From: an uncultured bacterium
GTDB taxonomy: Bacteria > Chlamydiota > Chlamydiia > Chlamydiales > SM23-39
Length of the DNA stretch: 64,000 nt
Direction of reading: 5' to 3'
Assembly: GCA_963716985.1 (NCBI GenBank)
Contig: OY970323.1
Coordinates: 928,001-992,000 of the forward strand
Part shown: one piece after another, positions 1 through 64,000 of the stretch
Layout: the number at the start of each line of letters is the position of its first letter
Numbering within the stretch: the first letter of the stretch is position 1
Notes under the pieces: model-generated
Seen by the model: the letters and a program-made list of their open reading frames with translations, nothing else
Databases searched by the model: none
What the model was told of the DNA's origin: nothing
Translations under genes and position numbers: made by a program

Positions 1-719
1 ATTTCTATTTGAGGCGTTGCGGTAAGCTCTATGCCGAGAATAGGTTTTAGCTCATCAATAGCTTTAGTTGCAGCAGGAGCTCTGTATCTATGAGCTTCGT
101 CCATTATAACAACCAGGTCCTCGAGCTGTGCTAAATATTCGAAATAGCTCATGCAGTTAACAATTGTTTCGCGAGGATTTTTCATTCTTCGGTTATCAGA
201 ATGGATCATTGCGATATTGAAAATGTTGATGTGGACTTCATCACCCTTTAAAAAATCAGTTTGTTTAGCATAGCGGTTGCGTATACCTATCCCTTGCTCA
301 AAGTTAGCTTCGGTAATGATTTGGGGAGGTTTTGTAGCGAATTCAGCAATCCCCTGAAAAACGTACTTGGAGTTACTGGGGTTTGAAAACTCTCTGATGA
401 GCTTTTCTGCAATCGTGTTATTTGGGGCTATAATGAAAAAGTTACGGAGACCTTTTACTGTGGAGAGGTAAGCGATCATTGCTCCCATCAGGCGTGTTTT
501 CCCAACCCCTGTGGCTAAAGCAAAGCAGATGTTGGGGAAATTTCTTTCGAAGTCAGCGACATTGCTGAATTTTTCTTTGAGTAAACTTAAGGCCTTAGGA
601 ATATCACTTTGTTTTTTCATTGGAAGACGATCTGCCAACCAAGCAAGAGCTTTCATTGAAAGTACTTGTGGTTGTCGCAAGCTCATTCTATCGCAAATCT
701 GTCGTAAGTATTGGATCAT
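1..719 (-). CDS. Type III restriction (Res)-like DEAD/DEAH helicase-endonuclease, N-terminal part (runs off window edge)
   Basis: Manual translation from ATG at 719, which overlaps the MTase stop (ATGA): MIQYLRQICDRMSLRQPQ...FALATGVGKTRLM (Walker A)...MDEAH (Walker B)...LTATP. Absent from the ORF track because it is truncated. Confidence 0.85.
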   Translation of the reverse strand, partial: MIQYLRQICDRMSLRQPQVLSMKALAWLADRLPMKKQSDIPKALSLLKEKFSNVADFERNFPNICFALATGVGKTRLMGAMIAYLSTVKGLRNFFIIAPNNTIAEKLIREFSNPSNSKYVFQGIAEFATKPPQIITEANFEQGIGIRNRYAKQTDFLKGDEVHINIFNIAMIHSDNRRMKNPRETIVNCMSYFEYLAQLEDLVVIMDEAHRYRAPAATKAIDELKPILGIELTATPQIE

Positions 720-2451
720 CTTGATATTCCTTGTGCTGCCATCGGGACGGTTACTCTTTCACCTGAAGAGGATCCTGATATTTTTTTTCTACGCTTGTTG
801 GCAGTCTTAGCTTCTGATTCTAGGGCAATTTTAAGACTATAATCATCTCGCCCCCATTCACATCGATTAAGGATGGCTTTTGGGATTTTTTTAATCGTTA
901 AATTGGGAAATTCCTCTGCATTGGAATTGAATGCTCCACAGTAAATAAGAAGTGTTCGATTAGGGCCAACTTCATCGCTTAGTCGTGCGAGTTGAGCTTT
1001 GCTGAGGATTGACGAAGTTACGTGGATAAAATCCCGTTCAGTTGAATAACCATGCATCCACCAAGGATCACGCTTTTGGCTGAAAGTAAATCCCGAATGT
1101 AGGCACATAGCCTCAGCGAGCATGACAGGATTATACTTTTTACTAATGCACCATCTTCCTAGTGCTCTGTCATAGTTAAAATTTAGGATTATAAGTTTGG
1201 CAACGGTCGGCATAAACTCAAGTCAATTTATCCTAAAATTAAAGGGTGACAGAGCACTAGTCGATTCTTTTCAAGTAAAGAGGGGGCAAGTTCGCAGTAA
1301 CGAAAGCCTCCACCTCCATCCCAATTTGCGGATTGAGTAATACCGCCTTTATCTGTGCCATCTATGACGCGTTCAAGCCGAGGAATAATATGAGTGTGAC
1401 AATGCTTGCCGAGCTCAATCATAATCCAGCGGCGACCCATTTTGTGAGCTACGGCACCAGTAGTTCCAGAACCGGCAAAGCAGTCTAGAACGAGATCGTC
1501 TGCATTTGTCGAAATTTGCAGGATTCGTGCAATTAATCTTTCTGGTTTTGGTGTTATAAAACAATCTTCTGAATTGATTTTTTTTACTTCATTTTTAGCT
1601 TCTGAGTTATCTCCGACTTCTAGCCGTTTCCATAGGGTTGTTGGGACCAGGCCATCTTGGACATCTTTTAGAAATCTTTTCATCATTGGAAGGGAATCAT
1701 TCTTTCCCCATATTATTCTGTTTTCTTTAATCATTTTTTTAATATTGTCTTCACTATATCTCCAATATCTACCTCGTGGCCTCTGGAGCACAATTCCATT
1801 AGGTTTTTTTATTACATAATCAGCAGAATAATAATTTCTTGCATGGATCGGATCTTTTTTCCAAGGACCTCTAGGGTCTTTGTCTGGATTTGAATATTTA
1901 CTTGTCGATTCGCCTCGCGGCATTAAATTCCTTTCCCAATTTTCTATTGATTTTGCATAGCAAAGAATAAAGTCATGGGAACTGGATAGATATTTAGAAG
2001 AATTTTTTCTTGTATGAACTTTTTCCCAAATTATTGAAGAAACAAAGTTTTTTCTGCCGAAAATCTCATCACACATCACCTTAAGATAATGGCATTCGCC
2101 ATCATCGATACTGATCCAAATCGACCCGTCTTCGCGCAATAGTTTTTGCATAATCATTAAGCGCTCTTTCATCATATTGAGCCAAAGAGAGTGCTCGAAA
2201 TTATCATCGTAATGTTTGAATAGGCTTTTAGTGTTGTAAGGAGGATCGATGTAAATGCACTTGGTCTTGCTGGCATAATCACGTTCGAGAGCTTTCAGAC
2301 CCAGTAAATTGTCACCGTAAATCAAAAGATTGTTGTTGATGCCCTTTTTCGAGGATTTATAGATCTCTTTTTCAAGTAAAATACGAGGCTCAGGGGATTC
2401 CCATTTTTCTTTATCAGGCCACATCAATTCTAACTTATGCTTAGGGGACAC
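716..2451 (-). pseudogene. Type III Mod-like N6-adenine DNA methyltransferase, frameshifted by a MITE
   Basis: DPPY and FAGSGTTG motifs in ORF 1228-2451. The C-terminus continues in ORF 716-1213. Removing 1159-1256 gives in-frame ...LLEKNR-L-GRWCISKKYNP (545 aa). Confidence 0.88.
1163..1256. mobile_element. 94-bp MITE with CTAG target-site duplication
   Basis: CTAG at 1159-1162 and 1257-1260. Terminal IRs TGCTCTGTCA/TGACAGAGCA extend imperfectly to 27 bp (22/27). No coding capacity. Confidence 0.85.
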
Positions 2452-4070
2452 TAGACTTTCTCCATGGTTTATTTAAGAGCCCAGTTAATCGTAAAAATAG
2501 TTTCTGATGTCACGGATGGCTGAAGTCGCTTTTCTAGGCGCGAGATAAGGTCATCCCTTTGAAGTTCGATACGATCTTGCTCGGAAAATAGGGTGCGACG
2601 TTTAGCGGTGCGTTGGGATTCTAGGTTTTTGATCTTTTTTTGATTTTCGAGTTTTTCAGCGAAGGTCTTAGATAGAGCTGCAGCTTTTCTAGCGGCTCTA
2701 ATTTCTTTTTCAAGGTCTTTTAATTGATGTTCAAGACCTAATTTTAGGTCTTCGGACCAGGCATCGAGCTTTTCTACCTCTTGATCATAGAGACCTGAAG
2801 CTCTGGCTTCTGTTTGTTTAAGATATCTTTGTTGATGCTGGTCCCTTATTAAGGCGAGTTGTTGGAGTACATTGGTTGGGTCGCTAAAATTGATGACTTT
2901 TGCCTGGAGCTGAAAGAGTTTTTCGCATATTTCTGGATCTAAGATTTCGCCTGAGTCTGTAAAGGCACTTAATAGAAGAAATTCCTCTGAATCAAAGGTC
3001 TCGACGCGGAGTCGGCTCAATTCAAGCCATCCTGACTGGCCAATAAATGGCTCTAAAAGGGAGATCTTGTTTGGATAAGAACTATAATCGAACTCGATAT
3101 GTTGCGTAGTCAGGGGACGGGAAAGAGCTTGATTGATGAGTTTCTGTGCAAAAGGATCATCTTCGCGAAAGAAAGATCCTCCCCTTTCTTCAGCCTGTTT
3201 CCAATTAAGAAAATAATGAGTTCCTTCAATAGAGAAAGAAGGAGCAGTTGGAATTGGAAGCCCTAGCTCATGATAGGTAAGACTTACAAGCCAACGCTCT
3301 CGTTCATTTAATGAGGATTCTGTTTCGCTTTTACGAATTTTTAGACGAGAGGAGACTACCTCGTCAAAATTGTCGAATATACTTTCACGGGTTTGTTTAA
3401 GCTTGGTTTGGATTTGTTCGTCCAGTTCATGCTGAAGGGTGGCAAAAGCTGTCTTAATTTCTTCACTCGTTCGACAAGTTTGATATACTTGGCTGATTCT
3501 CTTTTCAATATCGACTCCCGATTCGATAACACCCAAAACATCATCGCTTGCACCAAAGACCCCATCAAATAGATGGAACTTTTCATCAAGAAGCTCAAAA
3601 ACTCGCTGATCAGCTTCATTTCGTGTGTTAAGGAAATTCACGACAACAACGTCGTGCTTTTGCCCATATCTGTGACAGCGTCCGATACGCTGCTCTATTC
3701 TTTGTGGGTTCCAAGGGAGGTCATAATTGACAACAAGAGAACAAAATTGAAGGTTGATTCCCTCAGCAGCAGCTTCTGTAGCTAAGAGTATTGTTGCTTT
3801 GCTTCGAAAGTGATGAACCAGTGCTGCTTTAATGTCGATGGCTTTTGAGCCCGAAGATTTAGACCCTTCAGGTTGATTTTCTAGCCAGTCCTCATAGATA
3901 GCTTTAGAAGATGGATCGCTATTAGAGCCGTTGATTAAAACAAGTTGGTCTTTATAACCTCTCGTAGAAAGTAAATCATAAAGATAGGCTTGAGTCCTTT
4001 TAGATTCGGTGAAGATGACAGCTTTGCGAGAGGCTCCCAATTGTTGCGCTTTGTCAAAGGCTTCATCTAG

Positions 4071-6047
4071 CCCGACTTTCCTAGTTACGAAATACAAAAA
4101 TGAAAACATTCCCCCACAACTATGTTTGGGTCAATTTTTTTTGCGATACGCTGTCACCCTAAAACAGTTGAGCCTTATCTTGCAGCCTGAGGATGTTTAC
4201 CAGCTTTTGCTGGATTCCTGACATCCTTGTAAGCGTTGTCTCTGTTTTATCTTTGGTTCCTTTGTGTTTGGCTAATTCGTAAGTATTTACAACCTCATTG
4301 ATTCTTCCCAGCTCAGTCTCCAGCCGTTTGTATGATATATTGATTCCGGCTGCTGCAACTCTTCGCTGTAGCGTTTGCCGAAGAAGTAGCGCAATGGAAC
4401 AGTATAAGGCGTGCACCTTAATATGAGCGTCTATCCAGTGATAAAGCGGCCACCAGGTCCCGGTAGCGCGATCCTTGGTTTTCTTGAATATGCCTTCCAC
4501 CAAGTATTGGCTGCGATAAGCTTTGATAATCCTATCTGTATCCCATTCGTGCCTTGTCGTTACGATAATAGTCTTACCAAGATAAGTATCCTCCAGCTTT
4601 GCGAGGGCCTCTCTATCAATATGATATTGCAAAAATGGCACTCCTGTCGTGTCATCTAACGTTACCTCAGTTACTATTACACGGGAAAGAAACTGTCTGT
4701 GCAGTTTGTCCTTGCACTGATTCTCGATACTGGTCTTGGTGGGCTTTTTTCCCTTCGTCACGAGGCCATTCCGCCGATCATTCAATTTCTTTTGCAACTC
4801 TTGCAGCCCATCTATAGCGTGCGTGATATCGTTTTGTAATGTTTTGCGCTGAGTATCAAATAATTCCGGATTGTAGGTGGTTATTGTGGTGAGAAGTATG
4901 CCGCTCACGCGCTTCTTCTTTCGTAGGGCTTTGTTTCCAAGAAGATCTTTGTCCTGACAGGGTCGCAATACTCCGCTACTGTTAGAGATAGCGGCTAACT
5001 CTGTGTGCTCGCCAAGCTTGACCGAACCTACAAAATGAAGCTTCGCCAATTTCAAGAGTTTAAAGTTGTCTTTCGAATTATTTCCCTTGTCAAAGATTAT
5101 CGTTACTTCCGGCTTGCGTGACACTCCAAAGGTGATTTTCAGGAACTTGTCGAATCTACCAATAACATCCAGAAACTCCTTAGCGTCGTTCCGGTTACCC
5201 TCATATACATCATAGTAAAGAGGTATTTGACCGTCGGCGGCGCAAAAGAGTGAATAGCTGACCTGGCGTAGATTGTCCTGGCCCTGCTTATTCTTGCCTC
5301 GCTTGGCAATAGAGCATCGTTCATTGAATGTGTCGATAAAAGTATAGTAGTTGGTGCCGTCATAAGAAATTGATGCCGGATCGATGTTTTCTCTGGTAAT
5401 GACACCCTTAAGAATGGTCGTCCAGATCTGTAGGCATTCTTCGTGACCAAACCGTCGCATATGATCCCAGAATCTCTGAGAACAGAGGCTATCGGCAGAA
5501 GCTTGGGGAACATATCGCACAAGTGCAGTTTCACGGAACCACTGCCACATTGAATTTTTGCTGCTGGCCTGAATCGCTCTATTGAGTGCTGCAATGAGTA
5601 TATACTGTCCAATCGTCAGTCCTTGTGATCGTTTCATGCAAATATTATCGATAATCGCAATGACCTCGGCCCGTCGAGCTTCAAGCCACAGAGCGGTTAT
5701 AATGCCCCACTGGAATACCTGTGCAAACAATGGCTTGCGTCCCGAGCCCTCCACCGCTCTTAGAATATCCTCTGCCTTCCCTAAATACTTTTGCCACACC
5801 CGACGTGGCTTCCCATCAACTCTACGCCATTCGCAGGCGTAATAGTACTTATGACCATTTATTACCTTAGCTTCCACCTGAGCCATACGACTCCTATTCT
5901 TATAGGATTTCTATTTTAGGGGGACACCATACTGGAAAGTCAAGGTAAAAAATTTAGGGTGACAATATTAGTCGCAAAAAAATGCCCTCAGATAATCCTG
6001 TAAGGGCAAATTAGGATGAATGAGTTTGTCTAACTAGGAAAGTCGGG
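4071..6047 (-). mobile_element. IS1634-family insertion sequence (1977 bp)
   Basis: Perfect 17-bp terminal IRs CCCGACTTTCCTAGTTA (4071-4087 / 6031-6047). CTAG duplication at 4067-4070 and 6048-6051. Confidence 0.9.
4159..5886 (-). CDS. IS1634-family DDE transposase
   Basis: 575 aa. N-terminal YYY..E..RVDGKPR..QKYLG; YDGTN, IFDKG and YRSQYLVEGIFK (D,D,E). Flanked by IRs. Confidence 0.88.
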   Translation of the reverse strand: MAQVEAKVINGHKYYYACEWRRVDGKPRRVWQKYLGKAEDILRAVEGSGRKPLFAQVFQWGIITALWLEARRAEVIAIIDNICMKRSQGLTIGQYILIAALNRAIQASSKNSMWQWFRETALVRYVPQASADSLCSQRFWDHMRRFGHEECLQIWTTILKGVITRENIDPASISYDGTNYYTFIDTFNERCSIAKRGKNKQGQDNLRQVSYSLFCAADGQIPLYYDVYEGNRNDAKEFLDVIGRFDKFLKITFGVSRKPEVTIIFDKGNNSKDNFKLLKLAKLHFVGSVKLGEHTELAAISNSSGVLRPCQDKDLLGNKALRKKKRVSGILLTTITTYNPELFDTQRKTLQNDITHAIDGLQELQKKLNDRRNGLVTKGKKPTKTSIENQCKDKLHRQFLSRVIVTEVTLDDTTGVPFLQYHIDREALAKLEDTYLGKTIIVTTRHEWDTDRIIKAYRSQYLVEGIFKKTKDRATGTWWPLYHWIDAHIKVHALYCSIALLLRQTLQRRVAAAGINISYKRLETELGRINEVVNTYELAKHKGTKDKTETTLTRMSGIQQKLVNILRLQDKAQLF

Positions 6048-7422
6048 CTAGAGCAGACACAAGAGCTTCTCCTTTGGAATTAATGCGAATTTTTTCGACC
6101 AGTTCTAAGTAGCTCCGAAGTTCAAGAATCTCTTCACGAATTTTATCATGGTGGACTTTGGTTTCCTCATCTTGTGGAGGCAGAAGATTTTCTTTCCATT
6201 CTTGGCTGATCGTTTCTAGTAACTCTATTTCTTGAGTGTCCAACAGCGCTTGAGCGCCTGCTTGTTTTTCTAGCCTTCCAACTAAGACGCGTAAAGTATG
6301 TGCGATAGCGTAAGAAGAGGAGGCTAAAAGCTTGCGTAAGATGAGAGTGATGAGTTCTCTTTGGCTGTTTGGAAGGGCATATAATGAATCTTTTTGTAAA
6401 TAAGCTGAGAGTCCTTCATAGAGTCTTTGTTCATCATCACTAGGATCAAATTTCTGAGTAATCGCAACTCTATTAGTGAAAGGGATGTATTCTTTCACTT
6501 GTTTACGTAAAGTACGAGTAACAACAGGAGCAATGCGCTCTTTTAGTTGTCTATTGCGCGATTCCTCATCCTTGGATTGAACGAATTGTTGTTTAAAAGA
6601 GTTTTCATCTCCAAAAATGTAAGGATCGATAACGCTTACGAGGCCGAAAAGTTCCATGAGGTTATTTTGTAGAGGTGTTGCTGTCAGTAAAAGCTTCGGA
6701 CGGTCTTTCAGAGCAGTAGCGATGGCTCTTGCTTGCTTGTTTCCGCTTTTGTAGACATTGCGAAGACGGTGCGCTTCATCGATAACGGCAAGATCCCATG
6801 AAATCTCTGAGATTAAATTTTCTTTTTCTACTGCAAACTGATACGAACAGATCAAGACTTTCTCGTCGGAAAGGAAGGGATTACCATTTCCTTCAGTTCG
6901 AGCATTTTGAAAGGTTTTGGAATCAAGAACCGCAGCGGGTAGAAAAAATTTATCTGCTAGCTCTTGCTCCCACTGTTTTCGAAGGAATGCTGGTACGATC
7001 AAGAGAATTCGTCTCTTTTTTTCTGCCCATTTTTGAGCAATGACAATACCAGCCTCGATTGTCTTCCCAAGGCCCACTTCATCAGCAAAAATGACTCCTT
7101 TAGATAGGGGGGATTGTAAAGCAAACAATGCTGCGTGGACTTGATGTGGATTGAGATCTACACGAGCATTAGCAATTGAGCGCGAAAGATTATGCACGCT
7201 GCTGGATGCATTTTTTAACGTGAGGGCATATGCCCAATATTTGCTGTGAAAGTCTGTCATGCTTTTTATATCCTGATCCCGAAAATAATATATAATTAGC
7301 ACATTTAAGTTAATTTAAATTAATTGCTTAAAATGAGTTAAATAATTATTGCGATGTAAAATTCTTGTTTAATAAGATTATTATACTGATTAGTGTGTAA
7401 GGCACATGAAAGAAGAGAGAAA

Positions 7423-7473
7423 GGTGTGTGATAAGAGCTATTCATTTTAAAGAACTTACAGAAATCACACACC
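7423..7473. repeat. 10-bp inverted repeat in AT-rich intergenic DNA, candidate replication origin
   Basis: GGTGTGTGAT (7423-7432) / ATCACACACC (7464-7473), just downstream of the DUF927 gene. Confidence 0.45.
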
Positions 7474-7492
7474 ATGTACACAAGAGTTCACA

Positions 7493-9844
7493 TCATTGAG
7501 GCTTTTCCTCAGAAGGAGATGGCCCCTCTTCGTTAGTGGGTGTCAAGGTAATGAGGTAGAAGCGCTGAGATTTGGTTTCAGAAGGAGGCTTCGCTGATCG
7601 TGTATACTTTCCTTCCGAATCTTTCTTGAGGAGACCATGTCTGAAAAGAACTTCTTTGACAAATTTCTCATCATGGCCCTTACAAATATCCCTTTTGAAA
7701 GTCTCTGGGAAGATATAGAACTCCGTTCCCTCGCTACTGGGTTTTCTGAAGCCAGCACGATTGTGAGTGCGTGAGATAGGAGTATCTCTATCAACTGGAT
7801 TGGCATGCCAATCTGTAAAACGTGATTCGGCATGTTGCTCAAGAAAATAACGCAAATCAGCTAAAAGTTGAGTTTCTTCTTGAGGTTTCATCCCCCCGAA
7901 AGCTTCAAGCCAGTCTCGGAAACACTTCATTGCAGCCCATTTTGCCATTCCTCCATCCCAACCAATGGAGGCAATGGCATCAGCTCCTATTACTCTTGTA
8001 ATATTATAATGTGTGGCAAGCTCTCCTGCTGCTGCGACAAGAGCAAAGCGGGTGGCTACACGGTAAATTTGACCATGGTCTCCATAAGGAATAGCCTCCG
8101 AGAGGAATTCATTCATCTTTTTTTTGAGGAATCCTTTTGCTTCTGAGATATTTTCTGTAAGTCTTTTCAAAAATGCATGACTGGCAACTCCATAGTATTT
8201 TTGAGCATCTTTGGTGAGTGTCTCTGCAAACACAGATCCATTTGGGAATCCGTGCAGTTCTTCAAATATTCCATATTTACCTGTGTCAGAGGGAATCTCA
8301 GCAAGTCTAATTTCTTGGCCTGCTTTTGCTTTTTTTCCAGCTTGCTCCATATGAGCAGATAAGCTGATTTCTCCGCTTGAGAGGAAAAGAATTTTCCAAG
8401 ACAAGGACTCTCTTAAACCTCCCTCCGACCGTGATCTTTCTTTTCCTGAACCGTTGGCCAACATATATGAAGAAGCTCCCAAATCATGGCCGCTCATTTC
8501 TCCGATCTCATCTAAGCAAAGAAGAGTGTCATTATGCTGGAAAGCTATTGCTTCTAAACCATTCACTGTAGCCTTCCATTTTCTCATGAAATTTTTATCA
8601 CCAAAAATAGAAGCAGCTGCGCGAAGGGCTGTTGTTTTACCGGAGCTGCTCTGTGAACGAAAGTGAAATCCACCACTTTCCGTTTCCATCAAGCCAAGAC
8701 ATGGGCCGGCAAACCCAGCACTAATTGCAAAAATCAACCTTGAGTTGCCGACAGCACGATCGGCAATAAGTTGTTGCCAATCTTGTAGGGTCCCTGCAGT
8801 AGCATAAGATCGAAAATTGAAATGTTTACTCTGAATGACAACGCTTTCTTTTTCCATTTTTCCGAAGTTTTTATCAGGAAGAATAAAAGCTTCTTTATAC
8901 CAACCTGTCTTCGATACACAGCGAATAGTTTTTGGTGGATCAGATCGTTGGATATAGTCGGCAAGGAGTTGTCTAGCCCTTACTGCTGTGGAAATCTCAA
9001 GACCTGCATTCAAAAGAGACTTTCTAAATTCTGAACAATCTCCTGCAAGCATTTCCATTGGCATTGCCCAAATATGATGGACATTATCTGCATCATCAAA
9101 TTCCAATAGTTTCCCATGGCTGAGACCATTTTCATCACGAGTGCGAGCTGTGACATGCAGTGAAGAGGAGATCCAGATTTTATTTTCCTCGTCTTCAAGG
9201 AACCATAGTCCATTTTCATCGAGTCGATAAGAATGAGTGCCTTGTCGCATCTTAGGAGAACTATTCTGGAGGGATTCAAGGTCTTTTTGCTTCTCTAGAA
9301 TCGCAAGCCTTCTTTCATGGAATTCTGCTTCTTTTTGAACTTGGTAGGATGTCTTTCCTTCTCTGGAAGGCTTCTCATCAAAGTCAAGTTCTGAGAGTGA
9401 AGGATTGTAAGCATTGATATCTACCATCAACTGCATCGATTCTTTATGTATCTGCTCATGCAATATAGAAAATCGAAGATCTCTTTGATCTTCTGCTTTT
9501 CCTTCAAAAGAAAAGTGATGAGGGTCGATGTACCCTGTAGAAAAGCTTATCTTTTCTTTCCATGGAGCAAGCAGCCCTTCCACGGCAATCTTTTTGTCCA
9601 ACAGAATGGCATAGGCTTGATAAGCATCATTCCAAACAGCTCCCATTTTTTTCATTTTCTCCTTAATGGATTTGGGTAGCTTAATTTTTGACCTGATTAT
9701 CAGAGCATTAACTTCAACTGGAACATTTTCCTTCCCTGTTCCATGGGTTGCTGCTATATTCATATTTAAGTTGATATCTTGGGAGCGTTGGTCACTCTTG
9801 GTAGGGGTTACAACGCTTCCATTGTTTTCTTTAGATGTTTCCAT
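7493..9844 (-). CDS. DUF927-domain replication helicase of integrative element (DUF5710-like N-terminus)
   Basis: L.V.ARTRD...HGKLLEF.D, TGW...FILP, GTLQDWQ, GGFHF..SSSGKTT, LDEIGE, YMLANG.GK.R, LSSGE, AGQEIRL; N-terminal KMGAVWN. Confidence 0.85.
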   Translation of the reverse strand: METSKENNGSVVTPTKSDQRSQDINLNMNIAATHGTGKENVPVEVNALIIRSKIKLPKSIKEKMKKMGAVWNDAYQAYAILLDKKIAVEGLLAPWKEKISFSTGYIDPHHFSFEGKAEDQRDLRFSILHEQIHKESMQLMVDINAYNPSLSELDFDEKPSREGKTSYQVQKEAEFHERRLAILEKQKDLESLQNSSPKMRQGTHSYRLDENGLWFLEDEENKIWISSSLHVTARTRDENGLSHGKLLEFDDADNVHHIWAMPMEMLAGDCSEFRKSLLNAGLEISTAVRARQLLADYIQRSDPPKTIRCVSKTGWYKEAFILPDKNFGKMEKESVVIQSKHFNFRSYATAGTLQDWQQLIADRAVGNSRLIFAISAGFAGPCLGLMETESGGFHFRSQSSSGKTTALRAAASIFGDKNFMRKWKATVNGLEAIAFQHNDTLLCLDEIGEMSGHDLGASSYMLANGSGKERSRSEGGLRESLSWKILFLSSGEISLSAHMEQAGKKAKAGQEIRLAEIPSDTGKYGIFEELHGFPNGSVFAETLTKDAQKYYGVASHAFLKRLTENISEAKGFLKKKMNEFLSEAIPYGDHGQIYRVATRFALVAAAGELATHYNITRVIGADAIASIGWDGGMAKWAAMKCFRDWLEAFGGMKPQEETQLLADLRYFLEQHAESRFTDWHANPVDRDTPISRTHNRAGFRKPSSEGTEFYIFPETFKRDICKGHDEKFVKEVLFRHGLLKKDSEGKYTRSAKPPSETKSQRFYLITLTPTNEEGPSPSEEKPQ

Positions 9845-10031
9845 TTTGGTTACTCCTTTTTTCTGTCCATGTAAAAAATGCAGCTTCGTCGATCAGGATT
9901 CGTCTGCCGATCCTTTTGATCACTTGATCGAAGCCATTGAACTCAGCATTAAAAATGTAGAAGCGAAGACCTGCTTCTGTTGGCCAAATATGGAAATCAT
10001 TCCACTTTGGTACGGGTATTAGTCTTGTCAT
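9831..10031 (-). CDS. Small excisionase/wHTH-like DNA-binding protein
   Basis: 66 aa ending KRIGRRILIDEAAFFTW. Lies between the integrase module and the replicase. Homologous to 18611-18910. Confidence 0.65.
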   Translation of the reverse strand: MTRLIPVPKWNDFHIWPTEAGLRFYIFNAEFNGFDQVIKRIGRRILIDEAAFFTWTEKRSNQNGNI

Positions 10032-10283
10032 CAAGTACCTCCAGGGTATTTGGGGTGATCAAGCGCAATATTTCGATTTATTGAGTTTTTGAAAATCTCT
10101 GCAGAAAAAAAAGATAACTGCACAGTTTGGAGGGAATGTTCCCATCGAGAAAAAGTTGCGAAGAGGAAAGTGGAGCCAAGCGGATATAGCTGAAGCGGGA
10201 ATGTGTTCGAAGTGCTGCGAATGATTACGATCTAGATGAGGAGCGGCATAAATCTTTAGCGGGGAATAAAATTGATAGGAGAA

Positions 10284-11495
10284 CTATTTTTTTGGTTTAT
10301 AATGTGGGTTCAAGTCTCGAATCCAATCTTCAACTGTTTTCTTGTCGTATTCTTTTTTAAACAGTTCTTGTGTGAAAGTTCTAGTTTTTTTGAGATGTTC
10401 CCACATTTTGGAGAGTTTGGGAGAAGGTTTGGTGTTTTTCCAGATGTGGCAAGCTGCCGCTCGAAAAATGATTTTGGCTAATTGATCTTTCTTCATATGG
10501 TTCAGATCGTAATTTAGCAGTTGTTCTTTGAAAGATTCATTGCCTTGTGCATTTTGGTATTTTTCGTTGTCAGAGGAGGGAAAGTAGAAGGATTTTGATC
10601 TCATCCACTCGACTATGGCAAATGTTTTAATATGAGTTTTGTAGGGTGATGGAGAAGAAGCTGTTGATGATCCAAAAATGCCTGCTTGCCATGCTCGATC
10701 TAGGAGATAAAAAAGATGGTCCTCATCTAAATTGACATTCAAAATGTGAACAGTTCCTCCACAATATTGGCGAATATAGAGAAGAAGTTCTTCTTCTGCT
10801 TTTGAAGAGGGTAGATCAGGCAAGCGCTCATCTGGACAGGTCAATAGCCGAGTTGGTTCAATGTTATAATGCAAAAGAACAGCTTCACAAATGGTTAGGT
10901 TGTCAGTTCGTTTCCATTTGTCAAAATTTTGCAGGGGAAAGAGCCTTGAAACAATAGAAAGCGCAGGCTCTGGAGGAATGGGAGGTAGCGATAATTTGGT
11001 TGGAGGAACTTGAATTTCGAGCGGACAATAACAATCGGGAAGATCCAAAGAAAGGTGCGGCCCAAATCGAACAGCGTCAACCAATTGTTGTGGCAGTATG
11101 ATTTCAAGATTTTGATGTTTTTGACAGTAATCAATCAATGCGCTGGGAGTGATCCGATAGTTCCTCTGATCCTTTCCCTCGCCCGTTAACAAGCCCGATT
11201 TCCCAATGATCCGATATACATTTTGCAGTCTTGTCAAATCAATCGGAGAGATGGGATAGGAAGGAGCAATTGTCTCTAGAGGAATAGGATCCTGCTCTCT
11301 TACCAAGAAAAAGAAAAGATTGCACGTTAAAGGAACAAGACCCGATATCAAACAGGTTGCTTGAGAAAAGCTCCATGCTCGTGCTGTAGCCCATAGTGCA
11401 TAATTTGGACGAGTTACTTCTTCGTAGGAATGTTCAATACATGCCTGCTTTTGGTGCAATTTTAGAAGAATTTCTTCAACAGACGGTTTACTCAT
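10284..11495 (-). CDS. Hypothetical integrase-associated protein with C-terminal HTH-like motif
   Basis: 403-aa ORF overlapping the integrase stop. Two W/L.....A..L..G/N..P motifs and KTVEDWIRDL. Confidence 0.65.
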   Translation of the reverse strand: MSKPSVEEILLKLHQKQACIEHSYEEVTRPNYALWATARAWSFSQATCLISGLVPLTCNLFFFLVREQDPIPLETIAPSYPISPIDLTRLQNVYRIIGKSGLLTGEGKDQRNYRITPSALIDYCQKHQNLEIILPQQLVDAVRFGPHLSLDLPDCYCPLEIQVPPTKLSLPPIPPEPALSIVSRLFPLQNFDKWKRTDNLTICEAVLLHYNIEPTRLLTCPDERLPDLPSSKAEEELLLYIRQYCGGTVHILNVNLDEDHLFYLLDRAWQAGIFGSSTASSPSPYKTHIKTFAIVEWMRSKSFYFPSSDNEKYQNAQGNESFKEQLLNYDLNHMKKDQLAKIIFRAAACHIWKNTKPSPKLSKMWEHLKKTRTFTQELFKKEYDKKTVEDWIRDLNPHYKPKK

Positions 11496-12549
11496 TGATC
11501 ATCTTCTCCATTCGGGCAACGAGAGTTTTTTTATGCTCATTAGCGAGATGGGAATATCTTTTTGTGGTCTGCATGCTTTTATGGCCGAGCATATCGGAGA
11601 TCTCCCGAGTAGAAATGCCACTCATGGTCAAATAGCTGGCGGTTGTGTGCCTGAGGTCGTGGAAACGAAACTCAACGATCCCTGCTCGTTTCACAGCAGC
11701 TTCCCATGCAGTGCGAATGCAAATAGGCTGTGTGGAATCATTGTCTGAAGGGAACAAGAAGGCGTCTCTTTCAACATGCCGGTTGTGGACCAGTTCAAAA
11801 ACTTGATCACTCATTGGGAGTATTCGGTTCTCGGTATTTTTGGTGCCAACAAGCACGAAGAGTCGATTCTCCAGATCGATGTCTTTTCCCTTCAATCCTA
11901 AGACCTCTGATTTGCGAGCACCGGTCGTTAATGCGATTAAAAAGATAAGGTAAAGATCTTTGTTCTGGCTTTGCTTGCATTCTTCTGAGAGCCGTAGAAG
12001 CTCTTCTTTGCTGAGATAACGAATTCTCCCAGGAGAGCACTTGGGCTTTCTAACCTTTAGGCAAACATTTTCATTGACCAATTGCCATTCCCTCGCAGAG
12101 GTAGAGAGGACGTGAGATAAACTGGCCAAATATTTCGCAACTGTGCTGGAGGAGCGTTTTTTATCTGGGCGAATGTTTTCCGCGAGCAGTTTGTCTCGAA
12201 CTTCAGCAATTGTGGAAGGACTGATTCGGCTGAGTTTGAGATGACCAAGCTCTTTTTCCCAACGATCGAGATGTCTTGCGACATTACGGCCGTCTTTGAT
12301 TTTGAGGGGAAGAATTTCATTGCGATAGCGGCGGATGGCTTCAGCAAGAGTATGTTGATCTGCTTTGGAGAAGCTAACATAAAGCCCTTTTTCGATCTGG
12401 CCTTCTGTCACGCGCTTCCATTGCTTTGCATGGGTTAGTGTTTTGAAATTTTTGGAAACGGGCTTGTGCCCTTTAATACGAATGCGAACTCTATATCGAG
12501 AGGACCCATCCTTGATAGTTATCCTATCGATTCCTGGTGGAATATTCAT
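11488..12549 (-). CDS. Tyrosine integrase (element A)
   Basis: TGARKSE, FHDLRH, LGHKS, KRY catalytic motifs. GGAG RBS before ATG 12549 (alternative TTG at 12588). Adjacent to the tRNA fragment. Confidence 0.92.
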   Translation of the reverse strand: MNIPPGIDRITIKDGSSRYRVRIRIKGHKPVSKNFKTLTHAKQWKRVTEGQIEKGLYVSFSKADQHTLAEAIRRYRNEILPLKIKDGRNVARHLDRWEKELGHLKLSRISPSTIAEVRDKLLAENIRPDKKRSSSTVAKYLASLSHVLSTSAREWQLVNENVCLKVRKPKCSPGRIRYLSKEELLRLSEECKQSQNKDLYLIFLIALTTGARKSEVLGLKGKDIDLENRLFVLVGTKNTENRILPMSDQVFELVHNRHVERDAFLFPSDNDSTQPICIRTAWEAAVKRAGIVEFRFHDLRHTTASYLTMSGISTREISDMLGHKSMQTTKRYSHLANEHKKTLVARMEKMINE

Positions 12550-12712
12550 GGCATCTCCTTGTGTCTGTTTTTTCAAAGAGTTAGCCAAGCGAATGGAATC
12601 CTTTTGCTGCTTTTTGTAGTTTAGTGGTCTTTTAATGGCCCACAGAGTTTAGCAAAGGATTTTTCAGCTGCCAAGAATTTTCTTTGGTAATTGAATTACA
12701 ACTACATAAGAA

Positions 12713-12760
12713 GTGGGGCAACCAGGACTTGAACCTGGGACCGACGGGTTATGAGTCCGC
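12713..12760 (-). repeat. att site: displaced 3' half of the CAT tRNA
   Basis: 48-bp direct repeat of 42033-42080 with 2 mismatches. Confidence 0.92.
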
Positions 12761-12866
12761 AGCACCCATGCTACTTCCCAGCAGCTAACTTGCCGAAATC
12801 ATAGCGGAAAGCTAGCCTTTCAAGCTACTGTGAACTGTCGTCATTTATCGCGCTTTTTTGCATGCC

Positions 12867-12886
12867 AGTGGTCCACAAATGGTCCA
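12867..12886. promoter_or_regulatory. Putative integrase arm-type binding site
   Basis: AGTGGTCCACAAATGGTCCA (tandem TGGTCCA), identical at 41931-41950. Confidence 0.65.
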
Positions 12887-12961
12887 GGGGAAAACGAGTC
12901 TCTTTATCTGCCTATTCGAACAATACCGATGAAATTAGCGTCGAGGTGATCGTTGCTTTTA

Positions 12962-12985
12962 ACTGTTCAATTTTTATTGAACAGT
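12962..12985. promoter_or_regulatory. Palindromic operator upstream of AbiEi-like gene
   Basis: ACTGTTCAAT-TTTT-ATTGAACAGT perfect IR, plus a half-site GTGAACAGT at 12994-13002. Confidence 0.55.
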
Positions 12986-13018
12986 GCAAATTAGTGAACA
13001 GTCGAGTGGGAGGATCTA

Positions 13019-13732
13019 ATGAAAGGGCAGTTTTTAGTGAGGTCGACTGCAATCTTTGTAGAAGGCAATATCTATGCTGATAAATCATCCCTCATCTTAG
13101 ATTGGCTTTTAAGAGTTGGAATAGAAAAAGATGGGTTTTCATTAAGAGAGGTAGCCAAAGATCGAGAAGTGAGCGTAGGTCTGGTCCAAAGGGTTTTTGG
13201 AGTCTTGGTATCAAATGGCATTCTCAGGACCAAAGGGGTAAGAACTGCCAAAAAGTTTTTCTTCAAAAAGTCCAGCCTGCTTCTCACAAGCTGGTTAAAA
13301 GAATATAGCATCGTGAGAAAATGTAAGATGAGGACTTATCGCTCAGGCTTCTCTGAAAAAGAAGAACTTCTTGATGCGCTAAAGAAATCAAAGTTAAGTC
13401 AAAAGGTGTCATTGGCTCTTCATTCTGCGGCTGAAGCTCTCGGCTATAAGAATACCAATTTGAACACTCTCGAATTGTACGTGCTCGATCCGACTGCCAG
13501 ATCAAACCTCGAAGAGGTTCTTCAATTAGAGCCTCAAGAAAGAGGGTATGAGGTCTTACTTATTGAACCTTACTACGAGAGCTTACTTAATCTCGAAGTG
13601 AGTTCCGGCAAAAGCATAAGAGCTTGTCCCGCTTTTTTGACTTTTCTTGACCTTTACCATTTCCCTTTGCGTGGACGAGAACAGGCCGAATTTATGGCAG
13701 AACGTATTCCCGAGCTAAACAGATGCTTTTGA
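13019..13732 (+). CDS. AbiEi-like (DUF2186-type) type IV antitoxin/transcriptional regulator
   Basis: N-terminal HTH (SLREVAKDREVSVGLVQRV) and C-terminal FLDL....RGREQAE. Confidence 0.6.
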   Translation: MKGQFLVRSTAIFVEGNIYADKSSLILDWLLRVGIEKDGFSLREVAKDREVSVGLVQRVFGVLVSNGILRTKGVRTAKKFFFKKSSLLLTSWLKEYSIVRKCKMRTYRSGFSEKEELLDALKKSKLSQKVSLALHSAAEALGYKNTNLNTLELYVLDPTARSNLEEVLQLEPQERGYEVLLIEPYYESLLNLEVSSGKSIRACPAFLTFLDLYHFPLRGREQAEFMAERIPELNRCF

Positions 13733-13734
13733 TT

Positions 13735-14427
13735 TTATTCTTCGGTTAAGTAGGGCAGTTCTTTTTCGATTTGACTATCTAGCGTATCCTGAAACAATTG
13801 CAATTTTGTATGAAATTGTATGCAAAGATCCCCAGTTCTAATGTCTTTACTTTGACTTCCCAAGTATGAAGTTAAAGTAGTAGTCATAAAGTCCAAATGC
13901 GTTTTCTTCCCCTCCTCTCTTGAGCTCAAAAAATTCTTCAGCTCCTTACATATCTTTAACGTTTCGGGCAAACTGGTGCAAGGAGTTAGAAAAATAATTT
14001 TTCGGCAATTTTTAATGATTCTTAAGCCCACTAAGTAAAATTGATGGGTTCTCTGAGCATAGGACATATCAAGACCTGTGCCATCTTTTTCTGAAAGGTT
14101 AGGGGCTCGATGTTCTAGTGGGGGACAAAATACTCCCCTGAATACAAAAGCTTGTTGAAGTACATGAAGGTCTTCTAATATTTCCAGCAAAACTGGCAGA
14201 TTATCTTTTGTATCCTGATACCTCTTTTGAAGCAGAAATTCTCTGCGGAGATTTTCGCTATCAGCATGGATTTGAGTTTTAAGATTTTTAATGCCGATCA
14301 CTACTGGGACTCCAATCCCCAGCAATGTTAATACGGCTGTAATATAAGCATGAATATTTTCATGGCTCATATAGATATTCAAGAATATCAAAATAGTTGC
14401 CAAAATGAAAATTAACAGATATTTCAT
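13735..14427 (-). CDS. Hypothetical membrane protein (2 N-terminal hydrophobic helices)
   Basis: 230-aa ORF, start overlapping the YhcG-family stop. Confidence 0.65.
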   Translation of the reverse strand: MKYLLIFILATILIFLNIYMSHENIHAYITAVLTLLGIGVPVVIGIKNLKTQIHADSENLRREFLLQKRYQDTKDNLPVLLEILEDLHVLQQAFVFRGVFCPPLEHRAPNLSEKDGTGLDMSYAQRTHQFYLVGLRIIKNCRKIIFLTPCTSLPETLKICKELKNFLSSREEGKKTHLDFMTTTLTSYLGSQSKDIRTGDLCIQFHTKLQLFQDTLDSQIEKELPYLTEE

Positions 14428-15518
14428 TGAGTATTTTCTTCCTCTGCAATTTGTGGAAAAGACTGCCCCAACTCTGCTTCAATTTCTTCAACTGTAGGAA
14501 GCGCCCCTTTGAGGTTATCGGGTAGGGCTTTAGAGAGTTGTGTCTCAAAATTAGCAACGGTAATAGGAGATGAGTTATTGCGCAGTGCATATTCCACAAT
14601 GAGGTTGTCTTTTCCTCTACAAAGGATAAGCCCAATGGTTGGATTATCTCCTGTTTGACGCATTTTATCATCAATGGCCGCAAGATAAAAATTGATCTGA
14701 CCCGCGAAGTCCGGCTTGAATTTCACTGCTTTTAGCTCAATAAGAAAATAGCAGCGAAGTTTGATGTGATAAAATAGAAGGTCGAGGTAAAAATCTTCAT
14801 TACCTACCCGAAGAGGGACCTGTCTGCCAACGAAGGCAAACCCATTACCCAGTTCAAGGAGAAATTTTTGAAGGTGGGCTATAAGACCGTCTTCAATCTC
14901 TTTTTCGCGGGCCTCGTCAATAAGGGTGAGGAAGTCAAAGCAATAAGGGTCTTTAATAACCTGCTCAGCAAGATCGGAATAGGGAGCTGGAAGGGATGTC
15001 TGGAAGTTATTTGGAGCCTTGCCCTGTCGATGGTAAAGACCTGTTTCGATCCACATCTCGAGGACTGATCGACTGCACCCGTTTTCGACCGCTTTGCGGG
15101 CATACCACTCTCGTTCATTTAAATTTTTTACTTTTTCGACAAGAATGACATTGTGCCACCACGGGATGTTCAGGCAGAAATCGGGAGGGACTTCTAAGAG
15201 TCCAGCAGCCTGCTGGATTCTTGCATAAGAGAGGTAAAAGCTTCTCATATAGAAGACGTTAGATCTAGAAAATCCCTTTAAGCCCGGGAAGCCAGATTGA
15301 ATGTCTTTGCAGAGGCGATCGATTACCTGAGCCTTCCATCCTTCAGTTTCCTGGCGCTTAACAATCTCCGCGCCGATCCACCAATGGAGCTTAATCAGCT
15401 CTTGGTTGACCGCCATCGCCGCTTTGACTTGCGACTCGCGAATGCGGGTCTTGATGTTCTCGAGGAGAGTGGGATAACTTTCAGGAAGAAGGAGTGGTGA
15501 GGTAGTTTGGGGATTCAT
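14424..15518 (-). CDS. YhcG/DUF1016 family PD-(D/E)XK nuclease-domain protein
   Basis: AVNQELIKLHWWIG, KDPYCFDFL, FLLELGNGFAFVGRQ, DLLFYH, IELK. Confidence 0.92.
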   Translation of the reverse strand: MNPQTTSPLLLPESYPTLLENIKTRIRESQVKAAMAVNQELIKLHWWIGAEIVKRQETEGWKAQVIDRLCKDIQSGFPGLKGFSRSNVFYMRSFYLSYARIQQAAGLLEVPPDFCLNIPWWHNVILVEKVKNLNEREWYARKAVENGCSRSVLEMWIETGLYHRQGKAPNNFQTSLPAPYSDLAEQVIKDPYCFDFLTLIDEAREKEIEDGLIAHLQKFLLELGNGFAFVGRQVPLRVGNEDFYLDLLFYHIKLRCYFLIELKAVKFKPDFAGQINFYLAAIDDKMRQTGDNPTIGLILCRGKDNLIVEYALRNNSSPITVANFETQLSKALPDNLKGALPTVEEIEAELGQSFPQIAEEENTQ

Positions 15519-15525
15519 TAAAACT

Positions 15526-15840
15526 CTATTGTTTTAGTTTTTCAGCAACGTAAGAATTTAAGCTCAAGCCCAAAGCTTTTGCTCGGATAGATAATTTTGC
15601 GTGGAGATCTGGGTTGATTCTGAGATTGAACGTACCAGAGAAGGTTTTTTCCGGTTTTTCTCCACGCTCTTGGCACAATGAGAGATAGACTTCGATCGAG
15701 TCTCGAAAAGAGCGTTCTAGTTCTTCAACGGTCGTTCCTTGGAATGTAATAACGTCTTTTAGTCCGACGATTTCTCCATGAAATAGTTTAGCTTCGTCAT
15801 CATATTCGACGTGACCGAGGAATCCCTTATATTTCATCAT
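15526..15840 (-). CDS. hicB: HicB-family antitoxin
   Basis: YKGFLGHVEYD...FHGEIVGLKDVITFQG; C-terminal RHH FNLRINPDLH...SLN. Confidence 0.88.
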   Translation of the reverse strand: MMKYKGFLGHVEYDDEAKLFHGEIVGLKDVITFQGTTVEELERSFRDSIEVYLSLCQERGEKPEKTFSGTFNLRINPDLHAKLSIRAKALGLSLNSYVAEKLKQ

Positions 15841-15850
15841 GAGGTTGGTC

Positions 15851-16393
15851 CTACGGTTTCAAAGAACGTAAAATTTTACTCTCAAGAATCAAGACGGCCT
15901 CTCTTGCTCTCTTAGAGAATTCATCTAATCCGCCGTTACGTTCTATACATATGGCTCCTTCGATTATGTCATCTTCTTCTAGAGGCTTACGTTTCAAAGT
16001 ATGCGGATCAATTTCTCTCCCAAGAGCCTCCCCATTTAGTGCTATCATCAGCTCCGCAAAGCTGGCGTGAGATGTTTTATTTCTTGGAGGACGGCAGTTG
16101 GTTATTTTTTCTCGTTCTATCGAATTAAGGTTACTTTGGAATACTTCGAGGACGGCAGGGATGAGATGCTCGAGTTCAGCTTTATGAAATGGTTTTTTGG
16201 TTTTTTTTCTTAACTCGTCCCTTACCTTGCTATCGAGCTGAGCAATGGTGCGCAAGCGGAGTTCTAGAGCGGTTGCAGCACCTGCGGCAGCATCAATTTT
16301 TGATTGGATGTTATGGAGAACTGAGATTAATCCTTCGATCGGAACGGGCATCCTCACCTTCTTTTGAATTTTCGGTTGGATTGTATTGCTCAT
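15851..16393 (-). CDS. Hypothetical protein, possible HEPN domain
   Basis: Helical-looking 180 aa with ALELRL and an RNKTSH (RxxxxH) motif. Confidence 0.5.
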   Translation of the reverse strand: MSNTIQPKIQKKVRMPVPIEGLISVLHNIQSKIDAAAGAATALELRLRTIAQLDSKVRDELRKKTKKPFHKAELEHLIPAVLEVFQSNLNSIEREKITNCRPPRNKTSHASFAELMIALNGEALGREIDPHTLKRKPLEEDDIIEGAICIERNGGLDEFSKRAREAVLILESKILRSLKP

Positions 16394-16645
16394 AGGCTGT
16401 CCTTATTTAAAATGTTAATACGGTACCAAAAGCAGGTACTATTCAGCAAGTGGTTTTCATGTGGGATTTGTAGGCATGGACTGGCAAATATCAGCATCAA
16501 AATCGCAGGAAATATAGAACTTTTTCCGAACCTCAAAATACCAATCTATTAAATTTTTTCCACTGACGCCATTTTTCGTTCCAACAGTTTGCGATAGAAT
16601 TCAAACATTTACAACTAAACTCGTGGTATAACAATAGGAGCAAAC

Positions 16646-17782
16646 ATGGAACGGAGAGAAAGCTTGCATAGAGCTGATAATGACCTGAAAGGAATTACGA
16701 TGCGGACGCACAAGCATTGCCAGTCTTATCGGGTGCGCATTCGGATGAAGGGCGGGCAGTATTTTGACAGGTCCTTCAAATCGAAGACGCTGGCTAAAAA
16801 GTGGAAAAGAGATATGGAATCAGCCATTGAACACGATAGGTACGAATTTACCAACCCTGCAACGAAGCATACTCTTGCAGAATTGATCGATCTGTACATA
16901 GAAAGGGTTCTTCCTTCCAAGCCAAAGAATGCAAAAAATACTCTTCGACATTTGCTTTGGTGGAAGCAAGAGCTTGGCCATCTCTTGTTGGCTCAGATAA
17001 GACCGAGCCTGATCGCTGAAAAGCGAGATGAATTGCTTGCAGGTTTTGTTAGGGATGGCAAGCTGCGCTCTCCCTCTACTGTTGTGCGCTATTTGAGCAG
17101 CCTCTCGCATGTCTTTTCAAAGGCTGTCAAAGAGTGGGAATGGCTGAGAGAAAACCCCGTCTTCAAGATTGAAAAGCCGAGACAAGCACAGGGACGCAAG
17201 CGGGTTTTAGATGAAGTAGAGCAAAAGAGGCTTCTACAGGCATGCGAAGAGAGTTGTTCAAAGGACTTGTTTTTGGTTGTCGCTCTTGCACTTGGTACAG
17301 GAATGCGCAAAGGAGAAATTATGAGCCTTCGATGGAAGGACATCAACTTTAGCGATGAGAAGGCGATTATCTTCTTGGAGAAGACCAAAAATGGCAGGCC
17401 GCGATCGATTCTTATCACAGGACTGTTATTGAACCTTTTACAGAATCGCCGAGCAAATCAGCGAGGGGATAGTCTTCTCTTTCCTTCCCCCAATTGTCCA
17501 AGTCGACCTATTGATATTAGATCCGCTTGGGAAAAGGCTTTGGATAAGGCTGGCATAGAGGGATTTGTTTTTCATGGGTTGCGCCATCAGGCTGCTTCCT
17601 GTGCAGCCACCATCGAAAATAACCCGTTGGTCATCGGAGAACTGCTCGGTCATAAAACGCTTCAAATGACAAGGCACTATGTTCATCTTCCTAGCGTGCA
17701 CATGCATGCAATGGTGGAGGCTCTTCAAACCAAAGTTTTTCAAAATTATCGGGAGGTCAAAAATGAGCAACCCAGAAAGTAA
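16646..17782 (+). CDS. Tyrosine integrase/recombinase (internal module)
   Basis: TGMRKGE, FHGLRH, LGHKT, RHY; AGGAG RBS. Confidence 0.9.
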   Translation: MERRESLHRADNDLKGITMRTHKHCQSYRVRIRMKGGQYFDRSFKSKTLAKKWKRDMESAIEHDRYEFTNPATKHTLAELIDLYIERVLPSKPKNAKNTLRHLLWWKQELGHLLLAQIRPSLIAEKRDELLAGFVRDGKLRSPSTVVRYLSSLSHVFSKAVKEWEWLRENPVFKIEKPRQAQGRKRVLDEVEQKRLLQACEESCSKDLFLVVALALGTGMRKGEIMSLRWKDINFSDEKAIIFLEKTKNGRPRSILITGLLLNLLQNRRANQRGDSLLFPSPNCPSRPIDIRSAWEKALDKAGIEGFVFHGLRHQAASCAATIENNPLVIGELLGHKTLQMTRHYVHLPSVHMHAMVEALQTKVFQNYREVKNEQPRK

Positions 17783-18491
17783 ACTACTCCCGACTCGAGA
17801 GTTTTGGAGATCCGAGCTTTTGACCGAAGAAGAGATCTATAAGAGTTTGAAAGATGATTATTGGACCGCCAGAACAGCAGCCTACTACATTTTGGGTCTA
17901 AAAGCTCCTGATTTAGAAAGCCTTCAAGAGGAAAAAAAACTCTGCCCTGACTTCGAAAAGTATCATGACCTCTTCGAGGAATGCTTTAAAAAGGGGAAAA
18001 TAGCAGTTCACTCCTACTGCTTGGAATATGGAAAAACAGTCTGCACAGCTCTTCCTGTTGACTGGCTGAAGCTCGTTCATAAAGGCAGGCTGAAGGACGA
18101 TGCAATCGAAGATAGGGGCGTTAAAAGAGATGGGCTTTATGTGGCTCCAGCACTTACCGCAGCATGGCTTCTAATGCAAGGAAAAGCCGTCTTTTCAAAG
18201 AGGCGGCCTGCTCAAGAGCGGGAAGACATGCTTTTTTCTTGGAGTGCAGCAAGAAAGCTGAGAAAGAATTTTTCAAATCTTTCAACTCGTCAGATGGCGC
18301 AAATCATCTATAAGCATTGTTCTAAGCTCCAGAAATATCCCTTCAAGACCGTGTATGGCTGGGTAATTGATTCAGCGACACCCATGAATGAGGTTCCTCA
18401 GCAGCAGAGACGGGATAGAAATGGCCGTCCCAAAAAAGACAGCTATACAAAGCTTGTTTTTGATTTTGCTTCGTATTTCAACGATCTCTAA
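17763..18491 (+). CDS. Hypothetical integrase-associated protein
   Basis: ATG 17763 after GGAGG. WTARTAAYYILGL and KTVYGWV resemble motifs in 10284-11495. Confidence 0.6.
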   Translation: MSNPESKLLPTREFWRSELLTEEEIYKSLKDDYWTARTAAYYILGLKAPDLESLQEEKKLCPDFEKYHDLFEECFKKGKIAVHSYCLEYGKTVCTALPVDWLKLVHKGRLKDDAIEDRGVKRDGLYVAPALTAAWLLMQGKAVFSKRRPAQEREDMLFSWSAARKLRKNFSNLSTRQMAQIIYKHCSKLQKYPFKTVYGWVIDSATPMNEVPQQQRRDRNGRPKKDSYTKLVFDFASYFNDL

Positions 18492-18610
18492 TCCACTCAT
18501 ACTCAATGAATTTTGTGTGTTTTCCACCGAAGACATTTTTTAATCGCGGCAAGTTGCCATAAAATACGGTTATTTAATTCAAACTGCGAGCAATGCAGAA
18601 GGAGAACGAC

Positions 18611-18910
18611 ATGAGAAACGATAGACAAGATTCTAAAAAGAGTACTGAGGGAACGGGGGATGAGCCAAAGCAAACGCGCTTCATTCCTGCTTCCAAATGG
18701 AATGAGTTTCACGAATGGCCTCCCGTTGGAGGGATGCGCCATCTGATCTTTTTCCGTAATGACAACGGATTTGCCAAAGTCTTAAAGCGGCCCAATAGGA
18801 CATGGCTGATCGATGAAAAGGCTTTCTTCAAGTGGGTCTCAGAAAGGAAATATAAGCCCCGCAAAAGAGACCTGGAAAGCCTTGTTACTGCAAAAACGTC
18901 ATCTGAATAG
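18611..18910 (+). CDS. Excisionase/wHTH-like DNA-binding protein
   Basis: IPASKWNEFHEWP...NGF..V.KR..R..LIDE.AFF.W, matching 9831-10031. Confidence 0.65.
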   Translation: MRNDRQDSKKSTEGTGDEPKQTRFIPASKWNEFHEWPPVGGMRHLIFFRNDNGFAKVLKRPNRTWLIDEKAFFKWVSERKYKPRKRDLESLVTAKTSSE

Positions 18911-18918
18911 GCCGTAGG

Positions 18919-19965
18919 ATGTCGAAGAATGGATTCATAAAGCTGTATCGCGAAGGGCTCGAGTTGCTTGAAGCCAGCCCATCAGCCTTTTTGCTTTTGG
19001 CTTTGATTGCATTCCGTGCTAGGCGAACGGGATCAACGTATTCAACGCATAAGCTGAAGATGAATGAAGCAGTTATCGGAGATCATGAGACGATTGGTTT
19101 GACCAGGCAGCAGTATAGAGGTGCTATGGAGAAGCTGGAAAAATATGGGCTCGCGGTTTTCAAAAGAGATAAGAGAGGAACGATTGCGACTCTGATCAGT
19201 ACGGCCATCTTCGATATCAACGCAGAATCAGAAGAAGATGCCTTAACCGACAAGCAGCCATTTCAGAACCTTTTAGGAGCCATTCAGCAACCAACTGACA
19301 ACCACAAAGCAACCATGTTGGAACCATCTGAACAACCATCAGATTTGTCTATGGAAAATCGAAGGGAGCAACCATCTGAACAACCAACCCGTAACCATCA
19401 AGCAACCACAAGAGAACCAGAAAGGAACCAGTTCGCAACCACAGGGCAGCCACTAACAAAGAAAGAAGAAAAAGAAGAAGAAAGGGCAGCAGCAGCTTTT
19501 TCGCACACTTTCTTCAAATGCTTGGACGGTTTGGATCTGAGCGATCAGGAAAAACGTTCTCTAATGCGCTACGGAGAGAGACGAGTCGCTCATGCTGTCG
19601 AATTTGTGAAGAGGAAGCAAGATGTGGATAGCGTCATTGGGATGTTGACATGGGTATGCCAACAACCAGAACTGCCCGAGCTTCCGCGAGAGAAACGGAA
19701 AAATCTGACTCCACAGCAAAAGCTTGCTCTGGAATACAATCGGTTTTTGGAGAGCAACGGGTATCCCGCGTTAGCTAAGCAAAATGAGGAGACGATTCCC
19801 AATGACAAAATGATGATTTTAGAGCTTGGAAGACCAATGTCCATCGTCTTGAATCATTCTCTTCTAACGCTGCAAGATGATTTTGGTAAGTCCAAAGACG
19901 AAATTTTGAAAAGTCAGCGGATTGTTCGGGAGCTTCAGGGTGACAAATTGTCGCCGGTTCGGTAG
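18919..19965 (+). CDS. Phage-type replication initiator-like protein
   Basis: N-terminal GFIKLYR, wHTH (GLTRQQYRGAMEKLEKYG...GT), and a central low-complexity linker encoded by DNA repeats. Confidence 0.6.
   Translation: MSKNGFIKLYREGLELLEASPSAFLLLALIAFRARRTGSTYSTHKLKMNEAVIGDHETIGLTRQQYRGAMEKLEKYGLAVFKRDKRGTIATLISTAIFDINAESEEDALTDKQPFQNLLGAIQQPTDNHKATMLEPSEQPSDLSMENRREQPSEQPTRNHQATTREPERNQFATTGQPLTKKEEKEEERAAAAFSHTFFKCLDGLDLSDQEKRSLMRYGERRVAHAVEFVKRKQDVDSVIGMLTWVCQQPELPELPREKRKNLTPQQKLALEYNRFLESNGYPALAKQNEETIPNDKMMILELGRPMSIVLNHSLLTLQDDFGKSKDEILKSQRIVRELQGDKLSPVR
19245..19452 (+). repeat. 11-bp-phased A(A/G)CCA iteron-like array
   Basis: Units at 19245, 256, 267, 278, 289, 300, 311, 322, 334 and 19370, 382, 393, 404, 415, 426, 437, 448. 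Confidence 0.8.
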
Positions 19966-20278
19966 GGCAAATCGGGGAGGCTTTAGGGAGGGTTTTGCGG
20001 AGCTAATAAAAAGGGGGATTTTTCTGAAAAACCCACCCTTATTTATTGAAAATATCTGTTACATTATAAGCTAATGTAGCTCCGCGAAATCCCATCCTAT
20101 TTGGGTTATTACCTTTTTCCTCGGATGTCATAGCTTTTGTATGACGACACAAGTTCTTTAAAATAAACAAAATAAACCTACAGAAAAAAAATTGACTTTT
20201 TTCACTTTTTATATCAGAAGGAAGAAAAGATAGACTATTTGTTATGCAGTCTTATTTAACACATTTTGAGGTATATGT

Positions 20279-21637
20279 TTGTTTGATTGGCTGCGTCCCG
20301 CATCTTTTCCCAAGGAAATCAAAGATGAAACCTTGGTCAAATCACAATATAAGTACTGGCGCATTCGAACTTTTTATGGAATGTATATTGGATATGCCTT
20401 CTATTACTTCACCCGCAAAAGCTTTACTTTTGCGATCCCTTCAATGCTCGATTATGGTTTTACCCTTTCTGAATTAGGGATTTTAGGAACCATCCTCTCC
20501 ATTATTTATGGTTTTAGCAAATTTATCAGCGGAATTTTTGGCGACCGGACAAATCCTCGCTATTTTATGTCCATAGGTCTGATTTTAACAGGCTTCTGCA
20601 ATATCTGTTTCGGACTGTCTTCAACGTGGGTCCTCCTAGCTCTTTTTTGGGGTCTAAATGCCTGGTTCCAGGGTTGGGGATGGCCTGGGTGCGCTAAATT
20701 GCTCACACATTGGTACTCTCAATCGGAAAGAGGAACCTGGTGGAGCTTATGGAATACCTCTCATAACGTAGGCGGAGCCATCATACCTTTGCTCGCTGCC
20801 TTCTGCGTCCAATGCTATGGGTGGCGATTTGCTATGTTCATCCCAGGGATCCTTTGTATTTTGATCGGATTTTTCCTGATGAATCGCCTGCGTGATATTC
20901 CCCAGTCATTAGGGCTTCCTCCGATTGAAAAATTCAGAGGAGAAGTTTGTCAATCGGCTCTCGGAGATGAGACAAAAAACGCTCTACCCATCCGAGAGCT
21001 TCTTTTTAAATATGTTCTTTCTAATAAGTACATTTGGCTCATGGCTTTCGCCTATTTTTTCATCTATATCATACGGACTGGTTTTAATGACTGGTGCATG
21101 GTCTATCTCATTAAGTTTAAAGGCTACTCAGACATGAAAGCCGCAGCCTGTATCCTTTGCTTTGAAATAGGAGGTTTTTTAGGAAGCCTTTTTGCAGGTT
21201 GGTCCTCCGATAAACTATTCGACGGCAAACGCAATCCAGTGAATGTTCTTTTTGCCCTTGGAGCAACCGTGATGCTTCTCGCCATGCATTGGAATGGGAT
21301 GAATTTTCCCTTTTTGGATGGAATCATCATTTTTTTCATCGGTTTTTTTATCTTCGGTCCCCAGATGCTCATTGGGATGGTTGCAGCAGAGCTTACCCAT
21401 AAAAAGGCGGCGGCTACTTCAAGTGGGTTTGCTGGATGTTTTGCATACATAGGCGCTGCCATGGCTGGGGGCCCTCTCGGAAGTCTGATCAGCGCTTGGG
21501 GATGGGACTGTTTTTTTGCCATTTTATGTGCGTGCGGGATTCTAGCCATTGCCTTGATGTCGCCGCTTTGGTCTATCAAAACCACTCCTGAGACAACTTT
21601 GCAAGAAGATGAAAACACAGCCGAGGAGAAAACATGA
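20279..21637 (+). CDS. uhpC: Hexose-phosphate MFS transporter (UhpC/GlpT family)
   Basis: YKYWRIRTFYGMYIGYAFYYFTRKSF, FQGWGWP, SERGTWWSLWNTSHNVGG, FGPQMLIG. Confidence 0.92.
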   Translation: MFDWLRPASFPKEIKDETLVKSQYKYWRIRTFYGMYIGYAFYYFTRKSFTFAIPSMLDYGFTLSELGILGTILSIIYGFSKFISGIFGDRTNPRYFMSIGLILTGFCNICFGLSSTWVLLALFWGLNAWFQGWGWPGCAKLLTHWYSQSERGTWWSLWNTSHNVGGAIIPLLAAFCVQCYGWRFAMFIPGILCILIGFFLMNRLRDIPQSLGLPPIEKFRGEVCQSALGDETKNALPIRELLFKYVLSNKYIWLMAFAYFFIYIIRTGFNDWCMVYLIKFKGYSDMKAAACILCFEIGGFLGSLFAGWSSDKLFDGKRNPVNVLFALGATVMLLAMHWNGMNFPFLDGIIIFFIGFFIFGPQMLIGMVAAELTHKKAAATSSGFAGCFAYIGAAMAGGPLGSLISAWGWDCFFAILCACGILAIALMSPLWSIKTTPETTLQEDENTAEEKT

Positions 21638-22887
21638 AAGTTGCGACCATCATTCTTGCAGGTGGACAAGGAACCAGGCTTCAACCCCTAACAACCCATC
21701 ACTCCAAACCGGCCGTATCCTATGGGGGACGCTACCGCTTGATCGATATTCCCATTTCCAATTCAATCAATTCTGATTTTCGCCAAATTTTTGTAATCAC
21801 CCAATATCTTCCCGAAGAACTACACCATCATATTCACCAAACGTATCGATTTGATACCAAACACCCTGGCTCTCTAGAAATTTTGTCTCCGCAAAAAAAT
21901 CTCAATGGCGAATTGCAGCTATATGCAGGAACAGCTGATGCTGTAAGGAAAAATTTACCTTCCATTCTTAATTCTCCCGCTGACTATTTCCTCATCCTCT
22001 CAGGAGATCAGCTTTATAATATCAATTTTCAGGAAATGATCCAATTTGCCAAATCCAAAAATGCCGAATTGACGATTGCCTCTCTGCCAGTCTCTGAAAA
22101 AGATGCACGAAGGATGGGCCTTCTCAATATTGATCCTCAAAATAAAGTGATTGATTTCATAGAGAAACCCCAAGATCCGCAAGTACTTTGTAAGTTTGAA
22201 CTGTCGAATCGGTTTTTTGAGAATTTCCAAATCTCTCCGCCACTAACTCCTTGTTACCTCGGATCTATGGGGATTTACGTCTTTACAAGAGAGGCCCTTT
22301 GCTCTCTTCTTCATGCCGATCAACGTCATGATTTTGGCTATCATTTAATCACGACGGCCGTCAAAAAAGGAAATACGGTAGCCTATGTTTATAAAGGCTA
22401 TTGGGAAGATATAGGCACAGTAGCGTCTTACTATGAGGCCAATCTTTGCCTTGCTCAATCAGGCAAGGGACTCAACACATATGATCAGAAAAACCCGATC
22501 TATGCCCGTCCAACCTTTCTTCCAGGGCCAAAAATAAAAAGCGCTAAGATCTCTCAATCTATCATCTGCGAAGGGTGCGTCATAGAAGCGGAGGAGATCT
22601 CAAATAGCATCATTGGATTTCGCTCGCATATTAAACAAGGATCGATCATTCGAGATACGATTATGATGGGAAATCACCTTTGCGATGCAACAGGGGTAGA
22701 TTATTGGATTGGAGAAGATTGCCATATTGAAAAAACGATCATTGATGAACGGGTTCAAATCGGCGATCGGGTGAGAATAACGAATCAAAACAAACACGTT
22801 ACTTTTGATGGAGAAGGGATCTTTGTACGCGATGGGATCACAATCATCACAGCAGGGGCAAAAATTCCCGATGGGTATGAGTTTTAA
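21634..22887 (+). CDS. glgC: Glucose-1-phosphate adenylyltransferase
   Basis: ILAGGQGTRL.PLT..SKPAV..GGRYRLIDIPISN, GTADAVR, YWEDIGT. Confidence 0.95.
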   Translation: MKVATIILAGGQGTRLQPLTTHHSKPAVSYGGRYRLIDIPISNSINSDFRQIFVITQYLPEELHHHIHQTYRFDTKHPGSLEILSPQKNLNGELQLYAGTADAVRKNLPSILNSPADYFLILSGDQLYNINFQEMIQFAKSKNAELTIASLPVSEKDARRMGLLNIDPQNKVIDFIEKPQDPQVLCKFELSNRFFENFQISPPLTPCYLGSMGIYVFTREALCSLLHADQRHDFGYHLITTAVKKGNTVAYVYKGYWEDIGTVASYYEANLCLAQSGKGLNTYDQKNPIYARPTFLPGPKIKSAKISQSIICEGCVIEAEEISNSIIGFRSHIKQGSIIRDTIMMGNHLCDATGVDYWIGEDCHIEKTIIDERVQIGDRVRITNQNKHVTFDGEGIFVRDGITIITAGAKIPDGYEF

Positions 22888-22999
22888 AATAAGGTAATTC
22901 ATTTGTACGCGTTCAGAGAATAAGATCAAGAAATACTGTTACAAGCTCCAACGATAAGCTTCGCATCCGCGGAGATGATGTTGCCCAAACGGAGACGAT

Positions 23000-24109
23000 C
23001 TAGGTCTCCGGGGATAAGTTTTTCCAACATTCCCTAGCGATCTCAAATGCTTCTTGTGTATGGATCAAAAGGACTTTAACTTTTGAATCAGAAGAAGAAA
23101 GTACGCGGTCTTCGGGAGCTTTTGATTGATGTTTAGAGAGATGAATCCCTAGAAAAGCAAACGAATCGCAGACTTGCTGTCTGATAGGAAAAGCATTTTC
23201 TCCAATTCCTCCAGTGAAAACAAGGGCATCTATGCCGCCAAGCGTTGCTATCATCGATCCAATCAGCGAGACTAGCCGATGAACATAGATATCGATCGCG
23301 AGTCTGGCTCGTGCATTGCCTTGGCTTGCTTTGTCTAAAATATCGCGCATATCGCTTGATATCCCAGAAATACCTAGCAACCCTGATTCTTCATAGAGTT
23401 CTTTTGAGAGTTCATCAGGAGTCTTGTCTTTAGATAGATAGAGAAGAATGCCGGGATCGACAGTGCCGGAGCGAGTATCCATCATTAAGCCTTCCAATGG
23501 AGTAAATCCCATCGTGGTATCGATGCTTTTCCCATTCTTAAGGGCGCAAAGAGAAGCTCCAGAGCCTAAATGGCAAATCACCAGTTTAGGGTGTTCTTGT
23601 TCTAAAAAATGCTTCGCCCTTCTCGAACAATATTGAAAACTGGTTCCATGGAACCCAAATCTCTGAATCCCTTCCTCAAACCACTTGTATGGACCAGGAT
23701 AAATAGCTGCATAGGCTGGCATCGTGTGATGAAAAGCCGTATCAAAAACAGCTATCTGCGGAATGTCTGGAAAGAGCTGCTCTAAAATCTCGATTCCTTC
23801 AAGGTCCGCCAAATTATGGAGGGGAGCGAGATCGGCAAGTTTGCGGATTTCCTTTTTTACTTCATTGTCAATCAAGACGCTTGTTTGGTACTTTTTGCCG
23901 CCATGAACAATCCGGTGGCCAATACAACGGATCTCTTTATCCGCAAGGAGGGATTTAAGCTCCTTTTTGATTGAGCCCTTTGTTTGAATGTTTTTCCATT
24001 CAATTTTGTCTTCCCAAATTGGATCAACCAGTTTATCTGGAAAGTTTGCAAAATCGTATATGCAGCATTTTATACTGCTCGATCCTCTATTTAAGACTAA
24101 TATTTTCAT
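23000..24109 (-). CDS. ackA: Acetate kinase
   Basis: [50 protein letters not shown]. Confidence 0.95.
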
Positions 24110-24161
24110 GTTTCACAAATATCACAAAATAAGTCAGTATGCGAGAAAAAAGGCTATTATC

Positions 24162-26522
24162 ATGTCAGCGCCCCTCTCTAAAGATCTCTTGCAAAAAATG
24201 AACGCCTATTGGCGTGCTGCGAACTATCTATCGGTCGGTCAGATTTACCTATACGACAATCCTCTGCTGAAGCGGGAACTAGTATTGTCTGATGTGAAGC
24301 CGTTGGTTGTAGGTCACTGGGGGACAACGCCGGGGCAGAACTTCATCTATGTGCATTTGAATCGGGTTATCAAGAAATACGATCTGAATATGTTCTATAT
24401 CGCCGGTCCTGGCCATGGCGGCCCGGCATTGGTGGGAAATACTTACCTCGAAGGTTCTTATACTGAGATTTATCCGGACATAAGCCAAGACGAAGATGGA
24501 ATGAAAAAGCTGTTCACGCAATTTTCGTTTCCTGGGGGAATTTCAAGTCACGTTGCTCCAACGACTCCAGGTTCAATCCACGAAGGGGGCGAGTTGGGGT
24601 ATTCTCTTAGTCATGCTTTCGGAGCTGTGTTCGACAATCCTGATCTTGTCGTGGCTTGCGTAATTGGCGACGGCGAAGCAGAAACTGGCCCCTTGGCAAC
24701 TGCATGGCAGTCCAATAAATTTCTTGACCCAATTACCGATGGAGCTGTGCTGCCCATCCTGCACCTCAATGGTTTCAAGATCAGCAATCCAACTGTCCTG
24801 TCCCGCATTGAACATGAGGAACTTGAGAAATTTTTCCAAGGCTGTGGTTGGACGCCTTATTTTGTGGAAGGGGATGATCCAGAGATAATGCATCAACTCA
24901 TGGCAGAAATTTTAGACAAGGCCGTTGAAGAGATTCGACAAATCCAAAGAAACGCGCGCGCGAACAATGACACCACTCGGCGTCGTTGGCCGATGATTGT
25001 CCTGAGGTCGCCTAAAGGTTGGACAGGGCCAAAATTTGTCGATGGTCTGAAAATTGAGGGGACATTTAGAGCACATCAAGTACCTCTTTTGGTAAATCCC
25101 GAGCATCCTGAGCATGTTCAACTGCTGGAAACCTGGATGAAAAGCTACAAGGCAGAAGAACTATTCGATGAGAATGGGAGACTTATTCCAGAATTGGCTG
25201 AGCTAGCGCCGAAGGGTAATCAACGGATGGGCGCTAATCCTCACGCTAATGGCGGTATTTTATTACGCGATTTGCGAATGCCAGACTTTCACGATCACGC
25301 GGTGAATGTGCCGTCCCCTGGCGCTGTAAATGCCGAAGACACTCTAGTTCTGGGCAATTTCCTTCGCGACGTGGCCAAGCTGAATCAGGATCAACGCAAT
25401 TTCCGCGTTTTCGGACCTGATGAGACTCTTTCGAATCTCTTGGGAGCAGTCTTTGAGGTCACCAATCGTCAGTGGGATGCTCGGGAAGTAAAAAATGATG
25501 AGTTCCTTGCTCCACAAGGACAAGTGCTTGATTCGATGCTGAGTGAGCACCAGTGCGAGGGGTGGTTGGAAGGCTATTTGCTAACAGGGCGCCACGGGCT
25601 GTTCAACAGCTATGAGGCGTTCATTCGGATCGTCGATTCGATGTTCAGCCAGCATGCCAAGTGGCTAAAAGTATGCTTAGAACTTCCTTGGCGTCGGAAG
25701 ATCTCATCGCTGAACTACCTGCTCGCCTCTCATGTCTGGCAGCAGGATCACAACGGTTTCACGCATCAGGATCCAGGCTTTCTTGACCATGTGATCAATA
25801 AGAAGGCCACGATTGTGCGCGTTTACTTACCGCCCGATGCCAACTGCCTACTATCAGTCTTTGATCATTGCTTGCGCAGTCGAAATTATGTCAATGTGGT
25901 GGTGGCTGGAAAACACCCACTCCCTCAATGGCTGAACATGGACGCTGCGGTGATCCATTGCACAGAGGGAATTGGGATCTGGCAATGGGCTAGTAACGAC
26001 CAGAATGATGAGCCTGACGTAGTGATGGGCTGCTGCGGAGATACTCCAACGCTCGAGGTTTTAGCTGCTGTTTCAATCCTTCGAGAACATCTGCCCGATC
26101 TGAAAATCAGGGTAGTCAATGTTGTCGATCTGATGAAACTACAGCCTCAAAGCGAGCATCCGCATGGACTTTCCGACAAAGATTACGATTCGCTTTTCAC
26201 AAAAGATAAGCACATCATCTTTAATTTCCATGGATACCCATGGCTGATCCATCGACTAACTTATCGTCGAAACAACCGCAATCTCCATGTTAGAGGCTAT
26301 AAAGAAGAAGGTACAATCACGACTCCGTTTGATTTGAGAGTGCAAAATGATATCGATCGGTTCCACCTGGTGCAAGACGTGGTTGATCGCTTACCACATT
26401 TAGGCGGCAAGGGATCCTATCTAAAGCAGATGATGCAAGATAAGCTGATCGAGCATAAGCACTACGTAGACAAGCACGGTCAAGATATGCCCGAAATCCG
26501 GAACTGGAAATGGGGTCAATAA
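24162..26522 (+). CDS. xfp: Xylulose-5-P/fructose-6-P phosphoketolase
   Basis: [54 protein letters not shown]. Likely start is ATG 24162. Confidence 0.96.
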
Positions 26523-26526
26523 AGAT

Positions 26527-27645
26527 ATGAAAGACAATCCCTTAAAGAAAGTGGGAGTTCTCGGTCAGTCAATCTGGCTCGACTATATCAGACGAGATCT
26601 CCTCGTCAGTGGAGAACTCAAACGTATGATTAAGGAGGACGGACTGCGGGGGATGACCTCGAATCCTTCCATCTTTGAGAAGGCTATTGCTGACAGCCAT
26701 GATTACGATAAGGATATTCAAGTTATGGTACGTGAGGGAAAAGACGTAAAGGCCATCTATGAATCTATCAGTCAGCAAGACGTACGAAGCGCCGCTGATC
26801 AGTTCCGTCCTTTGTATAACGAGACTGAAGGAAAAGATGGATATGTAAGTCTAGAGGTCAATCCTCACCTAGCGCACGACACTAAAGGCACAATCGAAGA
26901 GGCGAGGAAGTTATGGGCTGCGCTGAACAGGCCCAACGTCTTAATCAAGGTACCAGCGACTAAAGAAGGGCTGCCTGTCATCCAGCAACTCATCAGCGAA
27001 GGAATCAACGTCAATGTTACGTTGCTTTTTGGGATCCCTCGCTATCGTCAAGTTGTGGAAGCTTATCTTAAAGGCATCGAAGCGCGCGCGAACCAAGAAA
27101 AACCTGTAAAGATGGTGGCCTCTGTGGCTAGCTTCTTTTTGAGTCGCATCGATGTGTTGGTCGATCCCATGCTCGAAAAATTCATCGTTAAAGGTGGCAA
27201 AGATGCAGAATTAGCAAAAATGCTACATGGACAGATTGCTATCGCCAGTGCGAAGGCGGCCTATCAAATCTACAAGGAACTATTCGATAGTGTTCGGTTT
27301 AAGAAATTAGCTGATCAGGGAGCCTTTACTCAGAGGCTTCTCTGGGCTAGCACCAGCACGAAGAATCCGAAGTATAGCGATGTGTTATACATCGACTCCC
27401 TGATCGGAAAGGACACCATAAACACTATTCCGCTCGAAACTCTCGATGCGTATCGCGACCATGGCAATCCAAAAGATCGTATCGAACAAGAGGTTGTGAA
27501 GGCTCAATGGATGTTAGATCAATTGCCAAACTTAAGTATCAGCATCGATCATTTAACACAGCAGCTTGAAAACGAAGGAGTTGAAAAGTTTAGCATTTCC
27601 TTTGATAAACTGATGAAAGCCTTGGAAAAAGCGGTGCAAAAGTGA
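26527..27645 (+). CDS. tal: Transaldolase
   Basis: [39 protein letters not shown]. Confidence 0.95.
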
Positions 27646-30320
27646 AAACTATTCAAGAGCTTATAAACACTGCTACGGTCCTGGTTGGTTGCGATAAAGG
27701 CTTATTAGCGATCGATGAAAGTAACCCAACCTGTAACAAACGATTTGCCAAATTAGGAATTCCCCAAACCGAAGAAACTCGAAGATCCTACCGGGAATTG
27801 ATTGTAACTACACCCGGTTTAGGTGAGTTTATCAGCGGCGTCATTCTTTACGATGAGACGATCCGCCAGTCCACGAAAAATGGGACTCCTTTTATTCAAG
27901 TTATTACCGATGCAGGGATCATTCCTGGCATCAAAGTCGATACCGGTGCAAAGGAAATGGCAGATTTCCCTGGAGAAAAGATCACTGAAGGTCTGGACGG
28001 ATTGCGCGAACGTCTGGCTGAATACTCTGAAATGGGCGCCCGTTTTTGCAAGTGGCGCGCAGTGTTTGCTGTGAGCGATTTGCTTCCAAGCAAGGGATGC
28101 ATCGAGGCAAATGCGCTAGGCTTAGCTCGCTATGCCGCATTATGCCAGGAAGCTGGCCTGGTTCCGGTCGTTGAGCCTGAAGTGCTCATGGAAGGCGAGC
28201 ATACCTTAGAACGCTGCTGCGAGGTAACGGAGGATGTTCTGCGAACAGTTTTCAATCAACTTTATACTCAAGGAGTAATGCTGGAAGGGATGCTTTTGAA
28301 GCCCAATATGGTGCTTCCTGGATTGAGCTGTCCAAAACAAGAAACTATTGACGAGGTAGCTGATGCCACGGTGAGATGCCTATTGCGCACTGTCCCAGCG
28401 GCCGTTCCTGGGATTATGTTCCTATCGGGCGGTCAATCCGGTGAACTGGCCTCAGCTCGCCTGAATGCCATGAATATCAGATTCAAGTCAAAACTTCCTT
28501 GGGCGTTGGGGTTTTCATTTGCTCGAGCTATTCAACAGCCAGCTTTGGAGATTTGGCAAGGCAAGGAAGTAAACGTACCTGCAGCACAAAAGGCTTTGTA
28601 CCATCGAGCCAGATGCAACCAGGCTGCACGCCGTGGCGATTATAATGCCATGCTGGAAAAAGATAGAGCCATACCAACAAATAAAGTGCCACTCACAAAA
28701 CTCGCTGCATGGAATGCTCTCAAATCCCATTACCCAAAAGTTCGAGAATTGCATCTTAGGGAACTTTTCGCAAATGATCCAAAGCGCGCAAAACACATGA
28801 CAGCTGAAGCAGTTGGCATCTATTTTGACTATTCGAAGCATCGCATTACTGACGAGACACTTAAGCTCCTTCTGAAATTGGCGGAGGAATCTGGGTTGCG
28901 TTCTCGCATTGATTCTATGTTTAGGGGTGACAAAATTAACGTCACGGAGAAGAGAGCCGTCCTGCACGTGGCGCTGCGTGCCCCAAAAGGGCAATCTATT
29001 GTCCTAGACGGTGAAGACGTCGTACCTCAAGTCCACGCAGTTCTCGAAAAGATGGCCCATTTTTCCAATCGAATTCGGAGCGGGGAATGGAGAGGTCACA
29101 CAGGCAAGCCCATCCGCAATGTCATCAATATCGGCATTGGTGGATCTGATCTAGGTCCTGTGATGGCGTATGAGGCATTACGTCATTATAGCCAGAGGAA
29201 CTTAACCTTCCGTTTCATCTCTAATATCGATGGCACAGACTTCGCTGAGGCCACCCGCGACCTCGATGCTGGAGAGACTCTATTTATTATCTCGTCGAAG
29301 ACCTTTACGACATTAGAGACGATGACGAATGCTCACACAGCCCGTGAATGGGTTCTCAAGACTTTGAAACACGCTTCTGCTGTGGCTAAGCATTTTGTCG
29401 CTGTCTCGACTAACGCGGAGGAAGTGGCTAAATTTGGTATCGATACTGCAAATATGTTTGTATTTTGGGACTGGGTTGGTGGCAGGTATTCAATGGATTC
29501 AGCGATTGGTCTTTCAACAATGATCGCTATCGGCCCGGACAATTTTCGTTCCATGCTCGACGGATTCCATCAGATGGATGAACATTTTCGCACGGCCCCT
29601 TTCGAGTGCAATTTACCAGTGCTTATGGGATTGCTTGCTCTCTGGTATAACAACTTCTTTGATACACAGACTATAGCAGTTCTTCCGTATGAACAGTACT
29701 TGAAGCGTTTCCCCGCTTATCTCCAGCAGTTGACGATGGAAAGCAATGGCAAGCATGTTACGCTTGATGGGACTAAGATCCCTTACCAAACCGGACCAAT
29801 TTTCTGGGGTGAACCAGGAACCAATGGTCAGCATTCCTTCTATCAACTGATTCATCAAGGGACCAAGCTCATCCCTTGCGACTTCATTGCGTTTGAGTCT
29901 CCATTAAATCCTATTGGTCGTCACCATGATTTACTCTTGGCCAACGTCTTTGCTCAGGCAGAGGCCCTGGCTTTTGGAAAAACGGCACAGGAGCTACAAG
30001 CAGAAAACATCCCGGAGTGGCTAATCCCACATCGAACTTTCGAGGGCAACCGTCCTTCCAGTATGATCTTCCTGGAACAGCTAACCCCCCAGGCATTGGG
30101 AAAACTGGTTGCTCTATATGAACACAGTGTTTTCACTCAAGGCGCTATATGGGAAATTGATTCATTCGACCAGTGGGGGGTTGAACTGGGAAAAGCACTT
30201 GCTGAGCGGATCATCCCTGAACTTGAAAGAGGGAACAAATCTCAACTCAAGCATGATAGTTCAACTAACAACTTAATCCAGCGCTATACGAGATCGAAGG
30301 AGCAATTGCATGAGCGATAA
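27642..30320 (+). CDS. Fusion of class I fructose-bisphosphate aldolase and glucose-6-phosphate isomerase
   Basis: aa ~1-340: [38 protein letters not shown]. aa ~345-892: [49 protein letters not shown]. Confidence 0.92.
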
Positions 30321-31089
30321 TTCATCCCATCGAACCCCTGTGATTGCGGCTAACTGGAAAATGTATAAGACGATTGAAGAAGCAGTGCATTTTGTGAAGA
30401 GTTTGATTCCTTTAATTCAAGATGTTCCCGTTAAGGTCTATATTGCAGTTCCGTATACAGCGCTATATTCTGCTGCCTCTGAAGCCAAAGGTTCTTCTAT
30501 CGTGATGGGAGCGCAAAACATGTACGATGCTACCGAAGGTGCTTTCACTGGAGAAATTTCGGCGAATATGTTGAAAGATGCGGGAGCGAAATTTGTCATC
30601 TTAGGCCATTCAGAACGGCGGCGCCTTTTTCACGAAACGAACGCTTTCATTCGTCGCAAGGTTGAAAAAGCCTTATCGGAAAGCCTGCAACCCATTTTCT
30701 GCATCGGAGAAACGGAGCAAGAGCGTGAAGGTGGAAAAACAGAAGAAATTCTAAAACAACAATTGGATCAATCTCTAGGCAATATCTCTGCCGAACAGAT
30801 GACATCCATCATTCTAGCTTACGAACCTATCTGGGCTATTGGATCTGGTAAGTCAGCTCTTCCAAAAAAAGTTCAAGCAGTGCACGCATTTTGCCGTCAG
30901 TGGGTGAGCGAAAAGTGGGGGAAAGAAACAGCTCAAAAAATAATTATTCTGTACGGTGGTTCAGTGCATCCTAATGATACTAAGGATTTCATGGAACAAC
31001 CAGATGTAGATGGCGTATTAGTGGGAGGCGCTTCGCTCAAGGTAGAATCGTTTAATCAAATTATCCACTATCCAATCGTAAGAAAATAA
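30310..31089 (+). CDS. tpiA: Triose-phosphate isomerase
   Basis: [31 protein letters not shown]. Confidence 0.96.
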
Positions 31090-31227
31090 AAAATCTTTAA
31101 TTTAATTGTTGTAAAGCATTAAGCAGAAACATCACATGCAACAAGTATTGTTTGACACTTTAATGAGTTCTGTGTATTTCCAAGACTAGCCTAACCGCTC
31201 AATGAACCCCAAGTAACAGGAGATTTT

Positions 31228-31665
31228 ATGACAAAACTAGTTAAGGATGTTATGAATAAGGCCCCAAAAGCCATACACCCAGAAGAACCGATTCATAAAG
31301 CGGCTTCACTGATGCACAAACATGACATTAGTCATCTGCCAGTCATCGACGATGATAAACAAGTGGTTGGCCACGTTCATACTAATGATGTTCTCAAAGC
31401 AGTAGCTGAGCAAAAACCTCATACTACTCCTGTCAAACACATTATGAGCGAGCCGCCAGTAGTATTGCCGGAAAATACCCCTATACATGAAGCGGCTAAT
31501 CAGCTTGCTAAAGCAAAAGTTAAAGGAGCTGCTGCAGTAAACGACAACGGAGAGCTAAGCGGATTCGTTCATGCTCGTGATATTGAAGAAAAAGTGCCAG
31601 ATGCTAAACCGCATGTGGATAAAATTCTTAATGCCACTAAGCATAACCCCAAAAAAGCTGCTTAA
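31228..31665 (+). CDS. CBS-domain pair protein
   Basis: VKDVM, LPVID..VVG, VKHIM; AGGAG RBS. Confidence 0.85.
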   Translation: MTKLVKDVMNKAPKAIHPEEPIHKAASLMHKHDISHLPVIDDDKQVVGHVHTNDVLKAVAEQKPHTTPVKHIMSEPPVVLPENTPIHEAANQLAKAKVKGAAAVNDNGELSGFVHARDIEEKVPDAKPHVDKILNATKHNPKKAA

Positions 31666-31812
31666 GGCTAGGATTCAGATCACAACTTACGCCAAATGCT
31701 CAACCTACACGATGTGTGCCGGTTGAGTATTTGGTTTCCTACAATATGAAAAGGCTCAATTTGAATGCGCAAAAGCTTATAGACACTGCGATGGAAAAGA
31801 CGAGGAAATGTC

Positions 31813-34800
31813 ATGGAACCTGATGCCGATAACTCCAAAGCTCCAGAATCGAAGGTTCCGGCTAGAGCTTCGTCCAAAACTCCTGCAACAAAGTCAGGAT
31901 CGCAGCCTGATGCGAAGGAAGATCTAAAGTCCTTGTCTTTGGCTGAAGTGGGAAAAAAATTGGGATTCTCGCCGGAAGGACTCACAGAGGCTGAGGCGGC
32001 GAAGCGATTGACCCAATATGGTCCTAACGAGCTTGAAGAAAAGAAATCTCATCCGCTTTTAAAATTTCTCTCCTATTTTTGGGGTCCTATTCCATGGATG
32101 ATCGAGATAGCGGTGATTCTATCTGGGGTAGTTCGTCACTGGCCCGATTTTTTCATTATCCTCCTTTTGCTTTTTTCTAACGCCATAGTCGGATTCTGGG
32201 AGGAGCGTCAAGCAGCCAACGAGATTGCCGCCTTGAAGGCTAAGCTGGCGGTCAAGGCTCGGGTGATACGAGACGGGAAATGGATCAATCCAGCGGCGCG
32301 CGAGTTGGTTCCAGGCGACGTCATTCGATTGCGCCAGGGCGATATAGTGCCTGCGGATGCGCGGCTTTTGGATGGCGATCCGGTAGAGGTGGATCAATCT
32401 GCGCTGACAGGAGAGTCGCTGCCTGTAACGTGTAAAAGTGGCGGGGCCGTGTTCTCGGGATCGATTGTCCGCCAGGGCGAAATCGGTGCACTCGTCTACG
32501 GCACCGGTATGAACACCTACTTCGGTAAGACAGCACAATTGGTGCAGGAAGCACACACCGTCAGCCATTTTCAAAAGGCTGTTTTAAAAATCGGCAATTA
32601 TCTGATCATCTTAGCCGGCGTTTTGGTTGCTGGAATCATAACTGTTGCAATCTTTCGGGGAGATCCGATCCTCACCACGCTGCAATTCGCTTTGGTGCTG
32701 ACCGTGGCCTCTATCCCGGTAGCGATGCCGACAGTATTGTCGGTAACGATGGCAGTCGGCGCGCGCCTGCTCGCAAGAAAGCAAGCGATTGTGAGCCGCT
32801 TAGTCGCCATCGAGGAGTTAGCAGGAGTGGACATATTGTGCGCGGACAAGACCGGCACTCTGACTCAAAACAAGTTGACGCTGGGCGATCCATTCAGCGT
32901 GAATAATATCCCAAAGGAACAAGTCATCCTCAATGGCGCGTTAGCATCGCGTGCAGACAATAACGATACGATTGATTTGGCCGTTCTCGGCGGTCTGAAA
33001 AACAAAGATGCGCTGAAAGGGTACCAGATGGGCCATTTCCAACCATTCGATGCAGTGCATAAACGGACTGAAGCTACGATCAAGGGATCAGAAGGTAAAG
33101 AGTTCAAGGTGACGAAAGGCGCGCCGCAAGTGATTTTGGCATTATCAGCCAATCTAACCCAAGTGAAGGATGCTGTTGAAAAAGCAGTTAACGAATTTGC
33201 TGCGCGCGGATTTCGATCGCTCGGCGTTGCTCGGGACGATGGAAGCGGGTGGCAATTTCTCGGGGTCCTACCCCTGTTTGATCCACCGCGGGAAGATGCT
33301 AAAGCGACGATTGCGACCGCAACTCAAATGGGCGTGAAAGTTAAGATGGTCACGGGTGATCAAATGGCCATCGCGAAGGAAACTGCAAAAAAATTAGGGA
33401 TGGGCACAAACATCCTCGATGCTACGGGTCTTGGCGATGTAAAGAAGCAAGAGACCACCGAGATGGCCGAGTCTATCGAGAAGTGTGATGGTTTTGCCCA
33501 GGTATTCCCTGCACACAAGTTCCATATTGTGGATGTGTTGCAAAAACGAGGCCATCTTGTCGGCATGACTGGCGACGGGGTAAATGACGCCCCTGCGCTG
33601 AAAAAAGCCGACTGCGGCATCGCCGTTTCAAGCGCGACAGATGCGGCGCGCGCGGCAGCAGCCATTGTGCTGTTAACGCCCGGCCTATCGGTGATTATCG
33701 ATGCGATCAAAGAAAGTCGGAAAATTTTCCAGCGGATGAACAGTTACGCGATCTACCGCATCGCCGAGACGCTCCGCGTACTATTTTTCATGACACTGGC
33801 CATCCTGGTGTTTAACTTCTATCCAGTGACGGCAGTGATGATTGTGATGCTGGCGCTTCTGAACGATGGCGCCATCCTATCCATTGCTTATGACAATGTT
33901 CATTATAAGGATCAGCCTGAAGCCTGGAACATGCGCATGGTCTTAGGAGTAGCTACAGCTCTGGGCTTGATCGGGGTCGTGGCCGCTTTTGGCCTATTTT
34001 ATCTCGGTGAGAGAGTCTTTCATCTCGACCGCCCACATATCCAGACGCTGATGTATTTGAAGTTGTCTGTGGCTGGACACCTGACGATTTTCCTGACCCG
34101 TACGCGCGGTCCATTCTGGACCATCCGCCCTGCGCGGATTTTATGGGGAGCAGTACTGGGTACGCAAATGGTGGCCACTTTGATTGCGGTTTTCGGGTTC
34201 CTTATGACCCCTCTCGGCTGGAAATGGGCAGGTTTTGTTTGGGTCTATGCGCTTGCCTGGTTCCTCGTAAATGACCAAGTCAAATGGCTTGCCTACCGGA
34301 TTTTCGATCCGGTTAAGAAACCTAAGACTGATGCCAAGGCTGGATCTCAGCCTGTGAGCAAGCCAGAGCCAAAACCAGATACTAAACTTAAGAACAAAGA
34401 AGGGGCTATGCCTGAAGACAATGCCAAACCAAAGCCTGACGATAAAGCAAAGTCTAAACCAGAAGGTGCTGCCGAACCAAAACCTGGCGACGCTAAAGGT
34501 GCTAAACCAGAAGGTGCCGCTGAGCCTGCACCAGGTGCCAAAGCCGAGCCAAAACCTGACGACGCTAAAGGTGCCAAACCAGAAGGTGCTGCTGACCTTA
34601 AGCCAAGCGCTAAAGCGGAACCAAAACCAGACGATGCCAAGCCTAAGCCTGAAGAGGTCGGACACTCGGATACGACATCGGGGCAAAATTTCATCCATGT
34701 GCATATGGATAAGGAGGCAGTCGATGTCTACATTGCCGGTCCTGGTCACAGCGGGCCCGGTATCCCTGAACACAAGGATGAGTCAAAGCCAGAAGGCAAA

Positions 34801-34956
34801 ACAGAACCAAAATCTGAAAACACACCTTCTGATTTGACAGAGCAGATCAAGAAACGCGCCCAAGAGCTATACGAGAAACGGGGAAGGCAAGAGGGTCATG
34901 CAGATGAGGACTGGAGCCAAGCAGAGAAGGAAATTCGGAAAGAAAAAAACAAATGA
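31813..34956 (+). CDS. P-type H+-exporting ATPase (P3A) with repeat tail and DUF2934-like C-terminus
   Basis: WGPIPWMIE, DQSALTGES, IPVAMPTV, DKTGT, KGAPQ, TGDGVNDAPALK, LND; tail QIKKRAQELYE.RG...G...DW..AE.EI. Confidence 0.93.
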   Translation: MEPDADNSKAPESKVPARASSKTPATKSGSQPDAKEDLKSLSLAEVGKKLGFSPEGLTEAEAAKRLTQYGPNELEEKKSHPLLKFLSYFWGPIPWMIEIAVILSGVVRHWPDFFIILLLLFSNAIVGFWEERQAANEIAALKAKLAVKARVIRDGKWINPAARELVPGDVIRLRQGDIVPADARLLDGDPVEVDQSALTGESLPVTCKSGGAVFSGSIVRQGEIGALVYGTGMNTYFGKTAQLVQEAHTVSHFQKAVLKIGNYLIILAGVLVAGIITVAIFRGDPILTTLQFALVLTVASIPVAMPTVLSVTMAVGARLLARKQAIVSRLVAIEELAGVDILCADKTGTLTQNKLTLGDPFSVNNIPKEQVILNGALASRADNNDTIDLAVLGGLKNKDALKGYQMGHFQPFDAVHKRTEATIKGSEGKEFKVTKGAPQVILALSANLTQVKDAVEKAVNEFAARGFRSLGVARDDGSGWQFLGVLPLFDPPREDAKATIATATQMGVKVKMVTGDQMAIAKETAKKLGMGTNILDATGLGDVKKQETTEMAESIEKCDGFAQVFPAHKFHIVDVLQKRGHLVGMTGDGVNDAPALKKADCGIAVSSATDAARAAAAIVLLTPGLSVIIDAIKESRKIFQRMNSYAIYRIAETLRVLFFMTLAILVFNFYPVTAVMIVMLALLNDGAILSIAYDNVHYKDQPEAWNMRMVLGVATALGLIGVVAAFGLFYLGERVFHLDRPHIQTLMYLKLSVAGHLTIFLTRTRGPFWTIRPARILWGAVLGTQMVATLIAVFGFLMTPLGWKWAGFVWVYALAWFLVNDQVKWLAYRIFDPVKKPKTDAKAGSQPVSKPEPKPDTKLKNKEGAMPEDNAKPKPDDKAKSKPEGAAEPKPGDAKGAKPEGAAEPAPGAKAEPKPDDAKGAKPEGAADLKPSAKAEPKPDDAKPKPEEVGHSDTTSGQNFIHVHMDKEAVDVYIAGPGHSGPGIPEHKDESKPEGKTEPKSENTPSDLTEQIKKRAQELYEKRGRQEGHADEDWSQAEKEIRKEKNK
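34330..34650 (+). repeat. Degenerate coding tandem repeats (AKPEGAAEPKPDD)
   Basis: Recurrent AAACCAGAAGGTGC and GACGCTAAAGGTGC units. Confidence 0.8.
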
Positions 34957-35570
34957 AGAAAAAGATTCAATTCACTCATTTATTTCTAGATGTCGGCGGT
35001 GTTTTGCTCACCAATGGGTGGGATCATCATGCACGTAAACGCGCCGCAGCGAAGTTTAAGCTAAAGTATTCCGATATGGATGATCGGCATCGCTTGACGT
35101 TTGAAATCTACGAAAAAGGCAAACTTTCGCTGGAAGAATATTTGAATTTGGTGGTCTTCTACCAAAAACGCCCGTTCACAAGAGCCCAGTTTTGGCGCTT
35201 CATCTGTGCGCAGTCAAAACCTTACTCTGAGATGATCGAGCTTTCAAAGCAGCTTAAAGTAAAATATGGACTGAAGATCGTCGTAGTTAGCAACGAAGCC
35301 CGCGAACTGAATGCATATCGAATTCGAAAGTTTAAGCTGGACGGCTTTGTAGATTCCTTTATCTCCTCCTGTTTGGTCCACCTCCGTAAGCCCGACGCAG
35401 AAATCTTTCGTCTTGCATTAGACATCGCCCAGGCAGACCCGAAGAAGGTAATCTATATCGAAAACACACCAATGTTTGTCCAGATTGCTGAAGATTTTGG
35501 GATCAGGAGCATTCTCCATACAGATTATAAATCGACGTGTGCAAAATTGGTTTCGATCGGATTAATGTAG
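34953..35570 (+). CDS. HAD-family phosphatase
   Basis: LFLDVGGVL, VSN, RKPD.EIF. Confidence 0.88.
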   Translation: MKKKIQFTHLFLDVGGVLLTNGWDHHARKRAAAKFKLKYSDMDDRHRLTFEIYEKGKLSLEEYLNLVVFYQKRPFTRAQFWRFICAQSKPYSEMIELSKQLKVKYGLKIVVVSNEARELNAYRIRKFKLDGFVDSFISSCLVHLRKPDAEIFRLALDIAQADPKKVIYIENTPMFVQIAEDFGIRSILHTDYKSTCAKLVSIGLM

Positions 35571-35590
35571 TGAACTAAAAAGGAAATCAC

Positions 35591-36523
35591 GTGAAAAACA
35601 AAAGCTCATTTTCTTCATTAATATTCTTTGTCATTCTTTTGATTGGCGCGGTACTGGCATATCTCCTGTATAAAAGTTCTAATGGTTACGAAATTTACTA
35701 TGTTTTTGGAGGTGCTCTTTTCATTGCCTACGTCGCAACAACTGCCACTAAAGTGGCAAATCAGTGGGACAGGGCCGTCGTTTTACGATTGGGCCATTTT
35801 CACTCTTTAAGAGGGCCGGGATTATTTTTTATCATTCCGGTTATCGATACAATTCCTTTCTGGATCGACATCCGGGTCATCACGACCTCGTTCAAAGCGG
35901 AAAAAACTCTGACCAAAGATACCGTGCCTGTCGACGTCGATGCGGTTCTTTTTTGGAAAGTGATCGATCCTAAAAAGGCCGCTCTAGAGGTAGCCGATTA
36001 CGAAAGCGCTATTGGATGGGCATCGCAAACAGCTTTACGCGATGTGATTGGCAAGACAATGCTTTCTGACATGCTTGAAGGACGAAACAAAATTAGCAAT
36101 GAGCTGCAAGTAATCATCGATGAGAGGACTGAACCTTGGGGAGTCAATGTGATTTCAGTTGAAGTCAAAGATGTCCTGATTCCTCCCGCCTTGGAAGATG
36201 CGATGTCCATGCAAGCGCAGGCAGAAAGAGAGCGTCAAGCACGGGTTATTCTTGGAGATTCAGAAAGGCAAGTGGCAGAAAAGTTTGGCGAAGCGGCGAA
36301 GACCTATATCAATAATCCTGTCGCATTGCATTTAAGGGCAATGAACATGCTTTATGAGGGATTAAAAGCGAACTCTACTATCGTCATGGTTCCTAGCTCG
36401 GCCATTGAAACAATGCAACTGGGAGGTCTTGCGGGGATTACGGCCTTGACTATGGGCCTAGATCAAAAGCAACCAAGCAATGCAAAAAGAGATGAAATAG
36501 AGAATAAGCCTAGGGAAGGATGA
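35591..36523 (+). CDS. SPFH/band-7 (slipin) membrane protein
   Basis: RAVVLRLG, GPGLFFIIPVID, QTALRDVIG, QAERERQA. Confidence 0.9.
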   Translation: MKNKSSFSSLIFFVILLIGAVLAYLLYKSSNGYEIYYVFGGALFIAYVATTATKVANQWDRAVVLRLGHFHSLRGPGLFFIIPVIDTIPFWIDIRVITTSFKAEKTLTKDTVPVDVDAVLFWKVIDPKKAALEVADYESAIGWASQTALRDVIGKTMLSDMLEGRNKISNELQVIIDERTEPWGVNVISVEVKDVLIPPALEDAMSMQAQAERERQARVILGDSERQVAEKFGEAAKTYINNPVALHLRAMNMLYEGLKANSTIVMVPSSAIETMQLGGLAGITALTMGLDQKQPSNAKRDEIENKPREG

Positions 36524-36530
36524 AAGAGAA

Positions 36531-39029
36531 ATGGATCAGCATGATATAAGTCAAAAAGCCAATATAAAAGGATACGATTCTCTAGAGGATCTCGCCTTAA
36601 ATCTGCGCTCGTCTTGGAATCATAGTACCGATGCGGTATGGCGACAGCTCGATCCAGAATTATGGGAGCTGACGCAGAATCCTTGGGCTGTTTTGCAGGC
36701 ATCCTCAAAAGACAAGCTTACCAAGATGTTAGCGGATCAAAAATTTAGCACTCTTGTTGAAACCCTCCTGAAAGCTAGAAAGGATAGCTTAAGCGCCCCC
36801 ACTTGGTTTCAGGAAAATCACTCTAAGTCATCCTTGAGCTGCATCGCCTACTTTTGCATGGAATATATGTTAAGCGAATCACTTCCAATTTATTCTGGCG
36901 GTCTGGGCAACGTTGCTGGAGATCAGCTTAAAGCTGCAAGCGATCTTGGGGTGCCGGTCTTCGCCATTGGATTGCTCTATGCCCAGGGCTATTTCCGACA
37001 GATCATCGATAAAAATGGGAATCAACAAGAACTTTATCCCTATAATGATCCAGGACAAATGCCCATCAGGCCACTACGAAAGCCGGACGGAGAATGGCTC
37101 CGCTTGAAAATCGAATTACCTGACTGGTCTCTTTGGCTCCGCACATGGGAAGTCAAGGTAGGTAGAAGAACGCTTTATTTATTGGACAGCAATGATACAG
37201 CCAATGTCCCCGCTCATAGAGGGATTACTAGCGAGCTTTATGGAGGGGATCGGGAATTACGCTTAAAACAAGAGATCGTTTTAGGTCTTGGCGGATGGCG
37301 TCTTCTTAACGCTCTTGGCATACAACCTGAAGTTTGCCATATGAATGAAGGTCATGCGGCTTTTCTTGTATTAGAACGGGCCTTTGGTTTTATGCAAAAA
37401 ACGAAACAACCGTTCGAAGTAGCGTTGGCAGCCACGCGAATAGGCAATCTCTTCACAACCCATACCGCAGAACCCTCCGGGTTCGATCAGTTTTCTCCCG
37501 ATCTCATTTGGAAATATTTGGGGAAATACGCAGAAACTAAACTGGGCATACCATTTAAGAGGTTTCTTTCTCTTGGCCAGTTAAATCCAAATGACGATTT
37601 TAATATGGCCTATTTAGCTATCCGAGGAAGCGGCTTTGTCAATGGCGTGAGTCAATTGCATGGTGTAGTCAGCAGGCATCTGTTTAGAGATTTATTTCCT
37701 CGATTTCCCGAAGGAGAAGTCCCAGTTGGATCTGTGACGAATGGAGTCCATATGCCGACTTGGGATTCATCTGTATCTGACGATCTTTGGACTAAGAGCT
37801 GTGGAAAAGGGCGATGGTTGGGTAAACTCGAGGATCTAGAGAATAAGATACGCGCTGTTCCAGATACGGAAATTTGGCAAATGCGCAATGAATCGAGAGC
37901 CTCTCTTGTTGACTATACGCGCATCCGATTAGCAAAACAGTTGCAAGCGAGAGGAGCCTCTGATGATGAGATTGAGAGGATAAAATCCTTTTTAAATCCG
38001 AATGCTTTAACTCTAGGTTTTGCCCGTAGATTTGCCGCTTACAAAAGGCCTGATTTACTCCTTACCGATGAAGATCGACTTCTCCGCATATTGACCAATA
38101 AGGATCGACCTGTACAGCTCATTCTTGCCGGCAAAGCACATCCTGCCGATGCTGAGGGGCATGCTCTAATCAAAAGATGGATGAAATTCATTTCCAGACC
38201 CGAAGCTCGCCCCCATGTCATTTTTCTCAGCGATTACGACATGATTTTAACAGAACATCTCGTTCAGGGAGTCGATTTATGGATCAATACTCCCAGACGG
38301 CCTTGGGAAGCAAGTGGAACAAGCGGAATGAAGATCCTCGTTAATGGAGGCTTGAATCTTTCAGAATTAGACGGCTGGTGGGCGGAAGCTTATACTCCTG
38401 AAGTCGGTTGGGCACTCGGAGACCGCAAGGAACATGGAGAAGATCCCAACTGGGACCATGCGGAGGCAAACACTCTTTATGATCTCTTGGAAAACGAAGT
38501 GATCCCTGAATTTTACACATGGGATGCCAGAATGATGCCTATGACCTGGATAACAAAAATCCGCGAGAGTATGGCGCTTCTGACACCTCATTTTTCTTCC
38601 AATCGGACAGTGCGTGAATATACAGAGAAATTCTATCTTCCAGCAGCGACAAATTATCGGAAGCGAATTGAAAATAATGGAGTTCTTGCGAAACAAATCA
38701 TCGATTGGCGAAGCAGGGTAGAACAGAATTGGGGCAAATTGGGATTTGGTGAAATGAAAATCGAAGACAAAAATGGCCAACATCTATTTGAAATTCAGGT
38801 CTATCTCAACGATCTGGACCACCAGGCAGTTACTGTGGAGCTTTATTCGGCAGCTTTAAAAAAAGAAATGAAATATCAGGGACCGATTCCCAACACTCGG
38901 GATGGGCATATTTATCGAGCAGAGGTTCCCGCAGCAAATCCAGCATCTAGTTTTACCCCCCGAATTATACCACATTTCCTAGGCGTTGCGGTTCCCCTCG
39001 AATCGACTCAAATTTTATGGCAAAAATGA
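36531..39029 (+). CDS. glgP: Alpha-glucan (glycogen) phosphorylase
   Basis: YSGGLG, HMNEGH, GFARRFAAYKR, EASGTSGMK. Confidence 0.94.
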   Translation: MDQHDISQKANIKGYDSLEDLALNLRSSWNHSTDAVWRQLDPELWELTQNPWAVLQASSKDKLTKMLADQKFSTLVETLLKARKDSLSAPTWFQENHSKSSLSCIAYFCMEYMLSESLPIYSGGLGNVAGDQLKAASDLGVPVFAIGLLYAQGYFRQIIDKNGNQQELYPYNDPGQMPIRPLRKPDGEWLRLKIELPDWSLWLRTWEVKVGRRTLYLLDSNDTANVPAHRGITSELYGGDRELRLKQEIVLGLGGWRLLNALGIQPEVCHMNEGHAAFLVLERAFGFMQKTKQPFEVALAATRIGNLFTTHTAEPSGFDQFSPDLIWKYLGKYAETKLGIPFKRFLSLGQLNPNDDFNMAYLAIRGSGFVNGVSQLHGVVSRHLFRDLFPRFPEGEVPVGSVTNGVHMPTWDSSVSDDLWTKSCGKGRWLGKLEDLENKIRAVPDTEIWQMRNESRASLVDYTRIRLAKQLQARGASDDEIERIKSFLNPNALTLGFARRFAAYKRPDLLLTDEDRLLRILTNKDRPVQLILAGKAHPADAEGHALIKRWMKFISRPEARPHVIFLSDYDMILTEHLVQGVDLWINTPRRPWEASGTSGMKILVNGGLNLSELDGWWAEAYTPEVGWALGDRKEHGEDPNWDHAEANTLYDLLENEVIPEFYTWDARMMPMTWITKIRESMALLTPHFSSNRTVREYTEKFYLPAATNYRKRIENNGVLAKQIIDWRSRVEQNWGKLGFGEMKIEDKNGQHLFEIQVYLNDLDHQAVTVELYSAALKKEMKYQGPIPNTRDGHIYRAEVPAANPASSFTPRIIPHFLGVAVPLESTQILWQK

Positions 39030-40681
39030 AGATCAGCCCACTTGCAGGAAAACTACCTCCGCCGGACTTACTGATTCACGTCCCTGATTTGATCGAGGCT
39101 TATTATAGTGGCCTGCCAGATCCATCCATTCCAAGAGAGCGGGTTGCATTTGGCACTTCGGGGCATCGTGGTTCTTCTTTAGATAAGAGCTTTAATGAGC
39201 ATCACATTCTCGCGATAACCCAAGCAATTTGTTTATACCGAACAAAGCACAAGATCGACGGCCCCTTGTTTCTCGGGATGGACACACATGCCCTTTCCGG
39301 CCCTGCCTTAAAAAGTGCCATCGAAGTGCTCGCTGCGAATGGAGTCACCGTGATGTTATCCGATGGAGATGAATATACTCCAACTCCTGTCATTTCCCAT
39401 GCGATTCTCACTTACAATCACGGCAAAAGACTCGGGTTAGCTGATGGCATTGTGATTACCCCCTCGCACAACCCTCCAGACCAAGGCGGCTTTAAATACG
39501 ATCCGCCAAATGGAGGCCCTGCGGAAACTGAGGTCACCAATTGGATTCAAGACAAAGCCAATGAACTGCTCGAAAACAAGTTATCGGGCGTAAAGAGAAT
39601 CCCATATGAAAAGGCACTCTATTCTTCTACGACGCAAAGACACAATTACCAAAAAGCATATATTAGCGACCTTGGCAATGTAATCGATATGGAAGCCATC
39701 CGCAAATCAAAGATCCGCATTGGAGTAGATCCTCTTGGCGGCGCTGGAGTCCACTACTGGAAGCCCATCTCTGAAATGTACGGAATCGATCTCACAGTTG
39801 TAAGGGAAACGGTAGATCCTACCTTTCGCTTTATGACAGTCGATTGGGATGGAAAGATTCGGATGGATCCTTCTTCTCCTTATGCCATGCAAGGATTGAT
39901 CGGAATGAAAGACCGTTTTGATATTGCCTTTGCCTGTGATACCGATTACGACAGACATGGAATTGTCACCAAAAGTTCAGGGTTACTGCCGCCGAATCAT
40001 TATCTCTCTGCAGCTATCCTTTATCTTTTTCAGCATCGGCTTAAGTGGCAAAAGAGCGCTGCCGTAGGCAAGACTCTCGTTAGCAGCCAGATGATCGATC
40101 GCGTTACCGCAAAGCTGGGACGAAAACTCTATGAAGTGCCTGTAGGCTTCAAATGGTTCGTCGATGGCTTGTTAGACGGTTCTCTTGGTTTTGCAGGCGA
40201 AGAGAGCGCAGGAGCTGTATTTCCTCGCTTGGATGGGACGATATGGACAACAGACAAAGACGGCATTATTTTAGCTTTACTTGCTGCGGAGATGATGGCA
40301 AAGCTTGGAAAAGACCCAGGGGAACTCTATCAGGATTTAATTCGTGAATTTGGTGAGCCTGCATACGCCTTAGTCGAGGCCCCTGCTACACCAGCGCAAA
40401 AAGAGATATTAAAAAACCTATCTCCAAAGAGCATCCAATCTAAGACGCTAGCTGGTGAAGAGATCAGTTCCATTTTGACCAAGGCGCCTGGAAATGGCGC
40501 TCCAATCGGAGGATTGAAAGTGACAACAGCGAACGGGTGGTTTGCTGCCCGTCCCTCAGGTACAGAAGATATCTATAAAATATATGGAGAAAGTTTCCTA
40601 GGAGTTGCTCATCTGGATCGTATTCTGAAAGAGGCTCAAATAATAGTAAATGAGGCATTAGACAAGGGCATCAAATTGTAG
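39017..40681 (+). CDS. pgm: Phosphoglucomutase
   Basis: FGTSGHRG, TPSHNPP, DTDYDRH, GEESAG, RPSGTE. Confidence 0.95.
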   Translation: MAKMKISPLAGKLPPPDLLIHVPDLIEAYYSGLPDPSIPRERVAFGTSGHRGSSLDKSFNEHHILAITQAICLYRTKHKIDGPLFLGMDTHALSGPALKSAIEVLAANGVTVMLSDGDEYTPTPVISHAILTYNHGKRLGLADGIVITPSHNPPDQGGFKYDPPNGGPAETEVTNWIQDKANELLENKLSGVKRIPYEKALYSSTTQRHNYQKAYISDLGNVIDMEAIRKSKIRIGVDPLGGAGVHYWKPISEMYGIDLTVVRETVDPTFRFMTVDWDGKIRMDPSSPYAMQGLIGMKDRFDIAFACDTDYDRHGIVTKSSGLLPPNHYLSAAILYLFQHRLKWQKSAAVGKTLVSSQMIDRVTAKLGRKLYEVPVGFKWFVDGLLDGSLGFAGEESAGAVFPRLDGTIWTTDKDGIILALLAAEMMAKLGKDPGELYQDLIREFGEPAYALVEAPATPAQKEILKNLSPKSIQSKTLAGEEISSILTKAPGNGAPIGGLKVTTANGWFAARPSGTEDIYKIYGESFLGVAHLDRILKEAQIIVNEALDKGIKL

Positions 40682-40806
40682 AGCGTTAACTCTTTTCGAA
40701 AAGAGTCATTCATGGAGATCGACATCCTGAGATGGTAAAAAAGTTCTACCCTTCCTGATTTATTAAACCTTGTAGTTAGGAAGGGGACTCGTGTTCTTGG
40801 CCTCAT

Positions 40807-41892
40807 TTATTCGAAGAGTTTTTTGTTCAAACTTGCGACAGTGGAGTAGATGTGCGCATTGGAAAGATGGGCATATCTTTTGGTCATTTGGACCGTTTTA
40901 TGACCAAGCAGAGTTCCGATTTCTAGCAAACTCGCTTGATTCATGGCCAGGTAGGAAGCGGCGGTATGTCGAAGATCGTGAAAGCGGAAGTTTGCTATGC
41001 CCGCGTTTCGTAGAGCGGTATTCCAAGCAGATCGGATGTCGAGGGGTTTGGATTGAGAATGAGGCGCTGGGAATATCAGAGAATCGGCGGCTTGGGTAGT
41101 ATGTTTAGCACGCAAAAGTTCCAGCGCTTTCCCTAGCAGTGGAATGTATCGGCGCTCTCCATTTTTGGTGACTTGCAAGAGGATTGCGCCTTTAACGAGA
41201 TCGACATCTCTCCATTTAAGATTCATGATTTCGCCCCTTCTCATGCCAGTCGAAAGGGCTAGTATTACAATTGGGTAGAGTCCTTTTGATTCACTTTCTC
41301 GGCAGGCTTGAACGAGCTTTGTTTTCTCATTCTCATTAAGAAATCGCATTCTGCTATTGGAGATTTTTGGCTTTGAGATTTTCATGACCGGATTTTCTTG
41401 GAGCCATTCCCAATCTTTAACGGCGATTGCAAAGGCATGAGAGAGGCTGGCAAGATAGCGGACTACAGTCGTGGAAGAACGGAGCTTGCCTTTACAGGTT
41501 AGTCCTGAAAGCAGTTCATCCCGTTTCTGTGAGATGAGGCTTGGCTTGATATCTGAAAGGAGGCAGTGTCCCAGTTCCTGTTGCCACCAGAGAAGATGTT
41601 GGCGGACGTTTCTTGCATTCTTTGGCTTTGATGGAAGAACTCTTTCGATATAGCGGTCGATCAGTTCCGCTAAAGTACTTTTGCTGCCAGGTTGGTCATA
41701 AGCATATTTGCCTTGTTCAACTGCTGATTCTGTATCGCGCTTCCATTTCATGGCTAGAGTTTTGGAGGCGAATGATTGGATGAGGACTGGATGTCCTTTG
41801 ATGCGAACGCGGGCGCGGTAGGAAACTGTCCCGTCTTTATGGGTGCGTTTGTCGATGCCTTTCACAAGCTTACCTTTGGTTTCAATTTTCAA
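40807..41892 (-). CDS. Tyrosine integrase (element B)
   Basis: TGMRRGE, FHDLRH, LGHKT, KRY; directly downstream of the tRNA 3' end. Confidence 0.92.
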   Translation of the reverse strand: MKIETKGKLVKGIDKRTHKDGTVSYRARVRIKGHPVLIQSFASKTLAMKWKRDTESAVEQGKYAYDQPGSKSTLAELIDRYIERVLPSKPKNARNVRQHLLWWQQELGHCLLSDIKPSLISQKRDELLSGLTCKGKLRSSTTVVRYLASLSHAFAIAVKDWEWLQENPVMKISKPKISNSRMRFLNENEKTKLVQACRESESKGLYPIVILALSTGMRRGEIMNLKWRDVDLVKGAILLQVTKNGERRYIPLLGKALELLRAKHTTQAADSLIFPAPHSQSKPLDIRSAWNTALRNAGIANFRFHDLRHTAASYLAMNQASLLEIGTLLGHKTVQMTKRYAHLSNAHIYSTVASLNKKLFE

Positions 41893-41930
41893 AGGTTAGC
41901 TGCTGGGGTTATCGCCAATTGTTGTAGGCG

Positions 41931-41950
41931 AGTGGTCCACAAATGGTCCA
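41931..41950. promoter_or_regulatory. Putative integrase arm-type binding site
   Basis: Identical to 12867-12886. Confidence 0.65.
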
Positions 41951-42033
41951 CGGAGAGAAATCGCACTTTGGGCCGGTTTTGATGCGATTACATAACCAGC
42001 TCATCTTTAGTGCGATAAACTCGAGAAGAAATG

Positions 42034-42107
42034 TGGGGCAACCTGGACTTGAACCAGGGACCGACGGGTTATGAGTCCGCTGCTCTAACCGACTGAGCTA
42101 TTGCCCC
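42034..42107 (-). tRNA. tRNA with CAT anticodon (probably Ile2; Met possible)
   Basis: GGGGCAATAGCTCAGTCGGTTAGAGCAGCGGACTCATAACCCGTCGGTCCCTGGTTCAAGTCCAGGTTGCCCCA folds as a cloverleaf. Confidence 0.93.
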
Positions 42108-42124
42108 TTTTGAGAATGAGAAGT

Positions 42125-42154
42125 TTTATACCTTAGAAAAGGGACAAGAATCAA
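42125..42154 (-). promoter_or_regulatory. Sigma70-type promoter of the tRNA
   Basis: TTGATT-N18-TATAAA on the minus strand. Confidence 0.55.
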
Positions 42155-42172
42155 GGATTTTAAAGAGAAAAT

Positions 42173-42370
42173 TGGTTCTTCGGCATTAGGGACGCCAGCG
42201 GCAACCTGGCCGATAATAGCCTGGATTATTCTAGCGCCCGACTCACATGAGAAAATAGGTTGTCAAACTAGGTTTTGACGACAGAGTCGGTGGTGGCCAA
42301 ATAAGGGAGAGTCATAACCATATGGCTGAAAATCGCAATCAGAAACGTTGGAGACGTCGATATGCAACCA
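42173..42370. ncRNA. Candidate structured RNA (6S-like size and shape)
   Basis: Nested pairings found by eye: TGGTT/AACCA, GCAT/ATGC, GACG/CGTC, CCAGCG/CGTTGG, TGGCC/GGCCA, CCGACTC/GAGTCGG. No ORF in the track. Confidence 0.3.
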
Positions 42371-42396
42371 TCACCTCTTCGAGAAAAGGAGTCAGG

Positions 42397-42435
42397 CATT
42401 CTTGCGAGGGGAAAGATCTTCTCTTCGCAAGAATG
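42397..42435. terminator. Strong hairpin downstream of the RND operon
   Basis: CATTCTTGCGAGGGGAA...TTCTCTTCGCAAGAATG. Confidence 0.55.
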
Positions 42436-42445
42436 GTTCCTCAGC

Positions 42446-45400
42446 TTATGGTAAGGAGGTCGGAGTCCGCTTTCTGGAACATTTGGCCCTGAGTTTTTCG
42501 ATGTAATAAAAGGCCACCGGAGTAAAGAGAAAACAGAAAATAACCGAACCGATCATTCCCCCGAGCATCACAGCTCCCATGGAAGATTTGAAGGGCATGA
42601 TGTCCCATAGCTGGGGCAATACCCCTAAAATAATGGCAAGAGAGGTCATTATAATCACCTGGAATCTTGAAGACGCGGCAGACCAAAGGGCCTCTTTTAA
42701 GGGAACGTTTTTTTGAAGCTCTTGAATCGCGTGGTCCAAAAGAAGAATCGAGTTGTTCACCACAAGGCCAACTAGCATGACCATGCCAAGCATAGAGGAG
42801 AGGTTGATCGATTCTTCTAAAAAGAATAGGGTGTAATAGACCCCGATAAAGGAGGTGACAATCGAGAGTATGATCGAGAGGGGGTAGATGAAGGAGTCCA
42901 TAATGGCTGCCAGTAGCATGTAGGTCAAAATGACCGCTAAAAGAAAGGCTTTGACAATTTCTATCGAGGACTCTTTCTGCATCTCGGCCATGCCGGCAAA
43001 GGTGTAATTCAAATCTTTATCGACGGGAATGTCCGAAAAAGCTTTTTGCAAAACGGCCGTGACGTGGGCGGTATTGGATTTCGCTAAATAGCCGTTGAGC
43101 TTCAAAACTCTTTTTTTGTTCTCATGTTCGAGCATCGGAATGGATTTTTGTTCTTTTAAAGATCCTAATTCCAGGATGGGGATCAGCCCTTTTTTGGAGA
43201 TCACGTCGATATAGCGAATGTCTGAGAAATCTTTGGAATACCGATCGTCTAGTTTGATCAAAATGTCTATTTCCTTGCCGTTGGTTTTAAAGATGTTCGA
43301 GCTGTCTCCAAAAATCGCTGAACGGATGAGGCTTCCGACTTGCGCCTCTTTTAATCCATGCTCCATGAGCAGTTGTTGATCGGGCAGGAATCGCACCTCA
43401 TTTTTAGGAATTTTATAAGAGGAGGAGATGGTTTGAAAATAGCCGGTCGCGATCATCTTATCTTTGAGCTTTTGCATGAAGTCGACCATCTTGTCATAAT
43501 CGGAGCCGTTGATATTGATGGTGATGTCTCCCGAGTCAAATCCTTTTCTGTCTCCGCGGCTTAAGGTAATTTCCGCATCGGCATTCTCTGCAAAGAAGGG
43601 AACCAGCTCTTCGATGATTTGCACGTCGGTGCGTTTTCTTTGATCGGCCGGAAGAAGGCGGAGTGTTGTCGAAGATTTTTCTACGCCTCTATTTCCGATC
43701 AGGGAAAAGTAGGAGGTCATTTCGGGAATGGAAGTGACGCGCTCTTCGATTTTTTGCGTTACTTCCGATGTTTTTTCAATGAGCGTTCCTTGCGGCATGT
43801 CGACGTTGATCGTAATGTAGTCCCGATCGGAGGGGGGAAAGAAGCTGCCGGAAATATAGGGGGTGAGGAATTTGATCGAGTAGATGCCGAGAATGATGAG
43901 CAGGCAAAGGGTTTTGGGATAGCGAAACGTGTGTTCAAAAAGGGTCTTATACTTGCGGATCAAAAAGGCCATGCATTGATGCACCCATTTGGCCAGTTTA
44001 TTCGGCGTCTCTTCCTGGTTTTTCAAAATGGTGTAGCAGAGCATGGGGGTCAGGGCAAAAGAGACGAGAAGAGAAAAGGAGGTCACATAGATCACGGTCA
44101 GACCGAAAGAGACCATAAACCTGCCAACCATGCCGCCCATGAAGGCAATCGGGGCAAAGACCACCAGGTTGGTCCCGGTAGACGCGAGAATAGCGACCGT
44201 TACTTCTTTTGTTCCTTGTACGGCAGCGGCAAAGGCGTTTTTCCCAAGGCCGAGATGCTTCCAGAAATTCTCAATGATCACGATGGTGTTGGCGACAAGC
44301 GTTCCGATCGAGGTGGCGATGGCTAATAGAGTTAAAAAGTTAATGGTGAATTTGGAAAGGTCCATCAGGAAGAATGAAGAGATGATGGATATGGGAATGG
44401 TGATAGAAGAAATGAAGGTTAGACGAAAACTGCCGGTAAATAAGTAGAGAATAAGAATGGTCAATAACATTCCCTCCAGAATGGAGATGAGCGTCTGGTG
44501 GTTTTCAGAGACGATCACCGTGGTTGCGTCGTTTGCGATCTCTAAAGAAACGTTTTTAGGAAGAGATGCTTGCAATTTTGAAAATTTGGCATGAATCTCT
44601 TTGGCAATATCGACCGCATTGCTGTCCGATGCTTTTTTTACGGAAATGCCGACGGCGCTTTTCCCGTTGTAGCGAGCAATCTTGTCCACTTTTTTAACGC
44701 CGTCTTCAACGACTCCGATCATTTTGATCGGGATGCTTTCGCCATTTCGCGTGATGATGAGCGTGTTTTCAATGTCTTTCAGGCTTTCAAACTCGCCGAT
44801 AAAGCGCAGGTTGAATGATTTTTCCCCGGATTCCAAAAGGCCTCCGGGTATGTTTTTGTTTTTCATCTTCAGGGTGGCAATTACGTCGTCGAGGGCCACG
44901 TAATGCTCTCTCATCAGCATGGGGTCCAAAGAGAGGTTGATCTGCCGCTTCTCGCCTCCGAATATTTCGAGGCTCGCAACTCCTTTGATTGCGAGAATTT
45001 GATCTTTAAGGGTTGTGTCGGCAAGCTCGTAGAGGTCTTTGTGCGACATCGTTTCGCTAAACAGCGCGAGGTTGACGACCGGTTCCTGGAAGGGGTCGAA
45101 TTTCGCGACGATCGGTTTTTTCATTCCTTCGGGCAGCTGGTTGAGGAGGCCGTCGACCTTTTCCCTTACTTCGACCAGCTTTGTGTTGACGTCGGAGGTG
45201 AGTAGAAATTCGATAAAAACAAATCCAAAATTGTCGTAGGAATGGCTGCGGATCTTTTTTACTTCGGAAAGTTCGGAGAGGGCATCTTCGATCTTGTTGG
45301 TGATGGATGTTTCCACTTCGAGGGGGGTGGCGCCGGGATAGGTGAGAGAGACGGTACAGATGGGAAAGTCGACTTTCGGCTGTTTGTCAAATTTTAGGTT

Positions 45401-45484
45401 GGAGTAGGAGAAAATACCCAGCACGACGAATACAGATACAAACATGATCGTGGTGACAGGACGTTTGAGAAAAAATTCAATCAT
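42446..45484 (-). CDS. RND efflux permease (AcrB family)
   Basis: FLKRPV, YPGATPLEVE, IVIIEN, GLVVNNSILLLD; 1012 aa. Confidence 0.93.
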   Translation of the reverse strand: MIEFFLKRPVTTIMFVSVFVVLGIFSYSNLKFDKQPKVDFPICTVSLTYPGATPLEVETSITNKIEDALSELSEVKKIRSHSYDNFGFVFIEFLLTSDVNTKLVEVREKVDGLLNQLPEGMKKPIVAKFDPFQEPVVNLALFSETMSHKDLYELADTTLKDQILAIKGVASLEIFGGEKRQINLSLDPMLMREHYVALDDVIATLKMKNKNIPGGLLESGEKSFNLRFIGEFESLKDIENTLIITRNGESIPIKMIGVVEDGVKKVDKIARYNGKSAVGISVKKASDSNAVDIAKEIHAKFSKLQASLPKNVSLEIANDATTVIVSENHQTLISILEGMLLTILILYLFTGSFRLTFISSITIPISIISSFFLMDLSKFTINFLTLLAIATSIGTLVANTIVIIENFWKHLGLGKNAFAAAVQGTKEVTVAILASTGTNLVVFAPIAFMGGMVGRFMVSFGLTVIYVTSFSLLVSFALTPMLCYTILKNQEETPNKLAKWVHQCMAFLIRKYKTLFEHTFRYPKTLCLLIILGIYSIKFLTPYISGSFFPPSDRDYITINVDMPQGTLIEKTSEVTQKIEERVTSIPEMTSYFSLIGNRGVEKSSTTLRLLPADQRKRTDVQIIEELVPFFAENADAEITLSRGDRKGFDSGDITININGSDYDKMVDFMQKLKDKMIATGYFQTISSSYKIPKNEVRFLPDQQLLMEHGLKEAQVGSLIRSAIFGDSSNIFKTNGKEIDILIKLDDRYSKDFSDIRYIDVISKKGLIPILELGSLKEQKSIPMLEHENKKRVLKLNGYLAKSNTAHVTAVLQKAFSDIPVDKDLNYTFAGMAEMQKESSIEIVKAFLLAVILTYMLLAAIMDSFIYPLSIILSIVTSFIGVYYTLFFLEESINLSSMLGMVMLVGLVVNNSILLLDHAIQELQKNVPLKEALWSAASSRFQVIIMTSLAIILGVLPQLWDIMPFKSSMGAVMLGGMIGSVIFCFLFTPVAFYYIEKLRAKCSRKRTPTSLP

Positions 45485-45486
45485 AG

Positions 45487-46146
45487 TTAATTTCCCGAGG
45501 TTATTTTTACGATGTCATTTTCTTGGAGGGCAGCGCCGCTAAGAACGATAAGATCTTCTTCATCGATGCCCTTTGCCATCATTCCTTTGTTATTTCTCTC
45601 GCCCAAAGTCACGAGCTGCTTGTGGGCTTTGTTTTCTTTAATGACCCACACGAAGTGGGCATTGTTTTCCGAATGGATGGCTGCGTGGGGAAGCAAGAGA
45701 CAGCTTTTCTTTTCGGATGTGGCCACTTCGCCCAAGTATTTTTCCTCTTTTCCTCCCAAGGGCTCTTTGCAGGCGATCCTGACGGCGTACATGCCGGTTT
45801 TGGGAGTCGGGGAACATCCGATCTCGAGAATCGATGCCTCTATGTTTTTTCCATGGAAATGGATCGTCACGGGAGATGTAGAGCAAAGAGAGCGCTTCAC
45901 TGCTTTGGGAACGTAGCCAACGTAGGTATGGTCATTTTCTAAAGCGAGCGTCATTTTCCAAAAGGTTTGCAAATCGTTTTTTTCTGCTTTTTGGGCAAGG
46001 ACCGGCTTTCCTTCCCTAGGCCAAGCAGAGTAAAAACTAATCGCCGGTTTTTGGTTTTTTTTCGTAATCGAGTGTTGTTTGAGGTTGACGAAAAGAATCA
46101 AAAGCAGAATGCAGGATAAATAGGTAAGAAAGGATTTTTTACTCAT
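45487..46146 (-). CDS. RND periplasmic adaptor-like protein (short)
   Basis: N-terminal anchor and C-terminal LLP..AI...FVWV...V.LG; lies between TolC and the RND permease. Confidence 0.7.
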   Translation of the reverse strand: MSKKSFLTYLSCILLLILFVNLKQHSITKKNQKPAISFYSAWPREGKPVLAQKAEKNDLQTFWKMTLALENDHTYVGYVPKAVKRSLCSTSPVTIHFHGKNIEASILEIGCSPTPKTGMYAVRIACKEPLGGKEEKYLGEVATSEKKSCLLLPHAAIHSENNAHFVWVIKENKAHKQLVTLGERNNKGMMAKGIDEEDLIVLSGAALQENDIVKITSGN

Positions 46147-47425
46147 GGATTGTCCCCATGCAGGTTAATCGTTCGATTTTTGCAAGAGCTACCTGCAGTT
46201 TGAATAAGGTTGTTTCTTTTTTTATTTTTTGGCTCGTGAGCATCATCTCTGCGTCGTCCAAATCGGTTGTGGAGAGCTGTCCCGATGAAAAGAGGTTTTG
46301 GCTTAATTGAAAAGATTCTTCGGCGAGAGAAACCGCCTCGTTGTTGGCGGGAAGCGTTTGGATCAGTTCACGATATTCCGTCATTGCTTTTTCGAGCTCG
46401 AGCTCCAGATTCTTTTTGGTTTTTTTGTAGGTGAGAACTGCGTTGTCTCTATCAGATGTGCTCTGTTTGATTCGATCGCGGGTCCGATTGCCGTAAAAAA
46501 GCGGAATTTGCAAGTTCAGTCCGCCGGCCGTGTAATTAAAGAGGGTATTCTCGCCGATGAAATAATCGTCGCTGGACCCCTTATAGTTATAGCGAAAAAA
46601 TGCCGAAAGCGTGGGAAAATATTCCGCTTTTTTGCTTTTCACGAGATCGTTTTGGGCGCTGATCGATTGCTGCAGGGCTTTTAATATGGGCTGGCTGTGC
46701 TCTAAATGGGCAAGGGCCTGTTGTATGTCGAAATTTTCATAGCTCGTCCGGTATCCTTCGGTGAGCTCAATGTCGGATGTCGGATCGGCGCCAATGGCTT
46801 TTCTTAAAGATTCCAGAGCGATCGCATAAGAAGACTCTGCATTGGAGATCATGGGAACTCTTGCGGCGATATCGGCCAATACTTTGATATTGTCCCTTTT
46901 CGAGACCCTTCCCATCTCCGATTTGTTTTCTAACAGATCCTTGCTTTTAAGGGTGTTCTCATAAGATTCTTTGGCAATTTGCAGCATCCTTTTGGCAAAA
47001 TAGACATTGAAATACAAAAGTTTGCTATTGAAAACAACCTCGTCTTTTACGCTCTCTTCTCGATATTTGTTCATCGCTGTCAATTTTTTCATTGCTCTGA
47101 TGGAAGAGGATATTTTCCCAAAAGTGGTAATGATCTGGTTTACGTTGACGCCCGCGTCGAGGTTGAAATCTTTCATGAGCCTTGTATGAGGAAGAGAGGG
47201 GAATCGTATGTTGTCGAGATAGGTAACTTCACCCGTCACTTGGGGGAATAAAATCGATCTTGTTTCTTTTGTCTTGTAGTCTGATTTGACCACTTCGTTT
47301 TTTTGGATCTGATAATCTTCGCTCTCTTTGATGGAGCGGGAAATGGTTTCGGGCAGAGTCAGCGCGATTGTCTCGCCAAAAAGGTAGGAAAAAAGAAAGA
47401 GGGGGACAAGCAAAAAATATTTCAT
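46139..47425 (-). CDS. TolC-family outer membrane efflux protein
   Basis: Signal peptide, AEYFPTLS, GLNLQIPLFYG. Confidence 0.88.
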   Translation of the reverse strand: MKYFLLVPLFLFSYLFGETIALTLPETISRSIKESEDYQIQKNEVVKSDYKTKETRSILFPQVTGEVTYLDNIRFPSLPHTRLMKDFNLDAGVNVNQIITTFGKISSSIRAMKKLTAMNKYREESVKDEVVFNSKLLYFNVYFAKRMLQIAKESYENTLKSKDLLENKSEMGRVSKRDNIKVLADIAARVPMISNAESSYAIALESLRKAIGADPTSDIELTEGYRTSYENFDIQQALAHLEHSQPILKALQQSISAQNDLVKSKKAEYFPTLSAFFRYNYKGSSDDYFIGENTLFNYTAGGLNLQIPLFYGNRTRDRIKQSTSDRDNAVLTYKKTKKNLELELEKAMTEYRELIQTLPANNEAVSLAEESFQLSQNLFSSGQLSTTDLDDAEMMLTSQKIKKETTLFKLQVALAKIERLTCMGTIHE

Positions 47426-47432
47426 AAAAGTC

Positions 47433-48074
47433 TCATAGTTGAAAAAGTTTCCACAAGATCGAAAGGTGGTTTCGATAGATTTCTGCTATATTGGTAAATT
47501 CCGAAAAGGGAAGAGAGAGAGGCACTCCAATTAATATGGTCATCAAAAATTGGACGAGTGTTTTCTGGCAGACGGCTTCGGGTATCTGTTTTTTTGCGGC
47601 CGCATGCGCCACCAGCTCTTCAAAAAAACCACGCATTGTAATCATGCGGGAGTTTGCCGCATCGGCGCAATCGGGATAAATATATTGGAGCTCGTCCGGA
47701 GTTACGGCAAATGAGGCGGTTTGTGCTTTATGGGGCCCGATGAGGGAAAATATTTCAGAAAAAATGTAGGGGTATTTGATCTCTTCCGTCAAAAGCTCGA
47801 ACGTTTTTTCAATGCACTCGGTTAATGTGAGTTTTTTTTGCAAGTTGCGGATGGTCCAATAGGTTTTGAAGATTTTTGCTTTCAAAAGATAGGCAAGGAC
47901 GTCGATTTTCTGAGGAAAATAGTTAAAAAAAGAGGCTTCGGAGACATCGGTTTCTTCGCAAATGTCCTTGATGGAAATGGAATGGAATTTCTCCGTTTTC
48001 AGCTTTTTCACAAAGGCCATGGCCAAAGAATGTTTGGTCTTGGCGATTTTTTTCTGTCTTAGAGATAGGGCCAT
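47433..48074 (-). CDS. TetR/AcrR-family regulator
   Basis: ISIKDICEETDVSEASFFNYFPQK HTH. Confidence 0.88.
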   Translation of the reverse strand: MALSLRQKKIAKTKHSLAMAFVKKLKTEKFHSISIKDICEETDVSEASFFNYFPQKIDVLAYLLKAKIFKTYWTIRNLQKKLTLTECIEKTFELLTEEIKYPYIFSEIFSLIGPHKAQTASFAVTPDELQYIYPDCADAANSRMITMRGFFEELVAHAAAKKQIPEAVCQKTLVQFLMTILIGVPLSLPFSEFTNIAEIYRNHLSILWKLFQL

Positions 48075-48145
48075 TGAAGAATTCTCTTTGAGTTGTCTCA
48101 AATGTTAGAGCAGGCTCTAAGTTTCTGTCAAAGGATTTAGCGGTT

Positions 48146-49078
48146 CTAAGGGGTTGTTTTTTCAGGAACTGCATATGTTTGATAAGGACATGCGGATGAA
48201 GAGGCAGCATTTGTACCGATTGCTTGTTTGATATTTTCTAGAAGTTTTTTGTTTTCCTCGTGCTTTGCGATGGTAGAGAAGAGCTGTTCGCGCGCCGATT
48301 GGAAAATTTCTCTGCCTTTGGCGGCTATGTAATCAAGGATATGAGGACCCTTATGATGATGGAGCGTAGAAGGGAAAATTTCAGGTGCATCGTTTAGGAA
48401 CTCTTCATAGAGGGCTTTTTGCACAGAGAGCGCGAGTGGCAGAGAAGAGAGGCAGGTCGAGATTTTCCTCCCATACGATTCGCTTGGAAGGGGGTTTTTC
48501 ACCTCATGCGTCATTGGGTCGCGCAGTCCGGAGTCCTCCATAAAATAGATGACTCGCGGAACCCTTGCCAGGAGAAGCGTCATTGCACACATCGGGCAGG
48601 GCTCTAAAGAGGTGTAGACCGTTGCATGCGCGAGGCGATAGGTATAGTCTAAATAGAGCTCTCTTGGGCTGATAGAGCTTGGTATGCTGCCATTTTGTTT
48701 TTTAAGAATCGCTTTCTGAAGAGTGCTGATTTCTGCATGAAAAATTTCTCCCTGCATTTCAAAATTGCGGTTATGGTCGATCACGAACTCCGGCGTATGT
48801 TCTGTATCCTCAACGTCCCAGGCTAACAATGATCCAATGTCATAGCCGGCTTTCGGATAGCTTTGTAAACGCTCGTACAAATAGGCAAGAGTTGCCAGCA
48901 TGAAGAGCTCATCCCGCTCGGCAATAATCGCCTCTTTTTGGCTGAGCGGGGGAGCTTGATCCAATGGGGAAGAGATCTCTGCAGCATTGTTTGCGGGAGA
49001 AGATTCTTGTGCATGCAGAGTGTGGAAAGAAACAGTAATGAGAAACAACAAAAGACGGATGGGGGAGGATAAAAACAT
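48146..49078 (-). CDS. Zn-dependent cytidine/nucleoside deaminase-fold protein with predicted signal peptide
   Basis: HAE and SLEPCPMC motifs; MFLSSPIRLLLFLITVSFHTLHA N-terminus after GAGG. Confidence 0.8.
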   Translation of the reverse strand: MFLSSPIRLLLFLITVSFHTLHAQESSPANNAAEISSPLDQAPPLSQKEAIIAERDELFMLATLAYLYERLQSYPKAGYDIGSLLAWDVEDTEHTPEFVIDHNRNFEMQGEIFHAEISTLQKAILKKQNGSIPSSISPRELYLDYTYRLAHATVYTSLEPCPMCAMTLLLARVPRVIYFMEDSGLRDPMTHEVKNPLPSESYGRKISTCLSSLPLALSVQKALYEEFLNDAPEIFPSTLHHHKGPHILDYIAAKGREIFQSAREQLFSTIAKHEENKKLLENIKQAIGTNAASSSACPYQTYAVPEKTTP

Positions 49079-49195
49079 GCCGACACCTCTGTAAAAAATG
49101 GACAGTGTAAATAATAAGGAAAGAATGATAGCCGAACACATCATATTCTTCAGCCGAAAATCAAGGATTGTAAATCCAAAGGATACCCCGGAGGT

Positions 49196-49696
49196 TTATA
49201 AAGCTTTTACCATCCAGAGGACCAGATCGTCATCGATACGATATTTTTCTCCGAAAGCGGCCGTCTTGCATTTATAGGTGATGCCACGGCCATCGGGTCT
49301 ATATCCCAAATGAAAATAGAGCTGTTGGGCAGGGCCATAATCAGGATATAAACCAACTCCGAGACCTATTTGCTTGCACCCTTCTTGGCGAGCGATTGCT
49401 TCAAGCCATGCCATGAGCTGTTTCCCGATTCCTTGCCGTCGATGCTTTTCATAGATCCAGACATCGCAAATTTCAGGAATATTGGAAAAATGGGGATATT
49501 CAGATTTACGCAAAAGGCTGCCAAATCCCAAGACCTCTTTGTTTTTTTCCGCCACGCCAACGATGCGGATGTTTTTTTGCTGCTCTTCATAATATTTTTT
49601 CCATCTTCGCGTGGTTTCGCGGACCGTAGACCAGGAGGGGCAAAAATGGTTGGCAACCCTTTCGATATCCTTCATATTCATGGCGCGTATTCGCAT
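49196..49696 (-). CDS. GNAT N-acetyltransferase
   Basis: RRQGIG, GLGVGLYPDYGPAQQLY; ATG 49696 after GGAG. Confidence 0.88.
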   Translation of the reverse strand: MRIRAMNMKDIERVANHFCPSWSTVRETTRRWKKYYEEQQKNIRIVGVAEKNKEVLGFGSLLRKSEYPHFSNIPEICDVWIYEKHRRQGIGKQLMAWLEAIARQEGCKQIGLGVGLYPDYGPAQQLYFHLGYRPDGRGITYKCKTAAFGEKYRIDDDLVLWMVKAL

Positions 49697-49946
49697 ATTC
49701 TTTCTCTCCGATGGGTAGGAAAAAACAAAGATGGTACAAAAAAAGGATAATACTCTCAAAAGTTTTGAAGTGCGGATTGGCCGATCGGCGCAAAAGGGGG
49801 CCCCCTCTTTGGAATAGAACGAGTTAAAGAAATGAAGAGAGGGGTAGATCCGCACATTTGACCGGGGATCTATTCTGCATTTTTAGAGAAAAATCTTTGA
49901 CGGATAATCATTTAAGCCAGTATAGAAAAAAGAAGGAGCTTTTATC

Positions 49947-51125
49947 ATGAGAAAAATTTCCTTTTTCCTGTCCATTGGTTGTGCTTTTTGCCTTTGTGCA
50001 GAAGATCTCCAAGAAGCTAATATCTCGGGACTTACAAGAACAGATACCATTCCAAAAGAGTCGATTCAACAAGCGCCCGATCCCTATTTTGAGGGCTATT
50101 TGCAAGCCCTTGTCGATATGCATTTTTACGAGCATAAGGTGGTAGTTTTAGTAAAAGATCATACCGTCTGGCTTGCCAACCTACCCAAAAACGAGCTCAT
50201 AGAAAAGAGTATTATTTCCTTTATTAAGGATGTCCCGGGTGTCTCGGCCGTCAACAAAATCGATGGCGTTCCTCCCAAGGAGATGGAAAAAAGAGAAAAG
50301 TATGTCAACCGCCCTAGGATGACAGGAATCTGGTTTCCCCAGATGACCGAACTCTTTTTGCCCTTGATCGCCAATCCCCGCCAGGTCATCTATTCGATTG
50401 GTTATCGCGGAGGGGATAGGGTCTGCGGTAAGAATGCAGTGCCCATTTCTTTAGGCGATGACTTTCCGATCTTCCGCTGGATTAGCGTTCTCCCGTGGAG
50501 AGGAGATTGCCAGATCGGTATCGAAGCGGGCATCTGGTCGGTTTTTAACATCGATCCTCCAAAGCCGAATGATTGTAAAGGGACAGAGCTGGTCAATACG
50601 GATTTTTATGTCGGAATACCTGTGACATATGCGGTCAATCAATGGTCGTTCCGGCTGCGTCCCTATCACATTTCTTCCCACCTTGGCGATGAGTTTATGG
50701 TCAACCATCCGCTTTTTAGAAGACGCAACCCAAGTTTTGAATCGCTCGATTTCTTTTTGTCTTATCAGGCAAATGATATCTTCCGCGTTTATGGAGGCGC
50801 CGGCTGGATCATGCATAGCGATCACACCTTTCCCATGAAACATTATTATCTTGAATATGGATCAGAGGCCCGTTTCTTTGGGCATAAGATGTATTATCAT
50901 AAGCTTTATGGGACATTCTTTGCGGCCGTTCATTTCCGCACCTGGCAGGTGCTCAAAGATGATTTCGACGTCACGGCGGTGGCGGGGTATGAGTGGAGTA
51001 AGCTGCAAGGGGTGGGCCGCAAGATTCGCTTGATGGGAGAGTTCCATCATGGCTTTTCTCTCGAAGGACAATTCTTTAAAAGAAGAACCACCTATGGAGC
51101 CTTTTTGCTCGCTTATGGATTTTGA
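49947..51125 (+). CDS. DUF1207-family exported protein (chlamydial)
   Basis: Signal peptide, LF.PLIANPR, HISSHLGDEF, terminal YGF. Confidence 0.75.
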   Translation: MRKISFFLSIGCAFCLCAEDLQEANISGLTRTDTIPKESIQQAPDPYFEGYLQALVDMHFYEHKVVVLVKDHTVWLANLPKNELIEKSIISFIKDVPGVSAVNKIDGVPPKEMEKREKYVNRPRMTGIWFPQMTELFLPLIANPRQVIYSIGYRGGDRVCGKNAVPISLGDDFPIFRWISVLPWRGDCQIGIEAGIWSVFNIDPPKPNDCKGTELVNTDFYVGIPVTYAVNQWSFRLRPYHISSHLGDEFMVNHPLFRRRNPSFESLDFFLSYQANDIFRVYGGAGWIMHSDHTFPMKHYYLEYGSEARFFGHKMYYHKLYGTFFAAVHFRTWQVLKDDFDVTAVAGYEWSKLQGVGRKIRLMGEFHHGFSLEGQFFKRRTTYGAFLLAYGF

Positions 51126-53242
51126 GGCAAATCGATACAAAAACCTTCTTTGTAGATTTTTCCTTCCTTGCCGATCGAAAGTGTTCCTTTTAAGAATCGA
51201 CGATAGATTTCCAGGCCTTGCTCTGCCGTCTGAATGCAATAAAAACAATTGCTGACCCATTCGGATCCTTTGATCGTTCCTGCTTTGATATTGCATTGAA
51301 ATCGAGAGAGCACTTTCTCTTTCCAATACTCCGGAGTGCCAAAAAGAAGAATGGGATTGGCGGGACATGATCCGACCTTTCTTCGCACTTCTTCCAGCGT
51401 ATATTCAAAATCCGTGCCGATGCCGCCGACTAGAAAGATGGGAAAATCTAAGTGGAATTCCGCTTGTCTTTCGACCAAACGATCGAGGCGATAGGTCATC
51501 TTGGCATAGATGAAGGGGTTTTGATGCTGTTCATGAATGACACTGCCCTCTTTGGCGCGAAAATCTACGATGTTCGCACAGGAAAGGATCCCCAGCTTTT
51601 GGGCTACGCGGTTGCCCACTTCCATGGCGCCGGGCCCGCCTCCGGTGAGAAGGGCGAGAGGAGTGTCTTTGCAGAGAAGCGGATGAAAGACCTCTTCCCG
51701 CATTTTGAGCACGCCTAAGAGAAGGTCGGCAAGCTCTTTTTCAAAGTTGCCCTCGACAAGATTGGACCCATAAACACCAAAAAATGTGGCTTTGCGAAAG
51801 GTATCGGCAAGATGGATCGGGACAAACATGCCTGTATCCTTTTCCGGCTTGATGACGTATTGCAGAATATTGTTCGTGGATTTGTCGACCCAGAAAACGG
51901 GAATGCCGAATTTCGCAAGATCGAGCAAGAATGCGCGGTCTTCATGAGAGAAAAAATCTCCATAGGAGCGGGAAGGAGTCGTAAAATAGATGGCTTTTAA
52001 GCAGTTGATCACGTTCGAGCTTAAGAACATTCTTTTCATCAGGGGGGAGGGAAAATAGCGGCAGAGGAGAATGCCCTGAGAGGTGATGAGATTGTTTTCC
52101 ATTGCCTCCAAAAAGGGATAGGAGGGTTGTTCTTTAATGTACTGTTCGACAAGGCTGGCTTGTCTGGAAGGATGGGAGAGCCCCGGAAATTCATGTTTAT
52201 AGGCAGCGCGCACGACCCAGTCTTGAGGGGTTAAATTGGCCAGCTGGGTTCCTTTGACAATAAAAACTGCTGCAAGATGATCTTTCGGAGAGGGAGCTTT
52301 TTCAAAGGCGGAAAAGAGAGTTTGCGGTTTTTCAAGCGATGCCTGGAGCTGGTCGCGGTCGGAGAAGAAGACATATTCTCGATGGGACTCGAGAGTATAG
52401 AACTCGAGGGGAACATCGGACAGTTCATGATTGCTGGAGCCAAAAAACTCATACACATCGCCCGATGCTTCCGTATCGGGCTGCAAAACCGAGGCGGTCG
52501 TGTGGTGGTATCCTTGAGGAAGAAAACTTTCGACCACCTTGGCAAATACCGTGCGCACATGCAGGGGAGAGGTGCGCACCAAAAGGACTTCATTCTCCTT
52601 TGCGATTTTGGGATGGTTGGCTTGCCATTGGTAATAGAGGTGTAAAAGCTCTCGGGAAGGAAATCGCTTGCGGGTCAAGATCTTGGCAAGAACGGGTAGA
52701 AAGGAAGAAACCTCCTTTTCATACGTCAGCGTGCCGTTTCTTAAAGGGAGGAAGGCAACGGTTGTCCCTTTGATTTTTTCCAGAATCAGATCATGCCCGT
52801 CATGAGGATTTCCCAAAAAGAGCAGAGGTTTTTTGTTGCGATCGTGGCGGCCGAACATGCGGCGCAAGTAATCGGGCTCGCGCACTCTTCTTCGATCGTC
52901 GGCAGCAAAGAGCTTTCCTACATAGGTTCCTTTAGTCAAAAGCTGCACAAGCGCTTTGCCCGTGGGGTTCAAACCAATCAGATCGACAAGAATTTCAGCC
53001 GATCCATTTTTTTTATCTAAGAAATATTCTTTTCCGATCCCATTCAGTCCCAGCTGAGCAAGTGTGCTTTTGATGTTGAAAAAGACCAAACTTGGATCGA
53101 TGGAAAAACCCACAAAAGCAGGGGATATGCCGGAAATTTTCACCAAGGCTTCTCTTGTGCTTTCGTTGATCGTTTTCAAAGAATCGATCACTCCATCAGG
53201 AGTGATGAGATCAAAATGGCTGGAGATAAGATAGCTTTCCAT
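51113..53242 (-). CDS. Conserved chlamydial protein with C-terminal LOG-family domain
   Basis: TGGGPGAME, ERQAEF, GGIGTDFE. Confidence 0.75.
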   Translation of the reverse strand: MESYLISSHFDLITPDGVIDSLKTINESTREALVKISGISPAFVGFSIDPSLVFFNIKSTLAQLGLNGIGKEYFLDKKNGSAEILVDLIGLNPTGKALVQLLTKGTYVGKLFAADDRRRVREPDYLRRMFGRHDRNKKPLLFLGNPHDGHDLILEKIKGTTVAFLPLRNGTLTYEKEVSSFLPVLAKILTRKRFPSRELLHLYYQWQANHPKIAKENEVLLVRTSPLHVRTVFAKVVESFLPQGYHHTTASVLQPDTEASGDVYEFFGSSNHELSDVPLEFYTLESHREYVFFSDRDQLQASLEKPQTLFSAFEKAPSPKDHLAAVFIVKGTQLANLTPQDWVVRAAYKHEFPGLSHPSRQASLVEQYIKEQPSYPFLEAMENNLITSQGILLCRYFPSPLMKRMFLSSNVINCLKAIYFTTPSRSYGDFFSHEDRAFLLDLAKFGIPVFWVDKSTNNILQYVIKPEKDTGMFVPIHLADTFRKATFFGVYGSNLVEGNFEKELADLLLGVLKMREEVFHPLLCKDTPLALLTGGGPGAMEVGNRVAQKLGILSCANIVDFRAKEGSVIHEQHQNPFIYAKMTYRLDRLVERQAEFHLDFPIFLVGGIGTDFEYTLEEVRRKVGSCPANPILLFGTPEYWKEKVLSRFQCNIKAGTIKGSEWVSNCFYCIQTAEQGLEIYRRFLKGTLSIGKEGKIYKEGFCIDLPQNP

Positions 53243-53312
53243 TTAGAGAATTAATCCTTTTGTCCTATAATCGATTTTTATAGGGAAGTGGGAATTTTTA
53301 GGGAACAGAAGT

Positions 53313-54206
53313 TTGCAAAACATTCAAAAAAAACTATCAAGAAGTGCCGGAATCCATGACGGATCCTTTCACGCGGACGAGGTCACGGCGTGCGCCCTGT
53401 TGCTTGTGTTTGACCTGATCGATCGCGATCGCATCATGCGCACGCGCGATCCCAAGCTGCTTGCTTGTTGTGAATACCTGTGTGATGTGGGAGGTGTTTG
53501 GGATCCTAGCTCCAAGCGCTTTGACCACCACCAAGCGGAATATACGGGCCACTTAAGCAGCGCCGGGATGGTGTTGGAATATTTGTTTCAAGAAAAATGG
53601 ATCGATTCTGCTTTCTATCATTATTTACGGCGGGCTTTGGTACAAGGAATCGACGAACATGATACCGGAAGGAGCCGTTTGGAAGAGGGCATATGCACCT
53701 TTTCCCAGGTCATTTCCAACTTTTTACCCATTCGATACGATGCTTCTTCTCAAGAGATGCAAGAGGCCTTTCTCCAAGCTCTGGATTTCGCGCGCGGCCA
53801 TCTGAGTCGTCTCAAGCAGCGATATTTTTATCAAAAAGAGTGTCGCAAAATCGTCCAACAAGAGATGAAAAAAGAGTCCACCTGCATGATTTTTGACGAG
53901 CCGATTTCCTGGATGGAGAGTTTTTTTGAGCTCAACGGGGAAAACCACCCCGCTCTCTTTGTGATTATGCCTGCAGGGAATTCATGGAAGCTAAGAGGGA
54001 TCCCTCCCTCCTATAAAAACCGCATGCAGGTCCGGCTTCAGCTTCCCCAGGAGTGGGCGGGCCTTCAAGGTGACGCATTGCAAAAAATATCGGGCATCGA
54101 GGGGGCAATCTTTTGCCATAAAGGGCGCTTCATTTCCATTTGGAAGACGAAGGAGGATGCGCTCAAAGCTTTGGCAACTGTTGTAAAAAAGGCAGAAAAA
54201 CAATGA
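53313..54206 (+). CDS. MYG1-family metal-dependent hydrolase
   Basis: HDGSFHADE, RTRD, DVGG, FDHHQ, LSSAG, FCH. Confidence 0.9.
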   Translation: MQNIQKKLSRSAGIHDGSFHADEVTACALLLVFDLIDRDRIMRTRDPKLLACCEYLCDVGGVWDPSSKRFDHHQAEYTGHLSSAGMVLEYLFQEKWIDSAFYHYLRRALVQGIDEHDTGRSRLEEGICTFSQVISNFLPIRYDASSQEMQEAFLQALDFARGHLSRLKQRYFYQKECRKIVQQEMKKESTCMIFDEPISWMESFFELNGENHPALFVIMPAGNSWKLRGIPPSYKNRMQVRLQLPQEWAGLQGDALQKISGIEGAIFCHKGRFISIWKTKEDALKALATVVKKAEKQ

Positions 54207-54538
54207 GCACCGTTTTTGAAAAGATCCTCTTGGGCAATCTTCCTTGTGAAAAAGTGTTTGAGAATGAAAGAATTCTTGCGATTAAGGATCAATATCCAAT
54301 TGCTCCCGTACATCTTTTGATCTTGCCGAAAAAAAAGATCGCCTGTCTTCAAGATGTCCAAGAAGAAGATCTTCCGCTGATCGCAGAAATGATCGCAGTT
54401 GCGCAAAGTCTTGCGGAAGAGTTTCAAATCAGCGACGGCTATCGCCTTCTTGCCAACAATGGAGAAAGGGCGGGACAATCGATCTTTTATTTGCATTTTC
54501 ATCTCATTGGAGGAAGAAGATTGGGAGCGATGGGATGA
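54203..54538 (+). CDS. HIT-family nucleotide hydrolase
   Basis: TVFEKI, P.APVH.LI.PKK, GQSIFYLHFHLIGG. Confidence 0.9.
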   Translation: MSTVFEKILLGNLPCEKVFENERILAIKDQYPIAPVHLLILPKKKIACLQDVQEEDLPLIAEMIAVAQSLAEEFQISDGYRLLANNGERAGQSIFYLHFHLIGGRRLGAMG

Positions 54539-56259
54539 GAGCGCGCATAGCCATTTTGATTTTTTTTTCTTTGCCCCTCTCCCTTTTTTCACAAGAATCT
54601 GTTGAGGAAACAGAAATTCTTCGCCGCATCTATGATCATCTGATCATTCAGGATTACGCCTCCGCCCTCGATGAAGCGCAAAATGGTCTCGATCTTTATG
54701 AATCCTCGGAAAAGATGCAATCGGCTTTTGTCGAGACGCTTGCAAAATCCGGCAAGAGCAATGAGGCGATCGATTTTTTTAAAGGGAAGACTCCTTCTGC
54801 CTCTCTTCTGGAAACGATTGCATGGGGCGTGATCAAGGAAGGAAGCAGATCCTCGCAATATGCGGTTCGTCTGAGCAGTCTTGTGGGCGCTTTTCTGACC
54901 CAAGATGCAAAAGCACTGGATTTTCTTCTCTCTGCGATGGAGGATACCAACGCGGTTCTTCGCGCAGTTGGCGTGCAGCTCTGCTCTCAATATGGCGATG
55001 ACCTTCTCCAAAAAGAGGTCATACGCTTATTTGCAAGGGAAAAAGCCTTTTGGGTAAAGCTCGAAATCCTTCGCGCCTTGGGGCAGATGAGAGTCAAAGA
55101 AATGGCCGATCATCTCAAAGAGATTGCTGCGAGCGAGGAGAGAACGTTTGAAGAAAAGGCCATCGCCATCGCCTCTCTTGTCAAGATCTACGAAAAGCCG
55201 AAGCCCGAAGAGGTCTGTTCTCTGGTCCAAAGTCCTAAAGCGGGATTGCGGCAATTTGGCTGCGAGCTCGCAGCTCATTTTGAAGTGAAGGAAGCAAAAG
55301 ATCGGATTTTACAACTTTTAAGCGATCCCCGTCCGGACGTGCGCATTTCTGCTTTGAATGCCCTTGGCCTTGCCTATCGATGGGATGCGAAAAAAGAAGA
55401 GATTTTTCCTCTTTTAGAACGCTCTCTTTCGGACAAAATGCCCTCTGTGGCTATCACTGCGGCATGGGTAGCTATGCTCGCGGAGCATCCGGCGGCCGAA
55501 AGGGTTTTTGAAGAATGGATCGAACATCCGGTGGAAAAAAACAGACGGCTTGCCGCGGCCGCTTTGGCAAAGACGGGCTCTTACGGCGTTTCTCTTTCCC
55601 AAAAACTCATTCGGAAGACGGAAGATCCCTATGTTGCCGCTAATCTTGCGCTCGGGCTTCTCGGACAGAGGGTCGAGGTGAAAAAGTGCTGCGATATTCT
55701 CTTTGATTTTTTAAAAAACAAGAGCGGGCTTTGGATGTGGGATGCAAAAGAGGGGACGATATTTCAAGTGCTTTCCGATAGCGACGTGCGCCATCTGGAT
55801 CCCATTCCTTTTTATCCGGAAAGCATCGATGCCATGGCGACGCTCCGTCTTCTTTCCTTTCTGGCTGTAGAGGGCGATCATCGCGCCCTCGAAGGGCTCA
55901 AACACTTTTTGGCCCATAAGCATTGGGGAATGAGCGCGCTTGCTGCTGTGACTTTGCTGAGGGAAGGAGGGGAGTCTGAGGCGGAACTGGTGCGCAAGCT
56001 TCTGCAAGATCCCGATCGAAACGTTCGGTGCCAGGCAGCGCTGGCGCTTGCATTTCTTGGCAAAGATAGGACGGCAATGCCCATTTTGATCGAGGCGTAC
56101 AACCTTGCCGATTACGAACTCAAAGAGCGTATTTTAGAGGCACTCGGCCAAATAGGCTCGGAAGAGAGCCTGTCTTTCTTATTTCAGACGTTAAAAGAGC
56201 CTTTTTTGCAACTTCGCGTGATTGCCGCTTCTTCTCTTGTCCAATGCCTCTATCGATAG
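54535..56259 (+). CDS. HEAT-repeat protein with signal peptide
   Basis: Repeated L.D....VR..A..AL helices. Confidence 0.8.
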   Translation: MRARIAILIFFSLPLSLFSQESVEETEILRRIYDHLIIQDYASALDEAQNGLDLYESSEKMQSAFVETLAKSGKSNEAIDFFKGKTPSASLLETIAWGVIKEGSRSSQYAVRLSSLVGAFLTQDAKALDFLLSAMEDTNAVLRAVGVQLCSQYGDDLLQKEVIRLFAREKAFWVKLEILRALGQMRVKEMADHLKEIAASEERTFEEKAIAIASLVKIYEKPKPEEVCSLVQSPKAGLRQFGCELAAHFEVKEAKDRILQLLSDPRPDVRISALNALGLAYRWDAKKEEIFPLLERSLSDKMPSVAITAAWVAMLAEHPAAERVFEEWIEHPVEKNRRLAAAALAKTGSYGVSLSQKLIRKTEDPYVAANLALGLLGQRVEVKKCCDILFDFLKNKSGLWMWDAKEGTIFQVLSDSDVRHLDPIPFYPESIDAMATLRLLSFLAVEGDHRALEGLKHFLAHKHWGMSALAAVTLLREGGESEAELVRKLLQDPDRNVRCQAALALAFLGKDRTAMPILIEAYNLADYELKERILEALGQIGSEESLSFLFQTLKEPFLQLRVIAASSLVQCLYR

Positions 56260-56544
56260 TGATAAAACCATTTTTTCGCAACATCTGCCGATGGTTTTGC
56301 CATTTGAAGGGAATTGTAAAAGCCATTGTTGACACTTTTGGGCAAAAGAATTATTTTTTTTACCATAACGTGTGGAGAGGATCAAGTTCTTTTCGCTATT
56401 TCTTGTTTTAAATTTCCGAATTGTCTTAAGATTGTTTGCTTTAATGCCAAAACAAAAGTTGCGTTGAGAAAGTCCTTCCAGCCATAAAACAAAGAGAATT
56501 TTTTGTTTGTGAATGAAATGGGTGTTTCTTTAAGGAAAGTGGTT

Positions 56545-56763
56545 ATGCCGAAAGAAGATGCTATTAAGATGGAAGGAAAGGTGGAGGAGTTGTTGCCGAA
56601 CATGACATTTCGCGTGGTTTTGGAAAATGGGATGACGGTTGTCGCACACCTCTGCGGGAAGATGCGCATGCGGAATATTCGCGTGTATGTAGGGGATACT
56701 GTGACGGTGGAAATGTCTCCTTACGATTTGAGTAAAGCGCGCATCATTTATCGCCAAAAATAA
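56545..56763 (+). CDS. infA: Translation initiation factor IF-1
   Basis: [17 protein letters not shown]...[13 protein letters not shown]. Confidence 0.96.
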
Positions 56764-56904
56764 GACGCTTGTTTTAAATCTTTGTTTTGACTAAGATAAA
56801 ACCGCTTCAAAACCGGAAGCTGGCCGTTGCGATATCGGCCGCACGCTGTGGAGAGGAGAAATTCCCGCAGAAAAAGGTGTTTTTGAACAGTTCAGTTCGA
56901 AGGC

Positions 56905-56976
56905 GCCCAGATAGCTCAGTGGTAGAGCACTTGCATGGTAAGTAAGCGGCCGTAGGTTCAATTCCTATTCTGGGCA
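56905..56976 (+). tRNA. tRNA-Thr(GGT)
   Basis: GCCCAGATAGCTCAG...GGT...GGTTCAATTCC...CTGGGCA cloverleaf. Confidence 0.93.
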
Positions 56977-57027
56977 AAACAAAAAGAAGTAGTAGATCAA
57001 TTTTACGGATCCTAATGGAGGAAAAGA

Positions 57028-58212
57028 ATGGCAAAAGAAATGTTTCAAAGGACAAAACCTCACGTAAACGTAGGAACAATCGGGCACGTAGACCATGGAA
57101 AGACTACCCTGACGGCTGCGATCACAAAAGTTTTGGCAGAAAAAGGGTCTGCAAAGTTTCGAGATTATGCTTCGATTGACAATACGCCGGAAGAAAAAGC
57201 TCGCGGTATTACGATTAATACCTCTCACGTTGAATATGAAACTCCCAAGAGACATTATGCTCACGTTGACTGCCCGGGCCACGCCGACTATGTCAAGAAC
57301 ATGATCACCGGTGCAGCTCAGATGGACGGGGCCATTCTTGTCGTTGCCGCGACTGACGGTCCGATGCCGCAAACAAAAGAACACGTGCTTTTGGCCCGCC
57401 AAGTAGGGGTGCCGACGATCATCGTTTTTCTCAACAAAATGGACCAGATCGGCAAGGGAGACGAGGAGCTTGTAGAGCTCGTTGAGATGGAATTGACAGA
57501 GCTTTTGGAGGCGAAAGGATATAAGAACGTGCCGATCGTCCGCGGTTCTGCTCTCAAAGCATTGGAAGGAGATCCTGAAGCAGAAAAAGCGATTTTGAAG
57601 CTCATCGAAGTGATGGACGAAAAGATTCCCGAGCCCGTTCGAGAAGTGGACAAGCCCTTCCTCATGCCTATTGAAGACGTTTTCTCCATCTCCGGACGAG
57701 GAACTGTTGTCACGGGCAGGGTAGAAAAGGGAATTGTCCGCGTGAACGAGAAGCTCCAAATCGTTGGACTTAGAGAGACTCGAGATACCGTTGCTACCGG
57801 ACTGGAAATGTTCAATAAGACATTGGATGAAGCGCGAGCCGGGGAAAACGTTGGCATCCTCTTGCGCGGTATTGAAAAACACGATGTCGAAAGAGGAATG
57901 GTTCTTGCTGCTCCCGGTACCTGCACGCCGCATAAGAAATTTAAGGGCGCTATTTACGTTCTGACAAAAGATGAAGGCGGGCGGCACAAGCCATTCTTCA
58001 CCGGATATCGTCCTCAATTTTTCTTCCGCACGACCGATGTTACCGGTACGGTTACGCTTCCCCAAGGCACCGAGATGGTAATGCCGGGAGATAACGTAGA
58101 GATTGCTGCAGAACTTTTGCAGCCCGTTGCCATGGAAGAAGGGATGAGATTTGCAATACGCGAAGGCGGCCGAACCATTGGAGCCGGAACCGTTTCAAAG
58201 ATCATCGAGTAG
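57028..58212 (+). CDS. tuf: Elongation factor Tu
   Basis: [24 protein letters not shown]. Confidence 0.99.
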
Positions 58213-58234
58213 AATTTCTGAGAAGAAATCTACA

Positions 58235-58307
58235 GGGTGTGTAGCTCAGTTGGTAGAGCGGCGATCTCCAAAGTCGTTGGTCGGGGGTTCGAGTCCCTCC
58301 GCACTCG
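58235..58307 (+). tRNA. tRNA-Trp(CCA)
   Basis: GGGTGTGTAGCTCAG...CTCCAAA...GGTTCGAGTCC...CGCACTCG. Confidence 0.93.
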
Positions 58308-58340
58308 TTGTAAAAAGGTTTGTTTCCCAAGGAATGAAAA

Positions 58341-58538
58341 ATGAAAGGGAATTTCTTACGAGAAACTCAGCAAGAAATTAAAAAAATTTCCTGGACTACA
58401 AAAGAGGAGCTCATCGCACTTACGAAAATTGTGCTGGGCGCTACTCTGGTTTTTGGCTTTGCCGTTTATTTTGTTGATTTGGTGATTCGGGGATGCCTTG
58501 AGATCATTGGACAGCTTGTACGCTTGATATTTGGATAA
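58341..58538 (+). CDS. secE: Preprotein translocase SecE
   Basis: EIKKISWTT.EEL plus a TM helix; canonical position. Confidence 0.92.
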   Translation: MKGNFLRETQQEIKKISWTTKEELIALTKIVLGATLVFGFAVYFVDLVIRGCLEIIGQLVRLIFG

Positions 58539-58548
58539 GGATTTTTTT

Positions 58549-59085
58549 ATGTTTAAGTGGTATGTGGTCCAAGCGATGTCGGGCCAGGAGAAAAAAGTCA
58601 AAAAAACGATCGAAGAGAATCGTGCCGGAAAGGGAATGACCGAGCAGGTCGCGGAAGTGATTGTTCCCACCGAAAATGTGTCCGAAGTGAAAAAAGGCCA
58701 GCAGCGCGTGGTCGAGAAAAAATTATGGCCCGGATACATCCTTGTCAAAATGATTTTGAATGAAGAATCTTGGGCCTATGTCAAAGAATGCAATGGGGTC
58801 ATCGATTTTTTGGGAGGGGAAAAACCCTCCCCCTTAAGCGACCGGGAAGTGGCGGAGATTTTAAAGGAACTTGAAGAGCGCAAGAAAGGCGTTGTTCAAA
58901 AGCATAAGATTGACGTCGGAGCTACCGTGAAGATCATCGACGGCGTTTTCATTAACTTTGTGGGAACCGTCGAAGAAGTTTTTCATGACAAAGGCCGATT
59001 GAGCGTTCGAGTCTCTATTTTTGGAAGAGATACCCGGGTGGATGACTTGGAGTTTTGGCAAGTAGAACAGGTAACGACTGAATAA
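58549..59085 (+). CDS. nusG: Transcription factor NusG
   Basis: WYVVQ..SG.E, PGYILV, KOW motif, SIFGRDT. Confidence 0.96.
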
Positions 59086-59099
59086 AAGGAAAAGAGTCC

Positions 59100-59525
59100 A
59101 TGGCTAAGAAAAAAATTATTAAGACCATTAAGTTGCAAATTCCGGCCGGGAAGGCAAATCCGGCGCCCCCGATTGGCCCTGCTTTGGGTTCTGCAGGAGT
59201 GAACATCATGGCCTTTTGTAAAGATTTTAATCAGAGGACGCAAGAAGCCGCGGGATCCATTCTTCCTACGATTATCAGCGTTTATTCCGATAAGAGTTTC
59301 TCATTTGAAACGCGTGAGCCTCCCGTTCCTGAATTGATCAAAAAAGCTGTGGGAATTGAATCGGGTTCGAAAGTGCCGAATCGGGATAAAGTAGGCAAAA
59401 TGAACGACCAGCAGGTGGAAGACATTGCCAAAAAGAAAGCCAAAGATATGAGAGCAGTCTCCTTGGAAGCGGCCAAACAGATGGTCAGAGGAACTGCGCG
59501 TTCGATGGGCGTAGATATCGTTTAA
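59100..59525 (+). CDS. rplK: 50S ribosomal protein L11
   Basis: [22 protein letters not shown]. Confidence 0.98.
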
Positions 59526-59537
59526 AGGAAGAAGGAT

Positions 59538-60239
59538 ATGGCATCAAAAAGCAAAAGAATGAAGACTATTGAAAAATTTGTAGATGAACAGAAGCGTTCC
59601 ATCTATACGATTGAGCAAGCCGTTGAGACACTGCAAAAATGTGCTCCTGTGAAATTTGACCAATCGATTACAACTTCCTTGAAAGTAGGAATTGACCCGA
59701 AGAAGAGCGAGCAGCAAGTTCGTGGAACTGTGGCGCTTCCTCATGGAACGGGCAAGGCCTTGAAGGTCGTTGTCGTTGCAAAAGCAGATAAGGTCCAAGA
59801 AGCGTTGAAAGCGGGCGCTGATGAAGCCGGTACAGAGGACTTGATTGAGAAGATTAAAGAGGGCTGGACCGATTTTGATGCTCTGATTGCAACACCCGAA
59901 ATGATGCGTGAAGTTGGAAAATTAGGGAAAGTCTTGGGCCCTCGCGGTTTAATGCCGACCCCAAAGGCGGGAACGGTTACTACGGATGTGGAAAAAGCAG
60001 TCAAAGAGATGAAGGCCGGTAAGGTTGAATTTAAAATGGACAAGAGCGGCGTGATTCAAAATGTTGTTGGCAAGCTCTCCTTTTCAAAGGAAAAGCTTTG
60101 CGAGAACATTCGTGCGCTTCTCCAGGCTGTTGTTCGTGCAAAACCTGCCTCTGCAAAAGGGGTATTTATGCAGTCTCTCTATCTTGCTTCAACGATGGGA
60201 CCGGGTTTAAAAATAGATTTACAGGAGTTAAATGGGTAG
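59538..60239 (+). CDS. rplA: 50S ribosomal protein L1
   Basis: [24 protein letters not shown]. Confidence 0.98.
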
Positions 60240-60400
60240 GTTTTGAAGATCTGCCTTGTTTCTATACAAGTTTTATTGTACAATTGCGCCAAAATTTGGG
60301 CGGATGAAATCGAAAAGCACTCTCTGTAAGTTAGATGAAACGAAGAGAGAAAGACGTGGGTCGTAAGAGACTTGAAAAGTTAAGCTAAGCGAGATGGAAT

Positions 60401-60922
60401 ATGAGACCAGAAAAGAAACTTCTATTAGAGGAAATCCAAAGCAAGATGGACCTTTCAAAGGGAATGCTTTTTGTCCGATATGATAAGCTTCCTCCGAACC
60501 TCTCCTGGAATCTTGCGAATGAACTGTCTAAGAAAGAGAGCTTATTTGAAGTTGTGAAAAAGAGAATTTTCTTCAAAGCCATTGAAGCTGCCGGCAAGAA
60601 GATGGAGTTGCAAATTGAGGGGCATCTCGGCGTCCTTTTTATGATGGGAGATACTCTAGATGCAACCAAGGCATTCTTCTCTTTTTGCAGGGCAAATGAA
60701 GAAATATTCCACATAGAGGGCGGAGAGTTCGAAGGACGCTTTTTTTCATCCGCAGAAATTGAAATGCTTTCAAAATTGCCCTCTTTGGATGTAATGAGAG
60801 CGCAATTACTAGGATTGCTAGAAGCTCCGATGTCAGGAACATTAGCAGTAATGGAAACTCTCTTGACCGGTGTAATGTATTGCATGGAAAACAAAAGTCA
60901 ACAAGAAACAAAAAATCAATGA
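60401..60922 (+). CDS. rplJ: 50S ribosomal protein L10
   Basis: VVKKR, LSKLPS...AQLLG; canonical position. Confidence 0.93.
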   Translation: MRPEKKLLLEEIQSKMDLSKGMLFVRYDKLPPNLSWNLANELSKKESLFEVVKKRIFFKAIEAAGKKMELQIEGHLGVLFMMGDTLDATKAFFSFCRANEEIFHIEGGEFEGRFFSSAEIEMLSKLPSLDVMRAQLLGLLEAPMSGTLAVMETLLTGVMYCMENKSQQETKNQ

Positions 60923-60931
60923 GGTAATACC

Positions 60932-61327
60932 GTGGCCACAGTAAATATTGACCAACTCGTAGAAACATTAAGTGAACTTTCAGTTTTGGACATGGCAAAA
61001 TTGAAAACGGCTTTGGAGACCAAATGGGGCGTAAAAGCGATGGCAGCAGCACCTGCCGTTATTGCTGCGGCGCCGTCCGAAGCTCCTGCTGCAGCAGCTT
61101 CCGAGTCGACGGAATTTAAGGTGATACTCGAAGAAGCTCCTAATGACAAAAAAATCGGCATCATTAAAGTCGTCAGAGAGATTACGGGTCTTGGATTGAA
61201 AGAAGCAAAAGATCTCGTTGAAGGGGCTCCAAAAACCATCAAAGAGAGTGCGCCTAAAGCAGAAGCAGAAGAGATGTCAAAAAAAATTCTAGCTGCCGGT
61301 GGAAAGGTCTCTCTGAAGGGGCTTTAA
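60932..61327 (+). CDS. rplL: 50S ribosomal protein L7/L12
   Basis: [24 protein letters not shown]. Confidence 0.98.
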
Positions 61328-61369
61328 TTGGATTTTATCGGGGAGTCTTAGGAGTATTAAGGCTTCCTC

Positions 61370-61407
61370 AAAAGAGCAGAAACCTGAATAAGGGTTTTTG
61401 CTCTTTT
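61370..61407 (+). terminator. rplL-rpoB terminator/attenuator hairpin
   Basis: AAAAGAGCAGAAACC-loop-GGTTTTTGCTCTTTT. Confidence 0.65.
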
Positions 61408-61454
61408 AGTATTTTAGGAAATCTTTTTGTAAAAAGTTCAGAGGAGCGAGCTGC

Positions 61455-64000
61455 ATGTTAAAAAAACCCCCTCTAAGGGTGAGTTTTCGGGAAAGAGAAG
61501 AGATCATAGATCTTCCGAATTTGATTGAAATCCAGATGAAGTCCTATCGTCAATTTTTACAGGCGCACCTTCTTCCCCATGAAAGGGAGAATGTGGGACT
61601 TCAAGAGGTCTTTACCGAAATCTTCCCGATCAAGTCTTACGACGAAAAAACGAATCTCGAGTTTCTTTCCTATCACTTGGGAGAGCCCAAATATTCTCCG
61701 GAAGAATGCATTCGTCGGGGCATTACCTACAATGTGACCCTAAAGGTCAAATTTCGCTTGACCGACGAGACGGGAATTAAAGAAGAAGAAGTCTACATGG
61801 GAACGATTCCCTTGATGACGGACCAGGGCACTTTTGTCATTAATGGCGCAGAACGCGTCATTGTGTCTCAGCTGCATCGCTCTCCCGGAATTTCCTTTGA
61901 AAAAGAGCGCCATCCTAAAGGCGTTTTGCTCTATTCCTTCCGGATTATCCCCTATCGAGGAGGCTGGTTAGAGGCAGCTTTTGACATGAACGATCTGATC
62001 TATGTGTTCATAGATCGCAAGAAAAAAAGAAGAAAGATTTTAGCGACCTCTTTTGTGCGCACATTGGGATATTCTTCCGATGCCGACATTATGGAAGAGT
62101 TTTTTGCTACCCAGCGCATTAAAATCAAATCGGAAAAAGATTTTGTCAAGCTTGTTGGAAAGATACTCGCAGAAGACGTAGTCGATGAAAAAACGGGCCT
62201 TGTCTATGGTAAGGCCGCTGAAAAACTGACGACGGCGATGTTAAAACGCATGTTGGATGAGGGAATCACCAGCGTCTGCATTGCTGAGGAGATCGATGAG
62301 ACCCATCCGATCATCAAAATGATTGCAAAAGATCCTACCGATTCCTACGAATCGGCATTGAAGGATTTCTATAGAAAAATTCGTCCCGGCGAACCGGCCA
62401 CTCTTTCGAATGCCAGATCCGCCATCATGCGCATGTTTTTCGATCCTAAGCGCTATAATTTGGGCCGCGTGGGACGCTTTAAGATGAATAGCAAGCTGGG
62501 CGTTGCTGTTACCGAAGAAGAATTGAAAATTCTGACGTTAAAAAAAGAAGACGTAATCGAAGCTCTGAAATATCTCATTCGTCTGAAAACGGGAGATAAA
62601 AAGGTGGCTATCGATGATATCGACCATCTGGGAAATCGAAGGGTTCGATCGGTGGGAGAATTGATCCAGAATCAGTGCCGCATCGGTCTTGCCCGTATGG
62701 AGAAGATCATTAAAGAGCGCATGAATCTCTTTGATTTTTCCTCCGATACCATGACGCCCGGAAAAATTGTTTCTGCGAAGGGACTGGCGGGCGTTTTGAA
62801 GGACTTCTTCGGAAGATCTCAGCTCTCCCAGTTTATGGATCAGACCAATCCTGTGTCCGAACTTACCCACAAACGAAGGCTTTCTTGTCTGGGACCCGGC
62901 GGTCTCAATCGAGAACGCGCCGGCTTTGAAGTGCGCGACGTTCACTCCTCTCACTATGGAAGGATCTGCCCCATTGAAACGCCCGAGGGCCCGAATATTG
63001 GTTTGATTACCTCTCTCTCCTCTTATGGAAAGATCAATGAATTTGGCTTTATCGAAACTCCCTATCGCATCGTTCGCGAGGGCACGGTCACGGAAGAGAT
63101 AGAATATATGACCGCGGATCGAGAAGAAGAGTGCGTGATTGCTCAAGCGAGCGCGCCGCTGGACGAGTATCATAGGTTCAAAAATCCCATCTGCTGGGCC
63201 CGCTTTCACGGAGAGCCGCTGGAAATTGAAACGACTCGCGTCACCCACATGGACGTTTCTCCGAAGCAGATGGTGTCGATTGTTGCCGGACTGATCCCGT
63301 TTCTCGAGCATGATGATGCAAACCGCGCTTTGATGGGCTCAAACATGCAAAGGCAGGCCGTTCCTCTTCTCAAAACGGAAGCTCCGATTGTCGGAACAGG
63401 TCTCGAAGCCCGATCGGCCAGAGACTCCGGAGCGGTGGTGGTTGCTGAAGAAGATGGAAAAGTGGAATATGTCGACGGTTTTAGAATCGAGGTTGCATCG
63501 AAGCGCAATCCGCTGAATAAGAAGCTCTATTTCTTAAAGAAATTCATGAAATCCAATTCGGGCACCTGCCTGAATCAAACGCCTATTTGTTCGGTCGGGG
63601 ATGTCATAAAAGCAGGAGATATCATTGCCGACGGTTCTTCGACGGATCGCGGGGAGATTGCTCTTGGAAAGAATGCGCTTGTCGCTTTCATGCCCTGGTG
63701 CGGATACAACTTTGAGGATGCGATCATCATTTCCGAAAAGTTGATCATCGAAGATGCCTATACTTCGATTTACTTGGAAGAATTTGAATTAACGGCGCGT
63801 GATACCAAGCTGGGAAAAGAAGAGATTACGAGGGATATTCCCAATGTTTCCGACGAGGCGCTTGCCAATCTCGGGGAAGATGGAATCATCCGCATTGGTG
63901 CGGAAGTAAAGCCCGGCGACATTTTGGTCGGAAAAATCACTCCGAAATCCGAAACAGAGCTTTCTCCGGAAGAAAGGCTTCTTCGCGCTATTTTTGGTGA
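61455..64000 (+). CDS. rpoB: RNA polymerase beta subunit (partial)
   Basis: [11 protein letters not shown]...[38 protein letters not shown]; runs off the window end. Confidence 0.98.

Follow-up and report, generated by a model that had tools for sequence, protein, structure and literature searches.

A tRNA-inserted chlamydial island with a phosphoketolase, acetate kinase and glycogen cassette and a possible role in ATP-gated survival

What would a soil chlamydia gain from a tRNA-inserted island whose cargo runs from hexose-phosphate import and glycogen to acetate and proton pumping, and does that cargo move as a unit? We addressed these questions in a 64,000-nucleotide stretch of DNA from an uncultured bacterium (GCA_963716985.1 OY970323.1:928001-992000; the window). 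A sequence-only reading had placed the cargo between att repeats with an intact integrase, and we found a 29.3 kb island bounded by a CAU-anticodon tRNA and a direct repeat of that tRNA's 3' half, with an intact integrase inside (Table 1). The tRNA is probably Ile2 rather than Met, because the genome has two other CAU tRNAs. The distal att copy bears a T-stem variant seen in the tRNA of G001, the one same-genus genome. A genome-wide match search of the 2.07-Mb genome found only four further att copies, all within 111 kb upstream, and of five stacked islands this one lies innermost. The inner end repeat, which recurs with att copies both here and in the genomes G174, G138, G406 and G287, is probably an arm-type site of the integrase.

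Table 1. Features of the island and its ends, in window positions
Feature	Position	Strand	Evidence or comparison
Distal att copy (displaced 3' half of CAU tRNA), left end of island	12713..12760	-	46/48 nt vs 42033-42080
Inner end repeat	12867..12886	.	20/20 match to 41931-41950
Accessory block: AbiEi-like, hypothetical, YhcG nuclease, HicB, hypothetical	13019..16393	.	Pfam
Second tyrosine recombinase int2, backbone	16646..17782	+	Pfam PF00589, PHROG 1
Backbone: hypothetical, small excisionase-like gene, HTH replication-initiator-like gene	17679..19965	+	
UhpC-type hexose-phosphate transporter, second copy	20279..21637	+	57% to core copy
GlgC, second copy	21634..22887	+	54% to core copy
Acetate kinase AckA, sole genome copy	23000..24109	-	TIGR00016 above cut-off; no second match
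Phosphoketolase Xfp, sole genome copy	24162..26522	+	
Transaldolase	26527..27645	+	Type differs from core TalB
Class I fructose-bisphosphate aldolase fused to glucose-6-phosphate isomerase, 892 aa	27642..30320	+	
Triose-phosphate isomerase, second copy	30310..31089	+	50% to core, 75% to G379
Stand-alone CBS-pair protein	31228..31665	+	Pfam CBS x2
P3A plasma-membrane H+-ATPase	31813..34956	+	TIGR01647 1058.7 vs cut-off 615.5
HAD-IA hydrolase, altered motifs	34953..35570	+	
SPFH/Band 7 membrane protein	35591..36523	+	84-94% in G332, G379, G344
Alpha-glucan phosphorylase	36531..39029	+	TIGR02094; type differs from core GlgP
Phosphoglucomutase	39017..40681	+	TIGR01132 above cut-off; type differs from core enzyme
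Integrase int1, adjoins tRNA	40807..41892	-	Full length, intact; PF00589, PHROG 1
Inner end repeat adjoining tRNA	41931..41954	.	
Integration site, CAU-anticodon tRNA	42033..42107	-	ARAGORN: Met

The cargo was as first named, but int2, the replication-type gene and the AbiEi, YhcG and HicB genes (13019-19965) had been missed. Integrase int1 is 89% identical to the integrase of a sibling island and 86% to that of G174, and int2, which is 85-86% identical to two copies in neighbouring islands, forms its own clade. The remaining backbone genes had no Pfam or PHROG match and align with G138 at 82.6% nucleotide identity over 3.5 kb; by our own reading of a protein without a family match the small gene may be excisionase-like, and the candidate replication gene scores 0.92-0.93 to phage HTH/RepA_N clusters in Atlas, a lead only. 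Family searches recognised in the island neither a relaxase nor type IV secretion genes, the pair that marks an integrative conjugative element, and PF03135 (VirB4), the one family searched in the host genome, had no match there. A PHROG search found no capsid or terminase in the island; of the hallmarks of a phage satellite (integrase, excisionase/AlpA, replication gene, helper-hijacking genes) it has the integrases and, as candidates only, the Atlas lead for replication and the small gene of no known family. Composition is weak evidence, because GC is close to the genome mean and, for codon use, no island gene but xfp, the pump and rep ranks in the lowest 3%. Promoter and terminator scans of the island gave matches at chance level, and no promoter or regulator was found.

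The cargo had been proposed to be transferable and site-specifically integrated, and comparison with relatives bears this out. G001 (99% complete) has the same tRNA and flanking orthologues around ~4.9 kb of different insert, a site that is not strictly empty and comes from one genome, and we found no xfp, ackA or island-type pgm in it. Near their close xfp copies, 7 of 34 relatives from six families have this att site, the stretch examined in the other 27 showing no copy; the cargo is therefore mobile. G174 and G138, from another family, have the same tRNA, arm repeat and backbone and carry an xfp cassette that is shorter. In the Xfp tree the island protein groups with G138 and G283 (SH-aLRT 97) and next with G379 and G052 (98), and monophyly of chlamydial Xfp is rejected (p-AU 0.00013, 23 chosen rows). 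Vertical inheritance of the whole cluster is ruled out by the G001 site, this topology test and the att copies near xfp. Overstated, however, was the idea of 13 genes as one fixed module: the best relative keeps 10 of the 13 in a different order, and per-gene comparisons give a different closest relative from gene to gene; the cargo is a mosaic. The most constant member is xfp, which heads a long co-directional run, and many relatives retain only ackA-xfp, with or without the pump. Sibling islands add qNor, bo3 oxidase, CsbD, BON, ADH or NiFe hydrogenase, and near-identical island pieces occur on short contigs of soil metagenomes, with small shares in peat and wetland runs; among the sequencing runs listed, none of RNA contained them. 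In many lineages xfp-ackA has settled within core genes.

All 13 cargo genes proved to be open frames that best match the families named for them. Scores exceed the curated NCBIfam cut-off for ackA, xfp, tal, fba and pgi (one fusion), tpiA, the P3A H+-ATPase, glgP and pgm; for uhpC and glgC the best family is the correct one at a score below it, and CBS, HAD and SPFH are assigned at Pfam level. The expected catalytic motifs occur in xfp, ackA, pma, tal, tpi, pgm, glgP, fba and pgi. The import and glycogen genes duplicate core functions. Island UhpC clades with second copies of G028, G217 and G172 (SH-aLRT 100), and a frameshift in its gene, raised by an out-of-frame ATG 4 nt upstream, is ruled out by the TTG start kept in G028. 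GlgC is 90% identical to that of G028, GlgP is 24% identical to core GlgP and 88% to that of G283, and the island-type phosphoglucomutase occurs in 45 of 399 other Chlamydiota. The closest named relatives of the transaldolase lie in Omnitrophota (81%) and Syntrophales (82%). The longest xfp ORF begins at 23988; 24162 is the probable start, which leaves 52 nt to that of the divergent ackA. Sequencing error as the origin of the Fba::Pgi fusion is ruled out by an identical junction in eight other proteins, including one from G287 at 88%; searching named genomes with the fusion returned mostly ordinary pgi loci, with xfp at most 10 kb away in 4 of 80. The CBS-pair protein is a possible adenylate sensor, and the H+-ATPase tail holds a Pro/Lys/Glu repeat, an xfp-like relic and DUF2934.

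The HAD protein had been suggested as a fructose-bisphosphatase (FBPase), for which neither its motifs nor its relatives speak. Under motif rules that we presume to apply, the second Asp of motif I is missing and E-N replaces the motif IV acids; the protein lacks the marks of HAD-type FBPase/SBPase, resembles uncharacterised HAD-IA/YihX-like proteins and may have some phosphatase activity. Such an FBPase is also unnecessary, because the core PPi-dependent Pfk would cover that step. Searches found no class I or II FBPase in the genome, and PPi-Pfk could run backwards.

The host core encodes PFO and an [FeFe] hydrogenase (HydABC), no oxidase was found in the genome, and from its gene content the host looks anaerobic. 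Also in the core are Tkt, Rpe, RpiA, PPi-Pfk (above cut-off), a membrane PPase, GapA, Pgk, Eno, Pyk and an acetate-CoA-ligase-like protein; Tkt, Rpi, Rpe, GlgA and GlgB, correctly noted as missing from the island, are all there. The non-oxidative glycolysis enzymes Xfp, Tal, Tkt, Rpi, Rpe, Tpi and Fba thus sit in one cell, divided between island and core. Motif and HMM checks of the genome found no hydrogenase maturase (HydE, HydF, HydG), leaving the H2 sink uncertain, and zwf and gnd were not found in this genome. Neither Pta (PTA_PTB) nor PduL had a match in it (controls positive in 10 and 2 of 14 genomes); the phosphotransacetylase of Pta-AckA acetate fermentation is thus missing, and Xfp is therefore the only known acetyl-phosphate source for AckA.

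From this inventory we infer a route in which GlgP and Pgm would free glucosyl units from glycogen, or UhpC would bring in host G6P; Pgi would yield F6P, Xfp would split F6P and X5P to acetyl-phosphate, and AckA would turn this into ATP. The remainder would be recycled by Tal, Fba and Tpi together with Tkt, Rpi and Rpe of the core and a reversed core PPi-Pfk, for a predicted yield of at most 3 ATP, 3 acetate and 1 PPi from each glucosyl unit of glycogen, with zero NADH. The ATP would most plausibly go to the P3A pump, keeping membrane potential and pH, and the role would be survival, letting a symbiont that does not respire outlast a failure of its hydrogenase sink or of host ATP. In a linear programme of reactions chosen by us, with kinetics ignored, the core alone was infeasible without an H2 sink, core plus island gave 3 ATP per glucosyl with no redox step, and the island alone could not run at steady state; with an open H2 sink the core gave 5-6 ATP per glucosyl and the island added zero. 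On stoichiometry, the flux resembling non-oxidative glycolysis that had been put forward could run with Tkt, Rpi and Rpe of the core plus a reversible PPi-Pfk. Hypoxia, offered as its setting, is probably the host's normal state, so that a fall in ATP or a block of the electron sink is the likelier trigger.

The same core enzymes bear on a different reading, in which Xfp-AckA is a shunt beside lower glycolysis (a bifid shunt, or pentose/nucleoside salvage): X5P or F6P would give acetyl-phosphate and G3P, the G3P would be oxidised with NADH passed to hydrogenase, and the gain would be bypass of the PPi-requiring Pfk or use of host pentoses rather than complete redox neutrality. GapA, Pgk, Eno, Pyk, PFO, HydABC and the ligase-like protein would serve it, an earlier linear programme without a PPi source or ligase gave 3.5 ATP for island plus hydrogenase with the core alone infeasible, zwf-gnd adjoin the G379 and G344 cassettes, and the pared-down ackA-xfp(-pump) sets of many relatives suit it. 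We nevertheless think it rather unlikely, given that the island supplies its own recycling enzymes (Tal, Fba, Tpi, Pgi), that the H2 sink is uncertain and that zwf and gnd are lacking here.

The sequence of Xfp fits an emergency role. The island enzyme, whose best solved relative is 8io8, keeps all eight SeXPK ATP-inhibition residues in an alignment to 8io8 and the motif of PMC10365998, with a spacing of X6 rather than X7 that makes the loop one residue shorter than in SeXPK; the motif Trp is lost in the closest siblings (G138, G174, G283, G379). Island Xfp is accordingly predicted to be ATP-inhibited, and the route would therefore open as ATP drops. The anatomy, the mobility and the gene inventory are shown directly: a two-integrase island, whose insertion site is the CAU tRNA in several chlamydial families, combines here a mosaic version of a pan-bacterial phosphoketolase, acetate kinase, glucan phosphorylase and ion-pump cassette with chlamydial uhpC-glgC. 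We hold with moderate confidence that it serves ATP-gated survival rather than a growth pathway. The pump could instead be the point of the cargo, exporting protons in acid soil or an acidified vacuole while GlgP, Pgm and HAD set the G1P/glucose pool and Xfp-AckA adds a minor ATP top-up. The P3A pump does not follow Xfp (it occurs in 14 of 30 Xfp-positive and 5 of 20 Xfp-negative genomes), HAD is weakly like the G1P phosphatase YihX, and soil metagenomes yield the near-identical pieces, but the leading and most constant position of xfp and the altered HAD motifs make this primary role in acid tolerance or glucose handling very improbable.

Does the pairing extend beyond this island? Xfp occurs in 167 of 399 other Chlamydiota, and AckA was present in 79 of 80 Xfp-positive versus 4 of 70 Xfp-negative genomes, a co-occurrence that holds even where the genes are unlinked. 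Only 8 of the 80 Xfp-positive genomes have Pta, and PduL as a hidden Pta is ruled out (0 of 80). AckA thus tracks Xfp, not Pta, in the searched genomes, which challenges the published pyruvate-Pta-AckA reading. These counts also weigh on the view that the cargo is roughly neutral baggage from amoebal and soil gene pools, persisting a while before decay. Sibling backbone bearing unrelated PKS/NRPS and restriction-modification cargo, broken cassettes in four relatives (G174, G287, G344, G406), core genes that duplicate most island functions and a G001 that lives without the island would all fit it; against this, the 13 frames and the catalytic motifs are intact, the set is functionally coherent despite several sources, and Xfp with AckA stays together when unlinked and is core-settled in many lineages, and we judge baggage improbable.

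We give about an even chance to the broader proposal that in most environmental chlamydiae AckA partners phosphoketolase rather than Pta, the Pta route being mostly an annotation artefact outside one family, and that redox-free Xfp-AckA ATP from hexose phosphate or glycogen was repeatedly acquired from soil bacteria and continues to spread among families on the two-integrase tRNA island, supplying ATP independent of host and electron acceptor, probably in the extracellular stage. In the mostly open literature we found no paper on phosphoketolase in chlamydiae, as cluster or transfer, although supplementary tables of PMC8242063 and PMC9816063 may list xfp. The proposal touches on the ATP and membrane potential of elementary bodies outside the host, on why every chlamydia keeps glycogen and on how environmental lineages cope with anoxic hosts. 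If true, an ATP-gated Xfp-AckA route would link glycogen to ATP without electron acceptors and correct the current chlamydial fermentation map; it can be tested directly in cultured Parachlamydiaceae and relatives. Here an identifiable element moves central-metabolism genes from family to family among obligate intracellular bacteria.

The non-oxidative glycolysis reportedly engineered by Bogorad, Lin and Liao in 2013 uses Xfp, Tal, Tkt, Rpi, Rpe, Tpi and Fba with an FBP-to-F6P step to give 3 acetyl-phosphate per F6P; unlike it, the present route would split its enzymes between island and core and would use reverse PPi-Pfk as the FBPase step, in a stoichiometric model only. According to passages of PMC10365998, the XPK-ACK pair of Synechococcus elongatus serves survival in dark anoxia, and Parachlamydiaceae are listed among carriers of the ATP motif. 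The likeness lies in the use of Xfp and AckA as a pair for making ATP in anoxia or low-energy stress, proposed for the island, and in the eight ATP-binding residues; unlike the cyanobacterium, the island host is obligate intracellular and without a Calvin cycle, its motif loop is one residue shorter, and the pair sits on a mobile island linked to a glucan phosphorylase, a transporter and a pump. The chlamydial route in the main text of PMC8242063 leads from pyruvate to acetate via PDC/PFO with Pta and AckA, or acetate-CoA ligase; that text leaves phosphoketolase unmentioned, and a table there lists K01621 in 47 of 111 genomes. The island host shares AckA as the ATP-forming step and, with PFO, acetate-CoA ligase and trimeric [FeFe] hydrogenase, fits the anaerobic family described in those sections, but it differs in having no Pta.

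By description, and assuming identity, island GlgP resembles glgP2, a patchily spread second glucan phosphorylase carried on plasmids of Simkania negevensis and Protochlamydia naegleriophila; the passages of PMC7935935 on glgP2 do not link it to xfp. The Burkholderia cenocepacia lxa locus, which the relevant sections of PMC3721108 do not judge a genomic island, likewise clusters anoxic-persistence genes including acetate kinase, a function that the island would share by inference; lxa has AckA with Pta and six universal stress proteins, those sections are without phosphoketolase, and the island genes include neither a USP nor Pta. Chlamydial tRNA islands are reported, for example in Protochlamydia UWE25 (PMC548262). 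Like tandem tRNA-targeting tyrosine-integrase islands and phage-satellite-like elements, ours combines a tRNA-adjacent integrase, a duplicated tRNA 3' half and stacked insertions; unlike them it has two integrases and a replication-type gene, with no conjugation or capsid gene recognised. Annotated records also place xfp-ackA-glgP-pgm-pgi-fba clusters on plasmids of Methylophaga thalassica, Polymorphobacter sp., Methylotuvimicrobium alcaliphilum 20Z and Nitrobacter hamburgensis. In the stretch seen these have no uhpC, glgC or tRNA-integrating backbone, and two large clusters carry tkt, zwf, gnd, rpe or N-ATPase, unlike the island; they share its gene families (xfp, fba, pgi, pgm and glgP are 52-77% identical) and its location on mobile DNA, and this type of cassette is not unique to chlamydiae.

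All 13 genes named in the sequence-only reading (uhpC, glgC, ackA, xfp, tal, the fba::pgi fusion, tpiA, CBS, the P3A H+-ATPase pump, HAD, SPFH, glgP and pgm) are open frames at the positions assigned to them and match their named families. The att-bounded cassette with an intact integrase was likewise borne out in the host genome, a single 2.07 Mb contig that is 99.5% complete: a CAU-anticodon tRNA and a copy of its 3' half bound the island, with a repeat of 20-24 nt just within each end, and the island also carries a second integrase (int2), a small gene, a replication-initiator-like gene (rep), AbiEi, YhcG and HicB. The genome has just four other att copies, all of them in the 111 kb upstream, indicating that the island is the innermost of five stacked elements. 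A sibling island has int1 and the int2-rep backbone in common (82-85% nucleotide identity), with PKS/NRPS and restriction genes as cargo. The T-stem variant of the tRNA is identical beside both int1-family islands, and that of the same-genus genome G001 differs by a compensated pair swap, a pattern consistent with each incoming element bringing along the tRNA 3' half.

Coordinates of the island, its surroundings and related loci (plain positions, window, which corresponds to G000:C1 928001-992000; L numbers, genome stretches under local coordinates; G000, host; other G numbers, other Chlamydiota genomes)
Feature	Position	Strand	Remark
CAU-anticodon tRNA	42033-42107	minus	one boundary of island
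Copy of tRNA 3' half	12713-12760		far boundary; 46/48 nt
int1, intact tyrosine integrase	40807-41892		abuts tRNA
Five-island stack	G000:C1 858783-970107		111 kb, at one CAU tRNA; stack ends at window position 42107
Neighbouring island	1-12712		int3 and DUF927 primase/helicase; DISARM-like DrmD helicase interrupted by IS1634, adjoining DNA methyltransferase gene
RND efflux block	42446-48101		between tRNA and core genes
Relic in pump tail	34642-34764		in frame; 59% identity to Xfp residues 45-90
G379 island	L243-L245 (G379:C4 20167-67508)		also bo3 oxidase, qNor nitric-oxide reductase, gnd-zwf, CsbD, BON
Other fusion, G344	L259:767-2413		class I Fba and Tpi-like fragment, 548 aa
NiFe hydrogenase operon or hyp maturation genes adjoining xfp-pump	L262-L263 (G261); L255-L256 (G332)
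Trimeric NADH-dependent [FeFe] hydrogenase	L318:8747-12989 = G000:C1 1348747-1352989		above curated cut-off
N-ATPase beta subunit	L322:8420-9283		truncated, 287 aa
RlmN-type radical SAM gene	L327:5453-6568		sole one scanned; best models Cfr-family, below cut-off (390.6 vs 530)
AAA_26 + DRTGG proteins	L278:760-1905; L279:808-1923; L280:817-1956

The int3 family of the neighbouring island also occurs at the CAU tRNA in G013, G028 and G174, and the G001 orthologue of the RND efflux block is on a separate contig, not near the tRNA. The Xfp-like relic was absent from the eight sibling pumps examined.

The search for empty att sites that had been proposed yielded a near-empty one in G001 (99% complete), the only same-genus genome, where about 4.9 kb of other DNA separates the same tRNA and orthologous flanking genes; G001 has no xfp, ackA or island-type pgm. 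The G174 genome, one contig from a different family, matches both the tRNA (82/82 nt) and the end repeat (49/49) at every position; its int1 matches at 86%, the int2-rep module is there too, and the cargo is had-ackA-xfp-pump. G138 combines the backbone (82.6% nucleotide identity across 3.5 kb) with ackA-xfp-pump, and in G379 an att-bounded island of 47 kb holds 10 of the 13 genes, differently ordered. Among 34 xfp neighbourhoods of relatives (7-100 kb each, picked mostly by similarity), seven from six families (f1, f7, f27, f30, f32, f35) contain an att copy of the CAU tRNA near xfp, and six an integrase or rep gene. The remaining 27 contain no att copy, and several complete genomes have ackA-xfp-pump among core genes. 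The cargo is thus mobile in some lineages and settled in others, and we consider mobility of the cargo highly probable.

The idea of one cassette fared less well, since the closest copies differ gene by gene in source genome and the cargo, in sequence comparison, reads as a mosaic. The closest copies found were in G028, of the same family, for uhpC, glgC and ackA (92%, 90% and 87%); G138 and G174 for xfp (91%); G311, G283 and G138 for the pump (88%); G283 for glgP (88%); G287 for Fba::Pgi (88%); G379 for tpi (75%); G174 for HAD (80%); and G284 for pgm (83%). UhpC, found in 226 of 230 genomes, is a core gene; the island copy and three further second copies make up a separate clade, and two of those three directly adjoin xfp or ackA. 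The island Xfp shares 85-88% identity with proteins named from Bryobacteraceae, Verrucomicrobiia, Methylocapsa, Nostoc and Ignavibacteriaceae. With 23 chosen rows, it clustered with copies of families f7, f30 and f17, and a single clade for chlamydial Xfp was rejected by the AU test (p=0.00013); an 81-row FastTree agreed with this grouping at weaker support.

The core genome encodes PFO, a trimeric [FeFe] hydrogenase, PDH, PPi-dependent Pfk, pyruvate kinase, PEP synthase, Glk, GlgX, a membrane pyrophosphatase, an anaerobic RNR activase and an acetate-CoA-ligase-like protein scoring slightly below its cut-off. As had been anticipated, it also supplies Tkt, Rpe, RpiA and GlgA, while GlgB, MalQ, GapA, Pgk and Eno are presumably present, having matched by sequence motif only. 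Pta, PduL, class I and II FBPase and cytochrome bd were not found in the host genome, nor were bo3, qNor, zwf and gnd by tblastn; a motif search, a weak test, gave no match for TCA enzymes. HydE, HydF and HydG were not found by motif and HMM checks, in which visual inspection served for four radical-SAM proteins. The searches run revealed no F-type ATPase subunit besides the truncated N-ATPase beta. The host fits the non-respiring fermenters as described in section 10 of PMC8242063.

We then calculated ATP per glycogen glucosyl by a small linear programme using core and island enzymes, with an H2 sink open or shut. With the sink open, the core yields 5-6 ATP and the island contributes 0; with it shut, the core is infeasible, and core plus island yield 3 ATP and 1 PPi, a solution requiring Tkt, Rpi, Rpe, Tal and reverse PPi-Pfk. 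Island enzymes without the core are infeasible. Non-oxidative glycolysis, as the sequence-only reading had it, is therefore feasible with core enzymes, though it would serve as a lower-yielding backup. The HAD protein, suggested as its FBPase, is a poor candidate for that activity, and the step does not require it. Xfp aligns to the ATP-inhibited Synechococcus enzyme and retains motif residues P, W, H, Y, R, H, R and R, although its motif loop is one residue shorter; the motif Trp is missing in four close siblings. A P3A pump transports roughly one proton for each ATP, so export of all three acetate protons would use up the whole ATP yield. Judged from gene content, the island would use reserve carbon to keep the membrane energised so that the cell survives, and would not supply net ATP for growth; a redox-free backup function seems somewhat favoured.

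A screen that scored 399 other Chlamydiota genomes, all but one of those available, detected Xfp in 167, with 0/29 in family f28. AckA was present in 79 of 80 Xfp-positive genomes (at least 95% complete, the first 80 of 97 listed) versus 4 of 70 hand-picked Xfp-negative genomes. Pta (PF01515) was found in eight of the Xfp-positive genomes, every one from family f31, and in the same four Xfp-negative genomes that have AckA; PduL was found in none of the 80. Both coordinates were listed for 73 genomes, and in 38 of them ackA and xfp are no more than 4 kb apart (34/45 outside f30 and f31; 3/19 within f30). Because kin are non-independent, all of these counts overstate the number of events. Recounting the rows shown of the PMC8242063 table gave AckA in 44 of 47 xfp-positive genomes, 24 of these 44 with no Pta under any KO and 14 with group 05EF2 alone, a group also listed in 10 genomes without AckA. 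Among the table's 16 AckA-positive genomes without xfp, 12 have another Pta group, indicating a genuine Pta-AckA route in certain lineages. Of the five genomes tested, three encode a protein of ~375 aa (AAA_26 + DRTGG) with the N-terminal Pta domains only and no Pta catalytic domain. We infer that these proteins are group 05EF2, and they are probably what KO-based annotation labels Pta in chlamydiae. Xfp-AckA coupling may replace the accepted Pta-AckA reading.

The island is real, its cargo mobile and its parts already known. Neither PMC8242063 nor PMC9816063 uses the word 'phosphoketolase' in its main text, and we found no paper that treats chlamydial Xfp or the cluster described here, subscription journals and some supplements lying outside coverage. 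One sentence in PMC10365998 places Parachlamydiaceae among ATP-motif carriers, and PMC7935935 describes chlamydial plasmids with a second glucan phosphorylase. Interest lies in the chlamydial setting, in which an identifiable element shifts central metabolism among families of obligate intracellular bacteria, and in the Xfp-AckA coupling. The cassette type is pan-bacterial, and plasmids of unrelated Proteobacteria bear similar clusters. The lxa locus, as described, has a survival theme in common with the island but differs in its enzymes.

Follow-up and report, generated by a model that had tools for sequence, protein, structure and literature searches.

The tails of plant and fungal P3A-type H+-ATPases autoinhibit these pumps and make them pH-stats, and prokaryotic P3A pumps are said to have no extended termini (both statements as given in the review PMC10654040). 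The view that P3A pumps are regulated through their tails, which an earlier note on the present DNA took as established, therefore stands for the plant and fungal pumps, but is at odds with that description of the prokaryotic ones. An extended C-terminal tail is nevertheless clearly present in the bacterial P3A pump family studied here. Bacterial P3A pumps with long DUF2934 tails occur beside phosphoketolase, with 70-90% identity across many phyla of acidic peat and soil. Such tails contradict the textbook view that prokaryotic P3A pumps are without regulatory termini, and with the pumps that carry them it can be tested how pumps are regulated in acid habitats. Judged by titles and abstracts, we found no literature on the DUF2934 tails of pumps or on the pair of phosphoketolase (xfp) and pump genes. 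Judged by listings, there was likewise nothing relevant on phosphoketolase in connection with P-type ATPases or Chlamydiae, or on C-terminal extensions of bacterial P3A pumps.

Chimeric genes arise by templated insertion or gene-fragment capture, where a short stretch is copied in frame and then retained. Here we describe a P3A pump of a chlamydia-like bacterium, the tail of which contains a piece of the phosphoketolase (Xfp) that is encoded in the same gene cluster. This piece originated from xfp in a single capture, is under selection and is rare. It represents a natural example of the birth of a protein element, as a catalytically useless piece of a neighbouring gene landed in a disordered tail and was then under selection. 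All positions refer to the window, which is the whole stretch of 64,000 nucleotides that was analysed.

The pump and the layout of its tail

The identity of the pump is supported by a match of the whole protein to TIGR01647 (NCBIfam, 'plasma-membrane proton-efflux P-type ATPase') with 1058.7 bits against a cut-off of 615.5, and by the Pfam domains E1-E2_ATPase, Cation_ATPase_N and Hydrolase. Its translation reads CADKTGTLT, which includes the DKTGT phosphorylation motif, as well as LLNDG, which may be equivalent to the region of Asp684, the proton acceptor in TM6 of AHA2. In the full-length AF2 model the last membrane helix comprises residues 803-831 and is followed by about 215 residues. The tail is thus a cytoplasmic C-terminal extension beyond TM10, which is the position of the R-domains of the plant and fungal P3A pumps. 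The stop codon of the pump gene overlaps the start of a downstream gene for a HAD hydrolase (34953).

The tail consists of four successive elements (Table 1), and in the full-length model the pLDDT was below 50 for most of residues 834-1030 (834-938, 940-1018 and 1022-1030). The first linker is made up of 22% K, 19% A and 19% P, and TRF detected in it a tandem repeat (34471-34634) with a period of 72 bases and 2.3 copies. Its length is variable, being 16 residues shorter in the close relative L107 and different also in one contig of a public sequencing run (X4). The DUF2934 domain at the very C-terminus was recognised above threshold in all four fragment-bearing tails (45.1-49.2 bits against a cut-off of 22), and it was modelled as two helices with a pLDDT of 80-88 when the tail was predicted alone. 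No Pfam families were found in the tail besides DUF2934 and a weak XFP_N match. Of the 12 hydrophobic residues between positions 861 and 1005, 10 are located in or beside the Xfp-derived fragment, as are all five histidines of this stretch.

Table 1. Coordinates of the pump gene, the elements of its tail and the phosphoketolase gene in the window.
Feature	Position	Strand	Residues	Characteristics
xfp (phosphoketolase), source of the fragment	24159..26522 (ORF 23988-26522, probable start 24159)	+		XFP_N, XFP, XFP_C
Source segment in xfp (KPLVVGHWG...)	24297..24425	+		Equivalents of His64 and His97
P3A-type plasma-membrane H+-ATPase gene	31813..34956	+	1047 aa	TIGR01647, Pfam, DKTGT
Linker 1, K/A/P/E/D-rich, low-complexity	34306..34644	+	832-944	Composition, TRF
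Xfp-derived fragment	34645..34758	+	K945-P982 (core V949-P982)	5-codon in-frame deletion relative to xfp
Linker 2, short, E/P/K-rich	34759..34827	+	983-1005	Composition
DUF2934 domain, helix-loop-helix at the C-terminus	34834..34938	+	1008-1042	PF11154

Origin of the fragment in xfp

The phosphoketolase gene is located about 10 kb upstream of the fragment. Its product matched the three Pfam families with E-values of 1e-185 to 1e-85, and among solved structures it is closest to 8io8. The genome (2.07 Mb, one contig) contains a single xfp gene and a single Xfp fragment. Both lie in one sugar-fermentation cluster that comprises an MFS transporter, glgC, ackA, xfp, transaldolase, a fused aldolase-PGI, TIM and a CBS protein, followed by the pump, the HAD hydrolase, a Band-7 protein, alpha-glucan phosphorylase and phosphoglucomutase.

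The earlier note had described a peptide at 34651-34761 of the pump gene as captured from the neighbouring xfp. The peptide, VGHSDTTSGQNFIHVHMDKEAVDVYIAGPGHSGP, is indeed present at pump residues 949-982 (34657-34758), with ends that differ by 6 and 3 bases from those first given, so that the Xfp-like piece in the tail is confirmed with coordinates a few bases off; the start of its Xfp counterpart at 24309 proved to be correct. A BLASTP comparison of a 61-residue tail piece with Xfp gave 24 identities in 45 positions with one gap region of five residues (pair E-value 8e-12). Because the KP with which this alignment opens is common to both proteins and lies two to four residues before the earlier start, we place the copied piece approximately at K945-P982. 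The 34 codons that could be aligned share 69 of their 102 bases with xfp, and the short in-frame deletion that had been noticed before amounts to five codons. In a wider DNA alignment of the fragment and xfp, the mean column identity was 76%. The proposed capture from xfp is therefore borne out at the levels of protein and DNA. The match of the tail to the Pfam profile XFP_N (PF09364) remained below threshold (15-18.8 bits against a cut-off of 23.7, E-values 0.011 to 0.0008) and covered profile positions 43-87, i.e. 45 of 364. This profile matched three of the four fragment-bearing tails, with a best E-value of 8.7e-5, and by its threshold the fragment is not a member of the XFP_N family.

The two histidine-containing motifs that had been recognised in the peptide do correspond to active-site motifs. 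Using the offset of an alignment with 3ai7, H951 and H979 of the pump were found to be equivalent to His64 and His97, which are named among the phosphoketolase active-site residues in PMC10547157. The equivalent of His97 has been kept in all four tails. That of His64 is present in the present pump, in L107 and in P0123, and it is replaced in the more distant relative L108, where the first motif GHSD reads DRSD (VDRSD). Since the rest of the enzyme is missing, the histidines of the fragment cannot form an active site; a piece of about 40 residues that does not include the ThDP site cannot be an enzyme, and it is catalytically dead.

The donor was of the Xfp type of this clade, the KPLVVGH... 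sequence being identical in the present genome and in two other loci (L038 and L062). xfp is located directly upstream of the pump gene in L108 and within the 3-kb flank of the pump gene in 22 of the 70 loci that were kept from a scan of species genomes (see below), from which we conclude that donor and acceptor were neighbours. Indeed, xfp and the pump gene form a conserved neighbour pair across many phyla. The cluster of L108 contains ackA, xfp, the pump gene, the phosphorylase gene, the MFS gene, the Band-7 gene and the PGM gene; the products are 70-86% identical to those of the present genome, except for AckA (36%), and the GC content is similar.

The arrangement in independent assemblies and natural populations

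The oddity of the arrangement is the one point that could speak for an artefact of assembly or annotation, in which either the join would be chimeric or the tail would not belong to the pump. The probability of such an artefact is negligible. The same arrangement is present in the independent assemblies L107 and L108, the reading frame is unbroken, and fusions of pumps with DUF2934 are common. Furthermore, 20 runs of 17 metagenome studies (peat, soil, moss and permafrost) contain 31-letter words of the tail, and none of these runs was listed as RNA. In four peat or soil runs that were compared (X1 to X4), the fragment core was covered without differences by contigs of X2, X3 and X4, and a contig of X1 spans 34661-34814 with one difference. 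Both junctions of the fragment are bridged by contigs of X3 (34462-34763) and X4 (34533-34873, with one difference at 34789). With the core covered without differences in three of the four runs and both junctions bridged in two, the arrangement is not an assembly chimera, and this possibility was rejected. In these natural populations the length of the linker varies, and the fragment is unchanged in the covering contigs of X1 to X4.

Distribution of the fragment

Among 41 genomes (the present one and 40 relatives), the listed pump matches other than the window's own all stop by query residue 839. The most similar pump, that of G016, shows 93% identity over residues 302-839 and 91% over the core columns, and in its tail the last helix is connected directly to DUF2934 by a short KPKT linker, with neither the long linker nor the Xfp piece. 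The pumps of L038 (90%) and L062 (88%), which are also close by identity, likewise contain neither of these. As the closest pumps do without it, the fragment is dispensable for the pump. A scan of 185,579 species genomes, from which 70 loci of many phyla were kept, showed that the fragment motif is absent from all 64 loci with a readable ATPase reading frame. When 102 loci were searched in six frames with tblastn, the tail-type piece was detected only in L107 and L108, and the other significant matches were genuine xfp genes. Within the same order, 163 of 401 genomes (the present one and 400 others) gave a match; among the matches listed, only that of the present genome lies in a pump (E-value 8e-38, 100%), and all listed matches other than this one show 40-63% identity, which is the level of the genome's own xfp. 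Six Xfp-like matches in short frames of order genomes were considered as further captures and rejected, as they represent frameshifted or truncated ordinary xfp genes.

In a collection of 5.8 billion proteins, the fragment was found in one of the 120 tail relatives listed (P0004), and the shorter proteins of the same collection yielded three more bearers (P0123, P0124 and P0125). A metagenome scan identified two contigs that carry the fragment, L107 (the contig of P0125) and L108 (the contig of P0004), while a third sequence, L109, is a real Xfp that naturally reads NFIHVHM. A search of a representative library with the 108-residue tail gave 991 matches with E-values of 0.001 or lower, which were dominated by DUF2934 proteins. 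New tail pieces among the best 150 of these 991 matches were confined to two partial sequences: P0165, a short metagenomic protein that looks like a decayed version of the fragment, and P0131, in which the N-terminus of AckA is joined to an end composed of AGPGHSG, linker and DUF2934. The fragment is therefore rare, being present in one genome of those searched (for the order, among the matches listed) and in four or five metagenomic sequences. The search for the peptide in homologous ATPases that the earlier note had proposed thus had a divided outcome: most homologues, among them the closest ones, do not have the fragment, but it has been kept in those that bear it, in L108 without the His64 equivalent.

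A single capture followed by early change

All bearers share the gap of five codons as well as the derived residues S, D, H and M at positions where the Xfp of the clade has W, G, Y and L, and these derived states occur in no Xfp of this clade. This is best explained by one capture that was followed by early change. Independent captures in the present lineage and in that of L108 were considered and are rejected by the shared deletion and the shared derived residues.

In a tree of the pump core the present pump groups with those of G016, L038 and L062 (SH-aLRT 99), all of which are without the fragment, and L108 groups with verrucomicrobial sequences (SH-aLRT 97). A sister relationship of the present pump and L108 was rejected (AU p-value 0.007), whereas a clade of five members was not quite rejected (p-value 0.063). 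P0123 carries a diverged fragment, and by BLAST its core segment is nearest to L038 (88%), followed by the present pump (85%). Together with the core tree, this placement of P0123 indicates that the presence of the fragment is patchy. The patchiness would result either from repeated loss or from exchange of tails by recombination. At 21 sites that differ between the xfp genes of the present genome and L108, each fragment leans to its own lineage (10:4 versus 6:10, Fisher p-value 0.08). This lean is not significant, but it is compatible with a small amount of gene conversion.

Selection on the fragment

Two motifs of the fragment, GQNFIHVHM and Y-x-AGP-x-H-x-G, are invariant in the four tails, and so are the residues H962, H964, M965 and H979. 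Substitutions were counted according to Nei and Gojobori for the present gene versus L108 and versus L107, taking residues 949-982 as the fragment. In the comparison with L108, the pump core showed 0.71 synonymous and 0.11 non-synonymous changes per site. The corresponding values for the fragment were 16/22 = 0.73 and 17/80 = 0.21, respectively (Fisher p-value 1.3e-5, with synonymous sites being saturated). Non-synonymous change amounted to 0.20 in DUF2934, to 51/140 = 0.36 in the flanking linkers and to 0.40 in linker 2 separately; the difference between the flanking linkers and the fragment had a p-value of 0.023, the linker alignment being uncertain. Within GQNFIHVHM, none of 22.7 non-synonymous sites had changed, as compared to 3 of 4.3 synonymous sites. 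The close relative L107 showed the same tendency, with changes at 5 of 23 synonymous and 2 of 79 non-synonymous sites of the fragment (p-value 0.006). Judged from the 34 codons of three DNA sequences, the fragment thus appears to be under purifying selection where it is present. Since the synonymous level of the core equals that of the fragment, gene and fragment are of the same age. This equality also led us to reject a recent exchange of tails as the cause of the similarity. By these sequence comparisons, the fragment seems as old as the split between the present lineage and L108, with no free drift since then. The substitution ratio that the earlier note had asked for accordingly shows that the peptide is not freely decaying in L108, and the neutral relic that it had left as an option is disfavoured by the purifying selection where the fragment exists.

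It is nevertheless conceivable that the fragment is a tolerated passenger in a linker that needs just length, charge and an open frame for DUF2934, and that its conservation reflects a weak unspecific constraint or occasional gene conversion from xfp instead of a function proper to the fragment. Avoidance of aggregation or of proteolysis would be examples of such an unspecific constraint. The closest pumps, which lack the fragment, fit this idea, and so do the decayed appearance of P0165, the loss of the first histidine motif in L108, the predicted disorder of the fragment and the slight bias to the own lineage at the xfp-informative sites. However, the non-synonymous change in the fragment lies far below the synonymous change, is as low as that of DUF2934 and is lower than that of both flanking linkers. 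Moreover, nine consecutive residues have remained invariant despite three synonymous changes, and gene conversion would erase the shared derived states and the deletion. We therefore regard a mere passenger as unlikely.

A putative function in the pump tail

We propose that a single copying event brought some 38 codons of the adjacent xfp, taken from its 5' part, into the disordered linker of the pump tail. The copied part corresponds to a strand-helix-strand of the ThDP-binding domain, including the two active-site histidine motifs, and it probably arrived by a template switch or by filler-DNA repair involving two neighbouring genes of the module. An early burst of change would have converted W to S, G to D, Y to H and L to M and removed five codons, whereafter purifying selection would have maintained the piece within a small lineage of chlamydia-like bacteria that live in peat. 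As the sole hydrophobic and histidine-bearing island in an otherwise charged and floppy tail, the fragment may provide the pump tail with a short element for binding or switching. Its three invariant histidines could titrate near the cytoplasmic pH and shift the seat of the tail on the pump or on a partner. Such a pH-titratable element would make sense, because the P3A pumps of plants and fungi are autoinhibited pH-stats that are controlled through their tails. A regulatory role of the fragment, possibly as a pH switch, is what we infer from these properties. For the account as a whole, i.e. a single capture of an xfp piece, purifying selection and then a binding or switch element of the tail, we consider the chances to be about even. 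While the selection signal is real, the fragment is rare and dispensable, and its function is putative.

Structure prediction neither supports nor excludes docking of the fragment. Whether AF2 was given only the tail or the full-length pump, the fragment had a pLDDT below 50 and did not dock, which is not evidence for disorder in vivo; the model of the tail alone contained two weak strands of three residues, at FIH and YIA. A complex prediction of Xfp (alignment of 7 rows) with tail residues 940-999 (alignment of 4 rows) scored 0.00, which in a run that had no controls is uninformative either way.

The earlier note's suggestion that the peptide is a docking mimic implies that it binds Xfp and tethers or modulates the enzyme at the pump, so that acid production would be coupled to proton export. 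This idea draws on the conserved neighbourhood of xfp and the pump gene across many phyla. It also draws on the two phosphoketolase active-site residues in the piece (PMC10547157) and on the location of ThDP at the dimer interface near the N-terminus in solved phosphoketolases (PMC10365998). On the other hand, the key residues W, G, Y and L, which are invariant in Xfp, were replaced early and five helix residues were lost, and most pumps that are encoded next to xfp are without such a peptide. In addition, the donor segment, a strand-helix-strand at the start of the N-terminal domain, is presumably partly buried in the domain core, as we assume from transketolase-like folds, and would therefore be no obvious surface epitope. 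Altogether, docking to Xfp seems very unlikely.

Another conceivable function is that of a metal site, in which the invariant H-x-H-M and the third histidine would bind Zn, Ni or Cu in the tail. The invariance of H962, H964, M965 and H979 would agree with this, as would the fact that the Y-to-H change creating the H-x-H is derived relative to the Xfp of the clade. Against it stands that the tail matches no metal-binding family, and that some genuine Xfp proteins, such as L109, naturally read NFIHVHM, so that this motif need not be an adaptation. We regard a metal site as highly improbable.

Returning to the binding or switch element that we prefer, it is doubtful that the pump has recruited an active-site piece of the adjacent acid-producing enzyme as a working part of its regulatory tail, serving either as a pH switch based on histidines or as a handle by which phosphoketolase is bound. 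If true, acetate fermentation and proton export would be physically or allosterically coupled, and tail regulation would have been invented in P3A pumps for a third time, independently and from the scrap of an enzyme.

Comparison with known systems

Like the R-domains of AHA2 (plant) and Pma1 (fungal), the present tail is long and cytoplasmic and follows the last membrane helix of a P3A pump. Unlike these, it is a bacterial tail composed of a low-complexity linker, DUF2934 and an enzyme piece, and no sequence relation to the R-domains was found. The resemblance to the eukaryotic R-domains is therefore one of position only, and autoinhibition is putative here. The fragment itself is homologous to positions 43-87 of XFP_N (PF09364; 8io8, 3ahc, 3ai7), with the GH(W)G and GPGH motifs that include His64 and His97, but it differs from this domain by the missing ThDP-binding part, the replaced W, G, Y and L, the deletion of five residues and its restriction to 45 of the 364 positions.

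Other bacterial P3A pumps of the same clade share the tail plan, as they end in one or two DUF2934 domains joined by K/P/E/A-rich linkers. These pumps are uncharacterised and often encoded beside xfp, and the present tail is set apart from theirs by the added Xfp-like piece, which is found in a handful of sequences. In comparison to gene-fragment capture in general, the donor in this case is a functionally linked neighbour, the acceptor is a disordered regulatory tail, and the part that was copied is an active-site segment.

Tails of the P3A pump family

One or two C-terminal DUF2934 domains are common in bacterial P3A pumps, both among the listed tail relatives (P0003-P0122) and in the tails encoded at the collected loci, and these domains are joined by K/P/E/A-rich linkers of highly variable length. 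Innovation seems to have occurred repeatedly in the tails of this family. A review (PMC10654040) describes prokaryotic P3A pumps as being without extended termini. At locus L071, the tail of a pump of the same family ends in a Cys/His-rich stretch (..CAYGQ..CDWCAQH..) instead of DUF2934.

In natural populations, the length of linker 1, which precedes the Xfp-derived fragment in the pump tail, was found to change, whereas the length of the fragment itself does not. One contig from X4, a public peat/soil run, has 58 bases of linker 1 replaced by 13 others, giving an allele that is shorter by 15 codons. Likewise, 16 residues of linker 1 are missing from the same repeat region in the metagenomic fragment-bearing relative L107.

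Two metagenomic proteins carry pieces of such tails. In P0131 (196 aa), an acetate-kinase N-terminus is joined straight onto AGPGHSG-linker-DUF2934, which corresponds to the distal half of a fragment-bearing pump tail. Either the gene cluster that holds both parts has undergone a true rearrangement, or the protein is a chimera produced by the assembly. P0165 (73 aa) has lost the A and H of the YIAGPGH block, and the DW-QAE core is absent from its DUF2934. By its sequence, this ORF reads like a decayed tail, and it may be a pseudogene copy.

At the locus of the closest relative (L008, G016:C4:92144-96754), very GC-rich unrelated sequence precedes the pump gene from about residue 300 backwards, and the 5' part of the gene was found on a separate contig. 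The G016 genome bin looks chimeric or misassembled at this point.

The xfp-pump gene neighbourhood

Features of the window discussed in this part
Feature	Position	Description
xfp	24159-26522	phosphoketolase
aldolase-PGI fusion	27642-30320	single 892-aa ORF; class-I fructose-bisphosphate aldolase (6-340) and phosphoglucose isomerase (396-879)
P3A pump	31813-34956	H+-ATPase
linker 1 region with the X4 length variant	34463-34522	58 bases replaced by 13 in one contig

The xfp and pump genes are a neighbour pair across many unrelated phyla (loci L037-L106), which, according to the record titles, include Verrucomicrobiota, Bacteroidota, Acidobacteriota, Chloroflexota, Actinomycetota and Chlamydiota, among others. 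xfp lies inside the 3-kb flank of the pump gene at 22 of these 70 loci. At the protein level, identity to the genes of the window is 70-91%. The pair looks like an acid-fermentation and proton-export module that has spread horizontally among peat/soil bacteria. The fused aldolase-PGI ORF has partial matches of about 540 residues (83-85% identity) at L042 and L059, corresponding to the PGI-sized portion.

A putative ATP-sensing motif in Xfp

In an alignment with PDB entries, the C-terminal part of the window's own Xfp is seen to contain [11 protein letters not shown]...HVR. The enzyme may be inhibited by ATP. An ATP-sensing motif has been described for cyanobacterial phosphoketolase (PMC10365998); judged against that description, the Xfp stretch is close to the cyanobacterial motif, but its spacer is one residue shorter.
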